This document shows positions 1-64,000 of a DNA stretch of 64,000 nucleotides, piece by piece. The notes under the pieces were generated by a model. It ran no database searches, was not told the DNA's origin, and saw nothing but the letters and a program-made list of their open reading frames with translations. This DNA is from Thermodesulfobacteriota bacterium (GTDB lineage: Bacteria; Desulfobacterota_D; UBA1144; Nemesobacterales; UBA2774): contig OZ244991.1 in NCBI GenBank assembly GCA_965223335.1, positions 2,240,001-2,304,000 on the forward strand, written 5' to 3'. Made by a program: the position numbers and the translations under genes. Numbering within the stretch: the stretch's first letter is position 1; the number at the start of each line of letters is the position of its first letter.

Positions 1-1
1 T

Positions 2-883
2 ACGCTTAGCACCACATGCGAGCTGCTACAAGTACCGCTTGCCGTAACAATAAACGCCGCATGGACCAACTACTACTCCGCTGTGCACCGGGCACCCGAG
101 CACATCCGCTTTGGCCGGCTGTTTGGAAGGCGTATGCCCTTTTGGGTGGTGGATAAGATAAAACAATACATCATCACAGAGGACAGCAAGCCCTTTAGAG
201 CGTTTCGAGAATCGCGAGGACTAAAACCCAACAATAATATATGGGATGTGTGGGAGGGCGACATCAACCTGCTTACAGATATCCCCGAGTACAGCCCCAC
301 AGAGAACCTGCCCGACAACTTCCACTATATAGGGCCGATATTTTGGGAGCCCAAGATGCGCGCACCCGAATGGCTCATAGACATAAAACCCGATGTGCCC
401 GCGATATACATCACAATGGGCAGCACCGGTAACCCCAAGGTTTTTGAGGAGGCGGTGGAGATATTCGGCGGGTCCCCCTATCAGTTTATGATGACCACCG
501 CTGGGATGATAGAGCTTGTAAACGTCCCGTCCAATTTCAGGGTCGTCAACTATGCCCCGGGCTCAAAGCTCCTCGAGAAGAGCAACATGGTGATCTGTCA
601 GGGAGGCAACGGCACCATATACCAGTCCATGTCCAAGGGCGTGCCTGTGATAGGGATACCTACGATGCATGACCAGGAGTATAACCTGGACCGTGTAGAG
701 GCGCTGGGTATGGGGCTTCAGCTAAGCGAGTACCATTACAAACCTCTCGACATGGTAGAGGCTGTGGAGAAGCTGCTTAGGGATTATCAATACAAACAAA
801 ACGCCATGAAGTACAAGGCGGTGCTCGAGACCTACGACGGCCCTACGAAAGGTGCCGAGATCATAAACGACTATTTGAAGTAG
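2..883 (+). CDS. GT-B glycosyltransferase (GT1/MGT-like), 5'-truncated by the window edge
   Basis: Frame open from base 2; YITMGSTG and ICQGGNGTIYQSMSKGVPVIGIPTMHDQEYN nucleotide-sugar-binding motifs. Confidence 0.85.
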   Translation, partial: TLSTTCELLQVPLAVTINAAWTNYYSAVHRAPEHIRFGRLFGRRMPFWVVDKIKQYIITEDSKPFRAFRESRGLKPNNNIWDVWEGDINLLTDIPEYSPTENLPDNFHYIGPIFWEPKMRAPEWLIDIKPDVPAIYITMGSTGNPKVFEEAVEIFGGSPYQFMMTTAGMIELVNVPSNFRVVNYAPGSKLLEKSNMVICQGGNGTIYQSMSKGVPVIGIPTMHDQEYNLDRVEALGMGLQLSEYHYKPLDMVEAVEKLLRDYQYKQNAMKYKAVLETYDGPTKGAEIINDYLK

Positions 884-933
884 GGGCGTGGACGCCCCAT
901 TCGAAAGGGAGTACCGGTACTTTAGTGCCCATG

Positions 934-1088
934 GGGACCGATAAGGAGCCGTAGTGTGGCGACTGGCGGGAAGGTACAAAATATAGGGACCGATAAGGAG
1001 CCGTAGTGTGGCGACTGGCGGGAAGGTACAAAATATAGGGACCGATAAGGAGCCGTAGTGTGGCGACTGGTGGGAAGGTACAAAATAA
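934..1088. repeat. 3 x 52-bp tandem repeat of the GGGACCG REP-like family
   Basis: gggaccgataaggagccgtagtgtggcgactggcgggaaggtacaaaata starts at 934, 986, 1038. Confidence 0.9.
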
Positions 1089-1257
1089 AGGGTCTAGCGA
1101 CCCCAAGCAAAACATAGTACCGGTACTTTAGTGCCCATGGGGACCGCCAGCGAATGTAGTGCATGAGCGGCAGGTAGGGACAAAATAAAAACACCGGGAG
1201 TTTATTTACTCTAGGGCTTCCATCTTACCAGGCCGATACGAATTACCTATTTATCTC

Positions 1258-1436
1258 CTACTTTTCCTTGATGAAAAGTAGGCAAAAATCACCGACTGAA
1301 CGGAAATGGCTAAAAATAATCTCTCGATGCTAAATGTATTTAATCCAACCACAACCCCGAAATCCATTCTTAACGCCTCTCAAGCTTATTTTCTATACGC
1401 CATTGCCGTAATGTCGGACTGGGATTTGCAATCCCA
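1258..1436. repeat. ~180-bp structured intergenic repeat, copy 1
   Basis: ctactttt..aaaagtag hairpin, ccgac..gtcgg long stem, terminal hairpin; homologous copies at 7639, 8869, 10948. Confidence 0.85.
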
Positions 1437-1552
1437 TATTGGAAAGGCAAAGGACTAAAAGATATTCCTGCACATGTTATGTGCGCACACCTTGATTTTA
1501 TTGTCCCGATCGTATATTAATATTGGCAGTCAATGCGATTAAGGAGAAGTTG

Positions 1553-1645
1553 ATGGACGAATCAGATCAGAAGTTGGGTATGGCGCTGTTTTTACTTTCT
1601 ATCGTTCTTTTTTTCATCATGTTTATTTACCTCTGGCTTACCTAA
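1553..1645 (+). CDS. 30-aa single-TM small protein (MDESDQKLGMALFLLSIVLFFIMFIYLWLT)
   Basis: AAGGAG RBS upstream; hydrophobic helix; below ORF-track cutoff. Confidence 0.5.
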   Translation: MDESDQKLGMALFLLSIVLFFIMFIYLWLT

Positions 1646-1782
1646 GGGGCCGGGTGCAGTCTCTGCCCGGGTGCATTTGCCAAAGCGCTCCCCTTCCCTA
1701 TTTACACTCTTAGTAGTCAAGAGCCCTTGCTCTATTCATAAAACGACGAGTTAGTGGTATATATTAGATCGAGGGGACCGTT

Positions 1783-2565
1783 ATGTTTCAAGACAGGACC
1801 TGGATTCTTTTCCTTCTGCCGGTACTCATGGGGATAATTGTAGGGGTGGGGGTGCTGTTTCCAGTAAACGAGTTTGTGTTTTTCTACGAGCACACGCCCG
1901 ATGTGGGCAGGGCTGTGGAGTATGCTGGGGACCAGCTGCTTTTGGCGCTGGGAGGGCAGCTGCCGGTAAAAGTACTCTTCTATGCCGCAGTGGGACTAGT
2001 GCTGGGGCTTTTTTCTGCGCTTTTTTACAACTCTCTATACGCGCGGACCAAGGTAGTGCACAAGCTTAGCGAGGAGCTTGGCAAAAACCTCGAGGCTCTA
2101 ATCGCTGGGGGCGAGAGCGCACACCTGGAGTTTAAGTCCTCGTTCCGCTGGGACTACAAGGACATTAAGGCCAACCGCTCACTTGAGGATGCGGTGGTAA
2201 AAACGCTGGCCGGGTTCCTAAACGGCGAGGGAGGCACTCTGATAATCGGTGTAGACGACCGGGCCCAGGTGCTTGGGCTAGAGAACGACTACTCCACACT
2301 CAAACAAGAGGACCGCGACGGCTTTGAACAGGCCATCATGGCCAAGGTAGCATCAAAGATAGGCGGCGACATCACACAGCACATCACAACCGTGTTCCAC
2401 GTAATAGAGGGCAAGGAGGTCTGCCGCATAATAGCCTCGCCCTCGCACCGGCCCATATACGTTAAAGAGGGCGACCAGACCAAGTTTTACCTGCGCATGG
2501 GCGTGAGCACACGCGAGCTTAACGTGCAGGATGCTGTAGAGTACATAAATGAGAGGTGGGGCTAG
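1783..2565 (+). CDS. Membrane-anchored AlbA_2 (Schlafen-like) domain protein
   Basis: Two N-terminal hydrophobic segments; GESAHLEFKSS and KTLAGFLNGEGGTLIIGVDD motifs. Confidence 0.85.
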   Translation: MFQDRTWILFLLPVLMGIIVGVGVLFPVNEFVFFYEHTPDVGRAVEYAGDQLLLALGGQLPVKVLFYAAVGLVLGLFSALFYNSLYARTKVVHKLSEELGKNLEALIAGGESAHLEFKSSFRWDYKDIKANRSLEDAVVKTLAGFLNGEGGTLIIGVDDRAQVLGLENDYSTLKQEDRDGFEQAIMAKVASKIGGDITQHITTVFHVIEGKEVCRIIASPSHRPIYVKEGDQTKFYLRMGVSTRELNVQDAVEYINERWG

Positions 2566-2877
2566 GCACTACGCACCGAAAGCACTTGTACTTCCACGAC
2601 AAAATGATAAAATGTTGCCCAAATTCAAGCACTGTTACCGGTTCGGATACGGAATGTGAACAAAGCGATAACGGAGCTAATACACTCAGGAGAAAACGGT
2701 ATATAAACCAGGAGTATTCCTAGACAACAACAGGTATATAATTAAACTTAGTTAATGGAATATTCCCGGTCCTGATTACCTTGGTTGGTATAAATATACA
2801 CAACTCGATCACTAGTGATTAGAACCACGGTTTGTGTGCATGGGCCTCTCGGTTTATATATTCTAAACAATTAAATC

Positions 2878-3993
2878 ATGTCGACTACTGCTACTGCCAC
2901 AGGTTCAATTGCTAAACCCAAATCCAATGTAAAAATTCGTTTTGCCCCCAATAGCGAGTTCGAGCACGAGCTCAACCAGCGCGTAAACGCCCATTTTGAG
3001 AACTCGTCAAACAAAAAGAACGACTGCTACACCATGTACCTGAAATCCTTCCTAGCTATTTCGTGGGTGATAGTCTCGTACTGTTTGATCGTGTTTGCGG
3101 GGCTTCCTGTCTGGGGCATTGTGCTTGCCTCGATATCGCTTAGTTTCGCACTAAATGCACTGTCGTTTAACGTAATGCACGACGCGATCCACGGTGCGTA
3201 TTCAAAACACAAGATCGTAAACAGGCTTATGGGCCATTGGCTCGATCTCATAGGCGGCAGCTCGTATTTATGGAACCGCAAGCATAACCACTATCATCAC
3301 TCGTATCCCAATATCACTGGGCACGACGACGACGTCGAGGTCGGTGTGTTTGCACGGTTTACCCCGCATCAAAAGAAATATTTTTTCCACCGCTTCCAAC
3401 ACATCTATATCTGGTTCCTCTACGGGTTTTTGGCCATAAAGTGGCACATATTAGATGATTTTTACTGCTACTTTACAGGTAAGATTAACGGCCACGAAAT
3501 CGAACGCCCCACGGGGCTAGACGCCGTCATATTCTTTGGGGGCAAGGTCTTTTTCTTTACCGCTGCACTCGTTGTGCCCTCGTTTTACTACCCATTCCCC
3601 TACGTGGTGCTGTTCTATGTTTTTATCGCTATGCTCCAGGGTGTGATAATGTCGATTGTGTTTCAGCTGGCCCACTGTGTGGAGGAGGCCGAGTTTCCCA
3701 TGCAGGATGAAGAGGCCGGGGTGATGGACCGCACGTGGATGGTGCACCAGATCCACACCACAGTGGACTTTGCACGGGGCAACAGGCTGTTAACATGGTA
3801 CCTGGGCGGGCTTAACTACCAGGTCGAGCACCACATCTGTCCCCACATCTGCCACATCAACTACCCCGATATGTCGCGTATAGTAGAGCAGACCTGTAAG
3901 GAGTATGGTGTGCCCTACTCTGCCCACGGCGGGTTTTTGGATGGGCTCCGCTCGCACTACAACTGGCTTCGCGAACTGGCCCACGCCCCGTAA
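2878..3993 (+). CDS. Membrane fatty-acid (acyl-CoA) desaturase
   Basis: His boxes HDAIH, HNHYHH, QVEHH; TM segments. Confidence 0.9.
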   Translation: MSTTATATGSIAKPKSNVKIRFAPNSEFEHELNQRVNAHFENSSNKKNDCYTMYLKSFLAISWVIVSYCLIVFAGLPVWGIVLASISLSFALNALSFNVMHDAIHGAYSKHKIVNRLMGHWLDLIGGSSYLWNRKHNHYHHSYPNITGHDDDVEVGVFARFTPHQKKYFFHRFQHIYIWFLYGFLAIKWHILDDFYCYFTGKINGHEIERPTGLDAVIFFGGKVFFFTAALVVPSFYYPFPYVVLFYVFIAMLQGVIMSIVFQLAHCVEEAEFPMQDEEAGVMDRTWMVHQIHTTVDFARGNRLLTWYLGGLNYQVEHHICPHICHINYPDMSRIVEQTCKEYGVPYSAHGGFLDGLRSHYNWLRELAHAP

Positions 3994-4047
3994 GCCCAGG
4001 CGTTTGTTAGAGTCTAAATAATTATTGATAAGAATTTATTAGATGTG

Positions 4048-4698
4048 CTACTGCTTGGCGCATTCGCCGTCGTGTTTTTTAAGCACGCCGTTTCCGATCC
4101 TGACACAGTCGTTGCCATAGGACTTGCCGTCGCACCCGCATACGGGGCGAAACTCCCGCGTGCATACCTCGTGCTTCTCCACACATTCCCCCAGTGTGTC
4201 GGTACCGTCGCATACCCCGGCAGGTTTCTCACAGAACCATCCGCTGCCACAGGGAGTGTTGTTTACCCCGCCGCAGACCAACGGCTCTTTTTCTGAGGAA
4301 GACTGTGCAGTATGGGGGTCGAGGCCATCGAGCAATCCAAGGAAGCTGTCCGAGTCGCTTACGAATGTAACGGACAGGTGCGGGCACTCGACACCTTCTA
4401 CGTAGTTGCCACATACTGTAACGGCGTTATTGGTGTCGCGGTTTTTGGCCAGGTCATAGTCGCTGCCGCCCGAAGCGGGCAGGAGCCTGATTTCTTTGCC
4501 CCTTAGCTCCTTTGGGGCCACTATGGTGGACAGGCGGTCTGTAGCACCGTCCATGCAAATGCTGACCTCGTCGCTTGAGATAACCGTAACAAAGCCCGAG
4601 AGGCACACAGGGTGTGTGGTTTGCTCTGCATTGGAGCTAAGCGCCAAAAACGGTGTAAAGAAAAGCAGTGCTGTAAATATTGTTGATAGTGTTCTCAT
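4048..4698 (-). CDS. Secreted protein with C-terminal Kazal-type inhibitor domain
   Basis: Signal peptide; CTREFRPVCGCDGKSYGNDC Kazal motif. Confidence 0.8.
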   Translation of the reverse strand: MRTLSTIFTALLFFTPFLALSSNAEQTTHPVCLSGFVTVISSDEVSICMDGATDRLSTIVAPKELRGKEIRLLPASGGSDYDLAKNRDTNNAVTVCGNYVEGVECPHLSVTFVSDSDSFLGLLDGLDPHTAQSSSEKEPLVCGGVNNTPCGSGWFCEKPAGVCDGTDTLGECVEKHEVCTREFRPVCGCDGKSYGNDCVRIGNGVLKKHDGECAKQ

Positions 4699-4971
4699 AG
4701 TATTTCTCCTGGTGATTTAGGTATGTCGTTGCCCGAGTGTGTATACAATACGAGTATATCTTAGGATTTCGTGCATTCCACAAAAAATTTGTCATTTATC
4801 AAATCGGACTTGATTCCAAAAGAAATAAGAACATACATAATAACGTACTTGACTATATATATAATAAAGCACTATAATTAGTAAAAGGGGTGAGCACGCA
4901 CCTTCCCTGCAGGGTTTTCACGACACCTCATATGAAATGCCCCTAAACGATTTTCATAGGAGGATGTAAGG

Positions 4972-7473
4972 ATGAAAACCTTTAAAACTTTAACTCTTTA
5001 TTTTTCTGTACTAGTAACTGCTGTATTTATGCTGAGCACTGCATCTAATGCAGCGACGTTCACCGTGATGAACTTGAATGATTCAGGGCCGGGATCGCTG
5101 CGCCAGGCCATATTGGACGCTAATGCGGCAGCCGGACCTGACGATATTGTATTTGATGCGGGGGTTATAGGAGTAATACCGACGGATGCTGCTGTAGATA
5201 ACGTGTTTTCAGGTGAGATGGCAATAACCGACGATGTTACCATTACAGGGCCCGGTGCGGGAGTAGTGACAATAGACGCACAGATGGTAGACAGGATATT
5301 AAATATTGACGACACACTGGTGACTGAGATAGTCGTATCGATAAACGGGCTTACGTTTACAAATGGTTTTGTCGCTGGCGGTGGTGGTGCCATATTCAAC
5401 CGCGAAGAGTTGAGTGTGGATTCGTGCGTGTTTGTGGATAATAGCACAAATGACGGTAACGGAGGCGCTATATTTAATGATGCAGGTACTATCCCAGGAT
5501 TACTCAACACCACATTCAGCAGCAACAGCACTACAGGTGCATTCAGGGGAGGTGGTGCTGTATACAACAACTTAGGGACCATCCAGAGCATATCCAACTG
5601 TGATTTTAACGCTAACAGCTCTGTTTTTGGTGGAGCTATATACAGCTTTAGCGGCACCATAGAAGAGATACTAGGCACTACGTTTAGTGGGAACAGCGCT
5701 GAGAACGGTGGTGCTATTTATAATGATCAAAATCTGATTATGGATATAATGAACTGCTCGTTCACCGGAAACACTGCAACCGAGGATGGCGGGGCTATTG
5801 GTAATGCCTTTATGAGTACAATAGAAGTAGTAACCCACAGCACATTCAGCAGTAATGGTGCTGGTGAAGATGGCGGTGCTATATTCAATGCGGATAGCTC
5901 AATATCCGAAATATCCAACAGTACCTTCAGTGGAAACATCGCAAATGATGATGGCGGTGCTATTTACAATTATAACAGCTTAATCGAAGAGATAGTCGAC
6001 TGTACATTCGACGGTAATAGTGCTGTTCAATTAGGTGGGGCTATCGCCAATTTTAATATAACTACGATTGAAATAATTATGAATAGCACATTCAGTGGTA
6101 ATAGCGCTAATTTTGGGGGCGCTATTTATAATATTGATAGCGCAACAGAAAGCATAATCAACAGCACCTTTAGTGGTAATAGCGCTATTAATATCGGTGG
6201 GGCTATTCGTAATTATGACGGTTTAGTTAACATCTCTTTTACAACCATTGCAAATAATAGTGCGAATACCGGTGGAGGAATTGCTACTGATGGCCTTGGT
6301 GCAGAAGTAACCAATGTACGCAACTCCATAGTGGCGCAAAATACACCTGCAAACTGTGCTGGGCCTACAACCGATATGGGAAGCAACTACTCGAATGAAA
6401 CTTCTTGCGGATTTGGTGCCGGGGACAACTCAGTAGTAATACTGGGCCCACTGGCTGATAACGGAGGGCCGACGCAGACAATAGCGCTGTTGGGTGGAGC
6501 ACCGCAAGACGGGGCTTCTGCGGCTTGCGATCCACTGGACGACACAGGCACACCAACAGGGGTTGCACTACCCAACGACCAGCGTTACTTCCCAAGGCCG
6601 GCGGGAGCAGCATGCGACTCGGGTGCTTATGAGGACGGTCCATCGGCAGCGGTATCTATAACTAAGATTACCGAACCACCCGGTGGAGTAGGATATGACT
6701 TTAACACCACAGGGTTTGGTGCAGTGGTAGGATGTCCGCTGGCCGGAACTGCGGGTGCGTTTACAATGAACCACAACGAAACACGGAGCTGCGCAGTGCC
6801 AGGCGGGGACTATACAGTCTCTGAGAATATCCCCGCCGGACAGGTGCTAAACATATTCTGCAGCGAACTACCCCCAGGGGCTGTGATAGATAACGCTGCG
6901 GGGCTACTTAGCTTCTCGATAGTGGACTCTCAATCCAATGTGGATTGCTTATTTATCAACACCGTAGCAGGGACGGTATTAAACGCTGAGGAAGAGCCCG
7001 CAGGAGCAAACTGTGAGTTTGGCGGTGTAAAGATAGAGTCGGGACTCGATACAAACCTAAATGGAGTGCTTGATCCTGCGGAGGTGCTAAACACCTTCTA
7101 TGTATGTAACGGGGCACCGGGTGCAGAGGGACCCGAAGGGCCGGAAGGACCTGAAGGACCGGAGGGACCAGAGGGGCCTGAATCCCTGATCAACACCACA
7201 ACAGAGCCACCGGGTGCTAACTGTGAGTATGGCGGGGAGAAGGTAGAGGTAGGCCTAGATGATAACGAGAATGGCGTCTTGGAACTGAGTGAGGTTGAGG
7301 ACGTATTCTACATATGTAACGGAGCGCCGGGTGAGGACGGGGATGATGAAGGGAGTTGTGCGTTGATTGCATCAACAAGCAACCCAAGCGGTGGCTCGGT
7401 ACTGATAGGGTTCCTGGCCTATCTGGTGATACCGGCTGTGATCCTAGCCCGCAGGCGAATGCGCAAGAGGTAG
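4972..7473 (+). CDS. Surface beta-helix protein (GGAI repeats, choice-of-anchor-Q-like), short collagen-like GPE run, C-terminal membrane anchor
   Basis: Signal peptide, [12 protein letters not shown], repeated [28 protein letters not shown]...CDSGAYE, (GPE)n between two E.PGANC.GG.K repeats, TM plus basic tail. Confidence 0.85.
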
Positions 7474-7514
7474 GGCTTAAGAAAGGATAAGAGACACAAC
7501 AACATAAATAGTAC

Positions 7515-7542
7515 AAAAAGGGAGCTTCGGCTCCCTTTTTTT
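7515..7542. terminator. Bidirectional intrinsic terminator
   Basis: aaaaagggagc-ttcg-gctccctttttttt. Confidence 0.85.
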
Positions 7543-7638
7543 GGGGTCGTGGACGCCCCATTCGAAACATGGTGCTGCATCTTTATTTGTATTAGGGATT
7601 ATATATAGGTAGACCGATGCTTTTTTATCTTTTATTCG

Positions 7639-7817
7639 CTACTTTTGCTTGACCAAAAGTAGCCAAAAGTCACCGACTGACAGCGATTAGCTAATAATTG
7701 GCTCGTACGGTTAAATGTATTTATCCAGCCACAGCCCCGAAATACATTCTTAACACCGTACTCACAAATTATCTTAACGCTAATAGCTGAATGTCGGGAT
7801 TGGTGTCTACGACACCA
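7639..7817. repeat. ~180-bp structured intergenic repeat, copy 2
   Basis: Same architecture and length as 1258-1436. Confidence 0.85.
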
Positions 7818-7878
7818 TTAGGGACTGCAAAATAGAAATGATATGAAAGCACATTCAATGTGCCACTTGCTATACGAC

Positions 7879-8178
7879 TCAGCCTGCAATCCTAAGGCTC
7901 TCGATCGAGGATGGATCGAATGTTTTGGATGTGTGCCACAGATCGTATGACTGCTGCATATTGAGCCATAGTTCGGGGGTTGTATCAAACGCCTTAGATA
8001 AACGGAGCGCCATTTCGGTGCTAATACCACATTTCTCGTTGATAATAGAAGAGAGTGTCTTTCTGGTTACACCCAGCGCTCTTGCCGCGTCGGTTATCGT
8101 CATACCGACTTCGTCTAGGTATACGGTTTTTAAAATCTCTCCGGGATGCGGAGGGTTGTGCATTAATTGTTTGCGCAT
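7879..8178 (-). CDS. higA: HigA antitoxin (XRE HTH)
   Basis: [10 protein letters not shown]...[14 protein letters not shown]...[25 protein letters not shown]. Confidence 0.92.
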
Positions 8179-8196
8179 TTTCTTGTGTCTCCCACT

Positions 8197-8475
8197 TTAA
8201 TGATAGTCCAAGTAATCGACGTCATAGACATTGCCATCCGAAAACTTGAACACGACGCGCCAATTACCACTGACCTTGATGGACCAACGGCCTTTGAGCC
8301 TACCTTTTAGTTTATGTAGGCCCGATCCGGGGAAATCGAGGTCTTTTAGTTCATGTGCCTCATTTAGAAAGGTCAATATAATCCTTAAACGTTTATTGTG
8401 ATCGTCTTTGATCCCTGAACTGCTGCCTTTAAGGAAATAACGCTCTAGCCCCTTGTGTATAAATGAGTGTATCAA
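8197..8475 (-). CDS. higB: HigB (RelE-family) toxin
   Basis: IHSF.HKGL..., LHKLKG...RWSIKVSGNWRVVFKF, DYLDYH end; probable TTG start at 8475; toxin precedes higA. Confidence 0.9.
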   Translation of the reverse strand: MIHSFIHKGLERYFLKGSSSGIKDDHNKRLRIILTFLNEAHELKDLDFPGSGLHKLKGRLKGRWSIKVSGNWRVVFKFSDGNVYDVDYLDYH

Positions 8476-8663
8476 TATTAGAATGTAACCTGTAACGTTG
8501 CAGGTGTCAATATGGGACCGCAAGGTGGGGGCCGAGAGGGAGTAGTATTACCACGACCGCAGGCAGGAACGGAATGGGGTAGTGGGAGGTAGAGCGACCG
8601 ATAGGGAATACATGGGGAAGAGAGTGAATGTCGGTGATTGGTGTCTACGACACCATCTGGGAG

Positions 8664-9225
8664 AGGCAAAAGACTAAAGATATGGAAGCTCCAATGGGGA
8701 CCGGGGGTCTGAGACCCCTCTCATAAAATAGTTCCATAACTTTAGTGCCTATGGGGACCGGGAGCTAGCGGAGTCGAGCTAGCGACAGGGAGGGACAAAA
8801 AAAAGAGACCTACAGGACTGGAGTCTCCTAGTGCACAAAACTAAATATATTCCTGAACATGTAATGTGCTACTTTTGCTTGATCAAAAGTAGCCAAAAGT
8901 CACCGAATGACAGCCATTAGCTAAAAATAGCTAACTCCGTCACGGCTCGCGCCGCGGCATAACAAAAGACTAACGTATCACTTATGACAGCACACTCAGT
9001 GTGCAATTTATGACTCCGTTGCGCTATTTTCTTAAGGCGAATCGCTGAATGTCGGCAATGGGGTCTATGACCCCATGGGGGAAAGGCAAAAGACTAAAGA
9101 CATGGAAGCTCCAATGGGGACCGGGGGTCTGAGACCCCTCTCATAAAATAGTTCCATAACTTTAGTGCCAATGGGGACCGGGAGCTAGCGGAGTCGAGCT
9201 AGCGACAGGGAGGGACAAAAAAAAG
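8664..9225. repeat. Pair of ~142-bp direct repeats (8664-8805, 9084-9225) flanking copy 3 of the structured repeat (8869-9075)
   Basis: aggcaaaagactaaaga...gggagggacaaaaaaaag duplicated with 420-bp period. Confidence 0.85.
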
Positions 9226-9239
9226 GGGTCGCGGGAGGC

Positions 9240-9680
9240 CTAAGAAAATCCTATGTGGATGATCTTGCCGTCTTTGTCGATAATTACGGTTACTCTGTCG
9301 CTGTTGTGGTCCTCGGGGATAGGGTCTCGGGGGCCAAGCACCCTAAGCTCTTTGCCATAGAGCTTGCGCCAAGAGCGCTCGGAGCTCTCTACGGTAAGAG
9401 TCTGGCGGCTCTTTTTGTGCAGTATGGATACTTTTTTGAACTTCTTGGCAATCTCGTTGGTAAGCATAAAATGGATGGGTTTCGATAGAGCGGGTTTTTC
9501 GGAGTGCCCCTCTCTTACCTCCACAGCCAGCGACAGTGTGTCGGGCGGTTCGAACCCGCTGTCTTTTATAGTGAGGACCACGTGGTCGTCATCGTGCTCT
9601 GTTGCAACCGTGCCGTGCACAATGAGCGCCAGCGGGTCGGCATGGAGAATAGCTTTTGCTACAAGGTCGTCGTTATGCAT
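9240..9680 (-). CDS. Hypothetical protein with C-terminal peptidase-inhibitor I78-like segment
   Basis: RVLGPRDPIPEDHNSDRVTVIIDKDGKI pattern. Confidence 0.55.
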   Translation of the reverse strand: MHNDDLVAKAILHADPLALIVHGTVATEHDDDHVVLTIKDSGFEPPDTLSLAVEVREGHSEKPALSKPIHFMLTNEIAKKFKKVSILHKKSRQTLTVESSERSWRKLYGKELRVLGPRDPIPEDHNSDRVTVIIDKDGKIIHIGFS

Positions 9681-9817
9681 CGGTCAACAATACCGTATGG
9701 TATGGTAATATCGATTATATAATTTATGTATGTGATTGTAAAGTATTGTTATTAAAGGTGTTTATGGAGTTGTTTGCGTGAGAATATGTGGCCCGTGTGT
9801 TGGGATCGGTAATGGGT

Positions 9818-10195
9818 TTAGGATTTTTCCTCGGGGGGTTCGAGCGATCGGTCGTCGAGCCCAAGCATGTCGAGTAGGTTCATCCTAAGCGCCAGTGTGT
9901 CGCGTGCGGTGCTGTTGGGATATGTTTTTACGGCCTTTGTAAGCTCGTCTAGGCTCTGGTCCGCTGCGTTAGACACTATTGTAACCAGGCCCCCGTCTAT
10001 CTCCATCCCCATATCGGTTACATCCACATAGTTATGGAGCGGCGGGTCATAAAACACCGTTAGCGGGTCACAGTACGACCCAAGCCCGCGTATGAGTTTA
10101 GGGGGTGCTGCGGGGAACCTGCGGTCCAAAAACCACTCGGTCTTGTCCTTATGTTTTTTGAATTCCTCTATAAACTCGTCAATTGTGTTTATCAA
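9818..10195 (-). CDS. Hypothetical protein
   Basis: 125-aa ORF with GGAGAG RBS-like sequence upstream. Confidence 0.55.
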   Translation of the reverse strand: MINTIDEFIEEFKKHKDKTEWFLDRRFPAAPPKLIRGLGSYCDPLTVFYDPPLHNYVDVTDMGMEIDGGLVTIVSNAADQSLDELTKAVKTYPNSTARDTLALRMNLLDMLGLDDRSLEPPEEKS

Positions 10196-10402
10196 GCCGG
10201 TCTTCTCTCCCCAGTGCTAAAGTTGCAGTCTAGTATGTATACAAATTGTATTTTAATCAAACCCTATTAGCAAAGCAGGCAGCAAAAAAGCAATTTATCC
10301 ACAGCTAGAATATACATTAAATATGCTTAGTAACCTGCTGTGATAAATAGATATACAGCTTGTGCAAGCTTGTGGATATCCTGTGTATTTCTTACGTGCA
10401 GA

Positions 10403-10654
10403 TTAATCTTCTTTTGTTGCTGTGTTGTCGGTGATCAAGTCGCTTTCGAGCACGTATTTAACACGGTTAATAATGTGGTTAATGTTCTCGTATTTGGCAT
10501 CGAGTTGACTCTGTGCGAGCTCTAGCCAGTCAATGATTATTGCTGTGGCCGGCAATGACGTATGCTCCATTCTCTTTCTTATCATCTTGTCTAGATCGTC
10601 AAGCCCCATGCCATAGTGCTCGAACTCGAGTTCTCTCTGAGTTTTTTCAGCCAT
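10403..10654 (-). CDS. Hypothetical protein
   Basis: 83-aa helical ORF, GGAGA RBS upstream. Confidence 0.6.
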   Translation of the reverse strand: MAEKTQRELEFEHYGMGLDDLDKMIRKRMEHTSLPATAIIIDWLELAQSQLDAKYENINHIINRVKYVLESDLITDNTATKED

Positions 10655-10785
10655 AATCAGTCTCCCTATTAGTAGTTGGGGTATAAATATAAAGATTGTT
10701 ACGGTTATTGCAACAAATATAATATCTTTTGATGCTGCGTGTACTAATCACGGTATTCTGCGTATCGGCGATATGCTATGGGTAA

Positions 10786-10877
10786 AAGGGAGCGGTCTTT
10801 TGCGACCGGCAGGTAGGGACAAAATATGGGGACCGCAAGGGAGCGGTCTTTTGCGACCGGCAGGTAGGGACAAAATA
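10786..10877. repeat. Two units (51-bp period) of GGGACCG-family repeat
   Basis: aagggagcggtcttttgcgaccggcaggtagggacaaaata at 10786 and 10837; reverse complement also near 34230-34250. Confidence 0.8.
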
Positions 10878-10947
10878 CAAAAACCAGGACTTTATTGGCA
10901 CTTGGGTTTATATATCTCTAAGCCGACACTCATTACCCATTTGCTTC

Positions 10948-11127
10948 TTACTTTTCCTAGATGAAAAGTAAGCAAAAATCACCGACTGCACATAGACGTG
11001 CTAAAAATAGTTTGCTTAAGCTAAATGATATAATTCGGCCCACACCCCGTATATCATTCTTAACGTCTCTCAAGCTTATTTTCTATACACCATTACCGTA
11101 ATGTCGGGGTTGGTGTCTACGACACCA
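10948..11127. repeat. ~180-bp structured intergenic repeat, copy 4
   Basis: Same architecture as 1258-1436. Confidence 0.85.
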
Positions 11128-11215
11128 TGAGGAAAAAACTGAAGACTAAACAAATACCAGCACATGTAATGTGCCACACTCAGTGTGCCACAGGTTTTGT
11201 GCGGCTAGCCCTACC

Positions 11216-13060
11216 CTAAATCCTTTTGAGCAGTTCATCGGAAGTAAACGGCTTTGGTAGAAAGCATATGTTGGCATTCTTAATACTGCTTTGCGCTGCG
11301 AAATCGGACTCGTCCACCACAGACGAGATCAGCACCACCCTAATCCCCCGATGGAGCTCTGTAGCCCTATTGGCGATCTCGTATCCGTTTGTATCGTCAT
11401 CGAGCAGTACGTCGGATACGACCAGGTTGTAGCGGTTTTTTTGCAAAAGCTCCATTGCCCCGCTGCCCTTTACAGCCGTGTCGGTGTTGTAGCCCTGTTT
11501 CTCTAGTACTTTTGTTATCATCTCGGCTATGGGCTTGTCGTGCTCTACCACAAGCGCTCTTTGACCGGTTCCATCAGTTGCCAAGGGTAGCTGGTTATTG
11601 ATAATAATTGGTAGATAGAGGTAGATCGACGTGCCCTCGTCAGGTGTGCTCTCAATTGCCATATCGCCGCCCGATTCCTTTGCAAATCCATACACGCTGC
11701 TAAGCCCAAGCCCTGTGCCCCCGTCGTCGGTTTTGGTCGTAAAAAACGGTTTTATAGCGCTCTGTAGGGTCTCGGGATCCATGCCTCTGCCGTTATCGGT
11801 GACCTTGATCACTGCGAACTCCTCCGAGGATATGTTGCTTACGGTCTTATGGGTGGAGTGTTCCCGATAGGTCTTGATCGATATCCGGCCATGGTTTTTG
11901 ATTGCGTCCTTTGAGTTGATGCACAGGTTTAACAGAGCCGCCTGCAGCTGGTTTTGGTCGACGTTTACAAGCGGCAGGTCGTTTAACTCCAACGCTACCT
12001 CAATCTTTTTGCCTACCGAGTGTTTGATGATGATCTCCATTTCCTCAATAATGCTGTTTATGTCCAGGGGGGCAACATCGATGGGTTTGTTGCGTACAAA
12101 GTTTAAGAGCGAGCGTGTAATCTCCTTGGCCTCGAGCGATGCATAGGATATGCGGTCGTAGTACTCACGGTTTTTCGAGTTCTTGGGGATTTTCATGTTG
12201 TCCAGAGAGCCGAGAATAATCTGTATCAGGTTGCCTATATCGTGGGCAAAATAGCCAATGAACATGCCGAGCGTGGTAAGCTTCTTTATATGTTTGGAGT
12301 GCTCGAGATCGCTTTGTTGGGCTTCCATGTGTTTAAACACGGCACACATACCGCCGTTATTCAAGAAATAGCGCTTTACCTTTACAAGGCCCCCATCGGT
12401 GTTGATCAGCTGTTCGTTGTACTGTCTATTTTCAACTATTCTCATCTGTCGGTCGATAAGTTTTTTTTTGTCCCCCTCCCCCAAAAGCCCTCTTTCGGCA
12501 AGCATCTCGTAGAGGTCAACCACCTTGTGGTTGCCCAGAAGGAACTCGCGCGAACATATACCCATCTCTAGGAACTTACGGTTCCATGAAGTTATTCGGA
12601 GGTCACTGTCGATTATCGCAATGCCGTGGTCAGAGCTGTTCATGATAATCTTAAACAGCTGTTCGGTGGAGTTGTCGTAGAGCATATCGGGGTTGTATAT
12701 GTATACGATCACACCCTCGGTCGTCTCGGTGTCGTCTGTGGTAATAACCCGCGGTACTAAGAGTATTGTAACCTGTGAGTTTCCGCCTTTGTGCTCGGGA
12801 GCTGTTTTTTGGATGCTTACCACATCGCCTTTGAGTGCCGTGGGAATGTTGGCTTTTAGAGAGGCATAGATATTGTTTTCGACTATCACGTCCAAGTGTT
12901 GCGACACTATTTTATCCTGCGTGAGCCCGATCAGGGTACAGTAATTAATGTTGGCATATTCGTGGATTTTGTCCTTATTTATATATGCAATGGGGATGGG
13001 GATGTTTTCCGTTATTTGAAATAATATATCTTTCTCAATTGGAAAATCTATATTGCACAT
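11216..13060 (-). CDS. Hybrid sensor histidine kinase (PAS-PAS-HisKA-HATPase-REC)
   Basis: FAHDIGNL H-box, NLCINSKDA N-box, DNGRGM, PFFTTK, GTGLGLS; C-terminal receiver (LVVSDV, FLPKPF). Confidence 0.92.
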   Translation of the reverse strand: MCNIDFPIEKDILFQITENIPIPIAYINKDKIHEYANINYCTLIGLTQDKIVSQHLDVIVENNIYASLKANIPTALKGDVVSIQKTAPEHKGGNSQVTILLVPRVITTDDTETTEGVIVYIYNPDMLYDNSTEQLFKIIMNSSDHGIAIIDSDLRITSWNRKFLEMGICSREFLLGNHKVVDLYEMLAERGLLGEGDKKKLIDRQMRIVENRQYNEQLINTDGGLVKVKRYFLNNGGMCAVFKHMEAQQSDLEHSKHIKKLTTLGMFIGYFAHDIGNLIQIILGSLDNMKIPKNSKNREYYDRISYASLEAKEITRSLLNFVRNKPIDVAPLDINSIIEEMEIIIKHSVGKKIEVALELNDLPLVNVDQNQLQAALLNLCINSKDAIKNHGRISIKTYREHSTHKTVSNISSEEFAVIKVTDNGRGMDPETLQSAIKPFFTTKTDDGGTGLGLSSVYGFAKESGGDMAIESTPDEGTSIYLYLPIIINNQLPLATDGTGQRALVVEHDKPIAEMITKVLEKQGYNTDTAVKGSGAMELLQKNRYNLVVSDVLLDDDTNGYEIANRATELHRGIRVVLISSVVDESDFAAQSSIKNANICFLPKPFTSDELLKRI

Positions 13061-13613
13061 TTTATTTATATCTATAATCCTATGGCTCTAAATATTTGAT
13101 ATCTTATCATACATTAAATGTTTTTGTGAACCTTTAATTATCTTTACCGACTATTAGCTCGAGCTCAAGTGTTTCGGGGGGTATTATGGAATATAGGTAT
13201 AAAATGTAGCGGTCTAAGATTCTTTGATATTTTGATTTATTTTTGTACGTTAAAATGTTTCTATAACCGGGTCTATTATGCATATTTTTCGAGCTGTCTA
13301 AACAATATGCGCACTAACATCTTATCCACAGAGGCAAAACCTTCTCGCTGCTGTATCCACACTTGATATTTTATAAATATTCAATCTAGATATTACATTA
13401 GATCTGTCTATTATCTAACTGTAATAATTATAGATATTGACATGCTTTAACTTTATACCTTGCTCGAATTTTGTAAAATTGTAAAAAAACCCTAGCCAAG
13501 ATTATATATTTTGTAGTATAATTACTTTGGGTCATGGTTGCTACTCTTAAAGTAGCACTTTAAGTATTAGTTGTAATGGGTCTAAAATATTCCTCTTAAG
13601 GGAGGGTCGGTAG

Positions 13614-14054
13614 ATGGTAGACAAATGGGATGCTATTGGGATAGAACCGGGGAGTAGGTTTTTGGATTTATATTACGAACCGCTTAGCGAAAAATTTATA
13701 GCGCATTTCTTTAAAGATCTGGGTTATGGGTACGGTATAAAAACACTCTATGTGAGGCATGTATCGGAGGATACGTACCGCAAGTTAGAGGACACTGACG
13801 GGTCACTTAGTTTCGAAGATCTGGTTATATCGCCCGAAAGACCTGAGATTTATGTGAACGTATTCAGGTTTTCTAAAGCAGGCGGTTCATACGGCTATGT
13901 ATGGGACTCTATTAAAAGGATTGACCTGGACACGGGACAGATATCACCCGTTAGGGGCGACCAAGAGCTCCTGCACGCTGCACACATGCTGGGAATAGGT
14001 ACAGAGCCCCATGCTATGTTTGCTACGGAACACTCTCCATATATGACGCAGTAA
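13614..14054 (+). CDS. Hypothetical protein
   Basis: 146-aa ORF with GGAGG RBS. Confidence 0.55.
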   Translation: MVDKWDAIGIEPGSRFLDLYYEPLSEKFIAHFFKDLGYGYGIKTLYVRHVSEDTYRKLEDTDGSLSFEDLVISPERPEIYVNVFRFSKAGGSYGYVWDSIKRIDLDTGQISPVRGDQELLHAAHMLGIGTEPHAMFATEHSPYMTQ

Positions 14055-14239
14055 TTGCCTTAGTCTGACCGATGGGGTTTAGATTAGGGATAATTACCAG
14101 ATTGGGCCGGCTTGAAGCCGGCCCTCTATTATAAACCACAGTGCAGTGCTTTAATGCACTAACATTCGAGATGACATACGGGGCGAGGGCAGAGAGGGAA
14201 AAAGAGATTATAGGCCGACAGTAGGAGGAAACGGTAGAG

Positions 14240-14569
14240 ATGGCATATCTGTATCTTAGCATTGCGATAATTGCAGAGGTTGTGGCTACAACGGCGCTAA
14301 AAGCGAGTGAGCAGTTCACACAACTATGGCCCACAGTGATAGTGTTTGCTGGCTACACCGCGGCGTTTTACTGTCTTACACAGGTGTTAAAGTACATGTC
14401 GCTAGGTGTGGTGTATGCGGTGTGGGCCGGGCTTGGGATTGTGCTTGTGACGCTGGCGGGATTGGTGGTTTACAAGCAGGTGCCAGATGTGCCGGCTGTG
14501 CTTGGGATAGGTCTTATAGTGGGGGGTGTGGTTGTAATAAACGTTTTTTCCAAAACGGTTACACATTGA
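14240..14569 (+). CDS. SMR-family small multidrug efflux transporter (EmrE/QacE-like)
   Basis: 4 TM, AIIAEVVATTALKAS (conserved Glu), YAVWAGLG. Confidence 0.92.
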   Translation: MAYLYLSIAIIAEVVATTALKASEQFTQLWPTVIVFAGYTAAFYCLTQVLKYMSLGVVYAVWAGLGIVLVTLAGLVVYKQVPDVPAVLGIGLIVGGVVVINVFSKTVTH

Positions 14570-14671
14570 TTGAGGGTTTGGTATAGTTTAGAAAACACTC
14601 GAAATTATAGGTATAAACATCTATAATAAAACGATGTATAATTGTAATAACAAAGTTTCGGAGGATGGACG

Positions 14672-15169
14672 ATGAAACAGTTACTTGCCATTGCGATAGC
14701 AGTACTGATTGTTTTTGTGGGATTTACCCCCGCCACCAAAGCCCAGAAATCCAAAGCCGGTATAGGCACGGTGGTAGAGGTGATATGGCCCTCGGTCCCC
14801 AACCGGCGCAACTTTATGGTAGCCGTGGGCGACAAGGTGCAGGGACGCGTGGGCTGGTACACCCCCCCGGGTGCCAACAGGCTCGACCTTAACGAAAAGC
14901 AGTACAACATGATCAAGATCGTAAAGCCCATTGTGGGGGCCGAGATCATAATCGTTTACGACAGCACTATCCCCGGGTACCAGGCACTACACAACGAGCT
15001 CGCATGGTTTAACACCCGCGTGTCTTACATTGCCGAGAACAACAAGCCCCTAAAACGCGGCGACACTCTAGAGTTTTGGCTGGACGAGGACACAAGTGAT
15101 TTTGACGTCAGGGCCGACGTCACAAGGGGTGACGGCGAACCCGTAGCGGTGTTTGAGTTCATTAAGTAG
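14672..15169 (+). CDS. Secreted hypothetical protein
   Basis: Signal peptide, GGAGG RBS. Confidence 0.65.
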   Translation: MKQLLAIAIAVLIVFVGFTPATKAQKSKAGIGTVVEVIWPSVPNRRNFMVAVGDKVQGRVGWYTPPGANRLDLNEKQYNMIKIVKPIVGAEIIIVYDSTIPGYQALHNELAWFNTRVSYIAENNKPLKRGDTLEFWLDEDTSDFDVRADVTRGDGEPVAVFEFIK

Positions 15170-15239
15170 GCATGGGTGCCCTACCCCGCTGACATCGAAC
15201 TAGCTGCGTTATTACTATTTGGCGCGTGGATGCTGTGCT

Positions 15240-15608
15240 ATGGCTGCAAAGACCCGCTATCCTAAAGAGGTAGACTCGTACCTAAAGGCGCTGCCGCCCG
15301 AGCGGAGACCTAGGGTAAAGGACCTGATTGAACTTACGTCGGGGCTATATCCGGCTTCGATCCTCTCCATGAAGTACAAGATGCCGTCGTTTGAGACCCC
15401 CGGGGGCTGGTTTGCCATAGGCAACCAAAAACACTACGTGTCGGTCTACACATGCTCCCCGGAGCACATCGCCCACTATCTAGATAAACACCCCAAGACA
15501 CCCCACGGCAAGGGCTGCCTAAATTTTAAAGATACTGACACGATCGATATGCCTAGGCTAAAGAAGGTCATAAGAAACGCTTTGAAACAGCATAAGAACA
15601 ACGTCTAA
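15240..15608 (+). CDS. DUF1801 (YdhG-like) protein
   Basis: VDSYL.AL, MKYKMPSF, QKHYVSVY, GKGCLNFK. Confidence 0.8.
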   Translation: MAAKTRYPKEVDSYLKALPPERRPRVKDLIELTSGLYPASILSMKYKMPSFETPGGWFAIGNQKHYVSVYTCSPEHIAHYLDKHPKTPHGKGCLNFKDTDTIDMPRLKKVIRNALKQHKNNV

Positions 15609-15696
15609 TCTATTGGATTGATCTAGCACTCTCTTTAAGATAGATTCGGGGTTTTAAGGCTTACTTATGGGCCATTAAATTAAAAGGAAACAGTCA

Positions 15697-16068
15697 TTAT
15701 TTTAGTTTTTTATACTTCTTTCTATTATTACGAATTGTTTCGTGATTTTCTTCTGCCCACTTAACCAGTTGTTTGATTGGTGAGAGCACAGATACTCCAA
15801 TTTCTGATAACTCATAAACCACTTTAGGCGGGTTTTCATCATATATAGTGCGAGTTATATATCCATCTGCCTCTAATTCTTTTAGGGTCTTTGATAATAC
15901 CTTTTGAGAAATGTCTCCGATCGTTCGCTTTAACTCGTTGAATCTCGTTGGGTGTTGCTCCAATACGGCCAAAACCAACAGGCTCCATTTATCTCCGATT
16001 CGATCGATAATATCACGGTAAGGGCAGTTTTTCGCATTTTTTTTGTCCAGGACAGTTACTTTGAGCAT
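15697..16068 (-). CDS. HxlR-family winged-helix regulator
   Basis: CP...IIDRIGDKWSLLVL, RFNELKR.I..ISQKVLS.TLKELE.DG, PPKV.YELS. Confidence 0.92.
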   Translation of the reverse strand: MLKVTVLDKKNAKNCPYRDIIDRIGDKWSLLVLAVLEQHPTRFNELKRTIGDISQKVLSKTLKELEADGYITRTIYDENPPKVVYELSEIGVSVLSPIKQLVKWAEENHETIRNNRKKYKKLK

Positions 16069-16164
16069 ACTTGGTCACATAAAAGTACCTAATTGACACT
16101 TAGTGTTCAATATATACTATATAAAGAACTAATTATCATACTCAGTTCTTAGGAGGAACCAAAC

Positions 16165-17007
16165 ATGAAAAAGATCATTTGTAATACGGTATGTGCCATA
16201 CTAGTCTCACTTGGCACTTGTACTATTGCTTTGGCGGATAGTCCAAAAGATATCGCAGTTGCTGAAATGGCATCCTTATTCGTATCATTTGATGCGGATG
16301 AGGCAAGGAGGACAATGGCGCAAGACCTGATTCAGCACAATCCGACCGTACCGACCGGACGTGACGCATTGATTGGTTTCATTCCGGCTTTAAAAGAGAG
16401 CGGTATCACGGCCACGACACACCGCCTGATTGCTGAAGGCAACATGGTGGTTGCTCACAATGAATATAAGAATGCACAATTGTTTGGGGGTGAACATCTG
16501 GCGGCCTTTGACGTTTTTCGCATTGAGGATGGTAAAGTTGTTGAGCACTGGGACAATCTCACGCCTGTCACACCCCCGAACCCATCGGGCCGAACGCAGT
16601 TCGACGGTACAACCGAGATCACGGATCTGGACAAAACTGCTGAAAATAAGGCGCTTGTAAGCAATTTCGTAAAAGATGTTCTTCAAGGTAATGCACCAGA
16701 AAAAATCACAGAGTACATCTCAACCGAGACCTATCTACAACATAATAGTGGTGTGGCAGATGGATTAGACGGGTTGAATGAGGCTATCAAGAAAATGGCG
16801 GACACTGGCGAGCCGATGACCTACGGCAAAACCCATTTCATCGTAGCAGAGGGTAACTTTGTATTGGTGGCTTCCGAGGGCAAATTTCTTGGCAAACACT
16901 CTGCTTTCTATGACCTATTTCGGGTAGATGACGGAAAGATCGTTGAGCACTGGGATGTAATTCAGGAGATTCCTGCGGAATCAGCCAACGACAACGGCAA
17001 ATTCTAA
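16165..17007 (+). CDS. Secreted tandem SnoaL/NTF2-like protein
   Basis: Two QHN...AEGN.V...DxFR..DGK.VEHWD repeats; divergent from the HxlR gene. Confidence 0.85.
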   Translation: MKKIICNTVCAILVSLGTCTIALADSPKDIAVAEMASLFVSFDADEARRTMAQDLIQHNPTVPTGRDALIGFIPALKESGITATTHRLIAEGNMVVAHNEYKNAQLFGGEHLAAFDVFRIEDGKVVEHWDNLTPVTPPNPSGRTQFDGTTEITDLDKTAENKALVSNFVKDVLQGNAPEKITEYISTETYLQHNSGVADGLDGLNEAIKKMADTGEPMTYGKTHFIVAEGNFVLVASEGKFLGKHSAFYDLFRVDDGKIVEHWDVIQEIPAESANDNGKF

Positions 17008-17183
17008 ACATCAACGATGCAATTGAGTGCTTTATGCCATGTTTTTGGATGTTCTTCTGTGGATTGAACTTAGAACCCCTTTGTGATAGATTCGGGTATA
17101 GGTGAGGTCTTAAATTCGATAGCAGTTCGGATGAGAGTTTTGTGCTTTTGGTGATAATTCACCAAGCGGGGAGGAAAAAACAG

Positions 17184-17567
17184 ATGAGCATGCACACGAG
17201 GCCCGTCTTTAGGCCCGGGAAGAACATAGCAATCAAGGTGCCCCCGTACCAGTTTGTCGAGATCGTGCAGTTCTACCGCGATGTTATAGGGCTCGGCGAG
17301 ATTCAGATTAGCTCGGCAGATTCGCTTTACCCCAGTGCCGTGTTTGATTACGGTGACAAGAGGCTTTGGATAGACTCGGTCGACACGGTTAGCCAGGCCG
17401 AGATATGGCTTGAGCTCGAGACAGACGACCCGGGTGGGGCAGCCGCGTACCTGGACCAACAGGGCATTCAAAGACGAGACGAGATAGAGCCCCTACCCGA
17501 TGGGTTCACTGGGTTTTGGGTGCAGAACCCCGCGGGCATAATCCACCTGATCACTGGAGAAATCTAA
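17184..17567 (+). CDS. VOC/glyoxalase-like protein
   Basis: NIAIKVP, FYRDVIGL, GFWVQNPAGIIHL. Confidence 0.75.
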   Translation: MSMHTRPVFRPGKNIAIKVPPYQFVEIVQFYRDVIGLGEIQISSADSLYPSAVFDYGDKRLWIDSVDTVSQAEIWLELETDDPGGAAAYLDQQGIQRRDEIEPLPDGFTGFWVQNPAGIIHLITGEI

Positions 17568-18027
17568 TAGCGCCAATGAGATAATGAGTGTGTTTGGAAT
17601 GGAGCAGATTTACGACCTGGATGGAAGACCGGCCGGTGATATGCGCGAGCAGCTTTAGTCGGCATTTAAATGCCCCAGCTTGACCCTCGCGCGAAACTGT
17701 ATTAATAATTTAATAAAGGTCTACTACTTGTGACTTAGACGCGGATGAAAATCATCCGACCCACTTTTTGGAGAGAGTCGATGGGATGTAGCAGGACGCA
17801 TCGGTGCTTTGTTAGGGGCACCGGTAGTCCTGCTTTTCATTTGTCGCATATGATTCCAGCTCTCATCTACAACACAGTCTACCTTATTGAAAAAACCGTA
17901 TAAACATTAGAACAAGCCTATGTTAATACTGTATTATCACTAATTGCTAGATTCACTTTCCCTCACGGGATTAAAGGGCGTATACTTAGTCTATAAACAT
18001 AAAAGGAACAATGGAGGATCCATAAAA

Positions 18028-18393
18028 ATGTCGTCAGATATTAGATTACAAACCGAAAGAACGCTGATGCGTCACCTGGCTGCGTTTGCCAGCAGAAACA
18101 TCGACAGCATACTTGCCGATTACACTGAAGAGACAATGATCGTACTGCCCGATCAAGAGATACAGGGTCTAGACAATGTGCGTGAGTTTTTTACCACGCT
18201 CCTAAACGACTACCTGCCGCTCGGCAGCACGTTTGAGCTCAAAAAGAATTTTATTCATGAGAATGTTGCATGTTTGATGTGGTCCGGAAAATCCGAGAAG
18301 TACAACTTCCCGTTTGCGACCGACACGATCGTGTTTAAGGACGACAAGATCCACATACAGACCATCGGTTACATACTCGAAGAGACCGGCTGA
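18028..18393 (+). CDS. SnoaL/NTF2-like protein
   Basis: HLAAF...IDSILADY.E, G...VREFF, ATDTIVFKDDKI..QT; GGAGG RBS. Confidence 0.75.
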   Translation: MSSDIRLQTERTLMRHLAAFASRNIDSILADYTEETMIVLPDQEIQGLDNVREFFTTLLNDYLPLGSTFELKKNFIHENVACLMWSGKSEKYNFPFATDTIVFKDDKIHIQTIGYILEETG

Positions 18394-18401
18394 TCCGGCG
18401 G

Positions 18402-19322
18402 TTAAACCTCGTTGGCTATACCGTGGAGCAGCTCTGGCACAATGCTTCGCAAATAGCGCACAAAATCCTTAATGAACGGGTATTTCTCCGAGCTCTTGTT
18501 CCAGAGCACCTCATAGCCCAACATCACCTGCTTTCGGCTCGAGTCATAGAGCGGAAGCGCCCTTGTGTTCTCGTTCGTAATCTTGGATTTAGGCAATAGC
18601 ACCGAGCCTATGCCCAGGTCGGCCCATTGCTCTAGGATCCTGTAACTCTCGGCCCTGCCCTTATACTCCTTAAACGGCACACCGTTTTTCCTAAAAAGCT
18701 CGCGTGTAAAATTGGCGAGCCCGCACAACTCGGGCCCGAGTGCAAAAGTGTCCTCGGCAATATCATCCAGGTCCACACTGAGCTTGTCACGTCTTTTGGG
18801 CATATTGCCCGACGACTCTACGTAGTAAAGCCCCTCCTCATATAGCGGCATACTTCTATAGAGCTTGTTGTAAGTGTTCTTAAGCGAGAATGCAAAATCG
18901 ATGTTCTCGTCATCTAGCCTGGAGATAAGCTCGGCCTTCCCACACTCCTTGTATATAACCTCGGTATCGGTGTTTGTGCGCGTGTAGGGATCGAGCAGTG
19001 TTTTTAAGAGGCTGAAATTGATCATGGTCGAGAGCCCTATGCGCAGCACCGAGCGCTCGGGGTTCATAAACTCGTCTATGGCCACAGAAAGGTCTTTTTT
19101 GGACGAGATCATCTGCTCTATATAGGGTAGGATGCGCTCACCAAACGAGGTCAGCGCCACCTCGCGCGTCGTGCGTCTAAACACGGCTCCGCCCACCTCC
19201 TGCTCAAACTGTGCTATGGCGTTTGACAGTGTGGGCTGGCTCACACCGAAGTGCGCAGCCGCCTTGCTAAACGACCCGAGCTCCGCCACTCTGCTTATGT
19301 ATTCGAGTTGGTTAAGGTTCAT
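18402..19322 (-). CDS. LysR-family transcriptional regulator
   Basis: QLEY...VAELGSFSKAA..GVSQPTLS.AI...E..G..VF.RTTR.V.LT. Confidence 0.93.
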   Translation of the reverse strand: MNLNQLEYISRVAELGSFSKAAAHFGVSQPTLSNAIAQFEQEVGGAVFRRTTREVALTSFGERILPYIEQMISSKKDLSVAIDEFMNPERSVLRIGLSTMINFSLLKTLLDPYTRTNTDTEVIYKECGKAELISRLDDENIDFAFSLKNTYNKLYRSMPLYEEGLYYVESSGNMPKRRDKLSVDLDDIAEDTFALGPELCGLANFTRELFRKNGVPFKEYKGRAESYRILEQWADLGIGSVLLPKSKITNENTRALPLYDSSRKQVMLGYEVLWNKSSEKYPFIKDFVRYLRSIVPELLHGIANEV

Positions 19323-19439
19323 AATTATTTATTTGTAATCCCAATAACACCTATTTATATATGTAATTTTACTATAAGTCTACATAAATTTATTCTTATA
19401 TTCCAATTAGCTTTTACAAAATTTATAGGAGGGAATGTT

Positions 19440-20000
19440 ATGAGAATATTACAGTTTAGTTTGTTTGCAGTACTGCTATTGGTTGGTACAGTCGGGTTTG
19501 CCGACGAAGAGATGTCGGGCGGGGCCACTGAGGATAAACTTACCGACGCCACGATCATTTCCATATTCGACGATGCCAACACGGCTGACATCATTACGGG
19601 AAGAATAGGAGCGACCAAGGGTCATTCCGACGAAGTAAAAGCCCTTGGGAGGATGGTGGCCACAGACCATGTGCACGTACAGAACATGGGTCGCGAGCTT
19701 GCCAATAAACTGGGTGTGATCCCTGTGCCCCCTGACGGCGACCAGTCCATTATCAATCTGGCCCAGGTCATAAAGACACTCCAGTCCAAGTCGGGCCCGG
19801 ACTTTGACCTAGAGTATCTTATGTATGAGATCGGCTATCACCAGGCTGTTATAGACGCTATCGACAATGTTTTACTCCCCGAGACCGAGAACGAGGAGCT
19901 ACGTGCGCTCATCATAAAGGTAAGGCCGGGGTTCGAGGGCCACCTTGCTGCCACAAAAGCAGCGGCCAAAAAACTCGGCTATTTAGAAGAACAGCAGTAA
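19440..20000 (+). CDS. DUF4142-like secreted protein
   Basis: Signal peptide; AN.ADI, VKALG.MV..DH, G.DFD..Y...EI.YH, HL..TK. Confidence 0.75.
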   Translation: MRILQFSLFAVLLLVGTVGFADEEMSGGATEDKLTDATIISIFDDANTADIITGRIGATKGHSDEVKALGRMVATDHVHVQNMGRELANKLGVIPVPPDGDQSIINLAQVIKTLQSKSGPDFDLEYLMYEIGYHQAVIDAIDNVLLPETENEELRALIIKVRPGFEGHLAATKAAAKKLGYLEEQQ

Positions 20001-20017
20001 CCTCCACTTGGGCTTAG

Positions 20018-20058
20018 AGGGCGTCTCGTTAATTCATGCGAAGGCGCCCTTTTTCTTT
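20018..20058 (+). terminator. Intrinsic terminator
   Basis: agggcgtc...ggcgccct followed by T-run. Confidence 0.6.
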
Positions 20059-20144
20059 CTGTCCACGATTCAAATCCCATTCCGTTTTACAACCGACCCC
20101 TATTAAATATATAATGATTATATAAGGCATTCTGGGAGGGACCT

Positions 20145-20570
20145 GTGAATATAGAGTTCGGTACACACTACCTGCTCACTATACGGGAAGAAGAGCGTCT
20201 TAGGGTAAGGTCGTTCTACGAGTCGCTTTTAGGTTGCAACCTGCTCTCTCATGATATGGGTGCTACGACGAACATACCGCCGGATATCGATCTGTTTCAT
20301 TTTCCCGACGGCATTGTGCTTGGAGTCCGCTATGTGGACAACGGCGAGCCGGTGTTAGACACCGAACAGCACAAGCTTGGGTGCTGGATGGAGCTTGCCA
20401 CCGACGACGAGCAGCTGCTCATCGACAAGCTCCGGGAGTTCGGGGTCGAGGAGATCACGGACTTTTGGGATAAGGACCACTTCTATTTCCATGCCCCCGG
20501 CGGTCAGGTGTACAGGGTCGTCGATTTTGGAGTCGCGGAAACAAGCGGCCTAAAAGTAGCTGTAGGATAA
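20145..20570 (+). CDS. VOC-like protein
   Basis: FYESLLGC, WMELATDD, FYFHAPGGQVYRV. Confidence 0.65.
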   Translation: MNIEFGTHYLLTIREEERLRVRSFYESLLGCNLLSHDMGATTNIPPDIDLFHFPDGIVLGVRYVDNGEPVLDTEQHKLGCWMELATDDEQLLIDKLREFGVEEITDFWDKDHFYFHAPGGQVYRVVDFGVAETSGLKVAVG

Positions 20571-20578
20571 TCTTTCTT

Positions 20579-20938
20579 ATGAAATACGCGTTTTTTTCGC
20601 TTATCTTCGCACTCGTGTTTATCGTGGCGGGCCTCTATTTGTTTAGGTACTACTTCGGCCCCCACACCAAGTACTGTCCCATCGGCCACCGCATGAGTGA
20701 TTCGTCCAACTGCCGCCTGCTCGATGTAGGCCCCGATATGCTGCTGCTCCAGCACGGCAACATCGATACCCACGACTACTACCTCGAGATCATCGACAAG
20801 GGCAAGTCCCGCAAATACCAGATGCCGGAAACAGCGCTAAAAAACGCTGTTAAAGGCTACCGTGCCGTGTTCATTGAGGGCGAGGACAAAAAGATAATGA
20901 TAAACGACCGGGAGACAGAGCTCATCCCACTTAAATAG
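20579..20938 (+). CDS. Hypothetical membrane-anchored protein
   Basis: N-terminal TM; operonic spacing. Confidence 0.6.
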   Translation: MKYAFFSLIFALVFIVAGLYLFRYYFGPHTKYCPIGHRMSDSSNCRLLDVGPDMLLLQHGNIDTHDYYLEIIDKGKSRKYQMPETALKNAVKGYRAVFIEGEDKKIMINDRETELIPLK

Positions 20939-21039
20939 GTTCATTCGTATTAGATGTCATACAAATAGTTGTCTCACTGTGGTGTAACAGCTAGACTTTA
21001 ACCCTAACGTATTACATCCACTCACAATTGAGGTGAAGC

Positions 21040-21804
21040 ATGAAATTAGAAGGTAAATCAGCAATAATCACAGGCGGTGGTACAGGCATAGGGAAAGCCA
21101 CAGCACTCTTGTTTGCACGCGAGGGTGCCGATGTATTAATCACTGGCCGAAGAGAGGAAAAACTCCGGGAGGTAGCAGACGAGCATAACAGCGGGGGCGG
21201 TGCCATCGAGATTCTAAGCGCCGACGTTACGTCCGATGCCGACTGTAAAAAGACCGTGGACACTGCTATTGAGAAGTTCGGCAAGGTCGATGTGCTCTTT
21301 AACAATGCAGGGATTCTTTTTCCCGGTGCTACGCACGAGACCTCAGACGAGGTATGGGACAAGACCTTTGATATAAACGTAAAGGGGACTTTTCGTATGT
21401 CGCGTGCCGTGCTTCCGCATATGCTCGAGAACGGCTACGGCTCGATCATAAACAACTCGTCGGTCGTGGGTCTAAAGGCATATCCGGGGCTTGTGGCCTA
21501 TGTGGCTTCCAAGGGGGCTGTGTCACAGTTCACAAGGGCTATGGCGCTTGAGTACGCCGACAAGGGCATACGCGTTAACATGATAAATCCCGGGGTGATC
21601 GTTACCCCCATGGTGACCGAAAACTATATGGATCATGCCGAGGACAAAGATCAAGTCGAGCAGTACATGAAATCGCTACACCCCATGGGCAGACTCGGCG
21701 AGTCCGACGAGGTCGCCCACGCGGTACTCTTCCTCGCAGAGGACAACGTAGGGTTTATCACCGGTTCCGCCATCTCCGTAGACGGCGGTTGGGTAGCTAA
21801 ATAG
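21040..21804 (+). CDS. SDR-family oxidoreductase
   Basis: TGGGTGIG, NNAG, YVASK, PG..VTPM, G..ISVDGG. Confidence 0.95.
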   Translation: MKLEGKSAIITGGGTGIGKATALLFAREGADVLITGRREEKLREVADEHNSGGGAIEILSADVTSDADCKKTVDTAIEKFGKVDVLFNNAGILFPGATHETSDEVWDKTFDINVKGTFRMSRAVLPHMLENGYGSIINNSSVVGLKAYPGLVAYVASKGAVSQFTRAMALEYADKGIRVNMINPGVIVTPMVTENYMDHAEDKDQVEQYMKSLHPMGRLGESDEVAHAVLFLAEDNVGFITGSAISVDGGWVAK

Positions 21805-21824
21805 GTATTTATCAGAGGTGGTAT

Positions 21825-22199
21825 ATGAAAGGAATGTTTCTATTAGGTATTGCGATAATAGTACTCGGGTTCTCTCTTTGGAGTGGTGCCCAAGAGTCTG
21901 AGAAGATTGTGCTCCATGGCAAGATCACTGCGGCTTGCGAGTCCGACCCCTCGGGCAAAAACAGCTGCCGTGACGCCACGGCCTGGCAATTCCCAAACCC
22001 CGGCTATAAAATGCGTGGCTATATACTTCTCCAGACCTGCGGGGATTATGATGAATCCACGGGCGGCCACGAGATAAAGGAACTTAAGGACTCGGAAGAT
22101 AACATTATAGGCTATGAGTTAGCAGTCTGGTGCGAGGGTTTTCAAGATAAACCCTGCTGCATCGGCCAACAAATGACCATCTCTTATACCGAGAGGTAA
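21825..22199 (+). CDS. Secreted Cys-containing hypothetical protein
   Basis: Signal peptide, GAGGTG RBS. Confidence 0.6.
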   Translation: MKGMFLLGIAIIVLGFSLWSGAQESEKIVLHGKITAACESDPSGKNSCRDATAWQFPNPGYKMRGYILLQTCGDYDESTGGHEIKELKDSEDNIIGYELAVWCEGFQDKPCCIGQQMTISYTER

Positions 22200-22275
22200 T
22201 CCGCATCATCCCCCTGCGTCTTTTTGCGCCTCCACTCGTCTTTTATAGATGAGAACGAAAACAAGGAGGCGTACC

Positions 22276-22368
22276 ATGGCCAAGAATAAAACAAAGAAAT
22301 GTAAGTGCAAGTGCTGCGAGTGCACAAAATCCTGCTGCGGCAGGTGTGTGTGCGTATGTGAATGCTAA
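22276..22368 (+). CDS. Metallothionein-like 30-aa peptide (MAKNKTKKCKCKCCECTKSCCGRCVCVCEC)
   Basis: AAGGAGG RBS; 11 Cys in CxC/CC arrays; directly upstream of sigZ. Confidence 0.7.
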   Translation: MAKNKTKKCKCKCCECTKSCCGRCVCVCEC

Positions 22369-22461
22369 GTGTCCGAGGCACGATCAAATAATAGTTTACT
22401 TTGGGTCCCATAAGCTCTTATATGGGGCCCTTCCCTATCCGATGCGTGTTACAATATTTAT

Positions 22462-23019
22462 ATGAATACCGAGACTGTTTGGAACGACTTTTCCCAGAGC
22501 ATCCGCCATGTCCTATTGCGCAAGGCCCGCTCACCCGAAGACGCAGACGACCTGCTGCAGGATATCTTTCTAAAGATCCATAACGGCCTCGCCAGCCTCG
22601 AAGACGACGCCAAACTCACCCCCTGGGTCTACCGCATCGTTAACAACACGGTCACCGATTACTATCGCAAAAAGAATATTTCGATTACGGAGCTTGACTC
22701 CGATACCATCCCCTCGCCCGACGAGAGCGATAACGATATCGACCGCCACCTAAAACGCTGCCTCGGAACGTTCATAGATAACATGCCCCCCGACTATCGC
22801 CAGGCTCTTGTAAAAAGTGAGCTCCAGGGCATGAAGCAAGCCGACATCGCCGACCAGATCGGCCTCTCGCACTCGGGTGTTAAATCCCGTGTCCAGCGCG
22901 GCCGCCAAAAACTAAAACAGATGTTCATGGACTGCTGCCACCTCTCGCTCGACAATAAGGGCAAACTCCACGGCGATATGGACCCCGAGAACTGCACACT
23001 CTGCGGCTCTTCCGACTAG
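22462..23019 (+). CDS. sigZ: ECF sigma factor SigZ-like
   Basis: DADDLLQDIFLKIH, W.YRI..N...DYYRK, GLS.SGVKSRVQRGR.KLK, C-terminal CC. Confidence 0.85.
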   Translation: MNTETVWNDFSQSIRHVLLRKARSPEDADDLLQDIFLKIHNGLASLEDDAKLTPWVYRIVNNTVTDYYRKKNISITELDSDTIPSPDESDNDIDRHLKRCLGTFIDNMPPDYRQALVKSELQGMKQADIADQIGLSHSGVKSRVQRGRQKLKQMFMDCCHLSLDNKGKLHGDMDPENCTLCGSSD

Positions 23020-23098
23020 TTGTTGCATCCCCCGCCCATTGATCCCGCACTCACCACCGTTTATTATGAATACCATCAACTGTAGCCAGGGAGGTCAT

Positions 23099-23461
23099 AT
23101 GATAGAGGTCATGGAAGGTCTTTCGGGTAACGTGGTGGGTTTCCGTGCGGGAGGTCAGGTTTCGTCAGAGGACTACGAAAAGGTGCTCATACCTGCTGTG
23201 GAAGAGGCGCTAAAGAAGCATGAGAAAGTCCGGCTCTTATACCAACTCGGCGACGATTTTATGGGGTTTGATCCCATGGCCATGTGGGAAGACGCCAAGG
23301 TCGGCCTCACGCATATGACCTCGTGGGAGCGCATAGCGATCGTCACCGATGTCGAGTGGCTTCGTAATATGGCCCATATGTTCGGGTTTGTTATGCCGGG
23401 CCATGTAAAGGTCTACAAAAACGCCGAGATCGCACAGGCGCTCGAGTGGATCAGCTCTTAG
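23099..23461 (+). CDS. SpoIIAA-like (STAS/SEC14) protein
   Basis: G.VS.EDY, AMWED.K.G, WERIAIVTD.EW, A.EWI. Confidence 0.85.
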   Translation: MIEVMEGLSGNVVGFRAGGQVSSEDYEKVLIPAVEEALKKHEKVRLLYQLGDDFMGFDPMAMWEDAKVGLTHMTSWERIAIVTDVEWLRNMAHMFGFVMPGHVKVYKNAEIAQALEWISS

Positions 23462-23664
23462 CCCCCCTGCATCCTGTCCCAGCAGCCGTCACAGATCCCC
23501 GTGTTGGGGCTTGTCATCACGAGTGTTTTGTGCGCCATACTGCACTCCGTACAGCGGTGCTCGCCGTAATTGTCGTTAAACCTTATCCACGCCAGCCAGG
23601 GTGTCCCGGCATGAAAGCTCATAATGAGTTCGTTTAGACTAACTTCTTCCGATGAGTCATTCAT
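23458..23664 (-). CDS. Phage hypothetical protein (CxxC..CxxC)
   Basis: Last gene of the tightly packed minus-strand operon; CTEC, CDGC. Confidence 0.55.
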   Translation of the reverse strand: MNDSSEEVSLNELIMSFHAGTPWLAWIRFNDNYGEHRCTECSMAHKTLVMTSPNTGICDGCWDRMQGG

Positions 23665-23669
23665 ACCGC

Positions 23670-24032
23670 TTAGCTGTCCATGTTGTTTTTGTAGTACTCT
23701 TCCATTCTCTGCATATGTTGGAGTATCTGTGTCTGCACGACGATCTGCTCCCCTATCCTCTCGCCCAGGTCCTTGATAGCGTCCTCAAGCGACCGGCGTA
23801 CATACCATAGCGGTATGCCGTCCTGGTCGGTCTTTGAGTGCCACAGGTGCAGGTCATCCACCTTATCCTTAATCGTTGTCACTGTCTCTTTCATATCATG
23901 TACGTTCTCGCTCATTATGATCCCCCGATTGCCACTCCCGTATCGTTTTTTTTCTAGGAATGCGAGTACCTCGCGGATAACCAATATTGCCGCGATCAGC
24001 CCCACTCCAAGCTCCATCAACCTATCGTCCAT
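23670..24032 (-). CDS. Phage membrane protein (holin/antiholin-like)
   Basis: N-terminal TM plus coiled coil, in lysis cluster. Confidence 0.55.
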   Translation of the reverse strand: MDDRLMELGVGLIAAILVIREVLAFLEKKRYGSGNRGIIMSENVHDMKETVTTIKDKVDDLHLWHSKTDQDGIPLWYVRRSLEDAIKDLGERIGEQIVVQTQILQHMQRMEEYYKNNMDS

Positions 24033-24041
24033 TGTCCTTTC

Positions 24042-24338
24042 CTACTCCCTGTTCATCGCATCCAGACGCGCGTCGAGTATCTTGTATTCACGCTCCCAGT
24101 ACTTCCAGACCGACCTATAGCAAAATAGCGCCTCCTGCACCAGATTCTGTGTAATCACCCGAGCCTCCCTAAGGTCTTCGATCTCTTTCATGCACGCAGG
24201 CTGTGCGGTCTTTAGCTCTGTGTGAGTCTTGTATTCTATTTTTGGTTTTGTTACCTTGGGTGCTGTGCACGCAGCCGTACTAATCAGTACCGTCAAAATC
24301 ATCACCCAAAATATCCCACCGGTCCTCTGTAGTCGCAT
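24042..24338 (-). CDS. Putative lipoprotein, o-spanin-like
   Basis: Lipobox-like STAAC; overlaps the upstream TM/coiled-coil gene. Confidence 0.5.
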   Translation of the reverse strand: MRLQRTGGIFWVMILTVLISTAACTAPKVTKPKIEYKTHTELKTAQPACMKEIEDLREARVITQNLVQEALFCYRSVWKYWEREYKILDARLDAMNRE

Positions 24339-24531
24339 TGTCCCATTCCTCTATTTTTTTGCGTTCCTCTTTTTCGAGTTCCACGCGCGTGCGGATTGCA
24401 GCGTTCTCACCGCTAAGCTCCACGTTACGCCGCCTTGCCTCCATGTACTTCTCCTGGAGCTCTATCTCCTTTCTCCGCCCTAGCAATTTGGCCACAATCC
24501 ACCCGATGATGCTTGCTATTATCGATCCCAT
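24280..24531 (-). CDS. Putative i-spanin-like protein
   Basis: N-terminal TM followed by coiled coil, overlapped by lipoprotein gene. Confidence 0.5.
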   Translation of the reverse strand: MGSIIASIIGWIVAKLLGRRKEIELQEKYMEARRRNVELSGENAAIRTRVELEKEERKKIEEWDNATTEDRWDILGDDFDGTD

Positions 24532-24543
24532 GCTAAAGCTCCC

Positions 24544-24993
24544 CTAATCCAGCATCCAGTCGCCGCCACAGGCTAGGAAAAGCCCCGACTCGTGCTTCGA
24601 GTCCACCTCACCGGTGTGTGTATACATCCAGTGGTGCACGCACTCGTGTGCAAGGATTCTGGTCTCGGCCCCCTGGGGCATGATGATCCATCCCACACCG
24701 TCACTGACCTCGTAGCATCCCTTTTTCAGCGTACCGCCGCACTCCACCCCATTGCCCCCGCTCATCCCGCGTATCATGGGCAGCGGGTAATTCTCGGTGT
24801 TTAATCCCATACAGGTCTTAACCCTCATACAGGTCTCGAGAGCTGTCTCGGCCGATGGGTATGTAACCGTATCGTTCCCTGTCATGGGCCCCTCATACAA
24901 TACATCCGTGGCCGGGGTCAGCTTGTTCGGACACCCTGCTATCGAGAGCGCTGCCGCGCATACCAATGCAATAATTAGCTTATTCATCTCCAT
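24544..24993 (-). CDS. Lipoprotein with HExxH zinc-metallopeptidase motif
   Basis: Lipobox SIAGC; LAHECVHH. Confidence 0.6.
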   Translation of the reverse strand: MEMNKLIIALVCAAALSIAGCPNKLTPATDVLYEGPMTGNDTVTYPSAETALETCMRVKTCMGLNTENYPLPMIRGMSGGNGVECGGTLKKGCYEVSDGVGWIIMPQGAETRILAHECVHHWMYTHTGEVDSKHESGLFLACGGDWMLD

Positions 24994-25309
24994 CCTCCTC
25001 TGTGTCCGGTGTTATCGGTATAGGTGTAAAGTCCAGTTTCTCCGACGTGCTAAATACCCCAAGCAGGTTCATTGCCGACACCAATGCGTCTATAAACTGC
25101 GACACCAGGTTTACGATCATGTTCTGCCCATCAGTGTCGTTATCCGTAAAATAGCTCTTGGTGGTCAGCACGTTTTGTATGATCTGAAGCACTTTATTTT
25201 TCTTAATGCTCCCCATCTTTACCCCCGTCACCACGCTCTCTACATCGAGCACAGTGGTCACAATTATGGGTATCAGATCGGGTGCGAGTCTAAGTAGTTC
25301 TTTAAGCAT
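24980..25309 (-). CDS. Phage hypothetical protein (holin-like)
   Basis: Overlapping gene in lysis cluster; G..KK..V...I...ID.LV...N pattern. Confidence 0.5.
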   Translation of the reverse strand: MLKELLRLAPDLIPIIVTTVLDVESVVTGVKMGSIKKNKVLQIIQNVLTTKSYFTDNDTDGQNMIVNLVSQFIDALVSAMNLLGVFSTSEKLDFTPIPITPDTEEDGDE

Positions 25310-25523
25310 TTGCTCCCTCCGGTTTCTGTCTATTGGGTACGATGAGTGTTACGATCGCCATTGCTAAAATCAGCGTTTTGGTCTGCAGGTCGGGCGATAC
25401 ATCCACGCCAAACTCTGTCAGCAGGCCAAACAAAAAGTCCACACTGGCCCCCACCACACCCGAGTAAATCGTCTTGTTATACGAGCTGTTTAGTAAGCTC
25501 CCAGCCTTTTCCTTAACTTTCAT
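25302..25523 (-). CDS. Putative holin (2 TM)
   Basis: 73 aa, two hydrophobic segments, immediately downstream of endolysin. Confidence 0.6.
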   Translation of the reverse strand: MKVKEKAGSLLNSSYNKTIYSGVVGASVDFLFGLLTEFGVDVSPDLQTKTLILAMAIVTLIVPNRQKPEGANA

Positions 25524-26112
25524 TTGCCCTAAGCTCCCCTTTTTTATAAACGTCTCTAAACCTGTCGTATCCGTGTAGCCCCCCGTTTACAAGTCGCCTT
25601 GCACGCTTAAGGTCCCCGTTGCCGAGCGCTTCCTTAATCCGCTCCTCTTTGTTCTTCAGATAGAGTGCAAGTGCACGTGCCGACACTATGGGGTGCTCTA
25701 TAAGCTCGGGGAATTCCTCAAGCGGTATCCCAAGCTCCTCGCCAATGACCCTGTAGTTGTAGCGTCCCGTAAGCTGTATTGCCCCCCCTCCCCTGTACAT
25801 TTTGCCGTCGGGCTTGCCGGTGTTGCCCAGGTCGTCCCTGTTGTCATAGAGGTCAAAAGAATGGTTCATGAGCCTGCCATTAGGGCTCGTGTTATACTGC
25901 GATACGTACTCGCGTATACCGATGTTGAAGTTGCCCGTCTCCACGGCAATCGTGGCTAGGGCCATTAGCATCATCTCGTCATAATCGAGGCTGCTCTCGT
26001 CAAGCGCCATATACACTATGGGCCAGTAGCGCATGATATAGGTCTTGTTAGCCTGTGGCAGCAGCCTCAGTACAAAATCACTCGTAAACGTCACAAGACA
26101 TTTTGTATTCAT
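25513..26112 (-). CDS. GH19 chitinase-like phage endolysin
   Basis: ALATIAVETG, DLGN...DG..YRGGGAIQLTGRYNY, RRLVNGG..G..RF; GGAGG RBS before ATG at 26112. Confidence 0.85.
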   Translation of the reverse strand: MNTKCLVTFTSDFVLRLLPQANKTYIMRYWPIVYMALDESSLDYDEMMLMALATIAVETGNFNIGIREYVSQYNTSPNGRLMNHSFDLYDNRDDLGNTGKPDGKMYRGGGAIQLTGRYNYRVIGEELGIPLEEFPELIEHPIVSARALALYLKNKEERIKEALGNGDLKRARRLVNGGLHGYDRFRDVYKKGELRANES

Positions 26113-26131
26113 GTGTCCTCCGTCCGGATAC

Positions 26132-26167
26132 AAAAAACCCGGCCGATCCCACAGGGGACCGCCGGGC
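26132..26167 (-). terminator. Intrinsic terminator directly upstream of the endolysin
   Basis: Minus strand gcccggcggtcccc-tgt-gggatcggccggg-tttttt. Confidence 0.7.
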
Positions 26168-26330
26168 GCAATAGTGCTCAATAACGAAGCGGCGACGCTA
26201 CTAAAAGAGTGTATGGAGGATGTCTAATCCTTTAAAACGCGCCGCCGCCCCGTAATTTGGTTGGTTAAAAATTCAGTAGTTTAGTTAGATGGTTGTTATG
26301 AAACTGCTAACAAATTTCAACAAAATAAAT

Positions 26331-26807
26331 TCATTCAAATGGGTCTGCAATTTTCCTCGGTGGCAGCTCTTTCCACGCCCCCTCTATCTTTTTCTGCACC
26401 TTCTCGCCCCTGGTCCTAGCCTGGATATCTCTTTTTCCTTCTAAGTATTTACTATCTTTCGGAGCAATATATTTCTTTCCGGTGATCCCTTCATCTGGTA
26501 TAGAAGGGCTAGAGTCCAGCTGTGCCTTTCTCATCTCCCTCCTTGCCTCCTCATACTCTATAAAATCAATCTTATAACAGTTTAAATCACCCCTCGGGTC
26601 ATCCTTTAATCCCTCCAAAATATCCTCTGCAAACACAGAATCTTTACCGGTTTCCATCATTGAGATCATATCCCCTCTATCCGTACATACACACCAATAA
26701 TCCCTACTATCATAAATTTCTTGATCCTCCTCTGTCTCAAACAATACCTCTCCCTGATCTCCGATACGATACTTAATCCCACTTGCCTTTCTGATTTCGC
26801 TCGGCAT
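26331..26807 (-). CDS. Phage hypothetical protein
   Basis: GGAGG RBS overlapping the stop of the tail-tip gene. Confidence 0.65.
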   Translation of the reverse strand: MPSEIRKASGIKYRIGDQGEVLFETEEDQEIYDSRDYWCVCTDRGDMISMMETGKDSVFAEDILEGLKDDPRGDLNCYKIDFIEYEEARREMRKAQLDSSPSIPDEGITGKKYIAPKDSKYLEGKRDIQARTRGEKVQKKIEGAWKELPPRKIADPFE

Positions 26808-26819
26808 TTTATTGCCTCC

Positions 26820-29800
26820 TTACCAGTAATACAACTCATGTGTTATTGACACGTCATTCCAGGGCGCGCTCCCGTGATTGGTAACTTCATATCTAGCAGC
26901 TATATGTGTTGTAGAGTTAGCATCGATATACGATGATCCTATCACCCCTGTAGAATTCTTTATATTGTGCGATGCTCTTAGTGCCGGGTTCATTTTTCTA
27001 CCTTTGTTATGAACATTTGAAAAAGTGCTAGAGGCTTTCGCTCCTGCCGCTAAGTTGAAGTTTGCATATGTATGTAAACTTGTAAACACTACAATTCTCT
27101 TATTCTCGTCTACTTGACCATTTCCAATTACTGGGTTTGTAACAGATGAATTATTGTAATGTCCAGTCGACCATTTTTCATTCGATACCGTATTTGAATA
27201 AATAGAGAAAGAAGATTCCTGACCATATATGTTCACTGCTTTAACACGTGCCTTATAACTGATTGTTGATGTACCTGAGGCGTTCCAGTTAATCTCAGTA
27301 CCGGCATTCTCAACTGTATCTTGAACTGTTCCAGATGATGTAGCTATCTCCCAGTTGTAATGCGATATATTTTCACTAGATGGGTTTGGATCAACAGAGA
27401 ATCTCCACTGCCTTCCAAAACGAAATACAGCTGGTTTTGCGGGCGTCGATGGCGCTGTTGTTGCACCACCGGTGTAGTTACCGATGTCCACTACCCCTAG
27501 CCCCTTCAGGTTATGCTCATTACGACTCTCTACCAATACGTCATAGCTTGTGTTCGCCTCTAGCCCATTAACCGTAAAGCTGTTAAATCCCGACCCCACC
27601 GATCTATAAAAACTCTCGGCCTGTCCCGTCTCCTTTATCGAGACCACAGCATCCATATAGTTCCCATCGTTCGGGGTAGTCCATGTAATGTCGATGTACC
27701 CTATCTTGTCCCCGGTCAATGTGGTTTTTGTCCCAGCTGTGGCTACCAGGCTGCTCACCGGGTCCGGAGGTGTATTCACATAATCCGGCGGTATATCAAA
27801 CTCCTCATCCGTGGGCAGAGTGCTGCTGGCCTCGTACGAGTACGTGTTCCCATCATACGGAGCCAAGTCGAGTGTATTACTCCCAGCGGGGGTTACACTT
27901 GTGCCTGTAACCTCCCACAAGTGGCCCTCCACTCCCAGACTCGGAATATCCACCGTCACCAGGTCCCCGCGCCCGGCGGTCTTGCCGTCCTCACCTACCT
28001 CAAGCGACATGCGCAGCGCATAGCTCCCTATCCTCTTCCTTCGGTAATCAAGCAGCCTGTCCGCTGTGGTGTGCTCGTATACAAACGGCAGGTCGTGTGT
28101 CTCGTCCACCCCGTTCGGGTTTGCTTCGCGCTCTAGCTCTTGCAGATAAATATCACTCTCTTTGTAGTTCTTCCTATAGCGCACACGCAGGTTCTTTACC
28201 TTCTCGTCCGGGTGAATGTGCCTGATCTCCGGGCTCTCGGTCAGTATGTTGTTGTACCCCGTGTCATCTCCCAGTCCCAGCACCAAACCCGAGGTCTTGG
28301 ACTGGTCCACGTTCACCTCAATCGCATTACCCTTGGTAAGGGTCATATCCCGGAACCTCAGCAGTTCCTTTATGAAATCAATCGCTGTAGTGGTATCTAA
28401 TAACGCCCCTTCGCATTTCATAGACGTTATTTCCGATAATGCCGCTGCCGAGTCGAAACTAGCAGTGTCAACCGACACTCCCAGTCCCCAAACACTGTTG
28501 CTCAGCACACTCTGTACAGCTCTCACCACATTAGTCTCGTCCTGCAATCCATCCACGTCGGCATACAGGTTATCCAAACTCCCGCGTGCACCCATACGCT
28601 TTTTCAGGCGTATAAACGCTACTCCGTCATATGGACTAGACTGCGATCCGTCGTAAAATCGCCATTCCCTAAGCCTATAGTCCTCCGAGGTCGTGGGTGT
28701 TGTAGTCCACGCACTGTTCACAGTCACACGGTTTAGACTCTCGTCATAATCCGTAACGTCCCTGATTTCAATTAGTGCGCCCGTAGTCCCGTCCAATATC
28801 TCTATCCACCAGTACTTGTACCAGGCATCGGGCCTCCTATCCGCATTCTCAAGTGTCAAAGTGGTTGTGGTTGCCGACTGCACATCCCCCTCGATAGAGT
28901 CGAGTGCGATATCATTTCTATACACCGTGAATATTTCTTCAAAGTTATTGCCGTTTAGCCCCTCGCCTTCCCCCACCAGATAGTCATACTCCCTATTCGT
29001 CTCGTCAGCCTTTATATACAGGAGCGGCACTTTCACCGCACGCCCAAAGATAATCGGTAATGGATTACCTAGATCATCCGCCACGTCTACGTTGTCGAAA
29101 TTGGGATCAGCGGTCTTCTCGGCCTCTGCAATCATGTTGATCGTACGCCTCGGCAGGTCCTGCGTAAACGCAATCGCCTCTATATCCTCCACCGATGCCG
29201 TCACACGGTGGCTAAGCACCCAGTCCGTTATCTGCCCCTTAAACTCCTTATAGGCGTTGCCCCCGTCCGTAAACCACACGCGTATGAATGTGTCCTGGAA
29301 CTTAACACCGTTAAATAACCTGTCCGAGTTATCAAGGACTATGGATACACGCTGAAACCCTGTAATCCCCACACGCGCATCCAGCTCTGCTTCTTCGACT
29401 CTAGGCACTTCCAATAACCGCCGCTCAAAGAATTTCCCCTCAGGGAAACTCCCCGTAGGCATCGCAGTGTTCTTAGCCTCTACATATACAGCGGGAAAAT
29501 CATGATCCGCCTTCGCCTCCAAATGCTCGATGGACCATTTGAAGTCAAAATTAAAATCCGTATCTGCTGAGCCGTCGAAAGGTAGGTTTGTATTTCCTGT
29601 ATAGCTAAATAATCTTTTTATCTCGGCATTGCCATCAAAGGCAGTATTAGTATTACCGTTATACGTAATAGTCCCACCAGCAATTACAGTTGAGCCGTCA
29701 AAAGGGATATCCGTATTACCGCTATACTCTAATAATCTGAGTACATCGGCAGACCCATTAACAGGGTTATTTGTATTTCCTGAAAAATGCTGTACTGTGG

Positions 29801-30293
29801 AGTAATATATTGTGACCTTAACATAATCTACCCAGGCAATAAAACCACCGGTACTATATTTGGTTACCGCCAAACGGAATCCCAGGTTATTAACAACGTC
29901 ATTACGCGTCCAAGTCGTACCCCAAAGATCCGAAGAACCACCATATGTTACCGGAGTCCAAAATATTGGCCACCCCGATGCTGAGGCTTTGTTTTGCCCC
30001 ACAGGTGTCCCGTTTTTCAAAAGTTGGATAGTAGAATCTTTGCATCCATTAGATTGACTGTGTCGCGCACGCTCTACCTCTATCTCTAATCCAACTATGT
30101 TTGCATTTGTAGGTATACTTGAGAGGTCACCAAAGGCAGTTACATCTAGATAGTCTGAAACACTGGTTCCATCATTAGTATTTCGAGCTTCATTACCATC
30201 GTCGATAGTGACGTTCCCAGGATTTGTCCAATAATCTCCACCATTATCGGTATTTATTGCAGTCTGGGCAAATACAGTTATAGAATCAGGCAT
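26820..30293 (-). CDS. Phage tail-tip/central-fiber-like protein with FN3-like domains
   Basis: 1157 aa; LG.PLPIIFG, phage-tail-type middle (GDLVTVDIPSLGV..W.V), FN3-like (ITWT.P, GLEANTSYDV.V, Y.ARVKAVN..GQES); position downstream of TMP. Confidence 0.7.
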   Translation of the reverse strand: MPDSITVFAQTAINTDNGGDYWTNPGNVTIDDGNEARNTNDGTSVSDYLDVTAFGDLSSIPTNANIVGLEIEVERARHSQSNGCKDSTIQLLKNGTPVGQNKASASGWPIFWTPVTYGGSSDLWGTTWTRNDVVNNLGFRLAVTKYSTGGFIAWVDYVKVTIYYSTVQHFSGNTNNPVNGSADVLRLLEYSGNTDIPFDGSTVIAGGTITYNGNTNTAFDGNAEIKRLFSYTGNTNLPFDGSADTDFNFDFKWSIEHLEAKADHDFPAVYVEAKNTAMPTGSFPEGKFFERRLLEVPRVEEAELDARVGITGFQRVSIVLDNSDRLFNGVKFQDTFIRVWFTDGGNAYKEFKGQITDWVLSHRVTASVEDIEAIAFTQDLPRRTINMIAEAEKTADPNFDNVDVADDLGNPLPIIFGRAVKVPLLYIKADETNREYDYLVGEGEGLNGNNFEEIFTVYRNDIALDSIEGDVQSATTTTLTLENADRRPDAWYKYWWIEILDGTTGALIEIRDVTDYDESLNRVTVNSAWTTTPTTSEDYRLREWRFYDGSQSSPYDGVAFIRLKKRMGARGSLDNLYADVDGLQDETNVVRAVQSVLSNSVWGLGVSVDTASFDSAAALSEITSMKCEGALLDTTTAIDFIKELLRFRDMTLTKGNAIEVNVDQSKTSGLVLGLGDDTGYNNILTESPEIRHIHPDEKVKNLRVRYRKNYKESDIYLQELEREANPNGVDETHDLPFVYEHTTADRLLDYRRKRIGSYALRMSLEVGEDGKTAGRGDLVTVDIPSLGVEGHLWEVTGTSVTPAGSNTLDLAPYDGNTYSYEASSTLPTDEEFDIPPDYVNTPPDPVSSLVATAGTKTTLTGDKIGYIDITWTTPNDGNYMDAVVSIKETGQAESFYRSVGSGFNSFTVNGLEANTSYDVLVESRNEHNLKGLGVVDIGNYTGGATTAPSTPAKPAVFRFGRQWRFSVDPNPSSENISHYNWEIATSSGTVQDTVENAGTEINWNASGTSTISYKARVKAVNIYGQESSFSIYSNTVSNEKWSTGHYNNSSVTNPVIGNGQVDENKRIVVFTSLHTYANFNLAAGAKASSTFSNVHNKGRKMNPALRASHNIKNSTGVIGSSYIDANSTTHIAARYEVTNHGSAPWNDVSITHELYYW

Positions 30294-30296
30294 ACC

Positions 30297-31082
30297 TTAT
30301 AACCCCGTTACACTTAAAGCTTGATCCTGCACGTCGTATAGATCCCCGTTATCCACCGTCTTAGCCGAGTTCCATGTCCCGAATACCAGTAAATTCCCGC
30401 TAGTAGAAGCATCCCTAATCCCAAAATGGCTTATCGATCCCAGATTCGCAGAAGCCGTACCAAAATCTATCTTTCCATTATTGTCAGCAACTCCCCCACT
30501 CGCAGCATTCCACGTCACACTCTGCCGCGCATAACCCCCACCACTAACCTCTGTCCCTGTATCTGCAGCAGTCGGGTTAGTTGTATACATAGCTAGATAC
30601 GTAGTCCCCGGACTGTTAAAAGCAGTATTCTTAAGCATGTGATCTACGATCTTAGGCTTTAGGTAGTTCGAGAAGTTATCATTTGCTTGTATAGATAATT
30701 CCGTATCGAGTATTTTGGGCGCAGCTCCCACCACAAACAGCTTTGATGTCGTTACAGCTTTCCACCACAGCATATTTCCGGCAGTGGACGCATCCCAAAG
30801 CGCCACGTGTGTGACTGTCAAACTCGATCCCGTCACAGCATCCCATGTGATGTCACCGTTGTTCGTAGCATTGTACGGGCTTGAAGTGCTCGCAGTATTC
30901 CATCCTGTAGCCGGCTGTTTCCTTGCATACCATGTTGCATTTACTTCATTACTAGGCGATGCATCCTCATCTGGTGCTGCGGTGTGTAAACTAACAAATA
31001 TCGCAGGCGGTTGAGGCCACGAACCTGTACCCAGTATATGGTCAACTATCTCGTTCTCAGCATAGTCGCTCAGTTGTGACAA
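30297..31082 (-). CDS. Phage virion/tail protein, tandem-duplicated domain
   Basis: Two copies of S.Y....IVDH.L...YLA.YT..P...EV....YAR....W...DA.T.GN.L; TTG start with GGAGG. Confidence 0.75.
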   Translation of the reverse strand: MSQLSDYAENEIVDHILGTGSWPQPPAIFVSLHTAAPDEDASPSNEVNATWYARKQPATGWNTASTSSPYNATNNGDITWDAVTGSSLTVTHVALWDASTAGNMLWWKAVTTSKLFVVGAAPKILDTELSIQANDNFSNYLKPKIVDHMLKNTAFNSPGTTYLAMYTTNPTAADTGTEVSGGGYARQSVTWNAASGGVADNNGKIDFGTASANLGSISHFGIRDASTSGNLLVFGTWNSAKTVDNGDLYDVQDQALSVTGL

Positions 31083-31135
31083 TTTCCCTCACCTCCAAAA
31101 TTTCACTATGTATTGGATTTAAATCAGATATAAAG

Positions 31136-31159
31136 AAAGGAAGCGAATGCTTCCTTTTT
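31136..31159. terminator. Terminator ending the AT-rich insert
   Basis: aaaggaagc-gaat-gcttccttttt. Confidence 0.65.
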
Positions 31160-31198
31160 GTTAACTAGTTCTTAATAACAAACGGTTATATGATGTGA

Positions 31199-31579
31199 TT
31201 ATGTTTGCGGTTGGTTTCGGCTCATCCTTCCAACTAGAAGGCGTGCTGTCTTTAACGAATTTTCAGCGTCTTTCTTTGTAAAATTTTCATTTAAATCATA
31301 GTCAGCTTTGTTTCTAAGATTCTTAAAAGATTTCAATCTTTGTGCAATATCAGGTTGATTTATTACATCAAAAAATTCTTTCAAATTTCTATGTGCCTGT
31401 TCATCATGTCCAAATAACTTATTTGCTCTTTTGTCATTTTTGAATCGCTCTCTCCCAAAATGAAAAGCATAATAATAAGCTCTACTTATACAGTTTCTAA
31501 TTTCTATACAATCGTCATCACTATGGAGGTTATTATTTAAATTTTCAGCAAAATTTAAGAATGCTTCTAGTTTAATCAT
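31199..31579 (-). CDS. HEPN-domain protein
   Basis: ISRAYYYAFH, H..L..FF, L...KNLRNKADYD (Rx4Y HEPN variant). Confidence 0.8.
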   Translation of the reverse strand: MIKLEAFLNFAENLNNNLHSDDDCIEIRNCISRAYYYAFHFGRERFKNDKRANKLFGHDEQAHRNLKEFFDVINQPDIAQRLKSFKNLRNKADYDLNENFTKKDAENSLKTARLLVGRMSRNQPQT

Positions 31580-31584
31580 AGAGA

Positions 31585-32055
31585 CTAACTAACTTCAATA
31601 CTTATTTTCCTATATGCTTCCTTTTCGGTATTAGTTTCCTGCATATCAACTCTCTTTATATATTTTCTATAGGATTCATCTAAAATATTGATAAGATTGT
31701 CCCATAATTCTTGTTTTGTATCAAAATCATCAAATCCTGGTTTTATTTCAATTGTAAATTGTCTCCAAGAGCTATCTTCAATATCTTGCCATACGTACAG
31801 ACTAAGATCATAAGCATCTTGATAGTTTTGTTCCATGTATTTAATTAGATTAAAGAGAGCAAGATCGAAAATTGCTTTAGTTAGTACGTTCTCTGGTTTA
31901 TCCAATTCAAATAAGAATTCATAATTATCACAATAATCGATTAATAGAACATTCTGAGTTGATGAATAGGTCGATATTGATGATACAAAGTTCTCAGGAC
32001 TGTGTATGTTATTTGATGAGTAAAAATTATGAGAGTCGTCATATACTATTATCAT
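31585..32055 (-). CDS. AT-rich acidic hypothetical protein (possible HEPN partner)
   Basis: Immediately upstream of HEPN gene; start uncertain. Confidence 0.55.
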   Translation of the reverse strand: MIIVYDDSHNFYSSNNIHSPENFVSSISTYSSTQNVLLIDYCDNYEFLFELDKPENVLTKAIFDLALFNLIKYMEQNYQDAYDLSLYVWQDIEDSSWRQFTIEIKPGFDDFDTKQELWDNLINILDESYRKYIKRVDMQETNTEKEAYRKISIEVS

Positions 32056-32108
32056 TATATCGCCCCCATTTGTATATCGTTAAGCTCCATTTATTTTAAA
32101 CGTAAACA

Positions 32109-32351
32109 TTAAACTTTATCATTCATACTATATGTAGCATCAACAATATTACTAGACTGTATATAATAGATTGGTTGACCAGATTCGTTCACTTCATTAC
32201 TCTTGACGATTTTACTGACTACGATTTTGACTTTTATCTTTGTTCCGTTCTCTAATTGATATTCGCTCCAGTCTTCATTGATAGCTTTAAAGTTAATTAT
32301 CTCACCCTCAATAGTGTTACCACTAACATTAAATTGTATTTTCTCACCCAT
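32109..32351 (-). CDS. Small beta-rich hypothetical protein
   Basis: E.WSEYQLENGT.IKVKIVV...GQPIYYIQS; AT-rich insert. Confidence 0.65.
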   Translation of the reverse strand: MGEKIQFNVSGNTIEGEIINFKAINEDWSEYQLENGTKIKVKIVVSKIVKSNEVNESGQPIYYIQSSNIVDATYSMNDKV

Positions 32352-32450
32352 TTAATCTTACCTATTCAATTTAGGTGTATGTTAAATTGTTACAACATAT
32401 AGGATAGCAAGTCAACTGCTTAACAACATAGCAAATATTAATGTTCTAAA

Positions 32451-32630
32451 TTACCTCGAAGCCCCATTGCGCTTGCTCAGCTTCTCAGACCCGTTGGTCT
32501 TTTGCTTCGGCTCGGCTGCCTTTTTAAGCTCCTCCAACTCCGCCTGCTGCTTAGGCGACTTCCCATCGCGATACATAGCCTTGCGCATGGCCTCGTTGAC
32601 CTTTTTGCGCGACTGCTCCTTCCAACCCAT
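32451..32630 (-). CDS. 59-aa basic phage protein (MGWKEQSRKKVNEAMRKAMYRDGK...)
   Basis: Starts 10 nt after stop of 32640-33434; below ORF-track cutoff. Confidence 0.55.
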   Translation of the reverse strand: MGWKEQSRKKVNEAMRKAMYRDGKSPKQQAELEELKKAAEPKQKTNGSEKLSKRNGASR

Positions 32631-32639
32631 ACCTAAATC

Positions 32640-33434
32640 CTACACCACAACCTCGAAAAGTACAGTACCAAACTCGGCCGTACTCACCGCCGGCGTGTTA
32701 AGCGACGCCCTCAGCTCCCCAGTCTTTTTGACGATATACGCCTGCCAACTCTGACCCAGGTTCATGTCCAGGTACATGGTCTTGGTACTATCCCTAAGCA
32801 GGTCCCCGATCTCCTGCACACGCGGGCCCTTCAGGTTCTGATACACCGTCGAGCGCAGCGTAAACGATATTATCATGGGCTGCATATTACCCAACCGTAT
32901 CTTCTCACTTTTCCCCGTAGGGAATTGATTTATCACCACCCCGGTCTCGGGGATAGCCACGTCAAACGGATACTCCACCGTGGTCTCCGCATCCAGTTCC
33001 ACAACGCTCTCGGGCAGCGCAACCGTCCCCACGCGAAAGTACCCCGCCCCGTCCACCGTACTCTGCACCGGTATCAACAGGCCCAGGTACTGCTTACCCG
33101 TAAGCGTTATCTCGTCCCGCCGCCTATACACCCCGTGCATCGGGTCAGGCTCTACTGTAAGCACAGAGGTCACGTCCGCCCACCCTGTGGACCCGTCTGC
33201 ACTCTCCTGATACTTCATCTGCGTAAAATTAACCCAGTCCACATAGCATGTGAGGTCCGTAGCGGTTGCACCCAGGTCTATAACCAGCCTCGACTCAGCA
33301 GTATCAGTCGTCCTCCACGCCCTCTGCGGACTATCTATGTTAATTGCGTTTTCCTTCGGAAACTGCACCGCCTCTGTTGTAGCCGAAGTCACCGTAACCT
33401 GCCTAAATGAATTGCTAATTTTCCTATTCGCCAT
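32640..33434 (-). CDS. Phage tail protein (distal-tail position)
   Basis: First major gene downstream of TMP; beta-rich discoidin-like N-half (P.RAWRT...LVIDLG). Confidence 0.6.
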   Translation of the reverse strand: MANRKISNSFRQVTVTSATTEAVQFPKENAINIDSPQRAWRTTDTAESRLVIDLGATATDLTCYVDWVNFTQMKYQESADGSTGWADVTSVLTVEPDPMHGVYRRRDEITLTGKQYLGLLIPVQSTVDGAGYFRVGTVALPESVVELDAETTVEYPFDVAIPETGVVINQFPTGKSEKIRLGNMQPMIISFTLRSTVYQNLKGPRVQEIGDLLRDSTKTMYLDMNLGQSWQAYIVKKTGELRASLNTPAVSTAEFGTVLFEVVV

Positions 33435-33864
33435 AAGTTTCTCTTATTGTTGATATATTATTTCCATTCATCCCATCAACAGACTCAGCAAAAACACCAA
33501 ACCTACAAAACACAGTGTCAAAACGCACAGATCCACAAATATCCTCAAAATATCCCAGATCATATCAAACTCCATGTTTTGTAGTTTAGATTTTTCAGTA
33601 GCTCTACCACTACTCCCTTACGGTGCTCTCCACGCCGCAACTATCCTGTAGATATATTACTTAGGCATATATATAGGCAATAATATATATACCTCACCCA
33701 TGCGTTTAATATAAACCAGTGCCATCGTTCCCACAAGGGGCAAATATGTTTTTACAAAAAAAGTCGCATATTGCACGCAGTGTGTGTTTTCATAACATAA
33801 TCTCAAGGGGGACTGTCCCGCCTTACCTTGTGGACTGTCCCCGTACTCGCGGTGTAAGATGTGT

Positions 33865-34260
33865 CTGGGTCCCCAGCCCCCCTACGACCCCATTTATACC
33901 CTGTCGGTCGCTCAACCTCCCTCTGCCCCAACCTATTCGGACCTACGGTCGTGGTACTACTACTCCCTATCGGCCCCCACCTTGCGGCCCCCATTGGCAC
34001 TAAAGTTTCGGCACTCCCTTTTGCCTGGGTCCCCAGCCCCCCTACAACCCCATTTATACCCTGTCGGTCGCTCAACCTCCCTCTGCCCCAACCTATTCTG
34101 ACCTACGGTCGTGGTACTACTACTCCCTATCGGCCCCCACCTTGCGGTCCCCATTGGCGCTAAAGTTTCGGCACTCCCTTTTGCCTGGGGTCGCTAGACC
34201 CCCTACAACCCCATTTATACCCTATCGGTCGCAAAAGACCGCTCCCTTACGGTCCCCATT
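33865..34260. repeat. 2.5 x 160-bp tandem repeat of the host GGGACCG family (reverse orientation)
   Basis: Units at 33865, 34025, 34185; reverse complement resembles 8514-8615 and 10786-10830. Confidence 0.88.
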
Positions 34261-34281
34261 TCATGTTATAATAAATTAATT

Positions 34282-34698
34282 ATGGATATTGGCGACACAC
34301 GCGAGTACCTGATGTTCCTCCAGGTGGTCGACCCGGCCATAAAAGACGTCTCTATGGCCTACAGACTCACGCCGGGTTTCGAATCCTCCTACACCGACGA
34401 CCCTCTCAATCCCGACCCACGGGCCACCGAAAAGGTCACCATTGTCGAGGTAGGCCACGACTACAACATCCTCCAGCGCGCCATCTGGGTGCTCGACAAG
34501 CGCAAGAAAAAGCACAAAACCCACGTGCTCTACCTCCGCTGCAAGGTCCAGACGGGCTGGCTCGTGGTCATCGAGCCCGAAGAGCTCGAGTACTACCACA
34601 TGGAGCTAAGCGCGGTGGAGTTCGACGTCCTTCGCGACGTCCTGTTCGAGTTCCTACCCGAGCTCCCCGACACCGCTAATTTAAGGTTCTCTTACTAG
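34282..34698 (+). CDS. Hypothetical protein convergent with TMP-A
   Basis: 138 aa, GC-rich codon usage, TATAAT upstream, 3' end overlaps TMP-A stop. Confidence 0.6.
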   Translation: MDIGDTREYLMFLQVVDPAIKDVSMAYRLTPGFESSYTDDPLNPDPRATEKVTIVEVGHDYNILQRAIWVLDKRKKKHKTHVLYLRCKVQTGWLVVIEPEELEYYHMELSAVEFDVLRDVLFEFLPELPDTANLRFSY

Positions 34699-37600
34699 CT
34701 TTCTGTATCGCCCCTCTTATCTTCCCGCCTTTGTTTATGCTCCTTACGATCGCGTCCTCGATGCTTGCCGGCAGCGCCGCCACCGCAGCACTCGACCCAC
34801 CGTTCACATTCACATTGATGTTTATCTCTCCCCCGATCATACTCTCCTGCTGCCTCGGAGTCGCCACCAGCTCACCGAGCTTGGTCGCCTGCACCAGGTT
34901 CCTATGCAACATCGACTGATGCCCCTGATTAAGTATCAGCTCTTTCGGATGCAGTCTGGCCAGCCCCCCAGTCTCGGTATACCCACCGGTCATAAATTGC
35001 GGGATGTTTGTAAGCGCCCCCTTAATATCCTTAAGCACCGTCAGCTGCTCCTGATCGATCTGCACTATATCCCGGTTAAAGTCCGCTATCAGCTGCAGCC
35101 CCTCTATCTCGGTCCTTATACCCTCGGCCTCAAGCTCTTCCAGCTGTGCGAGCCTTTCCTCAAGTATCGCAATGGCTTCGTTGCGCATAAATTCAAACAG
35201 CTCCTGCACCCTCTCAGAAGCCTGGAACGTAGCCTGTACGTTCTGCGATCCTATTGCCGAGAGCCTATCCTGCAGGGCCTCTATACGCAGGTCGATGCTC
35301 TCGAGCATCACGTTTCGTTCGGCGTTTAGCCTCTCTATCTCGGCGTTTATCTCCTCCACCGAACGGCTTGCGTTCTCTGTAAACTCTGCAAGCGAGCTCA
35401 ACCCACCCGTAACCTGCTCAAATATCGCTACAAACTCGGGGCTGTTTACCCCAAAGGCGTCCCCTGCCAGGTCAAACAGTGTTTTAAATGCGTCCTCCAT
35501 CCTGCGTGCTATCTCTATCTGTCGCTCTGGGTCGTTCACCACCGCAAGCTCCTGCTGCAGTCCCACCAGCTCCCCCTGCAGCATGTTTATCTGCTCTACC
35601 GTTGTAAACACACTCTCTGCACTAAACACTATGCTCCGTAATGTTTCCCGGATACTCTCTGTCAGGCTCGCAAATTCCTCTGCAAGTCTCAGCTCCTCTT
35701 GCAGGGCCTCTATCCTTGTATCGAAGTTCTCTTCTATTAGGTCTTTCTCGCGCTCGAGTCCCGCTATCTGGCTCTCTATCCCCCTGCGTTGCGCTTGTGC
35801 TCTTGCCTCTGCTGCTGCCTGTGCAGCGGCCTGCTCCGCCTGCAACAGCCCCGTTGCCAGCGAGTTTAATTGTCCCAGCAGGCCCTCACGTTCCGATAGC
35901 GACAGACCCCCGCCCTCAAGGGCACCCTGTATCGAGTCTATGGCCTGGTTCATGTACCCCGTGGTGTCCACGGCCGTCCCACCAATGCTCACGATAGTAC
36001 TGTTCAGCTGGTCCACCACGCCTATTATGTTTATTACCGAGTCCACTATCTCTGTGCGCAGTGCGATTATGGCGTTACGAAGCTCCACAAAGTCCTGCAC
36101 GGTGCTTGCATCCAGCTCAACATTATTCAGCAGTTCCCTAAGCTTCGCATTAAACTCTTCAACCGACGGCACACCCTCAAACCCAAGCGTATCTGCAAGG
36201 CTCTTTACACTGTTTATGGCTGCTGTAATACTGTCCCCTGCGTTACCCTCTATGATGTTAAACGCATCTACAAATGCGCTAAAGTCTTCTAAGAGCTGCT
36301 GCCCTACCGCTGCCCGCTCCTCTCTACTGCTTGTGTTCTTAAAATCTTCTAATCTGCCCGCCAAAAACTCGCTTGCCGCCTCCGGCAATACACCCAACGA
36401 CTCAAATGCACCCTGCAAAAAGTCGTCTATTGCAAACAGGAATTTCGCTTGTAGCTCCCCGTTTATAAACTGCTCAAATTTTTTCTTGATCTCTTTCCCT
36501 TTAGCGTCAAATTCCAGGAACCTTTCACCCTTTATCACCGTGTCTATATCAAGCTGCGTGTTCGACAACTGTTCCCTAAGCGTTTCGGCCAATTCAGACG
36601 GCAGCCTGTTTATAATCTCAAGCACGTTGTCCGCAGCCTGCTGCAGTGTCTCCTGCAGTAACTCTTTTATCTTCTCATCCCCGCCTACGCCCAGTCCCGC
36701 CTTTCTCTTCACCGATATCTGTGCAATCTCATCTAAAAAGAAATCCTCATCCAATAGCTCTTTTACAAACGCCGCTCTGCGCCCCGCCTCTGTCTTTATC
36801 GAGTCAAAGTCCAGGTCGAGCCTCGGCTTTTTCTTAAGGAAACCTTTTATGAGACTAACCAGCGGTAGAGCCACCGATACTATTGCCCCCACCACTGGTA
36901 TCGCACTCGAAATAAAGGTCCCGATCCCCGCAAATGCCTTTCCCAATCCTGCCAATGCTCCTCCCGTGCCAAACAACCCCTTTACCGAGTCTATTATCCC
37001 GCTTACCCCGGGTATCTTGCTAAGCCCGCTTCCAATGGTCTTAAACCCCTGTCCTATGTCGAATAACCCTGCCAGGCCTTTAGCCCCGCCACCCCCTTGG
37101 GCTCCTGCTCCACCCCCCTGCACCTTGGGTTGCAACAGGTAGATTATCGGTTTCGATGCGATTGCCGCCACCAAGTCCGAGAACGACTTAAGGATTGAGT
37201 CCATAGTCGCATCCCAGAAATCACTCAAGCTGTCAAAGTTGCCTTTCAAGGTTTCGAATATCAGGTCGCCAAAGTTCTGGCTTATGTTCGCTACCACATT
37301 CGCCGCATACACCCCAAATTCATCAAGTATTCCCTTAGCCTCTTCAGTGCTCTTTTTAACATCTTCAGGAACCTGATCACTATCGTTCCCACTAGATATA
37401 GCGTATTCGAAAAAGAGCCCATCAAAGCCCTGCTCTTTTAACCTTTTATTTATCTCTTCTAATTTTCGTGCAGCCTCTTCCAGTTCCTCACGTGTCCATT
37501 CCCTAGTAGCTTTAGCGGCCTCGTTAATAGCATCTTCATTATCCTTCAGCTCACCCGTATTCTGCGCTACGTATTCTGTTAAGTTTTGTAACGTTACCCC

Positions 37601-38740
37601 TGCATCTTTAGTAGTTTGTGCAGCTACACCGTAGGTTTTAGCTACATTTTCTACTGTATTATTTAATTCTTTGTAATTAATTGTTGTGTCTTTTATAACC
37701 TTCAAGCCAGCCGGAAAATTATTCCCAATGCTTGTAAGCATTGTTTCAACATTCTCAAGCTGCTCTTCGACTGCTTCACCCTGTTTGTTGAAATCTTTAA
37801 TTGAGTTTATTGCTCCCTCTGTATCAATGTCTAACTTCTTTTCTATACCTCTGTTTTTACCTTCCCGATTTTCAAAATCTTTTATTTGTTGAACTGCACC
37901 TTCCTTATCAATTGTTATTTTCTTCTCAACTGGTATTTTGATTGGGTCAATATCATTAAATATCTGAAGGAGATCATTTAAATCAAGTTCTTTAGATACT
38001 TCTTCGTTGAGATTCTTAAATTGTTCTAATGGAAAAATATCTTCTATTGGTAGAACATAATTTTTAAGATCTTCTTTGTATCTATTTAGTGCTTCTATGC
38101 TTGCAGTTGGATCAATTAATTCTTGTATTTCTTTTTTCTTTGTTTCGATAGATTGTTTTAATTTCTCAATTTCTTCTGTATTTTTGTTGATCTCAAACTG
38201 AAGTGGATCGCTCCTCAGCACACGATCTTCTTTTATTATTTCAGGCGTTACTTGTATGTGCTTTAGTTGTTCTATACTTTCGTTTAGCAGTTTAATATTA
38301 TTTTCTATTGCTTTAATTTGTTCATCTGTAAGATTCTTGATACCTTTTCTACCTGCTTCTAATGATCTCTCAAGGTAATGTTTTATAATCTCAAATAAAA
38401 ATATTTGGAAATCGGCACCTATATTAGATCTAAACATATTACCAATCATGACATCTAATTGTTCAAGCCAGGCTCCAATTTCTAATGTTACTAAATCAAC
38501 TACATCCCTAATATAATTTTTTCTTCTTTGTATCCGTAAGGACTTATTGCGATTTTCAAGTTGTTCTATGTTTGAATTTATAGATTCTATATCGGATTCA
38601 ATACTTTTAACTTTGATTTGAATTTCGCGTTGGTCTAAATCTACAATGGATTTTTCTGTTACCTCTATCTTCTTATTAGCATCATCAAGAGCTCTATCAT
38701 CAACTTCAAATGCAAGTTGGTATGTTGATTTATAATTCAT
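34676..38740 (-). CDS. Tape measure protein allele A (full-length, 1354 aa)
   Basis: Long coiled coil, Gly/Ala amphipathic segment, C-terminal FMTGG...GLARLHPKELIL and ININVNVNGG typical of TMP ends; upstream of tail-tip genes. Confidence 0.85.
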   Translation of the reverse strand: MNYKSTYQLAFEVDDRALDDANKKIEVTEKSIVDLDQREIQIKVKSIESDIESINSNIEQLENRNKSLRIQRRKNYIRDVVDLVTLEIGAWLEQLDVMIGNMFRSNIGADFQIFLFEIIKHYLERSLEAGRKGIKNLTDEQIKAIENNIKLLNESIEQLKHIQVTPEIIKEDRVLRSDPLQFEINKNTEEIEKLKQSIETKKKEIQELIDPTASIEALNRYKEDLKNYVLPIEDIFPLEQFKNLNEEVSKELDLNDLLQIFNDIDPIKIPVEKKITIDKEGAVQQIKDFENREGKNRGIEKKLDIDTEGAINSIKDFNKQGEAVEEQLENVETMLTSIGNNFPAGLKVIKDTTINYKELNNTVENVAKTYGVAAQTTKDAGVTLQNLTEYVAQNTGELKDNEDAINEAAKATREWTREELEEAARKLEEINKRLKEQGFDGLFFEYAISSGNDSDQVPEDVKKSTEEAKGILDEFGVYAANVVANISQNFGDLIFETLKGNFDSLSDFWDATMDSILKSFSDLVAAIASKPIIYLLQPKVQGGGAGAQGGGGAKGLAGLFDIGQGFKTIGSGLSKIPGVSGIIDSVKGLFGTGGALAGLGKAFAGIGTFISSAIPVVGAIVSVALPLVSLIKGFLKKKPRLDLDFDSIKTEAGRRAAFVKELLDEDFFLDEIAQISVKRKAGLGVGGDEKIKELLQETLQQAADNVLEIINRLPSELAETLREQLSNTQLDIDTVIKGERFLEFDAKGKEIKKKFEQFINGELQAKFLFAIDDFLQGAFESLGVLPEAASEFLAGRLEDFKNTSSREERAAVGQQLLEDFSAFVDAFNIIEGNAGDSITAAINSVKSLADTLGFEGVPSVEEFNAKLRELLNNVELDASTVQDFVELRNAIIALRTEIVDSVINIIGVVDQLNSTIVSIGGTAVDTTGYMNQAIDSIQGALEGGGLSLSEREGLLGQLNSLATGLLQAEQAAAQAAAEARAQAQRRGIESQIAGLEREKDLIEENFDTRIEALQEELRLAEEFASLTESIRETLRSIVFSAESVFTTVEQINMLQGELVGLQQELAVVNDPERQIEIARRMEDAFKTLFDLAGDAFGVNSPEFVAIFEQVTGGLSSLAEFTENASRSVEEINAEIERLNAERNVMLESIDLRIEALQDRLSAIGSQNVQATFQASERVQELFEFMRNEAIAILEERLAQLEELEAEGIRTEIEGLQLIADFNRDIVQIDQEQLTVLKDIKGALTNIPQFMTGGYTETGGLARLHPKELILNQGHQSMLHRNLVQATKLGELVATPRQQESMIGGEININVNVNGGSSAAVAALPASIEDAIVRSINKGGKIRGAIQKASKRTLN

Positions 38741-38909
38741 GTTTTAGTTACGAGGTGTCACATTCAGCTATTATACGTTGTAATGTGCTCTCTACTCCTT
38801 GAAGTGATAAATTTATTGTTTGTGATATATGCTTGTTAACTTCAATTCTTAGACTAGTTAACTATTATGCGATATAGATTTTTGACTATTAATTATTTAT
38901 AATAAAGGT

Positions 38910-39236
38910 ATGCAGTATGTATGTCAGAAATGTTATTACAAAGGCAAACCAAAATATTCACACTTAAACAACTATCGCATACCAATAGGTGGTTTTTTTA
39001 TTGGATTTGGTATCTATATGGTTTCCCATTTGAGTAATTCATCTTTTGCTAATTCATATCCATTCATTTTTTACATATTATTTTGTTTTCCATTCGTTCT
39101 ACTCGGAGCATTCTTAATTTATAATTATCAGGATAATAACAGCGACTTGTGTCCAAAATGTTCCTATGGACATATGCTTCTGTTGAATACCGTAAAAGCA
39201 AATAAATTTATTCAAACAAACAACATAAAAATTTAG
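38910..39236 (+). CDS. CxxC-2TM-CxxC membrane protein (cassette 1a)
   Basis: CQKC, two hydrophobic helices, CPKC. Confidence 0.8.
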   Translation: MQYVCQKCYYKGKPKYSHLNNYRIPIGGFFIGFGIYMVSHLSNSSFANSYPFIFYILFCFPFVLLGAFLIYNYQDNNSDLCPKCSYGHMLLLNTVKANKFIQTNNIKI

Positions 39237-39258
39237 AAATTCTTAATATTGAGAACCT

Positions 39259-39630
39259 ATGCAGAAAATATGTATAAATTGTAATTATATTGGTAAAGAA
39301 ACATACAAGTACTCTTTTCTTATAATCCCAGGTATCTTGACATACCTTGGTCTGCAATTTGTGAAAGTATTCATGCTGGTATCACTTTTTAAAGTTTTAG
39401 GTGGAATAGTTTTTATTGCGATTGGTCTATATTCATTGATAATATTTGTAAGAAATAAAGAACAGTGTCCAAACTGCAACGGTTTCAGGACTATGATTCC
39501 CGTTGATACCCCTCATGCCAAGCGAATAATTGAAAAACATAATCTTACTATCCCAGATCAACTAGAAAGCAATCATGTAACTAGTCATACTCAAACAAGT
39601 TCTTCATCCCCCTTCCAATCCCCAAAATAG
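39259..39630 (+). CDS. CxxC-2TM-CxxC membrane protein (cassette 1b)
   Basis: CINCNYIG...CPNC...MIPVDTP.A; ends SSSSPFQSPK. Confidence 0.8.
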   Translation: MQKICINCNYIGKETYKYSFLIIPGILTYLGLQFVKVFMLVSLFKVLGGIVFIAIGLYSLIIFVRNKEQCPNCNGFRTMIPVDTPHAKRIIEKHNLTIPDQLESNHVTSHTQTSSSSPFQSPK

Positions 39631-39635
39631 CTGTT

Positions 39636-41789
39636 CTATCCACACCCTATCCCCATACTCTCATCCATTGCCTTATCCATGCTCTCTAACCTCTTCCCAT
39701 CATACACTTCATTGACTTCATCCACATTCCCTAACCCCCACGACCCCAATTTATCCCCTCCCTGTCGCTCATAAACTACATTTGCTTGCGGCCCCCACAT
39801 CTCTTCCCATGTAATATCTACAATCTCATCACTATAATCCATCTTTACAGCCTTAAGCCCGCTTCCAATGGTCTTAAACCCCTGTCCTATATCGAACAAC
39901 CCTGCCAGGCCTTTGGCCCCGCCACCCCCTTGGGCTCCGGCTCCACCACCCTGCACCTTGGGCTGCAACAGGTAAATGATCGGTTTTGAAGCAATTGCGG
40001 CCACCAGGTCCGAGAACGACTTTAGAATGGAGTCCATAGTCGCATCCCAGAAATCACTCAAGCTGTCAAAGTTACCCTTTAAGGTCTCGAATATCAGGTC
40101 GCCAAAGTTCTGGCTTATGTTCGCTACCACATTCGCCGCATACACCCCAAACTCGTTTAAACTATTTTTTGCTTGGCTTGTATCTTCATTAATCTTTTCC
40201 GCTACATCAGTGTTAACTTCAATATCTATGACACCCCCACCCGGAATTTCGTCATTAAGTAGTTCTCTTATCCTCTCCCGTAATTTTTCAAGTTCCTTCC
40301 TCGATAGATTTAATCCAAGAATTGCAAAATCTTGAGTTGACTTATTTGCTTCTAGCGTCAAATCGATATATTGTTCAATTAATCTTAGGTACTTAAGCAT
40401 ATCTTCATTTAATTCTTCGATATTTTCTTCCACATCCTCAGTACTAGCACCTACTAAATCCATACTTGTTGTAAAAGATGTTGAATTTTCTTCTGCAATT
40501 TTTTTGATTGTTTCAAATCCTCTATGCTGTTCTTCTGGGCCAATGAAAGGTATCAGTCCTTTAAAGTTAATACCCTTTAATTTATTAAAAACAGTTTCTG
40601 CTCCACTTCCAATCTTTCCTAATGCTGTACCTATTTTATTCACAGAGCTCTCTAATATTGGTACTATTTCTTCCTCCCAGACTATCTCAGAGTTTAATTT
40701 AATCGCTTCCCAATTATCTATAATTGTAAGTACACCGGCTGCAATTCCTGATAGACTGGCACCTACTAAAGTGAATTTCCCAATTGGCGAGGTAGCAAGC
40801 AATCTCAATCCATGCAACAAAGTACTAAGCCCTATACTTATATTCTTAGTTTTAGATACGAATTCTGCGACACTTTTTGTAACTTTATTGTTTGCTAATA
40901 TAGCTCCAAATTTTCTTATACTTTCAGTGATTTTTGAGAAGTCTACATTCGCGAGTTGATCTAATTTTATTTTGCCAGCTTCCTTAAGAGATCTGAGACC
41001 TTGTATCAGCTTGCCCCATTCTGCACGTGCACCTTCACCAATTGCTTTAAAGAAGTCTCTTACTCTATCGACTCCAGCTTTTGAGAAATCTCTCACCGTG
41101 CCTGCAAATTCTTTTAATCTATCAAACCCTCTTGATCCAAATTCTTTTGCCCGCCCGAGAAAATTTACAATATTATCGTATTGTGCCTTTCCACCTTCTT
41201 TTAGTGATCTGAGAAAGTCTTTAAAATTATAATAGTTAATCGAAACAAGATCCTTTATATCACTCCCGAGGCGTTTAAACACACCACCAACCCCTTGTTT
41301 CTCAAAAATATTACGAATGGTTTTAATATAATTTTCTGCAAATACCCTTGTGACTTCTAATGTTGTGCGCGTATGTTGTATTAATTCTCTATTTTTAAAG
41401 AAACCCAGCAACACATCATCTAATGCACCAAATGCTATTTCTAGAACTTCAGTTACTTCTGCAAAAGATATCCCTATTATTGGGCCTATAATTGATAATT
41501 CTTCAGCCTTCTCAATCAAATTATCTATAAACTCACTAAATGTACTTATAGTTTTTTCTTGATCTAGTCCAAACGTCTCAAATTCGTCCCTATTTCCAGC
41601 ACCTTTTGTTGTTAATTCCTGCAGTTTCTTATTGGTGGTGTCTATCTCTCCATTAAATTGTTCAAAAGTACTTCGACTCTTTTCTGCGACTTTTTCAATA
41701 TCATCCCCGGCTTTCTCAGTTTCATCCTTCAATTGTTCAAGAGCTTTGGTATCAGTTACAACCTTGAGAGTCAAATTTGTTATTTCCAT
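39636..41789 (-). CDS. TMP allele B (C-terminally truncated, 717 aa)
   Basis: Unique N-term; shares EFGVYAANVVANISQNFG...GFKTIGSGL with A, then short DYSDEIVDITWEEM tail. Confidence 0.8.
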   Translation of the reverse strand: MEITNLTLKVVTDTKALEQLKDETEKAGDDIEKVAEKSRSTFEQFNGEIDTTNKKLQELTTKGAGNRDEFETFGLDQEKTISTFSEFIDNLIEKAEELSIIGPIIGISFAEVTEVLEIAFGALDDVLLGFFKNRELIQHTRTTLEVTRVFAENYIKTIRNIFEKQGVGGVFKRLGSDIKDLVSINYYNFKDFLRSLKEGGKAQYDNIVNFLGRAKEFGSRGFDRLKEFAGTVRDFSKAGVDRVRDFFKAIGEGARAEWGKLIQGLRSLKEAGKIKLDQLANVDFSKITESIRKFGAILANNKVTKSVAEFVSKTKNISIGLSTLLHGLRLLATSPIGKFTLVGASLSGIAAGVLTIIDNWEAIKLNSEIVWEEEIVPILESSVNKIGTALGKIGSGAETVFNKLKGINFKGLIPFIGPEEQHRGFETIKKIAEENSTSFTTSMDLVGASTEDVEENIEELNEDMLKYLRLIEQYIDLTLEANKSTQDFAILGLNLSRKELEKLRERIRELLNDEIPGGGVIDIEVNTDVAEKINEDTSQAKNSLNEFGVYAANVVANISQNFGDLIFETLKGNFDSLSDFWDATMDSILKSFSDLVAAIASKPIIYLLQPKVQGGGAGAQGGGGAKGLAGLFDIGQGFKTIGSGLKAVKMDYSDEIVDITWEEMWGPQANVVYERQGGDKLGSWGLGNVDEVNEVYDGKRLESMDKAMDESMGIGCG

Positions 41790-41804
41790 CTTTGTTCTCC
41801 ATAA

Positions 41805-41841
41805 AAAAAGCCGACAATTAAGCTATTTAATTGCCGGCTTT
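41805..41841. terminator. Inverted repeat/terminator between TMP-B and its partner
   Basis: aaaagccgacaattaa-gctat-ttaattgccggctttt. Confidence 0.6.
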
Positions 41842-41882
41842 TGCATCTAGAATTTTATTTTCTATATAGTTATTCTCTTTAT

Positions 41883-42656
41883 ATGTCCAAGCTCTGCACC
41901 AATTGCCACTACATTGGTAAGTCCAAATCTCAACTAGAGACTAATTTTGTATGGCTATATGTATCTTTTTTTGTTGGAATTGTTGTTACGGTACTAGCGT
42001 TACGGTTTCCCATTCTAGGCATTGGAACCATAATAGCTGTAGGTTCTATAATCTTCTATTTATGTGAGTATTTTGAAGGGTCATCTGCATGTCCTAAATG
42101 TGACCAGATAACTCTTTACCATACCTATACAAGGCTTGCTCAAGAAATTGGAAAAATAAATAATCTCAATCTAGAATCTTCCAATAGATTACTACAGCCT
42201 ATACATAGCTTATATGATCATTTTTATTTAATTAAACAAAAGATATGTATCAAATGCCATGAAGTTAGTGCAGATGATTATGAAAGAAATTCATTTCTTC
42301 ACCTTGGTTTATTGCTATGTTCGTTTGGAGTTTTATTGCTACCACTAGGTTATTTACACCCATTATTCTTGATTGGACCTTATTGTTATTTATTTTTAGG
42401 GATAATTTTATTCATACATGGTTTCGGTGATTCCACTACCTGTTCGAGATGCTCAAGTTCAACTTTGATACATTTAGATACACCAAGAGCTAAACTTATA
42501 TTAGACACTGGAAATAATAATTTTGTGCGCACACACCCTAAATTAAAATCTTATTTAATCGATAGTGATTTCAGTTACAGCCTTATAGTTACTGCATTAT
42601 TAATAAATACATACGTATTCTACCGACTCTACATCTACTTCAGCCATATCAATTAA
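41883..42656 (+). CDS. Double CxxC-2TM-CxxC membrane protein (cassette 2a)
   Basis: CTNC..CPKC and CIKC..CSRC modules, C-terminal TM; ATG at 41883 by homology. Confidence 0.8.
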   Translation: MSKLCTNCHYIGKSKSQLETNFVWLYVSFFVGIVVTVLALRFPILGIGTIIAVGSIIFYLCEYFEGSSACPKCDQITLYHTYTRLAQEIGKINNLNLESSNRLLQPIHSLYDHFYLIKQKICIKCHEVSADDYERNSFLHLGLLLCSFGVLLLPLGYLHPLFLIGPYCYLFLGIILFIHGFGDSTTCSRCSSSTLIHLDTPRAKLILDTGNNNFVRTHPKLKSYLIDSDFSYSLIVTALLINTYVFYRLYIYFSHIN

Positions 42657-42667
42657 TTGGATATAAC

Positions 42668-43336
42668 ATGAAAACAAAGGTGTTCTGTCCACAATGCTAT
42701 TCTATCACTTATGCTATACAAAGCCCTTTTAAGAGCCTTGTTATAGCGGGTTTATCAATAGGTTTTGGTGTTATGTATTTATTATCATATCAAGAACAAA
42801 AGTCAGTATCTGATAATGCATCTTATTTGATTCTTAGTCTTGCTATATTGCTAATATTTTTCGGTGTTAAAATCATTCGTAAACGCCAGAAACCACCTGC
42901 TACATGTCCAAAATGTACATTTAGGAATACAAAGAGTCTCGGTTCCAATGAAGCACTTGCTATTATATACACCTATAATTTATCTTCGGAATTCGACAAA
43001 TCTGATCTTTGTACAAATTGCCATTATATTGGTGAGGGTATTCCTACCCAAATAAGTACCATCTTCGGCGCAATATTCTTGCTAGTATTGGGTATTGTGT
43101 ATATATCTCTTGGTGTTACAAGCGATTCAATCCGATTATATGGAGGTGCTATATTCCTACTATTCGGACTTTATTGCTTATATCCTCACATCCGCAATCG
43201 CAAAATCTGCCCCAAATGCAGCAAGAAATCGGTGATTTCTGTAGATTCAAATCTTGCCCAACAAATAATCCAAGACCATAAACTCACAATCTCAGAACCT
43301 TCCAAGGAAGAGTCGTACCCATCAGTTTCACAGTAA
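42668..43336 (+). CDS. Double CxxC-2TM-CxxC membrane protein (cassette 2b)
   Basis: CPQC..CPKC and CTNC..CPKC modules. Confidence 0.8.
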   Translation: MKTKVFCPQCYSITYAIQSPFKSLVIAGLSIGFGVMYLLSYQEQKSVSDNASYLILSLAILLIFFGVKIIRKRQKPPATCPKCTFRNTKSLGSNEALAIIYTYNLSSEFDKSDLCTNCHYIGEGIPTQISTIFGAIFLLVLGIVYISLGVTSDSIRLYGGAIFLLFGLYCLYPHIRNRKICPKCSKKSVISVDSNLAQQIIQDHKLTISEPSKEESYPSVSQ

Positions 43337-43356
43337 ACCTCAAAACAAATATATCT

Positions 43357-45315
43357 TCACTCAACCCTTATATCCTCATAGAATACCTTATCTATGCCTC
43401 CTAACCACCTATTATCACTCACTACATATGCTTCAACCATATCTATTAGCCCCATCATCTCCATCTCCTCCCACGTTACATCCACAATCTCATCACTATA
43501 ATCTGTTTTTGCCGCCACCAGGTCCGAGAACAACTTTAAAATAGAGTCCATAGTCGCATCCCAGAAATCACTCAGGCTGTCAAAGTTGCCTTTCAAGGTT
43601 TCGAATATCAGGTCCCCAAAGTTCTGGCTTATGTTCGCTACCACATTCGCCGCATATACCCCAAACTCGTCAAGTATTCCCTTTGATGCCTCTGTACCTC
43701 TCTCGACCCCTTCCGCCATCTCCTCAAATTCCTGCGAGCTTGGTAGATTGATTTCAGGGGTTAATCCAAATTTAGCTAGGGTGTTATTTACCTCTATTAA
43801 CTTATTTCCCGCCGCTTCCAGCTCCTCACTGGTCCACTCCCTCGTTGTTCGAGCTAACCCAGTTATAGCTGTTTCGTTGTCTGATATGTTGTTCGAGTTC
43901 TTAGCCAATGCCGAATTGAAATTGTTCAATGCCCCTTCTGCATTATTTACTTGTTCGGACACATTCTTAAAATTCTCTGCCGTTTCATCATTCGCTATCC
44001 CACCACCAGGGATTTCAATATTACCGGTTCGAACTTGGTCCATTATATTCAACAGGTCACGCAATCCTTCTGATACAAGTGGCAATCCCCCAGCCCCAAA
44101 TGCACGCATAGATGTATCTAGGTTCTTAATTACCGGTTGAAATTTCTCAAATTGTGCCTGCTCCTTTTGTAATGCCTCGGCAATATCTATTATTTCTCCA
44201 CTATCTGTCTCTCCTACGATGCCCTTGAATTCAATACTCAGTTGAGTGGGTGGTATTTGACCCTGTACCTCTTGAATATCTTGCAGTACCCCCAGCATTT
44301 CATCTAGCCCATCTACTACTAGGGGTAAAGCCCCGGCACCAAAAGTCCTAAAACTATCTTCATAGTTCTCGAACAGAGGTTCAAAGTTTTCAAACTGTTC
44401 AAACTGCCGTACTAATTCATTAGTAACGCTCTTTATGTCACCGCTGGTTGTCTCTCCAAATACTGCACCAATGTTTAATTCACTGTTAAAATTCTTTATA
44501 GATTCTTGGAATCTCTCCTGTTCCTCCTGAGCTTCTCTTAATTTTTCATTATATTTTTCTACTCCTTTTAAGAATGGACTATTTTCTGCTTCCTCATCCA
44601 TTATTATCGGCAGATTTAACCTCATAGCCTCCCAATTATCTATAATCGCTAAAATACCCGCTGCTATACCTGTCAAAGATAGACCAATTACAGAAAATTT
44701 CCCTACTGGGGAACTAACAAGCGCAGCTAATCCCGCTCGTAGTGCGGTTACGATTCTTCCCAAAGATGTTAGACTTGAATTTAAGGTTTTGAAGTCAAGA
44801 CTTGCTAAAAATTTAACGAGTTTGTTGAAATTTAAGATTATGTACAAAACTAAGGGATCTAAGAAATTGAGATTCTGTAATAGTTGATTAAAAAGTGGAT
44901 TTAATAAATATAATGCTCTCACTGATGCTACTACGAATTCATCAATCTGAGACCAGAAGACAAGGAGTCCTCTAGCAAATCTCTCTAATATTGGATTTGA
45001 TGTTTCTAAGATCTCAGAACCAACTAGACTAAGAAGTTGCAAGAAATCAAATAGTACATTTTGAGACTCTCTTAATGCTTCTCTCGCATGTTCAACAATT
45101 GATTCAAATACTTCATCAAAACTAGACCCACTCCTCCACAGTTCACTCATATTAGTGGAAGTGTTTTGTAATTCTTGGTTCAACTGGTTGAAAGTGCTGT
45201 TACTTCCTGCTACTTGGTTTATTGATTCAGATGCTTTATCAGCATCTACTGAAAGTTGTTTTATAGCACTAGTGTCTACCGAAAAATGTAGACTAATTTC
45301 ATTCATTTCAGGCAT
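43357..45315 (-). CDS. TMP allele C (truncated, 652 aa)
   Basis: MPEMNEISL head, unique ~160-aa segment, then near-identical to D from ALR.GLAALVSSPVGKF to FSDLVA; short KTDYSDEIVD tail. Confidence 0.8.
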   Translation of the reverse strand: MPEMNEISLHFSVDTSAIKQLSVDADKASESINQVAGSNSTFNQLNQELQNTSTNMSELWRSGSSFDEVFESIVEHAREALRESQNVLFDFLQLLSLVGSEILETSNPILERFARGLLVFWSQIDEFVVASVRALYLLNPLFNQLLQNLNFLDPLVLYIILNFNKLVKFLASLDFKTLNSSLTSLGRIVTALRAGLAALVSSPVGKFSVIGLSLTGIAAGILAIIDNWEAMRLNLPIIMDEEAENSPFLKGVEKYNEKLREAQEEQERFQESIKNFNSELNIGAVFGETTSGDIKSVTNELVRQFEQFENFEPLFENYEDSFRTFGAGALPLVVDGLDEMLGVLQDIQEVQGQIPPTQLSIEFKGIVGETDSGEIIDIAEALQKEQAQFEKFQPVIKNLDTSMRAFGAGGLPLVSEGLRDLLNIMDQVRTGNIEIPGGGIANDETAENFKNVSEQVNNAEGALNNFNSALAKNSNNISDNETAITGLARTTREWTSEELEAAGNKLIEVNNTLAKFGLTPEINLPSSQEFEEMAEGVERGTEASKGILDEFGVYAANVVANISQNFGDLIFETLKGNFDSLSDFWDATMDSILKLFSDLVAAKTDYSDEIVDVTWEEMEMMGLIDMVEAYVVSDNRWLGGIDKVFYEDIRVE

Positions 45316-45395
45316 TTACATCTCCCCTTATGAAACAATTATCTTAAAAAAAAACGCGTCTAGTTTATTATTTTCACAAAAGTTATAATTTTGTT

Positions 45396-46169
45396 ATGAA
45401 ATCACTTTGTATTAGTTGTCAGTACGTTGGAGAACCAATTGAAGAAAAAAATTGTGACCTCAAAGGGGTAATCCAATATTCAGTCTATGCAGCTATATTC
45501 ACGCTTATTGGGTTACGTTATCCTATATCCTTTGTAGGGGCATATTTTTTTGCGTTTAAAGCAATTCTTGAATTTGGCTGTTATTATGAATTTATGGATA
45601 TTTGTCCTGCGTGTAATACAGAAAACTTTCTTCCAAAATATTTTTCTCAGATACACAATAGTTTGTTAACCGACTGTGTTGTCGATAACCATATAAGACC
45701 AGAAGAACTAGACTATGGTATAATTACTTCTTTTTTAAAATATAAAGAGTTAAAGGTTTGCACTTTCTGTAGTTATCTTGGACTTAATTGGGAACAACAA
45801 AGTTTTCACATTAAAAGTGGTGTATTAATGCTTATCGGAGGCCTAGTATCCATTCCGCTAGCATACATTAGTCCATATCTTTTGTTGGGTAGTTATTTCT
45901 TTATTATCTCAGGTATTTTAACAATACTAACATCTGTTAGTGGTTCAAAGAAATGTCCAAATTGTGAATACAAATCACTTATTCCTATAGATTCTAAAGG
46001 AGCAGAATCTATTCTAGAAGAAAAGAGCATTAGATATACTCCTGACTCAAACTCATTGAATCTTCCTACAATTAGCCGATCCACTAATAACGTAATAATA
46101 GCTAGTCTGCTAGTATCAGCTACCTATCTTTACTACCGACTCTTCCTCTACTTCAATTCCCTAAATTAA
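45396..46169 (+). CDS. Double CxxC-2TM-CxxC membrane protein (cassette 3)
   Basis: MKSLCISC...CPAC; CTFC...CPNC; ends YYRLFLYFNSLN. Confidence 0.82.
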   Translation: MKSLCISCQYVGEPIEEKNCDLKGVIQYSVYAAIFTLIGLRYPISFVGAYFFAFKAILEFGCYYEFMDICPACNTENFLPKYFSQIHNSLLTDCVVDNHIRPEELDYGIITSFLKYKELKVCTFCSYLGLNWEQQSFHIKSGVLMLIGGLVSIPLAYISPYLLLGSYFFIISGILTILTSVSGSKKCPNCEYKSLIPIDSKGAESILEEKSIRYTPDSNSLNLPTISRSTNNVIIASLLVSATYLYYRLFLYFNSLN

Positions 46170-46174
46170 TCCAG

Positions 46175-46194
46175 TTATCCACATCTTTTCCACA
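46175..46194 (+). repeat. Junction 20-mer TTATCCACATCTTTTCCACA (tandem DnaA-box-like)
   Basis: Copies at 46175, 47165, 52865, 53858, 54937, 57549, 60073 (last base T), 61066. Confidence 0.9.
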
Positions 46195-46197
46195 CCT

Positions 46198-46311
46198 TTA
46201 TTCCGCAATTTCATTGACCGATTCAGATGCTTTTTCTGCGTCTTGTGATAGCTGTTTGATCTGACTTGTGTCCACAGAAAAATGAAGACTAATCTCATTC
46301 ATTTCAGGCAT
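46198..46311 (-). pseudogene. TMP stub, 37 aa (MPEMNEISLHFSVDTSQIKQLSQDAEKASESVNEIAE)
   Basis: TMP head joined to tail-end-like NEIAE*; RBS GAGGTGG retained. Confidence 0.8.
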
Positions 46312-46389
46312 TTATACCACCTCGTATAACATCGCAAATACTGATATTTGTATCTAGTTAATTAGTTTCTAAAAAGTTATAATTTAGGT

Positions 46390-47160
46390 ATGAAATCGAT
46401 TTGTATAAGTTGTAACTACATTGGTGAATCGGAAGATGTTGCCAAGTGTGATCATTTGACAATAGCACTCTATTTCCTTATTGGTGCATTGTTTGTCCCA
46501 TTCGGTTTTTATTATCCAATATTATTTATAGGAACTTATTTTTTTATCATGAAGGCAATTATTGGAATTTCATGTTGTTATGAATATATGAGTAAATGTC
46601 CAAAATGTAATATGAATAATTTTCTTCCAACAAGTTTTTTCGAACAATATGACTTATTAAACAATCATCACAGTAATAATAAATTCTCCAACGATGCGCT
46701 TGATTATAACAAGGTAGTTTCTTTTCTGAAATTCAAGCAGTTAAAAGTTTGTACATTTTGTGACTACATAGGATTAACTAGAGGACAACAAGATTTTAGT
46801 TTAATAGTGGGTGTTTTAACATTTATTTCAGGTATTTTTTTGATACCATTTGCATACAGTAGTTCATTACTATTAATTGGAAGTTATATTTTTATCGTTT
46901 TAGGTCTGTTAGCAATCTTTGCAAATATTCGTGATTCAAAGAAATGTCCCAAATGCGAAAACAAATCACTTATACCTATAGATTCTAAAGTAGCAAAGCC
47001 CATTTTAGAGAAAAAAGGTATTAAGTATAATCCTGTTGATAGACCATTTAGTATTCCCAAACTTGAATATCATTTTGCAATAAAATTGTTTTTCATCTTA
47101 ATCACAATCATAACCTACATCTACTACCGCCTGTTCCTCTACTTCAATTCCCTAAATTAA
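46390..47160 (+). CDS. Double CxxC-2TM-CxxC membrane protein (cassette 4)
   Basis: Paralog of 45396; ends YYRLFLYFNSLN. Confidence 0.82.
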   Translation: MKSICISCNYIGESEDVAKCDHLTIALYFLIGALFVPFGFYYPILFIGTYFFIMKAIIGISCCYEYMSKCPKCNMNNFLPTSFFEQYDLLNNHHSNNKFSNDALDYNKVVSFLKFKQLKVCTFCDYIGLTRGQQDFSLIVGVLTFISGIFLIPFAYSSSLLLIGSYIFIVLGLLAIFANIRDSKKCPKCENKSLIPIDSKVAKPILEKKGIKYNPVDRPFSIPKLEYHFAIKLFFILITIITYIYYRLFLYFNSLN

Positions 47161-47781
47161 TCCTTTATCCACATCTTTTCCACAGTTTTGGCACGGTGAA
47201 AAATATTCTAGAATATACTTTATATGTTATCTCTAACTAGTATAATAATATTAGATATTATGGCTCACCATGCTATTGCGTTAACAAATATTTTAACGAT
47301 ATTTACCAACTTATCCACAGTTTATCAGAATCCCACTGCATAAAATCTCACTAGTTTTATTTTTCTTTCGAATTGTAGTCAAAATTCAGCCAATTATGCC
47401 TCAAAACTACGTCCATTTTTACCCCTCATCCACTCCCATTCCCCAATATCTCGCATCAACTTCTCCTATCGGCCCTAATCTATCGTAATTACAGAATTAA
47501 CCATTATTTTTATGCCTAATAATAACGTCTCTATTCACACCCTATCCATAACTATATTATCAGGTCTTACACAATAGGGATTTATAATATGTATCCGTAT
47601 ATAAAAGGACCGCAGCCCCCGGAATTCCAGGCAAGAATCGGGGGCTGTGGCGATCACAAAACATGGGATGTCAAGCACTGTGAACGGCTCTCTATTTGTA
47701 CACTCAAGCCAAGTCACGCTTGCTAGTTAATTTATACTAACCCAATATTTGAAAGTGCGAAAGTAGCGAATTTATTTTTTT

Positions 47782-50700
47782 TTAATTTAATCTTTTATGG
47801 CTTACTTCCTGCACTGTATTCCTCAGCATTCCCACTCTCATGCTCCGTTCAATCGCCTTCTCAATCTCCCTCGGCAGCACCTTGTCCGAGCCTTTAGTGG
47901 TACTCTTTATCTCAAAATTATTAATTATTGTGATGTCCCCGCTTTCTTTCTCTCTATTACCCGCAAGTGCAGCCTGCTGCCTCGGGGTCAGCACCATCTC
48001 CCCCGCGCTCAGCCTCGCAAGCCCTGCATTTTGCATTATTCCCCCGCCGTGGAACACGGGCACATTCGTAAGCGCCCCCTTGATCTCCTTTAGCACCGTA
48101 AGCTGCGCCTGATCGATCTCGACTATCTGCTGATCGATATTAACCATCTCCTGGCTCAAGTCCGATATCCTCTGCAGCCCCTCTATCTCTGTCTTAATCC
48201 CCGCGGCCTCGAGCTCCTCCAGCTGTGCGAGTCTTTCCTCCAGTATCGCAATCGCTTCGTTACGCATAAATTCAAACAGCGCCTGCACACGCTCAGATGC
48301 CTGGAATGTAGCCTGCACGTTCTGCGATCCTATTGCCGACAGTTGTTCTCTAAGCGTCTCTATCCGCAGGTCGATGCCCTCTAGCATCACGTTTCGCTCG
48401 GCGTTTAGCCTCTCTATCTCGGCGTTTATCTCCTCCACCGACCGGCTTGCGTTCTCTGTAAATTCTGCAAGCGAGCTCAACCCGCCCGTAACCTGCTCAA
48501 ATATCGCTACAAACTCGGGGCTGTTCACGCCAAAGGCATCCCCCGCCAGGTCAAACAGCGTCTTAAACGCGTCCTCCATCCTGCGTGCCAGCTCTATCTG
48601 GCGCTCCGGGTCGTTTGTGGACGCAAGCTCCGTCTGCAGTCCCGCCAACTCCCCCTGCAGCATGTTTATCTGCTCTACCGTTGTAAACACACTCTCGGCG
48701 CTAAACACAATGCTCCGTAGTGTCTCGCGTATGCTCTCGGTCAGGCTCGCAAATTCCTCCGCCAGCCTAAGCTCCTCTTGCAGGGCCTCTAGCCTAGTAT
48801 CAAAGTTCTCTTCTATTAATTTTTTCTCGCGCTCAAGTCCCGCTATCCGGCTCTCTATCCCTCGGCGCTGCGCTTGTGCACGTGCCTCGGCGGCTGCCTG
48901 TGCCGCGGCCTGCTCCGCCTGCAACAGCCCTGTGGCCAGCGAGTTCAATTGTCCCAACAGGCCTTCACGCTCGCTCAGCGACAGACCACCGCCCTCAAGC
49001 GCACCCTGTATCGAGTCTATGGCCTGGTTCATGTACCCTGTGGTGTCCACAGCAGTACCGCCAATGCTCACAATCGTGCTGTTAAGCTGGTCCACCACAC
49101 CCAGTATGTTTATTACCGAGTCTACTATCTCTGAGCGCAGTGCGATTATGGCGTTACGAAGCTCCACAAAGTCCTGCACAGTGCTTGCATCCAGCTCAAC
49201 ATTATTAAGCAGCTCCCTAAGCCTCGCATTAAACTCTTCGAGCGAGGGCACACCATCAAATCCCAGAGTGTCTGCAAGGCTCTTTACACTGTTTATAGCA
49301 GCTGTAATGCTGTCCCCCGCGTTACCCTCTATTATGTTAAACGCGTCTACAAATGCGCTAAAGTCCTCCAGCAGCTCCTGCCCCACCTGGGCCCGCTCCT
49401 CTCTACTGCTAGTGTTTTTAAAGTCCTCTAATCTACCCGCTAAAAATTCCGAAGCCGCTTCGGGCAGCACACCAAGCGACTCAAACGCAGTCTGTAGAAA
49501 GTCGTCAATGGCAAACAAAAACTTCGCCTGCAGCTCCCCGTTTATAAACTGCTCAAATTTCTTCTTGATCTCTTTACCCTTAGCGTCAAATTCCAGGAAC
49601 CTTTCACCTTTTATTACCGTGTCTATATCAAGCTGTGTGTTTGACAACTGCTCCCTAAGCGTTTCGGCCATGTCAGACGGCAGTCTGTTTATAATCTCAA
49701 GCACGTTGTCCGCGGCCTGCTCGAGTGTCTCCTGCAGTATTTGTTTTATCTTATCGTCCCCGCCCACTCCCAGGCCCGCCTTTCTCTTTACCGATATCTG
49801 CGCAATTTCATCTACAAAGAAATCCTCATCCAAAATCTCTTTTACAAACGCCGCTCTACGCCCTGCCTCTGTTTTTATCGAGTCAAAGTCCAGATCCAGC
49901 CTCGGTTTCTTTTTAAAGAATCCTTTTAGGATCTGAAACACCGGTATCGCTATTGCTAATATTTGCCCAACCACTGGTATTGCTTTGAACACTGTACTCG
50001 CAATTCCCGCAATAGCCTTACCTATTCCCCCAAGTAGCCCTCCTTCTGCAAATAGCCCCTTAACCCCATCTATCAAATTACTCACACCGGGTATCTTGCT
50101 AATCCCTTTTCCAATATTCTTAAAACCGTCTATTATGCCGCCTAGCTGCATTTTAGTGCCGCCCTGTTGGCCACCACCTTCTGCGTTCTCTACCTTAGGT
50201 TTTATTAAATAAATAATCGGTTTTGAAAGAATTCCCGCCACCAGGTCCGAGAACGACTTTAAAATAGAGTCCATAGTCGCATCCCAAAAATCACCCAAGC
50301 TGTCAAAGTTGCCTTTTAAAGTTTCGAATATCAGGTCGCCAAAGTTCTGGCTTATGTTCGCTACCACATTCGCCGCATACACCCCAAATTCATCAAGTAT
50401 TCCTTTAGATGCCTCCGTACCTCTTTCAACTCCTTCCACCATCTCATCAAATTCCTGCCCGCTTGGCAGGTTAATTTCAGGGGTTAATCCAAACTTAGCT
50501 AGGGTGTTATTTACCTCTATTAACTTATTTCCCGCCGCTTCCAGCTCCTCACTGGTCCATTCCCTTGTTGTTCGAGCTAACCCAGTTATAGCTGTTTCGT
50601 TATCTGCTACGTTGTTTGTGTTCTTAGCCAATGCCGAATTGAAATTGTTCAATGCCCCTTCTGCATTATGTACTTGTTCGGACACATTCTTAAAATTCTC

Positions 50701-52017
50701 TGCCGTTTCATCATTCGCTATCCCCCCACCTGGGATTTCAATATTACCGGTTCGAACTTGGTCCATTATATTCAACAGGTCACGCAATCCTTCTGATACA
50801 AGTGGCAATCCCCCAGCCCCAAATGCACGCATAGATGTATCTAGGTTCTTAATTACCGGTTGAAATTTCTCAAATTGTGCCTGCTCCTTTTGTAATGCCT
50901 CGGCAATATCTATTATTTCTCCACTATCTGTCTCTCCTACAATACCCTTGAATTCAATACTCAGTTGAGTGGGTGGTATTTGACCCTGTACTTCTTGAAC
51001 ATCTTGCAGTACCCCCAGCATTTCATCTAGCCCCTCTACTACTAGGGGTAAAGCCCCGGCACCAAACGTCCTAAAACTATCTTCATAGTTCTCGAACAAA
51101 GGTTCAAAGTTTTCAAACTGTTCAAACTGCCGTACTAATTCATTAGTAACGCTCTTTATGTCACCGCTGGTTGTCTCTCCAAAAACTGCACCAATGTTTA
51201 ATTGGCTATTAAAATTCTTTATAGATTCTTGAAATCTCTCCTGTTCCTCCTGAGCTTCTCTTAATTTTTCATTATATTTTTCTACTGCTTTTAAAAAAGT
51301 GCTGTCTTCAGCTTCCTCATCCATTATTATCGGGAGATTTAATCTCATCGCTTCCCAATTATCTATAATTGCTAAAATACCCGCTGCTATACCTGTCAAA
51401 GATAGACCAATCACTGAAAATTTCCCTACTGGTGAACTAACTAGCGCAGCTAATCCCGTTCTTAGTGCTGAAACAACACCTCCAGTAGCTCTTATACCTT
51501 CTATTAGATGTGTTAAGTTAGTGCTCAAGATGATGTCAATTAATTGTGCAATTTGCTGGCGTAGTATAAAAACAATTGGACCAAATACGTTAAAATTATT
51601 TAAGATTTGATGTATTACTGGATTAAGTACATATGCTAATCTAGTTATATTAAATAAAAATTCTTCAGTCTCTTGATAGGTTCTTGTTATTTCATCAAAT
51701 ATAGCTTGTGATATTCTAGAACCGATTTCACTAAATATGAGAGCAATATCAGTAATTGAAGTTGTTGTAAAATCAAATGCTAGTTTTATAAGTTCTGCTA
51801 TTGAACTTAATGAATCAGCAAAAGATGTGCTATTGTTCGATAAGTCGTTCACGTTTTTAGCAGTACTGATCAATTCTTGATTAAGTTGATTGAACGTACT
51901 ACTACTTTCACCGACTCTATTGATAGACTCAGATGCTTTTTCTGCGTCTTCTGACAGTTTATTAATCTCGCTAGTATCTACTGAAAATTGTAGACTAATT
52001 TCATTCATCTCTGGCAT
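47782..52017 (-). CDS. Tape measure protein allele D (full-length, 1411 aa)
   Basis: C-terminal half closely similar to A; FHGGG...GLARLSAGEMVLTPRQQ TMP-end motif. Confidence 0.85.
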   Translation of the reverse strand: MPEMNEISLQFSVDTSEINKLSEDAEKASESINRVGESSSTFNQLNQELISTAKNVNDLSNNSTSFADSLSSIAELIKLAFDFTTTSITDIALIFSEIGSRISQAIFDEITRTYQETEEFLFNITRLAYVLNPVIHQILNNFNVFGPIVFILRQQIAQLIDIILSTNLTHLIEGIRATGGVVSALRTGLAALVSSPVGKFSVIGLSLTGIAAGILAIIDNWEAMRLNLPIIMDEEAEDSTFLKAVEKYNEKLREAQEEQERFQESIKNFNSQLNIGAVFGETTSGDIKSVTNELVRQFEQFENFEPLFENYEDSFRTFGAGALPLVVEGLDEMLGVLQDVQEVQGQIPPTQLSIEFKGIVGETDSGEIIDIAEALQKEQAQFEKFQPVIKNLDTSMRAFGAGGLPLVSEGLRDLLNIMDQVRTGNIEIPGGGIANDETAENFKNVSEQVHNAEGALNNFNSALAKNTNNVADNETAITGLARTTREWTSEELEAAGNKLIEVNNTLAKFGLTPEINLPSGQEFDEMVEGVERGTEASKGILDEFGVYAANVVANISQNFGDLIFETLKGNFDSLGDFWDATMDSILKSFSDLVAGILSKPIIYLIKPKVENAEGGGQQGGTKMQLGGIIDGFKNIGKGISKIPGVSNLIDGVKGLFAEGGLLGGIGKAIAGIASTVFKAIPVVGQILAIAIPVFQILKGFFKKKPRLDLDFDSIKTEAGRRAAFVKEILDEDFFVDEIAQISVKRKAGLGVGGDDKIKQILQETLEQAADNVLEIINRLPSDMAETLREQLSNTQLDIDTVIKGERFLEFDAKGKEIKKKFEQFINGELQAKFLFAIDDFLQTAFESLGVLPEAASEFLAGRLEDFKNTSSREERAQVGQELLEDFSAFVDAFNIIEGNAGDSITAAINSVKSLADTLGFDGVPSLEEFNARLRELLNNVELDASTVQDFVELRNAIIALRSEIVDSVINILGVVDQLNSTIVSIGGTAVDTTGYMNQAIDSIQGALEGGGLSLSEREGLLGQLNSLATGLLQAEQAAAQAAAEARAQAQRRGIESRIAGLEREKKLIEENFDTRLEALQEELRLAEEFASLTESIRETLRSIVFSAESVFTTVEQINMLQGELAGLQTELASTNDPERQIELARRMEDAFKTLFDLAGDAFGVNSPEFVAIFEQVTGGLSSLAEFTENASRSVEEINAEIERLNAERNVMLEGIDLRIETLREQLSAIGSQNVQATFQASERVQALFEFMRNEAIAILEERLAQLEELEAAGIKTEIEGLQRISDLSQEMVNIDQQIVEIDQAQLTVLKEIKGALTNVPVFHGGGIMQNAGLARLSAGEMVLTPRQQAALAGNREKESGDITIINNFEIKSTTKGSDKVLPREIEKAIERSMRVGMLRNTVQEVSHKRLN

Positions 52018-52095
52018 TTATACCACCTCATATAACATCACAAATCCTCATATTTGTATCTAGTTAATTAGTTTCTAAAAAGTTATAATTTAAAT

Positions 52096-52860
52096 ATGAA
52101 GTCGATATGCGTTAGCTGCAACTACATAGGTCAGTTAGAAAAGGGTAGACAGTGCGATCATCTAGCGACTGCAGTATATTTTATGATTGCAGCATTATTT
52201 GCCCTATTCGGTTATTATTATCCATTACTGTTCATTGGGACTTATTTTTTTGTCTTACGAGGCATTCTAGCAATTTCATGTTGTTATGAAAATATGAGTA
52301 AATGCCCCAAATGTAATACTAAAAATTTACTACCCTCGAATTTTCTTAATAAATATATTAGTGAGATGAAGCTAGATATGACAAATAGTAAATTTGTATC
52401 ATCAGGGCTCGATGTGAGTAGGTACTTAAAATTTAAAGAAGTAAAGATATGTACTTTTTGTAATTACATAGGTCTTACTTGGGAGCAACAAAATTTCAGC
52501 TTGGTCATGGGAGTATTATTTGTTATAGCAGGTTTACTATTTATTTCAATTGCAACGATCAACGCTTTCCTAATTATAGGTAGCTTTATATTTGTAATCA
52601 TCGGCATTTTAATAATATTAGCATCTATAAGTGATGCAAAAAAATGTCCTAAATGTGAATATAAATCACTTATTCCTATTGATTCTAGAGGCGGGAAATT
52701 TATTCTAGAAGAAAAGAGTATCAATTTTAGTACACCGATTAGGTCATCTCGTATCCCAACTATATCTTACGATAATGGCATATTTTATACTGCATTTATA
52801 TTAATATTAGCTACCTACATCTACTACCGCTTATTCCTCTACTTCAACTCCCTAAATTAA
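52096..52860 (+). CDS. Double CxxC-2TM-CxxC membrane protein (cassette 5)
   Basis: Paralog of 45396 and 46390. Confidence 0.82.
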   Translation: MKSICVSCNYIGQLEKGRQCDHLATAVYFMIAALFALFGYYYPLLFIGTYFFVLRGILAISCCYENMSKCPKCNTKNLLPSNFLNKYISEMKLDMTNSKFVSSGLDVSRYLKFKEVKICTFCNYIGLTWEQQNFSLVMGVLFVIAGLLFISIATINAFLIIGSFIFVIIGILIILASISDAKKCPKCEYKSLIPIDSRGGKFILEEKSINFSTPIRSSRIPTISYDNGIFYTAFILILATYIYYRLFLYFNSLN

Positions 52861-52887
52861 TCCTTTATCCACATCTTTTCCACAGCC

Positions 52888-53001
52888 CTATTCCCCTATT
52901 TCATTAATCGAATACATTGCTTTTTCCGCTTCTTCCGATAGTTGTTTTATAGCACTTGTGTCTACTGAAAATTGTAGACTAATCTCATTCATTTCAGGCA
53001 T
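52888..53001 (-). pseudogene. TMP stub, 37 aa (MPEMNEISLQFSVDTSAIKQLSEEAEKAMYSINEIGE)
   Basis: Head joined to MYSINEIGE, matching the short-tail ends (KVMYSIN / AINEIGE). Confidence 0.8.
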
Positions 53002-53079
53002 TTATACCACCTCGCATAACATCGCAAATACTGATATTTGTATCTAGTTAATTAGTTTCTAAAAAGTTATAATTTAGGT

Positions 53080-53853
53080 ATGAAATCGATTTGTATTAGT
53101 TGTCACACAATTAGCGAGCTAAAGAAGGTTAGAGAATGTAATCACATGTCAACTGGGTTGCATTTTGTTGGAGCTGCGTTGTGTATCCCGTTTGGTCTAC
53201 TATTCCCAATATTATTCATTGGTACATTCTTCTTTGTAATAAAAGGAATTATTCATTTAGCAGCTTGCTATGATACTATGAGTCTTTGCCCAGAATGCAA
53301 TACTAGAAATGTGCTTCCGGCGGATTATTTCCTATCAAATGGCATTGAACTTGATGATCGCATTTCTAAAGAAGATTTACAGATTAAAGTTCTTGAATAC
53401 GGTAAAATCGGGTCATATCTTATATATAAACGAATTAGGGCATGTACATTCTGCAACTACATAGGTTTTAATTCAGGTCAGCAAAAGTATAGTTTTATTA
53501 TGGGAGTACTAACTTTTGCACTTGCCCTTTTATTCATTCCATTGGCAAAGATTCATACTCTTCTATTAATTGGAAGCTATATTTATTTTTTCACAGGATT
53601 ATTTCTAATATATATTTCACTGCTAGATTCAAGAGAATGTCCAAAATGTGAAAATAAATCACTCATTCCTATTGATTCTAGGGGTGGGAAATTTATTATA
53701 GAAGAAAAAGGTTTTAATCTTAGCAGTCCTATAAAATCATCTCATATACCAATGCTGGAATATCATTTCGGTATAAAGCTATTTTTTACTTTGGTAGTAA
53801 TATCTCTCTACATCTACTACCGCCTCTTCCTCTACTTCAATTCCCTAAACTGA
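53080..53853 (+). CDS. Double CxxC-2TM-CxxC membrane protein (cassette 6)
   Basis: Paralog; 5' part nearly identical to 60288 gene. Confidence 0.82.
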   Translation: MKSICISCHTISELKKVRECNHMSTGLHFVGAALCIPFGLLFPILFIGTFFFVIKGIIHLAACYDTMSLCPECNTRNVLPADYFLSNGIELDDRISKEDLQIKVLEYGKIGSYLIYKRIRACTFCNYIGFNSGQQKYSFIMGVLTFALALLFIPLAKIHTLLLIGSYIYFFTGLFLIYISLLDSRECPKCENKSLIPIDSRGGKFIIEEKGFNLSSPIKSSHIPMLEYHFGIKLFFTLVVISLYIYYRLFLYFNSLN

Positions 53854-53880
53854 GCCTTTATCCACATCTTTTCCACAACT

Positions 53881-54219
53881 TTATTCCCCAATTTCTTGAC
53901 TGTATTTAATGTTACTATGTCCTGCCGTATTAATCGAATACATCACTTTATCTATGTCTCCTAACCACCTATCATTACTCACTTCATTAACTTCATCCAC
54001 ATTCCCTAACCCCCACGACCCCAATTTATCCCCTCCCTGTCGCTCATAAACTACATTTGCTTGCGGACCCCACATCTCTTCCCATGTAATATCTACAATC
54101 TCATCACTATAATCTGTTTTTACCGCCACCAGGTCCAGGAACGACGTCAATATTGCTTTAAAAGTACTCTTTACAATGTCCTTCAGGTTGTCGAACTTCC
54201 CTGTAACTACAATTAAAGA
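53881..54219 (-). pseudogene. Orphan TMP tail fragment
   Basis: ...VVTGKFDNLKDIVKSTFKAILTSFLDLVAVKTDYSDEIVDITWEEM...; divergent version of the shared KGNFDSL..SFSDLVA box; in-frame stop upstream. Confidence 0.7.
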
Positions 54220-54239
54220 TCATATGCTATCATAAACTG

Positions 54240-54383
54240 CTACTTATCCACACTTTTTGCTAAATCCTGATACTTTTTTAATTCTTTTTCATCAAGATCA
54301 ATGCCTATCTGAATTTCAGGCAATTTTTTCAAGTCACTATCATCAAGATTGATTTTTAACGCAAGTTCTGTCATTTCTGGCAT
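54240..54383 (-). pseudogene. TMP stub, 47 aa (MPEMTELALKINLDDSDLKKLPEIQ...)
   Basis: TMP-like head with GGAG RBS, divergent from 54561. Confidence 0.7.
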
Positions 54384-54560
54384 ACTTAATCTCCATCTAA
54401 TATGATAAAATCTATTAATATCTAGTCCTTTTATAATGTAGAGATATTGTTTATCTGTGATATGTGATCCAACCTATAATTAGATATGTATTTGATCGTA
54501 GTATTGCAGTAATGTATAGTTAAATAGTACATTCTAGAATAATCGTAATAGAGTTCTGAT

Positions 54561-54932
54561 ATGCAAAAAATCTGTAAAAACTGTTCATATATTGGGTTAG
54601 AATCCAAGTATAATGAACTAATATTTTTCGTTGCTTTATTTGGGCTGATTTACTCAGGTTCACATATTATTACCGATTTTGGTGTTACAACTTTCTGGTT
54701 TTTTGTCTATGTAGCCATGTTATTGGCATCAATTTATTGTCTTATCCTGTATTTTGTTAATCGCGATAACTGTCCAAATTGTAATCATCCGAACACAATG
54801 ATCGAGATAAACACCCTGGAAGGACGAAAACTAATCACAGATCTCTATTTCACCGATTCTAATGTTGAATCAATCGAGCCTACCGAATCCAGCACCGAAC
54901 CTTCCTCCTCCCCCTTCCAATCCCCAAAATAG
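54561..54932 (+). CDS. CxxC-2TM-CxxC membrane protein (cassette 7)
   Basis: CKNCSYIG...CPNC; ends PSSSPFQSPK. Confidence 0.8.
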   Translation: MQKICKNCSYIGLESKYNELIFFVALFGLIYSGSHIITDFGVTTFWFFVYVAMLLASIYCLILYFVNRDNCPNCNHPNTMIEINTLEGRKLITDLYFTDSNVESIEPTESSTEPSSSPFQSPK

Positions 54933-54959
54933 CCCTTTATCCACATCTTTTCCACAGCC

Positions 54960-56171
54960 CTATTCCCCAATTTCTTGACTATTATTTCTCCCTACTTTAT
55001 TAATCGAATACATCACTTTATTTATGCCTCCTAACCACTCATCATTACTCACTTCATTTGCTTCAACCATATCTGTTAGCCCCATAGTCTCCATCTCTTC
55101 CCATGTCACATCCACAATCTCATCACTATAATCTGTTTTAATCGCTTCCCATGCGTTCGCCGCAGTTTCTTTTATAGCCTCCCACTGTTCCCCCAGCCAC
55201 GATGTCAGCCGTTCGTATTGCTGTCCTATCCACTCAACACCAGCCGTTGCTTTCTCCGTAACGAAATTCCATGCTATTTCAGCCCCTGCCTTAAAATTAT
55301 CCCATATAAATAGCACTGCATCCCCTATCAGTCCTATTGCATACGCAATATTCTCCGCCGCAGACTCAATAAGCGGCACTATATTCTCTTCCCAGGTTAT
55401 CTGTGCAGCTAATTTAAGCTCATCCCAATGGTCTATTACTGCTCGTACACCCAGATATATTCCTCCAAGCGCCGCTACTACTAAACCTATTTTAAGTACT
55501 AGTGCACCACCTAAGAACGTTCCTACTGCTCTTATAACGTTCAAAAACAGACCAAACGCCCTGGATTTCCCAATAATTTTAAATAGATTTAGCAGTCTGC
55601 TGCCTAAGTTCTTTATCACTTCAAGTACTGATTTTAACCTTGGCACCAGTGACTTTATTCGATCCCTAATGCTTGTTATCACATTTTTTAATTTGTTAAA
55701 ACTTTCTTTAGGATTTACTACCGTAGTCCCGATTAATTTCAATGCACCGGCTAGAGATCTTAATATCCTTACAATCCCAACAAAACCAGAAAAAGTGATA
55801 AACAACTTGCCTCCAAGTGTATCTGCTTCCGTTATGTTTTTAATCCACTCTTTTATCCCATCGATAAAACCGCCAAATACTACATCAAAAGCAGATTTAG
55901 TATTTTTTGATTCATTAGCTAAATCTTTAATACTGTTTTTTGCCTGATCTGTAGATTGCTGTATCGATTGAGCAAATGTACTGTCACTATTTATCTTTTG
56001 TATGTTTTTCCCAAATAGCTCGAGTTCTTTATTTAAATTGTTGAATGTAGAAGTTACATCTAAAGTAGAGTTGTTAAAGGACTCTAGCGACTTCTCAGAA
56101 TCAGCTTGAAACGCTTTAAAACCATCAGAGTTTACACTTACATTGACTTCCAAATCTTTAACTTCAGCCAT
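54960..56171 (-). CDS. TMP allele E (truncated, 403 aa)
   Basis: MAEVKDLEVNVSVNSD head; IDHWDELKL..ITWEENIVP like B; W-x10 periodic repeats (IWDNFKAG.EIAWNF..WEAIKETAANAWEAIK); short tail. Confidence 0.8.
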   Translation of the reverse strand: MAEVKDLEVNVSVNSDGFKAFQADSEKSLESFNNSTLDVTSTFNNLNKELELFGKNIQKINSDSTFAQSIQQSTDQAKNSIKDLANESKNTKSAFDVVFGGFIDGIKEWIKNITEADTLGGKLFITFSGFVGIVRILRSLAGALKLIGTTVVNPKESFNKLKNVITSIRDRIKSLVPRLKSVLEVIKNLGSRLLNLFKIIGKSRAFGLFLNVIRAVGTFLGGALVLKIGLVVAALGGIYLGVRAVIDHWDELKLAAQITWEENIVPLIESAAENIAYAIGLIGDAVLFIWDNFKAGAEIAWNFVTEKATAGVEWIGQQYERLTSWLGEQWEAIKETAANAWEAIKTDYSDEIVDVTWEEMETMGLTDMVEANEVSNDEWLGGINKVMYSINKVGRNNSQEIGE

Positions 56172-56261
56172 TTTTGCCCCCTAGATGATTATTTTTATAA
56201 TTGAAATCTGAATGTGTATTGTTAACTAGAATAATTATTTCTTATTAGTTACAATAAGTTA

Positions 56262-57095
56262 ATGCAACATATTTGTATTGATTGTCACCATATTGGAAAA
56301 GGAAAAGACCAATTAAGTTACAACAAAGTAGATATATTAATTTACTTAGTACCAGCTCTAATCTGCACTGTTATAGCATTTATCTACCCTATCGCTTTGA
56401 TAGGTACATTTATACTTATATTTGCACTGACAGGAATATTAAGTAGTCCTTATGCTTTTGTTGATCAATGTCCGGAATGCTCTAAAATTATGTATCCTAT
56501 CGATAGCCCTCAAGCTCAAAAAGTTATCCGAGACAATGATATAAATTATGATGCTTCTTCAGTGTCCAGAACCAATTTCATAGATAGGTTTCACAAGATA
56601 CGTCAGATTAAAACACAAATTTGTCTTAATTGTCAGCATATTGGAGTTGGTCGTCATCAAGAAATCTGTAATTTAATGGAAGTTTTTCTAAATCTCCCAT
56701 TGGCAATTATCACAATACCGTTGGCATACATTACCCCTTATTCCCTTATTGGTTCATTTCTATTTGCATATTTGGGGCTGGGTGCGTTGTTTCAGTGTTT
56801 TGTAAAGTCCGATACTTGTCCCATTTGTAAGAAAAAAAAGATGATCTCTCTAACTTCTTCGGAGGCTGATAGATTTATAAAAAACAATAATATAGAATTT
56901 CAATTAGAAAATGCTGATACTAAGCCATTTTTTTTGAATGAAACATTTAATATACTAGTATTTACAGCTTTATTTTTTGTAACACTTTATTACTATTACA
57001 TATTATTTGTACACTTTAGTAATGGTATAGATCCTTTAGATATGCTATATCAATATATTTACGATGTGCTAGACAATATATCCACTAGATTATAA
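56262..57095 (+). CDS. Double CxxC-2TM-CxxC membrane protein (cassette 8a)
   Basis: CIDC..CPEC and CLNC..CPIC. Confidence 0.8.
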   Translation: MQHICIDCHHIGKGKDQLSYNKVDILIYLVPALICTVIAFIYPIALIGTFILIFALTGILSSPYAFVDQCPECSKIMYPIDSPQAQKVIRDNDINYDASSVSRTNFIDRFHKIRQIKTQICLNCQHIGVGRHQEICNLMEVFLNLPLAIITIPLAYITPYSLIGSFLFAYLGLGALFQCFVKSDTCPICKKKKMISLTSSEADRFIKNNNIEFQLENADTKPFFLNETFNILVFTALFFVTLYYYYILFVHFSNGIDPLDMLYQYIYDVLDNISTRL

Positions 57096-57120
57096 TTTCT
57101 AAATATTATATAATTATTAA

Positions 57121-57543
57121 ATGCAAAAGGTATGTCGCAGTTGCCACTTCGTAGGTAAAGGCAAAAACAGCTGGTTTGATGGTAATATTTTCTTTGGACT
57201 TATTACAGTTGCAATTGGTATTGGCGTTTTAGTTACGGGTTACTTCTCTTTCTTATCTCATACTATAAAAATTATATTCGGTATATTTTTAATAATTACA
57301 GGCATCTATGACATTATAAAGTTTTATATAGGCGGTCCTATCTGTCCTAATTGCAAGAAAAGAGAGATGCTTAATATCGACGATCCTAAAGCTATCGAAT
57401 TGGTTAAGAACCTAGACCTAATAGTAGGACAAAACCCTACCCAGGTCACCGATAACACCCCGTTAGATCCACCACCTCCGCCCTCCACTTCCTCCGAATC
57501 CTCCACCGACCCTTCCTCCTCCCCCTTCCAAACCCCAAAATAG
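57121..57543 (+). CDS. CxxC-2TM-CxxC membrane protein (cassette 8b)
   Basis: CRSC..CPNC; ends PSSSPFQTPK. Confidence 0.8.
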   Translation: MQKVCRSCHFVGKGKNSWFDGNIFFGLITVAIGIGVLVTGYFSFLSHTIKIIFGIFLIITGIYDIIKFYIGGPICPNCKKREMLNIDDPKAIELVKNLDLIVGQNPTQVTDNTPLDPPPPPSTSSESSTDPSSSPFQTPK

Positions 57544-57571
57544 CCTTTTTATCCACATCTTTTCCACAGCC

Positions 57572-59593
57572 CTATTCCCCAATTTCATTAATCGCATAGA
57601 TTACTTTATCTATATCATATAACCACCTATAATCACTCAGATCATTGACCTCATCTGTCTTCCCTAACCCCCACGATCTTATTTTGTCCCCTCCCCGTCT
57701 CTGATCAACTACATTCGCTTTCGTTCCCCACATCTCTTCCCACGTAATATCCACAATCTCATCACTATAATCTGTTTTTACCGCCACCAGGTCCGAGAAC
57801 GACTTTAGCATCGAGTCCAGTGTCGCATCCCAAAAATCACCCAAGCTGTCAAAGTTGCCTTTTAAAGTTTCGAATATCAGGTCGCCAAAGTTCTGGCTTA
57901 TGTTCGCTACCACATTCGCCGCATACACCCCAAACTCGTCAAGTATTCCCTTAGATGCCTCAGTACCCCTTTCAACTCCTTCCGCCATCTCCTCAATTTC
58001 CTGCCCGCTTGGTAGATTGATTTCAGGGGTTAATCCAAATTTAGCTAGGGTATTATTTACCTCTATTAACTTATTCCCCGCCGCTTCCAGCTCCTCACTG
58101 GTCCACTCCCTTGTTGTTCGAGCTAACCCAGTTATAGCTGTTTCGTTATCTGATATTTTGTTTGTGTTCTGAGCTATAGCAGAATTGAAATTGTTCAATG
58201 CCCCTTCTGCATTATGTACTTGTTCGGACACATTCTTAAAATTCTCTGCTGTTTCATCACCCGCAATTCCCCCACCCGGGGTTTCAATATTACCGGTTCG
58301 AACTTGGTCCATTAAGTCCAACATTTCATCTAATGCATCATTAACAAGTGGTAAAGACCCGCTGCCAAATCCGTGTGTGGACTTATCGATGGATTCTATT
58401 ACGTTCTCGAACCTTTCTAATTGAAGAGTCTGGTTTATTAAGTCTAGATATACGTTATCTATGTTTTCACTTGGAATTTGCCCATAATCGATATCTAGGC
58501 TTATCCCCTGTTCTGTGGTTTTTTGTAGTTGTTGGTATGCTTCTGTGTTATCGTCAACTACATTGCGCATCTCGTTCAACTCTTTGGTAGTTTGCGGGAT
58601 CCCTTCATTTCCAAATTTGCCAATTGCCTCACCAGCATTATTAACTGCTTCAGCAGTTTGTTCTGAGGTTGTCCCCAGAATATTCATGCCATTGTTAAAC
58701 AACTCAATACTTTCACCACCACCCTCTAGGGTTGCACTTTGGAATTTCAATGTGCTTGTAAATTGTTCAACCATTTTTCCTGTCTGGTCAACGTTGTAAC
58801 CAATATCGGCAAAAGCATCTTTGGCTTTATTAAGATCTTCCGAATTTCTAAAGATTTCTTCGTTTGCCATCTTCTGGACATCAATAGTATCAGAAAGGAC
58901 ACCTCTCAAATTTGAGTAGGCATTTTCGACTTCGGATAATTGTTGACTCCTTTCATTTGTTATGCGACTGGTGGCATCAAGAATATCTTGTAATTCTTTT
59001 TCTAATGGTCCAATGACATCCACATAATTATATTCAATTGAAATAGGTACAGGTATACGTTGTGGAGGCGTAATTATATTAGAGGATGTCCCACTGCCTG
59101 CATCGACTTTGAATGTTGTTAAATCCTCTTCAATATCCTTTAATTTCTCAAGAAATATGCCTAGTGCCCTAATTCTTTCTAGAATTATATCCTTATCTAA
59201 TGGTAAGTTTGTCAATCCATCGTTAAGACTAGGATCTTCTCCTATTTCTTCAACTTCCCTCAATAAATCTCTTGCTTGTCTACGCAGGGTAACTACAGTG
59301 CTTTGTAATTCTTCTAATCTAACTAAATCTGGCTTATACTGTTTATAGCTCCTTCTAATATAATCTATAGTCAAACTTGCAATTAACCCAATAATAGTGC
59401 TGATAATTATATCTACACCGAAACCTGCTTTATTTATTTGCAAGTCTGCTTCTGCAGATTGTACGTGGTTCTTAACTTGAGATGAGTTAATTGATTGTAT
59501 CTGTTTTAGAATCTTGTCTAGTTCTCGTTGATTTTCCTTCAGTCTAGAAAGATCTAAATCAAAAAATATTTGAAATACACTACTTTCGTTCAT
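57572..59593 (-). CDS. TMP allele F (truncated, 673 aa)
   Basis: Unique N-term; joins C/D sequence at MDQVRTGNIE.PGGG; shared EFGVYAAN box; short tail. Confidence 0.8.
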   Translation of the reverse strand: MNESSVFQIFFDLDLSRLKENQRELDKILKQIQSINSSQVKNHVQSAEADLQINKAGFGVDIIISTIIGLIASLTIDYIRRSYKQYKPDLVRLEELQSTVVTLRRQARDLLREVEEIGEDPSLNDGLTNLPLDKDIILERIRALGIFLEKLKDIEEDLTTFKVDAGSGTSSNIITPPQRIPVPISIEYNYVDVIGPLEKELQDILDATSRITNERSQQLSEVENAYSNLRGVLSDTIDVQKMANEEIFRNSEDLNKAKDAFADIGYNVDQTGKMVEQFTSTLKFQSATLEGGGESIELFNNGMNILGTTSEQTAEAVNNAGEAIGKFGNEGIPQTTKELNEMRNVVDDNTEAYQQLQKTTEQGISLDIDYGQIPSENIDNVYLDLINQTLQLERFENVIESIDKSTHGFGSGSLPLVNDALDEMLDLMDQVRTGNIETPGGGIAGDETAENFKNVSEQVHNAEGALNNFNSAIAQNTNKISDNETAITGLARTTREWTSEELEAAGNKLIEVNNTLAKFGLTPEINLPSGQEIEEMAEGVERGTEASKGILDEFGVYAANVVANISQNFGDLIFETLKGNFDSLGDFWDATLDSMLKSFSDLVAVKTDYSDEIVDITWEEMWGTKANVVDQRRGGDKIRSWGLGKTDEVNDLSDYRWLYDIDKVIYAINEIGE

Positions 59594-59680
59594 GTTTACC
59601 TCTTATTCTGGATATGTGTTAATGTTAATTAGTTACTAAAGTGTCTTGGTATTTGGTTTTATTTTAGATATAATATTTTT

Positions 59681-60067
59681 ATGGCTTATGTATGCCCTAA
59701 ATGTTTATATTTAGGAGATTCCAACTATCGCTATCATTCCAAATATCTTGATGCTGGATTTGTGATCATAGTACTTGGAGCTTTTTTATTTGTAGTGCAT
59801 GTTTTGACTCCTGGCTCTTCTGCGTTATCTGTAATGCTCACATTAATCATTATAGCAAGTGGTGTTTATATTATATACATGAATAGACAAGGCAGAATCT
59901 GTTCAAAGTGTAATTTTAACGGTGTGCTTTCTACGGATACTGCTGATGCGCTGGACTTAATCAAAAAGTACGACCTAGAACCTGGTGACAATACCAATAA
60001 GAGACCAATCTCCACTTCTCCCTCTACAGACTATACTAACACCTCCCCCTTCCAATCCCCGAAATAA
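59681..60067 (+). CDS. CxxC-2TM-CxxC membrane protein (cassette 9)
   Basis: MAYVCPKC..CSKC; ends TSPFQSPK. Confidence 0.8.
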   Translation: MAYVCPKCLYLGDSNYRYHSKYLDAGFVIIVLGAFLFVVHVLTPGSSALSVMLTLIIIASGVYIIYMNRQGRICSKCNFNGVLSTDTADALDLIKKYDLEPGDNTNKRPISTSPSTDYTNTSPFQSPK

Positions 60068-60095
60068 CCCACTTATCCACATCTTTTCCACTGCC

Positions 60096-60209
60096 TTATT
60101 TCCCTATTTCATTAACCGATTCAGATGCTTTTTCTGCGTCTTGTGATAGCTGTTTGATCTGACTTGTGTCCACAGAAAAATGAAGACTAATCTCATTCAT
60201 TTCAGGCAT
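60096..60209 (-). pseudogene. TMP stub, 37 aa (MPEMNEISLHFSVDTSQIKQLSQDAEKASESVNEIGK)
   Basis: Near-identical to 46198-46311. Confidence 0.8.
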
Positions 60210-60287
60210 TTATACCACCTCGTATAACATCGCAAATACTGATATTTGTATCTAGTTAATTAGTTTCTAAAAAGTTATAATTTAGGT

Positions 60288-61061
60288 ATGAAATCGATTT
60301 GTATTAGTTGTCACACAATTAGCGAGCTAAAGAAGGTTAGAGAATGTAATCACATGTCAACTGGGTTGCATTTTGTTGGAGCTGCGTTCTTTATCCCGTT
60401 TGGTCTACTATTCCCAATATTATTCATTGGTACATTCTTCTTTGTAATAAAAGGAATTATTCATTTAGCAGCTTGCTATGATACTATGAGTCTTTGCCCA
60501 GAATGCAATACTAGAAATGTGCTTCCGGCGGATTATTTCCTATCAAATGGCATTGAACTTGATGATCGCATTTCTAAAGAAGATTTACAGATTAAAGTTC
60601 TTGAATACGGTAAAATCGGGTCATATCTTATATATAAACGAATAAAAGTATGCACTTTCTGCCAATATATTGGGTTAAATTGGGAACAACAACATTTTAG
60701 TTTGATTATGGGGTCACTATTTCTTGGGGCATCACTATTATTTGTACCACTAGCACAAATCAATCCTCTACTGTTAATATTGAGCTATATCGCTATGTTT
60801 TTTGCGATATCAATCATACTAGCATCATTAAGTAATTCAAAAAAATGTCCTAAATGTGAATATAAATCACTTATTCCTATTGATTCTAGAGGCGGGAAAT
60901 TTATTCTAGAAGAAAAGAGTATCAATTTTAGTACACCGATTAGGTCATCTCGTATCCCAACTATATCTTACGATAATGGCATATTTTATACTGCATTTAT
61001 ATTAATATTAGCTACCTACATCTACTACCGCTTATTCCTCTACTTCAACTCCCTAAATTAA
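60288..61061 (+). CDS. Double CxxC-2TM-CxxC membrane protein (cassette 10), mosaic
   Basis: 5' part matches 53080 gene, 3' part matches 52096 gene, unique middle. Confidence 0.82.
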   Translation: MKSICISCHTISELKKVRECNHMSTGLHFVGAAFFIPFGLLFPILFIGTFFFVIKGIIHLAACYDTMSLCPECNTRNVLPADYFLSNGIELDDRISKEDLQIKVLEYGKIGSYLIYKRIKVCTFCQYIGLNWEQQHFSLIMGSLFLGASLLFVPLAQINPLLLILSYIAMFFAISIILASLSNSKKCPKCEYKSLIPIDSRGGKFILEEKSINFSTPIRSSRIPTISYDNGIFYTAFILILATYIYYRLFLYFNSLN

Positions 61062-61088
61062 TCCTTTATCCACATCTTTTCCACAGCC

Positions 61089-61415
61089 CTATTCCCCAAT
61101 TTCTTGACTATTATTTCTCCCTACTTTATTAATCGAATACATCACTTTATTTATGCCTCCTAACCACTCATCATTACTCACTTCATTTGCTTCAACCATA
61201 TCTGTTAGCCCCATAGTCTCCATCTCTTCCCATGTCACATCCACAATCTCATCACTATAATCTGTTTTTGCGGCCACCAGGTCCGAGAACGACGTCAATA
61301 TTGCTTTAAACGTATTCTTTACAATGTCCTTCAGGTTGTCGAACTTCCCTGTAACTACAATTAAAGATCATATGCTATCATAAACTGCTACTTATCCACA
61401 CTTTTTGCTAAATCC
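61089..61415 (-). pseudogene. Terminal orphan TMP tail fragment
   Basis: 61089-61267 copies the E tail (54960-55138); 61270-61415 copies ~54122-54267. Confidence 0.75.
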
Positions 61416-61889
61416 CTTTATATTATCATCTCGAACCCATCCTAACCATCCCTATTCAATGATAAATTAACTCAGATTCCATTTACAAAGCCCTAGGATT
61501 TAAGTCACATATCCATACCCTATCCACATTGTTTCTATATCAATTTGGAACATGAAAGTTAAATATAATTTTATTTGCTCTATTTTGGTTATTTTCATTA
61601 ATAAATTTGTTTTCTCCACACTCTATCAACATACAAAATATAACACTTAAAGTAATTATTATGCAATATTAATAGTATGTTAACGCGCATACATAAACCG
61701 CGTAAATTAGATATCCACATTCGTTATATACAATCGTATCATGGGAATATTGATAAATAATTTAACAAAAAATAGCAATATGTGATATAATGGCGTTTAG
61801 GTGATGGGTTGAGTTTCTAACATATACTAGACACTCAATTTTTAGTGTATTCAGCTATAAAGATTAACCTAATTCAGGAGGGTTTAGGT

Positions 61890-62816
61890 ATGAGACAAAT
61901 CAACTACCTAAAGGTATGTATAGTTTTACTATTGTCAGCTTTTGTTTTATCCCCCACAGCCCACAGCGGCAGCACTGGGCCTGTGTTTCCCAACATTGAC
62001 GGCACAGACTCCTCTTTCCAGCTCTTTTACTACTTCGACCTGCGCGAGCGCGAGTCCTACATCCAGGTCATGAATCGCAGCTCTAGCCCCGTAGACATCC
62101 ACGTCCAGGTCTACATCCCCAATTCCACTGCCGTAGATTGCGAGGAGATCGACCACTACGACACTTTGACCCCATTCGATGTCCACATTTTCAATATGCG
62201 CAGCATGGTCCCAAACGACCCCTCTATGCATCCATCAGGGATAGGCAGCCCCTCCGACAACACGGCAGGCTTTGTCATCATCACTGTAGTCGATGCATCA
62301 CGCGACGCTGTTAACAACCCCGTGCTCATCGGCAACTTCCGTATAGTGGACTCTTCAGGCTTCGAGTACCGCACCAACGCCGCAGGGTTTCCGCCTACAA
62401 GCTTCGTCACCCAGACCTACACATTTAATTTCGATAAAGACACTGGGGCCGATTTCTCAGACGTCGTAGGCATAGCACTTGACAATGTAGGCGTAGGACA
62501 CAGCATCGTAAATGCCAGTCCAACGATCTTTGTCACATTCGAAGCCCAGATATTCGACGACGACGAGTTTTTCAATAGCTGCAGCCCTGTACAGTTCAAT
62601 TGCAGTGCATCAAATTTTAGTTACGGCATTGATGGTTCTATCCCTAGTTCCAGGGACGGAAGCTTAATATGTCCCAATAGTATTGACCGAGGCTTCACAC
62701 GCCTTACCACCGACGGCCCATTTGCCAGCTCCAATGCCGACGGGTTCGTAGGCTTTGTGGGGTTAAATAACGGCACCAACATTGGCAGCATGGTCCCGTT
62801 CATCGCTTCACCGTAA
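61890..62816 (+). CDS. Secreted hypothetical protein
   Basis: AGGAGG RBS, signal peptide; YIQV.N...V.IHVQ...C.E.D.YDT.TP.D.H shared with next gene. Confidence 0.75.
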   Translation: MRQINYLKVCIVLLLSAFVLSPTAHSGSTGPVFPNIDGTDSSFQLFYYFDLRERESYIQVMNRSSSPVDIHVQVYIPNSTAVDCEEIDHYDTLTPFDVHIFNMRSMVPNDPSMHPSGIGSPSDNTAGFVIITVVDASRDAVNNPVLIGNFRIVDSSGFEYRTNAAGFPPTSFVTQTYTFNFDKDTGADFSDVVGIALDNVGVGHSIVNASPTIFVTFEAQIFDDDEFFNSCSPVQFNCSASNFSYGIDGSIPSSRDGSLICPNSIDRGFTRLTTDGPFASSNADGFVGFVGLNNGTNIGSMVPFIASP

Positions 62817-62849
62817 TCGCACAAAACTCACTGCAATTGGAGGCTAAAA

Positions 62850-63980
62850 ATGAAAACAACAAACAATTACATGAAATTATCAACAATATTTATTTTAATA
62901 GTCCTTATATCCCTACCCATACACTCAAGGGCACAAGAGGTCTGCCCCCCCGAAACCACAGACAACGGTGCCATAAGGCTCCTTCTCGATCCCCCTTCCC
63001 TTGCCACCATATTCACCGGTGCACTGCTCGGCACCAAAGAACGTATAAGCGGCAAGACCTCTGGGGGTATGAACTGGCTCCATACCGATAACGAGAGTTT
63101 CGCCACCTCATCCACCGGCGCTCAGCTAATCGGATGGTGGAACCAAAAGGGCAACAGCAACACCACTTTACAGGTACGCAACTCAAGCCTTTCTTTCCCC
63201 GTAAGCGTCCACATCAATATATTCGACGAAAACTGCCTCGAGATACGCGACTACTGCGATACCTTTACCCCCGGCGACATCCACACCTACGATCTCAGCT
63301 ATCTAGTTACAAATACAGGTGCTACAATATTCGCGGGTAATCTCGACAACAAAGAGGGTTTCTTAACTGTAACAGCCGTTGCAGACTGCGGTGCCGATAA
63401 TCGCGCAATCGGCTTCCCTCTACTCGAAGGCGACTTAAAAATCACTGAAAACTCGCGTAATTATCAATACGGCGCCAAAATGTGGGCCCGCGATAACGAC
63501 ACCATGTTCGATTGCACGCTTACAATACCCTCTGGCCACAACATTCTTGATAATGTAGGCGACTGCAAGCTACGCACAATACGTCCCAACACACTCGATA
63601 CAGTGTTCTCTACCGTTCCCGGATCGAATCAGCGCAACGCCGATCTTGTTGTCATAGCCTTTAGCGAGTCCTACACTCCATTTTATCAACCTCTTCCCGG
63701 CACTATGGCCATCGCCCCGCCAATAATGTACGATACGGATGAGAACGCCAACCTATGCCCCAACTATTTAGTTACTTGCTTCGATCGCAAGGGCTTAAAC
63801 GATGTATTATCGATTAATACTCCCCCGGATACCCCAGGCGGAGGGCCTCCCCCTGGTGCAGGGCCTCCTGGTGGTGGTGGACCCCCAGGGCCGCCGTTTC
63901 CACCCCCGGGACCTCCTCCCAGCGTAGGGCCGCCATCTGGACCCCTCGGACCGCCATTTATACCTCCGGGACGCCGTTAA
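62850..63980 (+). CDS. Secreted hypothetical protein, paralog of upstream gene, Pro/Gly-rich C-terminus
   Basis: GGAGG RBS; LQV.N...V.VHINIF...C.E..DYCDTFTPGD.H; GPPP repeats. Confidence 0.75.
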   Translation: MKTTNNYMKLSTIFILIVLISLPIHSRAQEVCPPETTDNGAIRLLLDPPSLATIFTGALLGTKERISGKTSGGMNWLHTDNESFATSSTGAQLIGWWNQKGNSNTTLQVRNSSLSFPVSVHINIFDENCLEIRDYCDTFTPGDIHTYDLSYLVTNTGATIFAGNLDNKEGFLTVTAVADCGADNRAIGFPLLEGDLKITENSRNYQYGAKMWARDNDTMFDCTLTIPSGHNILDNVGDCKLRTIRPNTLDTVFSTVPGSNQRNADLVVIAFSESYTPFYQPLPGTMAIAPPIMYDTDENANLCPNYLVTCFDRKGLNDVLSINTPPDTPGGGPPPGAGPPGGGGPPGPPFPPPGPPPSVGPPSGPLGPPFIPPGRR

Positions 63981-64000
63981 ACAATATAGAACTCATAATA

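Follow-up and report, generated by a model that had tools for sequence, protein, structure and literature searches.

A stacked array of tape-measure heads and zinc-ribbon-like membrane proteins in a degraded prophage of a Thermodesulfobacteriota bacterium: a candidate exclusion-gene archive

In Rhs and CDI loci, one full-length gene is accompanied by displaced variable modules that retain a recombinable piece of the conserved core, and each of these modules lies beside a small, intact and highly variable partner gene. The Imm protein of phage T4 is encoded by a single gene that is not known to be adjacent to the gene for the tape-measure protein (TMP). According to its recent description, Imm is small, resides in the membrane and keeps superinfecting phage out through its binding to the TMP (bioRxiv 10.64898/2026.03.06.709160). 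In phage HK97, gene 15 is described as flanked by the genes for the tail chaperone and the TMP; its product, gp15, is an inner-membrane exclusion protein that blocks DNA entry of its own phage type, with a specificity that maps to the tail region (PMC3594210). SNIPE is reported as a membrane-bound nuclease that defends the cell by exploiting the TMP while the genome is being injected (PMC13190303). Recent work on HK97 gp15, T4 Imm and SNIPE makes the TMP central both to genome entry and to the defences against it.

Here we analyse a window of 64,000 nucleotides, the whole stretch under study, from a Thermodesulfobacteriota bacterium whose genome belongs to Dadabacteria (contig OZ244991.1). An earlier note had proposed a phage-tail conflict locus in this DNA, and its general idea and anatomy hold. 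New in the present analysis are the end block shared by the short TMPs, the selection on the partner genes and their conserved flanks, the recurrence of the unit elsewhere, the persistence of partners and their gp15-like position.

Anatomy of the array

A survey of open reading frames at 34676–61415 revealed six TMP genes on the minus strand, with A and D full length and B, C, E and F short, five TMP stubs and 13 intact plus-strand genes, here called partners, which together hold 21 modules. All 13 partner frames are open; five contain a single module (108–140 aa) and eight contain two (222–277 aa). The frames of TMPs and partners lie where the earlier note had placed them, and its statement that only A and D are full length and all 13 membrane genes intact was borne out.

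TMP A (34676–38740, minus strand, 1354 aa) is the copy joined to the tail-tip genes, and two single-module partners belong to its unit (38910–39236, 108 aa, and 39259–39630, 123 aa; both plus strand). Short TMP B (39636–41789, minus, 717 aa) runs from a unique head through a core block to a shared end block; its two plus-strand partners are double-module genes of 257 aa (41883–42656, in a frame that opens at TTG 41841) and 222 aa (42668–43336). Short TMP C (43357–45315, minus, 652 aa) is followed by a partner at 45396–46169 (plus), a stub micro-ORF of 37 aa at 46198–46311 (minus) and a partner at 46390–47160 (plus). A non-coding spacer (47161–47781) without likeness to the genes downstream of A lies 3′ of TMP D (47782–52017, minus), the second full-length copy with 1411 aa. 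Beyond D, plus-strand partners at 52096–52860 and 53080–53853 enclose another 37-aa stub (52888–53001, minus); they are succeeded by the TMP 3′ remnant s1, which carries the shared end block (53881–54150, minus), a head stub of 47 aa (54240–54383, minus) and a partner at 54561–54932 (plus). Short TMP E (54960–56171, minus, 403 aa) lacks the core block, has the shared end block and is accompanied by plus-strand partners at 56262–57095 (277 aa, double-module) and 57121–57543 (140 aa). Short TMP F (57572–59593, minus, 673 aa), a partner at 59681–60067 (plus), a 37-aa stub at 60096–60209 (minus), a partner at 60288–61061 (plus) and the TMP 3′ remnant s2 (61089–61298, minus) complete the array, which ends near 61415.

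The assembly was compared with contigs from four public runs of one study, which represent at most two samples and are possibly the source of the assembly. All 30 bins of the stretch are covered in all four runs, the unique parts are free of mismatches among the longest pieces listed, and depth keeps to one order of magnitude throughout. An artefact that inflated the number of units could draw on the shared blocks, which break the short-read run contigs, so that the unit order comes from a single assembly. Such an artefact is extremely unlikely, given this coverage, the 2.67 Mb contig and the long unique sequence in every unit; the units are too divergent to have arisen by collapse or expansion during assembly (dS between partners is mostly >1).

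Tape-measure copies and their prophage setting

The features that mark a tape-measure protein, namely a profile-family match, the gene position and a long chain with a central hydrophobic segment, are all present. PHROG tape-measure families match C, D, E and F (E 1e-7 to 2e-11). Neither A nor B has a PHROG tape-measure match at 1e-3. Over 1003 aa, however, A and D share 76% identity, which bears out the expectation that both full-length copies are TMPs, and B contains the shared core block. A hydrophobic segment follows a glycine-rich stretch in both A (613–631) and D (669–687) in a sequence scan, and a dN/dS of 0.03–0.18 in the tail region of A against D indicates that both full-length copies were shaped by purifying selection.

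Block comparisons confirmed that divergent, AT-rich TMP heads are combined with shared internal blocks. The core block (37021–37321, minus strand) has copies at 39854–40154, 43509–43683, 50210–50391 and 57778–57982, with DNA identities of 89–94%. Same-orientation shared blocks of 160–1237 bp are 93–95% identical, against 60–75% elsewhere in the TMP copies. Residues 208–607 of TMP C are 90–98% identical to D per 100-aa block, and residues 1–200 are divergent. The joins are mosaic: C becomes equal to D at residue 208, F matches both C and D from about residue 441 onwards, and the end of B carries A's own sequence.

The short copies had been taken for truncated genes, but simple truncation does not describe B, C, E, F, s1 and s2. 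All short TMPs join in frame a common end block of about 60 aa (54914–55139, minus strand; copies at 39600–39852, 43385–43542, 53823–54150, 57518–57803 and 61043–61298), which is absent from A and D. It abuts the 3′ end of the next partner gene and serves both as the alternative C-terminus of the short TMPs and as the 3′ flank of the partner. The truncation is not random, and its position varies between copies. Micro-ORF stubs retain the TMP from codon 1 to about codon 33. Start codons survive in the short copies and in the stubs alike, and most of these still have a Shine–Dalgarno-like site. The end block of B, F and s1 contains a 51-bp insert, and no donor gene for the block was found elsewhere in the genome. 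A middle piece of about 25 residues, inside this insert, has weak copies elsewhere on the contig.

The element that hosts the array is a siphophage-type prophage of about 72 kb and is probably defective. A is positioned between a tube/chaperone-like block and the tail-tip genes, in the same order as in viral contig L029, which reads tube (PF18906, 494 aa), 189 aa, 92 aa, TMP, 264 aa, Gp80-like and about 1250 aa; the order from tube to Gp80-like gene is also conserved in other loci. In the window, the array occupies the interval between the 92-aa gene and A. Profile matches and synteny with L029 place tail-tip and lysis genes downstream of A at 25513–33434 on the minus strand, including a 264-aa gene (32640–33434), a Gp80-like fibre protein (30297–31082), a 1157-aa gene (26820–30293) and an endolysin (25513–26181). 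Neither a portal nor an integrase was recognised in the element (window and 40 kb upstream); for this reason, and because of its size, it may not make particles. No tRNA or tmRNA was detected in the window or in 13 loci.

Partner coding sequences sit between conserved flanks, formed by promoter and stub. Between the 46390 and 60288 units, the 170 nt upstream are 100% identical and the coding sequences 71% identical. A shared box with a TATAAT-like hexamer ends 6–9 nt upstream of the partner ATG, so that each partner gene has its own promoter-like box directly before the start codon. Consensus scans for sigma-70 promoters and terminators at 38500–47900 gave counts no higher than shuffled sequence, and Rfam returned no family for 33000–64000.

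We propose that the mobile unit is a cassette composed of end block, partner, promoter and TMP head. With TMP-homologous sequence on both sides, recombination at conserved TMP blocks, the core block acting as a handle, could insert such a cassette into the resident TMP gene. The displaced old head would remain as an upstream short ORF that terminates in the end block, subsequent deletions would cut old heads down to stubs, selection would retain the partners, and one partner subfamily would additionally have been multiplied by local duplication. An integron-type cassette array was considered and rejected, as no integrase was seen in the window or 40 kb upstream and the TMP truncation points vary.

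The upstream short TMPs could alternatively be silent spare heads. Core-block recombination with the full-length gene would delete or convert the intervening DNA and create a new N-terminal module, by which a particle could escape exclusion or change its entry requirement; partners would travel with the heads, so that each variant lysogen would exclude its own type. The common orientation of all TMP copies, the highly identical 160–1237 bp blocks, the mosaic joins in C, F and B, the retained start codons and Shine–Dalgarno-like sites and the selection on both full-length copies make this head switching, which the earlier note had listed as its third model, mechanically possible, but nothing indicates its use. 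A recombinant junction was not seen in the run contigs (the three joints reported have 32–34 nt on the shorter side and lie at repeats), the element may not make particles, and stubs and remnants point to decay of heads, not upkeep. Moreover, it is partners, not heads, that are retained in decayed elements. We consider such a reservoir unlikely.

The partner family and its relatives

The partners form a single new family, in which each module consists of a CxxC motif, two transmembrane helices, a CPxC motif and a helix, in this order. Four cysteines are invariant in an alignment of 28 single-module members, five from the window and 23 from seven loci of relatives. Hydropathy scans detected one to five hydrophobic segments in each of the 13 partners, and an AF2 model (pLDDT 77) contains a hairpin, two long helices, a strand and a helix. 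The predicted product is a small inner-membrane protein with a split zinc ribbon, whose two halves lie on either side of a transmembrane hairpin; a short cytoplasmic helix comes last. Pairwise identities among the 13 intact partners range from 24 to 77%. Their dN/dS lies between 0.13 and 0.85 and is below 0.6 in all computable pairs but one, with dS mostly >1. The partners are thus very divergent yet under purifying selection, and the neutral decay that the earlier note had named as a contrary sign is not seen. In a tree, the modules of the present genome (G000) fall into several subfamilies common to other genomes and one G000-only expansion of five double-module genes; by its position in the tree, this five-gene subfamily grew by local duplication, not capture.

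Pfam scans of the 13 window partners and the 28 aligned members gave weak zinc-ribbon and membrane matches, none at the curated cut-off, and no match to the YebO model. The label LITAF-like, used in the earlier note, survives as an architectural likeness, with CxxC, a hydrophobic membrane hairpin and a second cysteine pair in common and a LITAF-like cluster at rank 30 of a language-model search (score 0.84); as family membership it fails, since PF10601 matches 0 of 13 and 0 of 28 partners. DUF2614 (PF11023) reaches 20.1 bits in one of 28 members against a cut-off of 21, and its NCBIfam twin PRK02935 reaches 19.3 against 108. TIGR04104 (cxxc_20_cxxc) matches one of 28 at E 7.8e-4, short of its curated cut-off; the nearest Atlas cluster in the language-model search bears the same name (score 0.91). 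PADLOC models match none of eight partners, and the TMPs only by chance-level coiled coils. Fold searches with the partner model returned nothing specific in the PDB (Foldseek, best E 1.9) or in BFVD, where the top entry, a phage 'zinc binding domain' protein, reached E 0.053, and a wide VIA-align search found generic helical hairpins only (best Z 7.3). No sequence or fold link of the partners to gp15/YebO, Imm, SieA or PADLOC defence models was found. The family is rare, with 804 cluster representatives at E up to 0.001 among 1.84 billion, and tblastn of partner 39259 against 50,697 phage records gave no match.

Related loci were sought with a TMP alignment as the query. The unit of antisense partner and TMP, including arrays with two and three TMPs, recurs in related genomes, viral contigs and metagenome contigs, where the earlier note had suggested looking for it. 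Modules are present in 25 of the phylum's 120 genomes; within the family, 20 of 32 other genomes have them. G000 stands out with 21 modules, and the next highest genome reaches 8. Where relatives have partners, these lie between the 92-aa gene and the TMP. A related TMP without a partner is found in three of five viral contigs (L028, L029, L031) and in Thermodesulfobacteriota locus L032, where the partner is absent from the DNA examined. Because close TMP relatives exist without partners, the partner is accessory. Relatives of the unit A partners form a neighbouring pair in G004, L033 and L057 and a single fused gene in G013. Outside the present genome, a conserved ..EYRLAA-type tail closes 21 of the 34 short TMP-like ORFs whose 3′ end is complete (16 loci), at four or more truncation points; the window's end block resembles it over 12 nt only.

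One chromosomal locus, beside ECF-sigma and/or SpoIIAA-like genes, is common to G000, G004, G001, G018 and G005. There, G018 has kept four partners and lacks the TMP, G001 has kept five with a truncated TMP, and G005 has kept a double-module gene and a second, divergent match and lacks the TMP. Decayed elements at the same chromosomal locus thus retain intact partners after TMP loss.

The array could be decaying duplicated DNA in a grounded prophage, with partners that serve the host, for example in envelope stress or metal handling. In line with this, solo partners occur in non-phage surroundings (L023, L026), PADLOC yields no defence family and the element appears defective. However, a whole-genome search placed all 21 modules of the genome inside the array, the partner recurs at its position with respect to the TMP start in genomes as well as in viral and metagenome contigs, and conflict genes typically combine extreme divergence with conserved flanks and purifying selection, as seen here. 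A role unconnected to phages is accordingly improbable.

The hydrophobic N-terminal part of the TMP might instead harm the producer's own inner membrane, with the partner as an immunity protein like those for pore-forming colicins and orphan partners guarding against neighbours' particles. Hydropathy scans show extra hydrophobic segments in heads B to F, the partner is a membrane hairpin, the array resembles polymorphic toxin loci with orphan immunity genes, and the available account of T4 Imm itself draws an analogy to colicin immunity (bioRxiv 10.64898/2026.03.06.709160). Against this, head A, which belongs to the copy attached to the tail genes, is free of hydrophobic segments over its first 600 residues, partners are absent beside close TMP relatives, and their antisense position argues against co-expression with the late operon. 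Pfam-type, PHROG and PADLOC profile scans found no toxin domain on the TMP heads and no family above cut-off, and partners persist without any TMP. The second model of the earlier note, a toxic head neutralised by its partner, is thus disfavoured, and we regard self-protection as a poor prospect.

Candidate functions and known systems

We favour, with a probability of about 0.5, the reading that the partners are lysogen-expressed, TMP-directed superinfection-exclusion proteins, stacked together with displaced TMP heads through block recombination and local duplication. In the membrane, they would act on the TMP of incoming related phages and, in the manner of HK97 gp15 and T4 Imm, keep it from opening the DNA channel. 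The stack has the appearance of an exclusion-gene archive because TMP heads are paired with intact membrane partners whose most likely role is to block related phages. Of the three models in the earlier note, this first one has the best fit. The partners are an accessory feature, oriented antisense to the late operon; they are intact, evolve under purifying selection, occupy the gp15 position and outlast the TMP in decayed elements. It fits less well in that the five-gene subfamily stems from local duplication and no donor phage with the D, E or B head was found. Word-based, length-limited searches outside the genome returned no homologues of head D (residues 1–260) or short TMP E, none of head B among longer proteins, and no phage whose working TMP has the D, E or B head; for this last reason, capture of heads from other phages stays hypothetical. 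A complex prediction for D residues 1–260 with partner 52096 gave a median of 0.31, against a mark of 0.32 and controls at 0.00. Counting against the exclusion reading, the model of the partner places nearly the whole protein in the membrane or cytoplasm, so that contact with the TMP would have to occur within the bilayer or at its inner face, the link between partner and TMP head may be mere physical linkage inside a recombination unit, the sigma-70 scan gave no excess of promoter-like sites over shuffled sequence, a divergent TMP start lies within 400 bp of only 16 of 33 partner clusters outside the window, and the non-phage solo partners, the missing link to known families and the missing head donor point the same way.

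More speculatively, the locus might be a mirror-image polymorphic locus that serves phage entry. A membrane-active TMP N-terminal module and a cognate zinc-ribbon membrane 'immunity' protein would form a lock-and-key cassette, inherited as a unit and exchanged via recombination handles in the TMP gene. A single element would then accumulate exclusion specificities and could also use its spare heads to alter its own entry specificity. In relatives, displaced heads closed by the conserved, ssrA-like ..LAA tail would be sent to ClpXP. We hold this idea possible but doubtful.

The locus would add a new, rare partner family and a gene position that recurs beside the TMP start. Its 13 diverged partners near matching TMP heads form a natural specificity matrix, from which it could be read which part of the TMP an exclusion protein recognises. 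It would further establish that orphan-cassette arrays resembling those of polymorphic toxins can be built from structural phage genes, and it brings Dadabacteria, a phylum represented here by MAG records only, into phage-conflict biology.

Among known systems, HK97 gp15 agrees with the array partner in being a small inner-membrane protein and in its place between chaperone and TMP (synteny; PMC3594210). The array partner differs from it in its four-cysteine split zinc ribbon and two transmembrane helices, in being antisense to the late operon, in occurring in up to 13 copies together with TMP fragments, and in that no Pfam family passes the cut-off on any array partner. T4 Imm has four helices, no zinc ribbon and no sequence match to the partners. 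SNIPE is a nuclease, whereas the array partners have no enzymatic domain.

In phi80, TaiEcA/AtiEcA likewise combines a defence gene antisense in the late operon with a linked sense-strand gene (PMC11364771). Short TMPs or partners might similarly poison the tails of competing phages, with sense-strand short ORFs or a late antisense transcript switching the poisoning off for the element's own tails. The antisense gene that interrupts the late operon beside a sense gene does match the non-contiguous taiEcA/atiEcA operon (PMC11364771). As described there, however, Tai blocks tail assembly, and its escape mutations map to the central tail fibre or needle, not to the TMP; the system as reported comprises no membrane zinc ribbon and no array, and 37-aa stubs are unlikely inhibitors. 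Interference with tail assembly is, on this comparison, very improbable.

Like polymorphic toxin loci, the array has orphan modules with a core fragment beside a small, variable partner gene. It differs from Rhs and CDI loci in having no toxin domain and in that its long protein is a structural protein of the virion. Its arrangement is mirrored, as the earlier note had remarked: the variable part is N-terminal, and the partner lies upstream and divergent.

Layout and assembly support of the array

The ORF map reproduced the ten-unit layout described in the earlier note. Six tape-measure protein (TMP) ORFs lie on the minus strand of the array: A (34676–38740, 1354 aa), B (39636–41789, 717 aa), C (43357–45315, 652 aa), D (47782–52017, 1411 aa), E (54960–56171, 403 aa) and F (57572–59593, 673 aa). 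The 13 partner genes lie on the plus strand, all of them open; five encode a single CxxC/two-TM-helix/CPxC/helix module (108–140 aa) and eight a double one (222–277 aa). The GC content, 0.55–0.57 at the 3' termini of A and D, drops to 0.29–0.35 across the partner genes and the heads, the divergent N-terminal parts of the TMPs. TMPs C, D, E and F matched a PHROG tape-measure family (E 1e-7 to 2e-11), and A and B had no PHROG match at 1e-3. The proposal that A and D are both tape-measure proteins holds, D through its own family match and A through 76% identity to D across 1003 residues. A central block is common to B, C and F, and all five matches to A across the 2.71-Mb genome fall inside the array. 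The 620 bp after the D stop codon are non-coding and dissimilar to the sequence after A. The gap separating the start of TMP B from that of its partner (41790–41882) holds a GC-rich inverted repeat, preceded by an A run and followed by a shorter T run, which resembles a bidirectional terminator, unexpected at this position.

Four sequencing runs, all from a single study and possibly including the source sample, contained about 0.9 of the words sampled. The contigs of these runs covered 30/30 bins of 41500–61450, and the longest listed pieces crossed unique parts with zero mismatches; run contigs were interrupted at shared blocks. The units exist, and the array is a real feature, more structured than previously described; the unit order rests on a single 2.67-Mb contig. 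The third contig of the assembly (9.2 kb) has 74% GC, compared with 46–47% in the other two, and may therefore be foreign to this genome.

Mosaic tape-measure copies and proposed cassette exchange

The short TMPs are less than full length, as the earlier note had it, but they are not plain truncations, since all close with a common end block. This block of ~60 residues terminates B, C, E, F and two 3' remnants, s1 (53881–54150) and s2 (61089–61298), and is missing from A and D. Its DNA continues until the converging partner's stop codon. The block comes after the core block, another sequence common to TMP copies, in C, F, s1 and s2, begins ~50 residues beyond it in B, and is joined after unrelated sequence in E. 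Three stub micro-ORFs of 37 codons (46198–46311, 52888–53001 and 60096–60209) fuse TMP codons 1 to ~33 to the final end-block residues; a further stub has 47 codons (54240–54383).

Two repeated elements occur within the end block. A 51-bp in-frame insert in B, s1 and F (39700–39750, 54000–54050 and 57640–57690) has weak copies, nearly all on the minus strand, at ~20 other sites within ~200 kb of the same contig (2323247–2496754), and looks like a small dispersed repeat. The 9-mer TTATCCACA, which we take to be the DnaA-box consensus, occurs 65 times on this contig, on both strands, with 11 occurrences inside the 27-kb array. All 11 (46175–61392) are on the plus strand, and seven lie ≤10 nt downstream of the stop codon of a partner gene, within the shared end block. 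These sites may reflect repeat inheritance or a candidate bound site.

Self-comparison revealed blocks far more similar than their flanking sequence: 37021–37321 and 39854–40154 share 93% identity, 43509–44745 and 50232–51468 share 94.7%, and 43462–44085 and 57731–58354 share 90%. Older segmental duplications link 45170–47184 with 51872–53877 (68%) and 52842–54267 with 60049–61415 (82%). At the codon level, C and D are 38–52% identical over residues 1–200 (dS 0.76–1.7) and 90–98% identical per 100-residue block from residue ~208 to 607. The tails of A and D have a dN/dS of 0.03–0.18 (dS 0.28–1.27), which indicates that both copies were shaped as working proteins.

These patterns fit a scheme in which the exchanged cassette would comprise end block, partner, promoter, head and core, with TMP-homologous sequence on either side. 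Two crossovers with the resident TMP gene would bring in the cassette, with the displaced head remaining upstream; cassettes could be lost when direct core repeats recombine, and the stubs would be products of later deletions. Such a scheme is consistent with truncation points that differ between copies, with a full-length D that has a 3' flank of its own, and with the presence of mosaic joins and homogenised blocks.

A tree of 85 modules, weakly resolved (115 columns; 14 of 82 inner branches starred), spreads those of the array over several subfamilies common to other genomes. Five double-module genes (45396, 46390, 52096, 53080 and 60288) have their N- and C-modules in starred clades exclusive to this genome. 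Old diversity and local duplication thus both contributed. Weak homologue searches found no phage using head D, E or B, so capture of the cassettes from foreign phages is plausible rather than demonstrated.

The start codons of partner and TMP are 78–169 bp apart. A shared intergenic box with a TATAAT-like hexamer ends 6–9 nt upstream of the partner ATG, and most TMP starts, those of the stubs included, have a Shine-Dalgarno-like site ahead of them. A consensus promoter scan did not score above shuffled sequence, and we therefore only infer that the box is the partner promoter. Units 46390 and 60288 have the same 170 nt upstream (100% identity) and coding sequences that are 71% identical, with the switch at the start codon.

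The partner family and its distribution

In an alignment of 28 single-module partners (five from the window and 23 from the loci of seven relatives), four cysteines are invariant and a helix following the second Cys pair is conserved; among 16 double-module sequences (seven of the window's eight and nine database representatives), 8/8 cysteines are invariant. The AlphaFold2 model (28 rows, pLDDT 77.1, pTM 0.49) predicts a beta-hairpin, long helices at 18–38 and 44–66, a strand and a helix. None of the 13 window partners or the 28 aligned members reached a Pfam cut-off, the top match being DUF2614 for one member (20.1 bits, cut-off 21). PHROGs, NCBIfam and PADLOC returned no convincing partner match, and fold searches with the model returned nothing specific. 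Out of 1.84 billion cluster representatives, the partner profile retrieved 804 at E ≤0.001, 144 at 1e-10 and 13 at 1e-30, indicating that the family is real but rare. Window partners share 24–77% pairwise identity, with a dN/dS of 0.13–0.85 (<0.6 in all computable pairs except one; dS mostly >1). These ratios indicate that the partners are not in neutral decay.

A single partner query matched 16/41 genomes, this one included, and 13/24 other genomes of the same family; the profile matched 25/120 genomes of the phylum and 20/32 of the family. With 21 modules, this genome stands ahead of the next three (8, 6 and 6). Related loci occur in MAG records of Candidatus Dadabacteria, Thermodesulfobacteriota, 'delta proteobacterium' and Spirochaetia. 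Among related genomes, a TMP is accompanied by four divergent partners in G004; G002 and G013 each carry two TMP units, and partner clusters precede a TMP in G021 and G019. In viral contig L027, two partners lie between the three TMP ORFs, and L030 has one partner with TMP pieces; a related TMP without a partner is present in L028, L029 and L031. Many further partner/TMP units were found on genome and metagenome contigs.

Outside the window, 33 partner clusters were counted at 26 loci, after four contigs fetched twice had been dropped. A divergent TMP-like start lies ≤400 bp from 16 of them. Among the other 17, three (at loci L016, L020 and L022) have a TMP-like ORF 460–850 bp away, and several have decayed or non-phage surroundings. 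G018 has four intact partners and no TMP, with the endolysin and the 92- and 189-aa genes persisting around them as remnants; G001 has five partners and a truncated TMP joined to a homologue of window gene 23670–24032; G005 has a double-module gene plus a further, divergent match. At these decayed loci the partners have thus outlasted the phage. At L016 (G001), a SMODS-domain gene (16733–17614), of the CBASS-type nucleotide synthase family, adjoins a decayed partner/TMP remnant, which hints at use of the locus as a defence island.

Outside this genome, 34 short TMP-like ORFs have a complete 3' end, and 21 of them (16 loci) end in a ..EYRLAA-type tail; the remaining 13 mostly resemble frameshifted pieces or other TMP types. 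The loci with this closure are among L020, L027, L030, L033, L035, L036 and L042–L060, from relatives and metagenome contigs. The tail is joined at A-equivalent position ~842 in 15 cases and ~533–600 in three, and also at 568 and 816; past its stop codon lie a TATATATA run and a REP-like hairpin. Because the host tmRNA tag (AETDFALAA) ends similarly, the ..LAA end could serve as an ssrA-like ClpXP degron clearing displaced heads, in relatives only, since the window's end block ends otherwise.

Prophage context and predicted function

The element spans ~72 kb, of which 27 kb are array. Downstream of TMP A come tail-tip genes (264 aa; Gp80-like, PF23140, E 1e-72; 1157 aa) and then an endolysin. 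Upstream of the array are two plus-strand secreted-protein genes and genes of 81, 111, 92 and 189 aa; also upstream are a tube protein (PF18906, 494 aa), then tail terminator, neck, major head and scaffold genes, and a large terminase (phrog_38, E 3.5e-111). Past these phage genes comes a BD-FAE hydrolase gene of the host. No portal or integrase was recognised in the element, which is probably defective. ECF-sigma and/or SpoIIAA-like genes flank it, as they do the partner loci of G004, G001, G018 and G005, which places all five at one chromosomal locus in different states of decay.

Within the element, between the array and chaperone-like genes, the two plus-strand genes (61845–63980) encode proteins of 323 and 376 aa with signal-peptide-like starts, the second with a Pro/Gly-rich tail, and with no family match. 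A tandem repeat (33865–34232; 160-bp period, 2.3 copies, 95% matches) sits in the 1.2-kb gap between the TMP A stop codon and the 264-aa tail gene; the two genes abut in viral contig L029. Host genes at 4048–7473 and 9240–9680 encode a Chlamydia-PMP-repeat/DUF7151 protein (833 aa), a Kazal-type inhibitor and an I78 inhibitor.

Heads B to F have extra hydrophobic segments, of a kind absent from head A. The most economical reading is that the partner is a TMP-directed exclusion or immunity protein, and we predict from sequence and analogy that the system is a prophage moron for TMP-directed exclusion. This reading draws on the partners' accessory status, selection, conserved flanks and persistence after phage decay, and on their position and parallels in known phages. 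What is new here is the partner protein family and the orphan-cassette architecture; the literature searched contained no architecture of this kind.

In position the array partners correspond to HK97 gene 15, a moron located between the tail chaperone and TMP genes, whose product is an inner-membrane exclusion protein of tail-dependent specificity (PMC3594210). In two further reports, T4 Imm binds TMP (bioRxiv 10.64898/2026.03.06.709160) and SNIPE associates with the lambda TMP (PMC13190303). The placement of the partners also recalls that of phi80 taiEcA, which lies antisense within the late operon (PMC11364771).

Follow-up and report, generated by a model that had tools for sequence, protein, structure and literature searches.

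A prophage array of whole and cut-off TMP genes, each back to back with the gene of a small zinc-binding membrane protein

Results

Organisation of the array

The window, that is the whole 64-kb stretch of DNA that was analysed, includes part of a prophage of an uncultured bacterium, with a 23-kb array of whole and cut-off tape measure (TMP) genes, each of which lies back to back with the gene of a small zinc-binding membrane protein (Table 1). The minus strand of the array carries two full TMP genes (A and D), four truncated ones (B, C, E and F) and four short stubs, every copy being divergent from one plus-strand gene. The plus-strand genes belong to a single orphan family, named ZR here, in which a CxxC/CxxC zinc ribbon is split by a transmembrane hairpin. 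This layout of alleles, stubs and facing genes had been described in an initial annotation and was confirmed at the coordinates checked; the fourth stub (stub X) and two orphan 3' tails had been overlooked. All TMP and ZR copies of the genome are found within the window.

The site of the array is a hypervariable island between a tail-chaperone-like gene and the TMP gene of a siphophage-type prophage. The island measures 27 kb from the chaperone-like gene to the start of A, a length at which the prophage may be unpackageable, so that parts of it may be decay. Immediately to the right of the window are the chaperone-like gene (189 aa) and a major-tail-like gene (494 aa). It is allele A that connects to the tail and lysis genes downstream, a module that also encodes a 264-aa protein, a 1157-aa protein and small membrane proteins. 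The island has additional cargo: two secreted proteins and a HicA/HicB-like pair, all identified by sequence alone.

Table 1. Features of the TMP-ZR array and of the adjoining tail and lysis module.
Feature	Position	Strand	Description
Rest of tail and lysis module	23670..34600	-	behind allele A
Endolysin	25513-26181	-	tail/lysis module, downstream of A
Gp80-type fibre protein	30297-31082	-	tail/lysis module, downstream of A
TMP allele A	34676-38740	-	full length, 1354 aa, MNYKSTYQLAFEVD
Junction block in A	37162..37336	-	conserved, ILDEFGVYAANVVANISQNFGDLIFETLKGNFDSL...
ZR pA1	38910-39236	+	single-module, 108 aa, MQYVCQKC, faces A
ZR pA2	39259-39630	+	single-module, 123 aa, second gene after pA1
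TMP allele B	39636-41789	-	truncated, 717 aa
Junction block in B	39995-40156		
ZR pB1	41883-42656	+	two modules, 257 aa, MSKLCTNC, faces B
ZR pB2	42668-43336	+	two modules, 222 aa
TMP allele C	43357-45315	-	truncated, 652 aa, MPEMNEISLH
Junction block in C	43509-43683		
ZR pC	45396-46169	+	two-module MKS clade, faces C
Stub 1	46198-46311	-	MPEMNEISL, 37 aa, between pC and pS1
ZR pS1	46390-47160	+	two-module MKS clade, faces stub 1
TMP allele D	47782-52017	-	full length, 1411 aa, MPEMNEISLQ
Junction block in D	50232-50408		
ZR pD	52096-52860	+	MKS(I/L)C type, faces D
Boundary motif copy	52861..52887	-	27 bp, between convergent stop codons
Further boundary motif copies	start at 46171, 47161, 53854, 54933, 57545, 60069, 61062		27 bp
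Stub 2	52888-53001	-	MPEMNEISL, 37 aa, between pD and pS2
ZR pS2	53080-53853	+	MKS(I/L)C type, faces stub 2
Orphan tail	53884-54120	-	
Stub X	54240-54383	-	MPEMTELALK..., 47 aa, faces pX
ZR pX	54561-54932	+	single-module, 123 aa, faces stub X
TMP allele E	54960-56171	-	truncated, 403 aa
ZR pE1	56262-57095	+	two modules, 277 aa, MQHICIDC, faces E
ZR pE2	57121-57543	+	140 aa
TMP allele F	57572-59593	-	truncated, 673 aa, MNESSVFQIFFDLD
Junction block in F	57778-57982		
ZR pF	59681-60067	+	single-module, 128 aa, MAYVCPKC, faces F
Stub 3	60096-60209	-	MPEMNEISL, 37 aa, between pF and pS3
ZR pS3	60288-61061	+	MKS(I/L)C type, faces stub 3
Array right end	61062..61268	-	boundary motif, then terminal orphan tail (61092-61268)

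D is an orphan that no tail genes follow. It shares 84% DNA identity with A over 2.3 kb, and its final ~100 aa are unlike A. The conserved junction block of A is common to B, C, D and F with 89-94% DNA identity, and is likely to be the site of homologous exchange. Allele B begins with an N-terminal part of its own, continues with the junction block as far as GSGL and closes with an in-frame 'KMDYSDEIVDITWEEM..' tail. C also closes with an in-frame tail, and F consists of its own N-terminal part (aa 1-385), a block 90-91% identical in DNA to C and D, and a tail. In E the variable part is fused directly to the tail, without a junction block. B and E have an IDxW..KL....WEE.IVP..ES block in common. 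The truncated alleles retain start codons, Shine-Dalgarno sequences and open frames, and no Shine-Dalgarno sequence was seen ahead of the ATG of allele A. The shared TMP blocks have dN/dS of 0.06-0.25, the truncated alleles therefore carry sequence that evolved as working TMP.

Six tails in the window are joined in frame at three different TMP positions, and the 59 aa of the terminal orphan tail are identical to the tail of E. The boundary motif (GGCTGTGGAAAAGATGTGGATAAAGGA on the TMP strand) is present in eight copies in the window and in zero copies in the rest of the genome. A repeated unit of ~1 kb comprises a stub, a 78-bp promoter region and a ZR gene. Relatives have another constant element (..EEWEYRLAA stop, TATATATA, hairpin) in 14 copies at nine loci. 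In 13 of these it is entered in frame from recognisably TMP-derived sequence, at at least six different TMP positions, and the remaining copy (L009) is preceded by sequence of unknown origin.

ZR genes and proteins

All 13 ZR genes in the window are intact. One of them, pS3, is chimeric, with a first module 98% identical to that of pS2 and a C-terminal part nearest to pD. A TATAAT-like box ends 6-7 nt ahead of the ATG in 36 of 62 ZR genes, and each gene looks like a separate leaderless transcription unit directed against the late operon. The predicted structure is a zinc ribbon split by a transmembrane hairpin (pLDDT 82), and the model of a two-module protein has five transmembrane helices (pTM 0.70).

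None of the 13 ZR proteins in the window matched a PADLOC defence family. Two CxxC knuckles with a hydrophobic insertion between them are also found in the membrane-embedded split zinc ribbons DUF2614 and PRK02935 (YgzB-type), the scores being 20.1 bits against a cut-off of 21 for DUF2614, in only one of the 13 proteins, and 19.3 bits against a cut-off of 108 for PRK02935. LITAF-like domains have the same arrangement; a LITAF-like assignment of ZR would be a language-model lead (0.84).

TMP heads and facing ZR proteins

The initial annotation proposed that the type of TMP head co-varies with the type of facing protein. All five MPEMNEISL heads do face a 254-257 aa MKS(I/L)C protein, but these are not independent cases since three of the five are 37-codon stubs in the repeated unit; among the five, all of them copies of that unit, the variable TMP part is present only in C and D. 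The partners of A and F are both single-module as described, but their supposed relatedness (30% identity between pA1 and pF) is at background, which is 17-38% identity between any unrelated ZR modules in the window. B and E do have the common IDxW block, two-module partners and a second gene each, but their partners are 32% and 24% identical in the two modules, again background, and a second ZR gene also follows pA1 at A. The partners of A and F, like those of B and E, have only architecture in common. In the window, alleles with the IDxW block face two-module ZRs (4/4) and alleles without it face single-module ZRs (2/2).

The C and D loci show where the variable segment ends. Their DNA is 41-80% identical from the ZR gene to TMP codon ~195 and 87-100% identical thereafter, so that codons 1-195 of C have diverged from D and codons 195-600 have not. 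Between C and D, TMP aa 50-190 have pN 0.46 and pS 0.52 (ratio 0.81), the ratio for pC and pD is 0.24, and the first 50 TMP codons and the control region are better kept than aa 50-190.

The TMP family is present in 18 of 120 genomes of the phylum, and like arrays with conserved cassette boundaries recur in related Candidatus Dadabacteria prophages and a viral contig. Truncated alleles are also arrayed in G002, G013, G022, G096 (two arrays), G019 and the viral contigs L038 and L042, with the full-length copy always last, adjoining tail genes. G021 has one TMP and the gene order of the window prophage: tail terminator, tail protein, 189-aa gene, opposite-strand ZR cluster, TMP, 265-aa protein and Gp80-like protein. 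Among 47 TMP-like ORFs, a ZR gene faces the TMP start within 200 bp in 16 cases, six in the window and ten in G004, G021, G002, G013, G096, one viral contig and one metagenome contig. For 24 of the 47, which are more distant TMP relatives, no ZR gene faces the TMP within 1.2 kb.

Similarity of TMP 5' parts was compared with similarity of facing ZRs in these 16 pairs from eight genomes or contigs. The Mantel correlation was 0.394 (p 0.0004), 0.348 without C (p 0.001) and 0.317 when only the 102 between-genome pairs were used (p 0.003), hence co-variation exceeds chance across genomes. The best cross-locus similarity of the TMP-facing ZR gene is 0.23-0.40 in six of seven loci, and that of the farthest or next-to-farthest ZR gene is 0.65-0.90 in all seven. 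Only the TMP-facing ZR varies between loci, and the distal genes are conserved.

The C/D breakpoint, the between-genome correlation and the restriction of variability to the TMP-facing ZR support the earlier proposal that partner, divergent promoter and TMP 5' end form the inherited unit, and TMP head and facing ZR are inherited as one block. The earlier caution that physical linkage could suffice also holds: TMP and ZR genes are 76-194 bp apart, and linkage this tight explains the co-variation without any function. The further step to specific toxin-immunity or exclusion pairs does not follow. In the variable TMP parts Pfam gave no match at cut-off, to a toxin domain or otherwise. Phages that have one TMP possess 4-5 ZR genes, which is not a 1:1 relation. 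In G002, what lies opposite an E-like allele is not a two-module partner but a gene orthologous (similarity 0.74) to the second gene at another locus. Nothing in the sequences establishes TMP and ZR as functionally cognate pairs.

Discussion

Several observations, namely how the array is built, its presence in relatives too, the breakpoint between C and D, the correlation across genomes, the gradient from proximal to distal ZR genes and the pattern of selection, lead us tentatively to favour an account of cassette exchange combined with exclusion of related phages, plausible as a whole though short of an even chance. The unit of exchange would be a cassette of one or two ZR genes, the short divergent control region and the TMP 5' part. 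Cassettes from other phages would recombine into the conserved middle of TMP through homology, and the full-length gene would acquire the incoming 5' part as its head. The 5' part that was there before would persist upstream in a truncated allele, which the constant boundary element closes in frame. With entry as a unit, the co-variation of TMP head and facing ZR would be block inheritance. TMP fragments would later shrink to stubs and vanish while ZR genes stay intact, which would give the clusters of 4-5 ZR genes in relatives. The joining of the boundary element at many TMP positions, with one precise end, is left unexplained by cassette entry.

It is possible that ZR genes merely hitch-hike as morons whose role has nothing to do with TMP, for example in other defence or a membrane function. 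The spot upstream of TMP would then be a permissive site of insertion and recombination, and the TMP 5' fragments would be left behind as scars, since homologous exchange would find its nearest conserved sequence within TMP. The short TMP-ZR spacing, the several ZR genes beside a single TMP, ZR clusters with no TMP within ~8 kb (G018, G017 and G036), the decay of TMP fragments to 37-codon stubs next to whole ZR genes, the other cargo of the island (secreted proteins and HicA/HicB-like pair) and the background similarity of the A/F and B/E partners are all consistent with this. It does not explain the joint variability peak in the TMP-facing ZR and TMP aa 50-190, the better keeping of the first 50 codons and control region between them, or the fixed position of the ZR family at every TMP-facing locus of this phage lineage. 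Morons are described as small autonomous transcription units between late genes, independently oriented (PMC3594210). The -10-like box in 36 of 62 ZR genes fits that description; unlike morons, ZR genes have multiplied, are hypervariable and remain physically attached to fragments of a neighbouring structural gene.

An unlikely alternative is that the array is a store of TMP heads for programmed switching, in which the direct junction repeats recombine, the intervening DNA is lost and an upstream head ends up on the full-length body. Progeny would differ in TMP head and could escape exclusion or use another membrane entry factor. The direct repeats (160-300 bp) shared by A, B, C, D and F, the stretches over which C and D are 100% identical and which point to recent exchange, the translation signals and purifying selection in truncated alleles and the final position of the full-length copy in relatives suit such switching. 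However, no recombinase gene was seen in the array and prophage part (window 23.6-64 kb and 9 kb to its right), none of the six integrase-like matches of the genome is within 100 kb, switching through deletion would run in one direction, the junction block is missing from E and the stubs would be unusable. In silent-cassette antigenic variation (pilE/pilS, vlsE) a single complete gene is accompanied, as here, by partial copies stored nearby that have conserved blocks in common with it. TMP partial copies differ in keeping starts and ribosome binding sites, in being direct repeats and in carrying a second gene, and no conversion event was observed in the TMP array.

We also doubt that ZR is a helper needed in the phage's own cycle and hence co-adapted to its own TMP head, for example in holding or inserting hydrophobic TMP at the membrane or in timing assembly. 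Its constant position beside the chaperone-like gene and TMP, and the association of the hydrophobic IDxW block with two-module ZRs, would suit a helper, but ZR genes are directed against the late operon with promoter-like boxes of their own, many TMP relatives face no ZR, one TMP goes with several ZR genes, and ZR genes are retained next to useless stubs.

It is very improbable that the variable head acts as a toxin domain that is injected, with immunity conferred by the facing ZR protein, since despite the tight adjacency of the genes and the resemblance to displaced toxin-tip and immunity cassettes, a Pfam search of the variable TMP parts gave no toxin, enzyme or other domain at cut-off, PADLOC matches were scattered and weak, the heads are helical or hydrophobic with weak matches only to PHROGs tape-measure families, and a phage has no obvious gain from poisoning the cell it needs for replication. 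Such orphan cassette arrays occur at CDI (cdiA-CT/cdiI) and Rhs loci. There too a long conserved gene has one polymorphic end and a travelling small partner gene, displaced partial copies keep a conserved piece that permits homologous re-fusion, and partner genes are intact while partial copies decay. The TMP-ZR array has no sequence relation to these loci and is arranged as their mirror image, with the variability at the N-terminus and the partner gene divergent on the upstream side; its long gene encodes a phage structural protein.

In the favoured account, TMP-directed exclusion would be the most likely function of prophage-expressed ZR. ZR proteins in the inner membrane may, though we put this no higher than a possibility, impede TMP-mediated genome entry or TMP use by related phages, and the diversification of ZR would go hand in hand with that of the exposed TMP segment (aa ~50-190 in C and D). 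Against the account we count that ZR matches no known defence family, that there is no 1:1 relation, that linkage suffices, that distant TMP relatives have no ZR, that A/F and B/E partners are at background similarity, the E-like allele in G002 and the missing ribosome binding site of allele A.

Prophage defences aimed at TMP or placed within the tail operon reportedly include HK97 gp15 and Ltp. Prophage Tab is described as recognising the TMP of invading phages (PMC10884400), and SNIPE as acting at the inner membrane in association with TMP, with variable TMP segments determining sensitivity (PMC13190303). The defence gene taiA is described as divergent within the late operon (PMC11364771), a placement like that of the ZR genes. 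As far as these descriptions go, the systems are prophage- or host-encoded, several are membrane-bound and specificity is set by variable TMP segments, as proposed for ZR; an array of TMP alleles is not part of them. ZR has no detectable similarity to Tab, Tai, SNIPE, HK97 gp15, Ltp or any PADLOC model. If the exclusion reading is true, a lysogen would profit from gathering several ZR types.

Array layout and prophage setting

The tape measure protein (TMP) genes of this prophage lie on the minus strand between 34.7 and 61.3 kb of the window, where two full-length and four truncated genes (alleles A to F) are accompanied by four stubs and two orphan 3' tails. The genome comprises 2.7 Mb in three contigs, the window being G000:C1:2240001-2304000, and when it was searched as a whole no copy of the TMP, or of the gene family facing the TMP starts (ZR, described below), was found outside the island.

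Positions of TMP genes and boundary elements in the window and in related loci
Feature	Position	Strand	Remark
TMP allele A	34676-38740	minus	full length, 1354 aa
TMP allele B	39636-41789	minus	truncated, frame intact
TMP allele C	43357-45315	minus	truncated, frame intact
TMP allele D	47782-52017	minus	full length, 1411 aa
TMP allele E	54960-56171	minus	truncated, frame intact
TMP allele F	57572-59593	minus	truncated, frame intact
MPEMNEISL stubs (3)	46198-46311, 52888-53001, 60096-60209	minus	37 codons
Fourth TMP stub	54240-54383	minus	overlooked in the initial annotation
27-bp motif (8 copies)	starts 46171, 47161, 52861, 53854, 54933, 57545, 60069, 61062		between convergent stop codons
Boundary element of relatives	L038:3430-3452, 7138-7160, 10760-10782
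Boundary element of relatives	L012:13385-13407, 16684-16706
Boundary element of relatives	L042:10625-10647, 13769-13791
Boundary element of relatives			also in L009, L011, L014, L017, L050, L051

Tail, fibre (Gp80) and endolysin genes are found behind allele A. Upstream of A, beyond the island and to the right of the window, lie genes for a 189-aa chaperone-like protein and a 494-aa major-tail-like protein. The latter is 71% identical to its counterpart in the related genome G021, where the gene order is the same. The chaperone-like gene is separated from the start of A by 27 kb, of which the array itself occupies about 23 kb (38.7-61.3 kb), and the rest of the island holds two secreted proteins and a HicA/HicB-like pair, all named from sequence alone. 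Searches for tRNA, tmRNA and Rfam families gave no match in the window or in ten loci, so the boundaries are not tRNA-type attachment sites.

The identification of the alleles as TMP rests on this position, A being flanked on one side by the distal genes of the tail and on the other, beyond the island, by the chaperone-like and major-tail-like genes, and on weak matches of C, D, E and F to PHROGs TMP families (E 1e-7 to 2e-11). A and B have no PHROGs TMP match and a Pfam TMP domain was found in none of the six. Common DNA blocks link A, B, C, D and F, including a mid-gene junction block. E shares DNA with the other alleles in its 3' tail only, and a hydrophobic stretch, the IDxW block, is common to E, B, C and D. 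Both A and D encode very long proteins, in which the junction block is followed by a G-rich hydrophobic stretch.

Several other features of the window and of related loci were recorded. The two secreted proteins of the island have signal-peptide-like N-termini, read by eye, and no family match; the second ends in a long P/G-rich tail, and beyond them, immediately to the right of the window, comes the HicA/HicB-like pair (61890-63980 and L058:4440-5105). An extra stretch of about 1 kb separates the stop of TMP A from the tail gene that follows, this interval being only about 240 bp in relatives, and it contains a repeat of about 110-160 bp in two tandem copies that are 95% identical (33862-34232). 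An inverted copy (8504-8617) lies beside a HigB-like toxin gene at 8.5 kb, and the repeat may be a small mobile one. The HigB-like toxin (PF05015, E 3e-22) is paired with an HTH antitoxin (7879-8523). The run of tail genes is interrupted by two small genes (31199-32055): one matches phrog_5176 and, weakly, PADLOC PDC-M05B (E 3.4e-4), the other encodes a 156-aa protein with no match, and together they could be a defence or toxin-antitoxin-like pair within the tail module. The host part of the window carries a 240-360-bp repeat three times (1137-1490, 7581-7822 and 10826-11179; 69-77% identical). An ECF-type sigma factor gene (22462-23461) adjoins the TMP-distal prophage end, and in genome G004 one lies directly behind the TMP (L009:6283-6882), which suggests the same insertion site and a truncated G004 prophage.

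A split zinc-ribbon family faces the TMP starts

Each of the ten TMP starts in the window has a ZR gene opposite it, divergently oriented across a gap of 78-177 bp. All 13 ZR genes of the window are intact. The ZR module has two CxxC pairs, with two hydrophobic helices between them and a short helix after the second, and the cysteines at positions 5, 8, 70 and 73 are invariant in 28 ZR sequences. An AlphaFold model of the module (pLDDT 82) is a small zinc ribbon with strands at residues 3-5 and 79-81, its halves parted by a transmembrane hairpin (helices 19-38 and 43-68). The model of a two-module protein contains two ribbons and five helices that read as transmembrane (pTM 0.70). As modelled, ZR is a split zinc ribbon with a membrane hairpin, a descriptive class in which metal binding is predicted.

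No described family accommodates these proteins among the collections searched. The best Pfam match, of one of the 13 proteins to DUF2614 (PF11023), scores 20.1 bits and falls below the gathering cut-off of 21, so membership was rejected; the other 12 have no match. NCBIfam gave no match at its cut-off and PHROGs none. Membership of a described defence family was likewise rejected, with 0/13 proteins matching PADLOC at E <= 0.01. Using the model as query, Foldseek returned no PDB match at E <= 0.001, a wide VIA-align search found generic helical hairpins only (Z < 8), and the best BFVD match was a 'Zinc binding domain' (E 1.3e-3). A word-indexed database search found relatives in 28 clusters, all named 'hypothetical protein', and an exhaustive search found 831 representatives at E <= 0.001, 139 of them at <= 1e-10.

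Promoter boxes were read in the 45 nt upstream of each ZR start in the window and in loci L009-L051. A TATAAT-like box precedes the ATG in 36 of the 62 genes, ending 6 nt (32 genes) or 7 nt (4 genes) upstream, and an ACTAGA-type motif, seen by eye and uncounted, is often present farther upstream. The two motifs suggest a promoter or operator type common to ZR genes, which are probably autonomous, leaderless transcription units directed against the late operon. A generic scan for promoters and terminators was no richer than shuffled sequence (62 against 67.6 expected, and 12 against 11.2). The divergent region between B and its partner pB1 (41790-41882) contains a long palindrome, AGCCGACAATTAA...TTAATTGCCGGCT, flanked by runs of A and T, which resembles a two-way terminator or an operator and is unexpected at this position.

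The gene pS3 (60288-61061), which faces a stub, is recombinant. Its first module is 98% identical to that of pS2, with two nonsynonymous and no synonymous differences, and its C-terminal part is closest to pD, the last 55 or so residues being identical by eye. ZR modules are therefore exchanged within genes.

Pairing of TMP heads and ZR partners

The types of TMP head and the partners facing them in the window are as initially annotated. The five pairings of MPEMNEISL heads with ZR proteins of the MKS type (alleles C and D and three stubs) stand as facts but carry less weight than they appear to, being one repeated unit of about 1 kb whose 78-bp control region is near-identical in four copies; only C and D of these have a variable TMP part. 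The partners of A and F, and those of B and E, are no closer to each other than unrelated ZR modules are: pA1 and pF are 30% identical, and pB1 and pE1 32% and 24% in their two modules, against 17-38% between unrelated ZR modules. The MKS clade does stand out, at 41-63% in module 1 (98% for pS2 and pS3) and 44-72% in module 2. All four alleles with the IDxW block face two-module ZRs and both alleles lacking it face single-module ones, C and D not being independent.

The proposal that partner, divergent promoter and TMP 5' end are inherited together is supported by three lines of evidence. From the ZR gene to about TMP codon 195 the DNA of C and D is 41-80% identical, and over the following 1.2 kb identity rises to 87-100%. 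In the diverged stretch the first 50 or so codons remain similar, and residues from about 50 to 180 are about 28% identical by eye. A Mantel test compared the similarity of the first 250 TMP residues with that of the facing ZR module in 16 pairs with the ZR gene less than 200 bp away, one 116-aa fragment that is not an N-terminus being left out. The correlation was 0.394 for all 16 pairs (p 0.0004), 0.348 without C (p 0.001) and 0.317 for the 102 between-genome pairs only (p 0.003). Finally, the best cross-locus similarity of the TMP-facing ZR gene is 0.23-0.40 in six of seven ZR clusters and 0.74 in the remaining one, and that of the farthest or next-to-farthest ZR gene is 0.65-0.90 in all seven. 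Taken together, these results show that variability peaks jointly at the TMP head and the facing ZR gene.

The blocks common to the TMP alleles have dN/dS values of 0.06-0.25. Replacement sites in TMP residues 50-190 change nearly as fast as silent sites between C and D (pN 0.46, pS 0.52, ratio 0.81, near saturation); the ratio between pC and pD is 0.24. The sequence of the truncated alleles has evolved as working TMP, and the alleles appear to be imports from functional genes rather than old in-place duplicates.

Arrays and boundary elements in relatives

A ZR gene is divergent from a TMP start in G004, G021, G002, G013 and G096, in G019 and G001 (at a distance of 460-840 bp), and in single contigs of viral and of metagenome origin. 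Partial TMP alleles are found beside a full copy in G002, G013, G022, G096 (two contigs), G019 and the viral contigs L038 and L042. In these arrays the full copy is always last, adjoining the tail genes, many of the contigs ending inside the regions. The ZR cluster of G004 contains one boundary relic, a sign that such clusters may be arrays in decay.

In-frame joints at three different TMP positions connect the truncated alleles of the window to a 'K(T/M)DYSDEIVD(V/I)TWEEM...' tail, present in six copies and in none of the relatives. A 27-bp motif with two direct TGTGGA(W)AAAG repeats follows eight of the ten convergent gene ends, marks cassette boundaries and is absent from the rest of the 2.7-Mb genome. 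In relatives, truncated alleles are closed by another element, which has 14 copies in nine loci and comprises ..(E/D)E(W/M)EYRLAA, a stop codon, a TATATATA tract, a hairpin whose stem appears by eye to vary by paired changes, and then GAC(A/G)G. Recognisably TMP-derived sequence enters 13 of the 14 copies in frame, the L009 copy following sequence of unknown origin, and the joints fall at six or more TMP positions. Simple homologous exchange gives no explanation of a constant end joined at many TMP positions.

Homology between the window tail and the EEWEYRLAA boundary of relatives was not supported (local alignment z <3 in 19 of 20 comparisons, maximum 4.0), and the two elements are taken as analogous only. 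An origin of the window tail from the 3' end of the chaperone-like gene was rejected, there being no similarity in relative loci or in genes right of the window. Recombination site, terminator and degradation tag are the candidate roles for the relatives' element; the host tmRNA tag is AETDFALAA and the boundary peptide ends alike (..YRLAA), a resemblance that we treat as a lead only.

No part of the ZR alignment is conserved well enough to serve as a search pattern. A pattern search for the boundary DNA matched solely a contig already in the locus set, and the one additional contig obtained with the conserved distal ZR stops short of any TMP. Contigs from four runs of one study, probably the source sample, reported no joint between junction blocks, these contigs breaking at repeats; depth differences between pieces are unusable. 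The single joint that goes back (56999 to 54883) extends past the limit of the stretch compared, and the record of a 46686/38887 joint carries 31 foreign letters.

Origin and possible function of the array

The locus is very probably a cassette array built by recombination, whose unit is the ZR gene or genes, the control region and the 5' part of the TMP. The route could be Campbell-type insertion into the resident TMP of a circle carrying a junction block, boundary, ZR gene and head, which would give the gene order, the position of the full-length copy and the duplicated junction blocks.

Why the block is hypervariable is a more tentative matter. The ZR protein may be a prophage-expressed inner-membrane protein that acts on the TMP-mediated entry of related phages, a possibility favoured by its membrane topology and orientation, by the variability that peaks jointly in head and partner, and by the survival of ZR genes next to stubs that have no use. 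Precedent also favours it: Tab is described as targeting the TMP (PMC10884400), taiA as divergent within a late operon (PMC11364771), and SNIPE as acting at the inner membrane with the TMP, variable TMP segments setting sensitivity (PMC13190303). Against it, phages with a single TMP carry four to five ZR genes, some ZR clusters have no TMP nearby, and 24 of 47 TMP-like ORFs have no ZR gene inside 1.2 kb. In G002 the gene opposite an E-like allele is orthologous to the second ZR gene of a different locus, and TMP A has no visible ribosome binding site; these count against it too. Pure hitch-hiking of the ZR genes is nearly as plausible as a role in blocking entry. A further point against a role in blocking entry is that so large an island may simply reflect decay, the prophage having become unpackageable. 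A toxin-immunity system, with the variable TMP end as toxin and ZR as immunity protein, would fit the small partner gene found beside all ten TMP starts, as in the polymorphic toxin/immunity class, but is disfavoured because no recognisable toxin or enzyme domain was found in the variable ends, Pfam (A-F) and PADLOC (B, C, E, F) giving only sub-threshold coiled-coil-type matches.

If ZR does block entry, the locus could be a key-and-lock system in phages and a mirror image of polymorphic loci, although all of its steps taken together are unlikely to hold. The key would be the diversifying N-terminal 50-200 or so TMP residues, used for crossing the inner membrane, and the lock the facing ZR protein, with which a lysogen would shut out phages carrying a matching key. 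Phages would trade cassettes of key and lock by recombining within the conserved part of the TMP. Keys displaced in this way would stay upstream, capped in frame by a dedicated boundary element, and in relatives the tag-like ..YRLAA end might mark leftover TMP fragments for ClpXP-type degradation. A lysogen would thus build up a collection of locks.

Conclusions

Among the papers listed by full-text literature searches, none has a title or abstract on TMP-allele arrays or the ZR family, which is not proof of absence. A 2026 paper on TMP-related effectors of contractile systems deals with variable C-terminal functional domains in Actinobacteria (PMC13277306), and the array here is a different thing. 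The known kinds that it extends are displaced-cassette polymorphic loci and prophage morons or defences.

The TMP is usually treated as a ruler and channel-former, and recent work shows that its variable segments determine the membrane factors and defences that a siphophage encounters. Here many TMP heads, each linked to the gene of a membrane protein, are stored in one natural locus, which recurs across a phage lineage of an uncultured phylum. Such a locus would offer ready-made matched and mismatched pairs for studying the recognition of TMP heads at the inner membrane, and would carry the displaced-cassette logic of polymorphic toxin loci over to a structural gene of the virion. Should the link be purely physical, the locus remains a clear example of a unit of evolution that reaches across the ends of two divergent genes, and it also introduces an unannotated family of putative split-zinc-ribbon membrane proteins.
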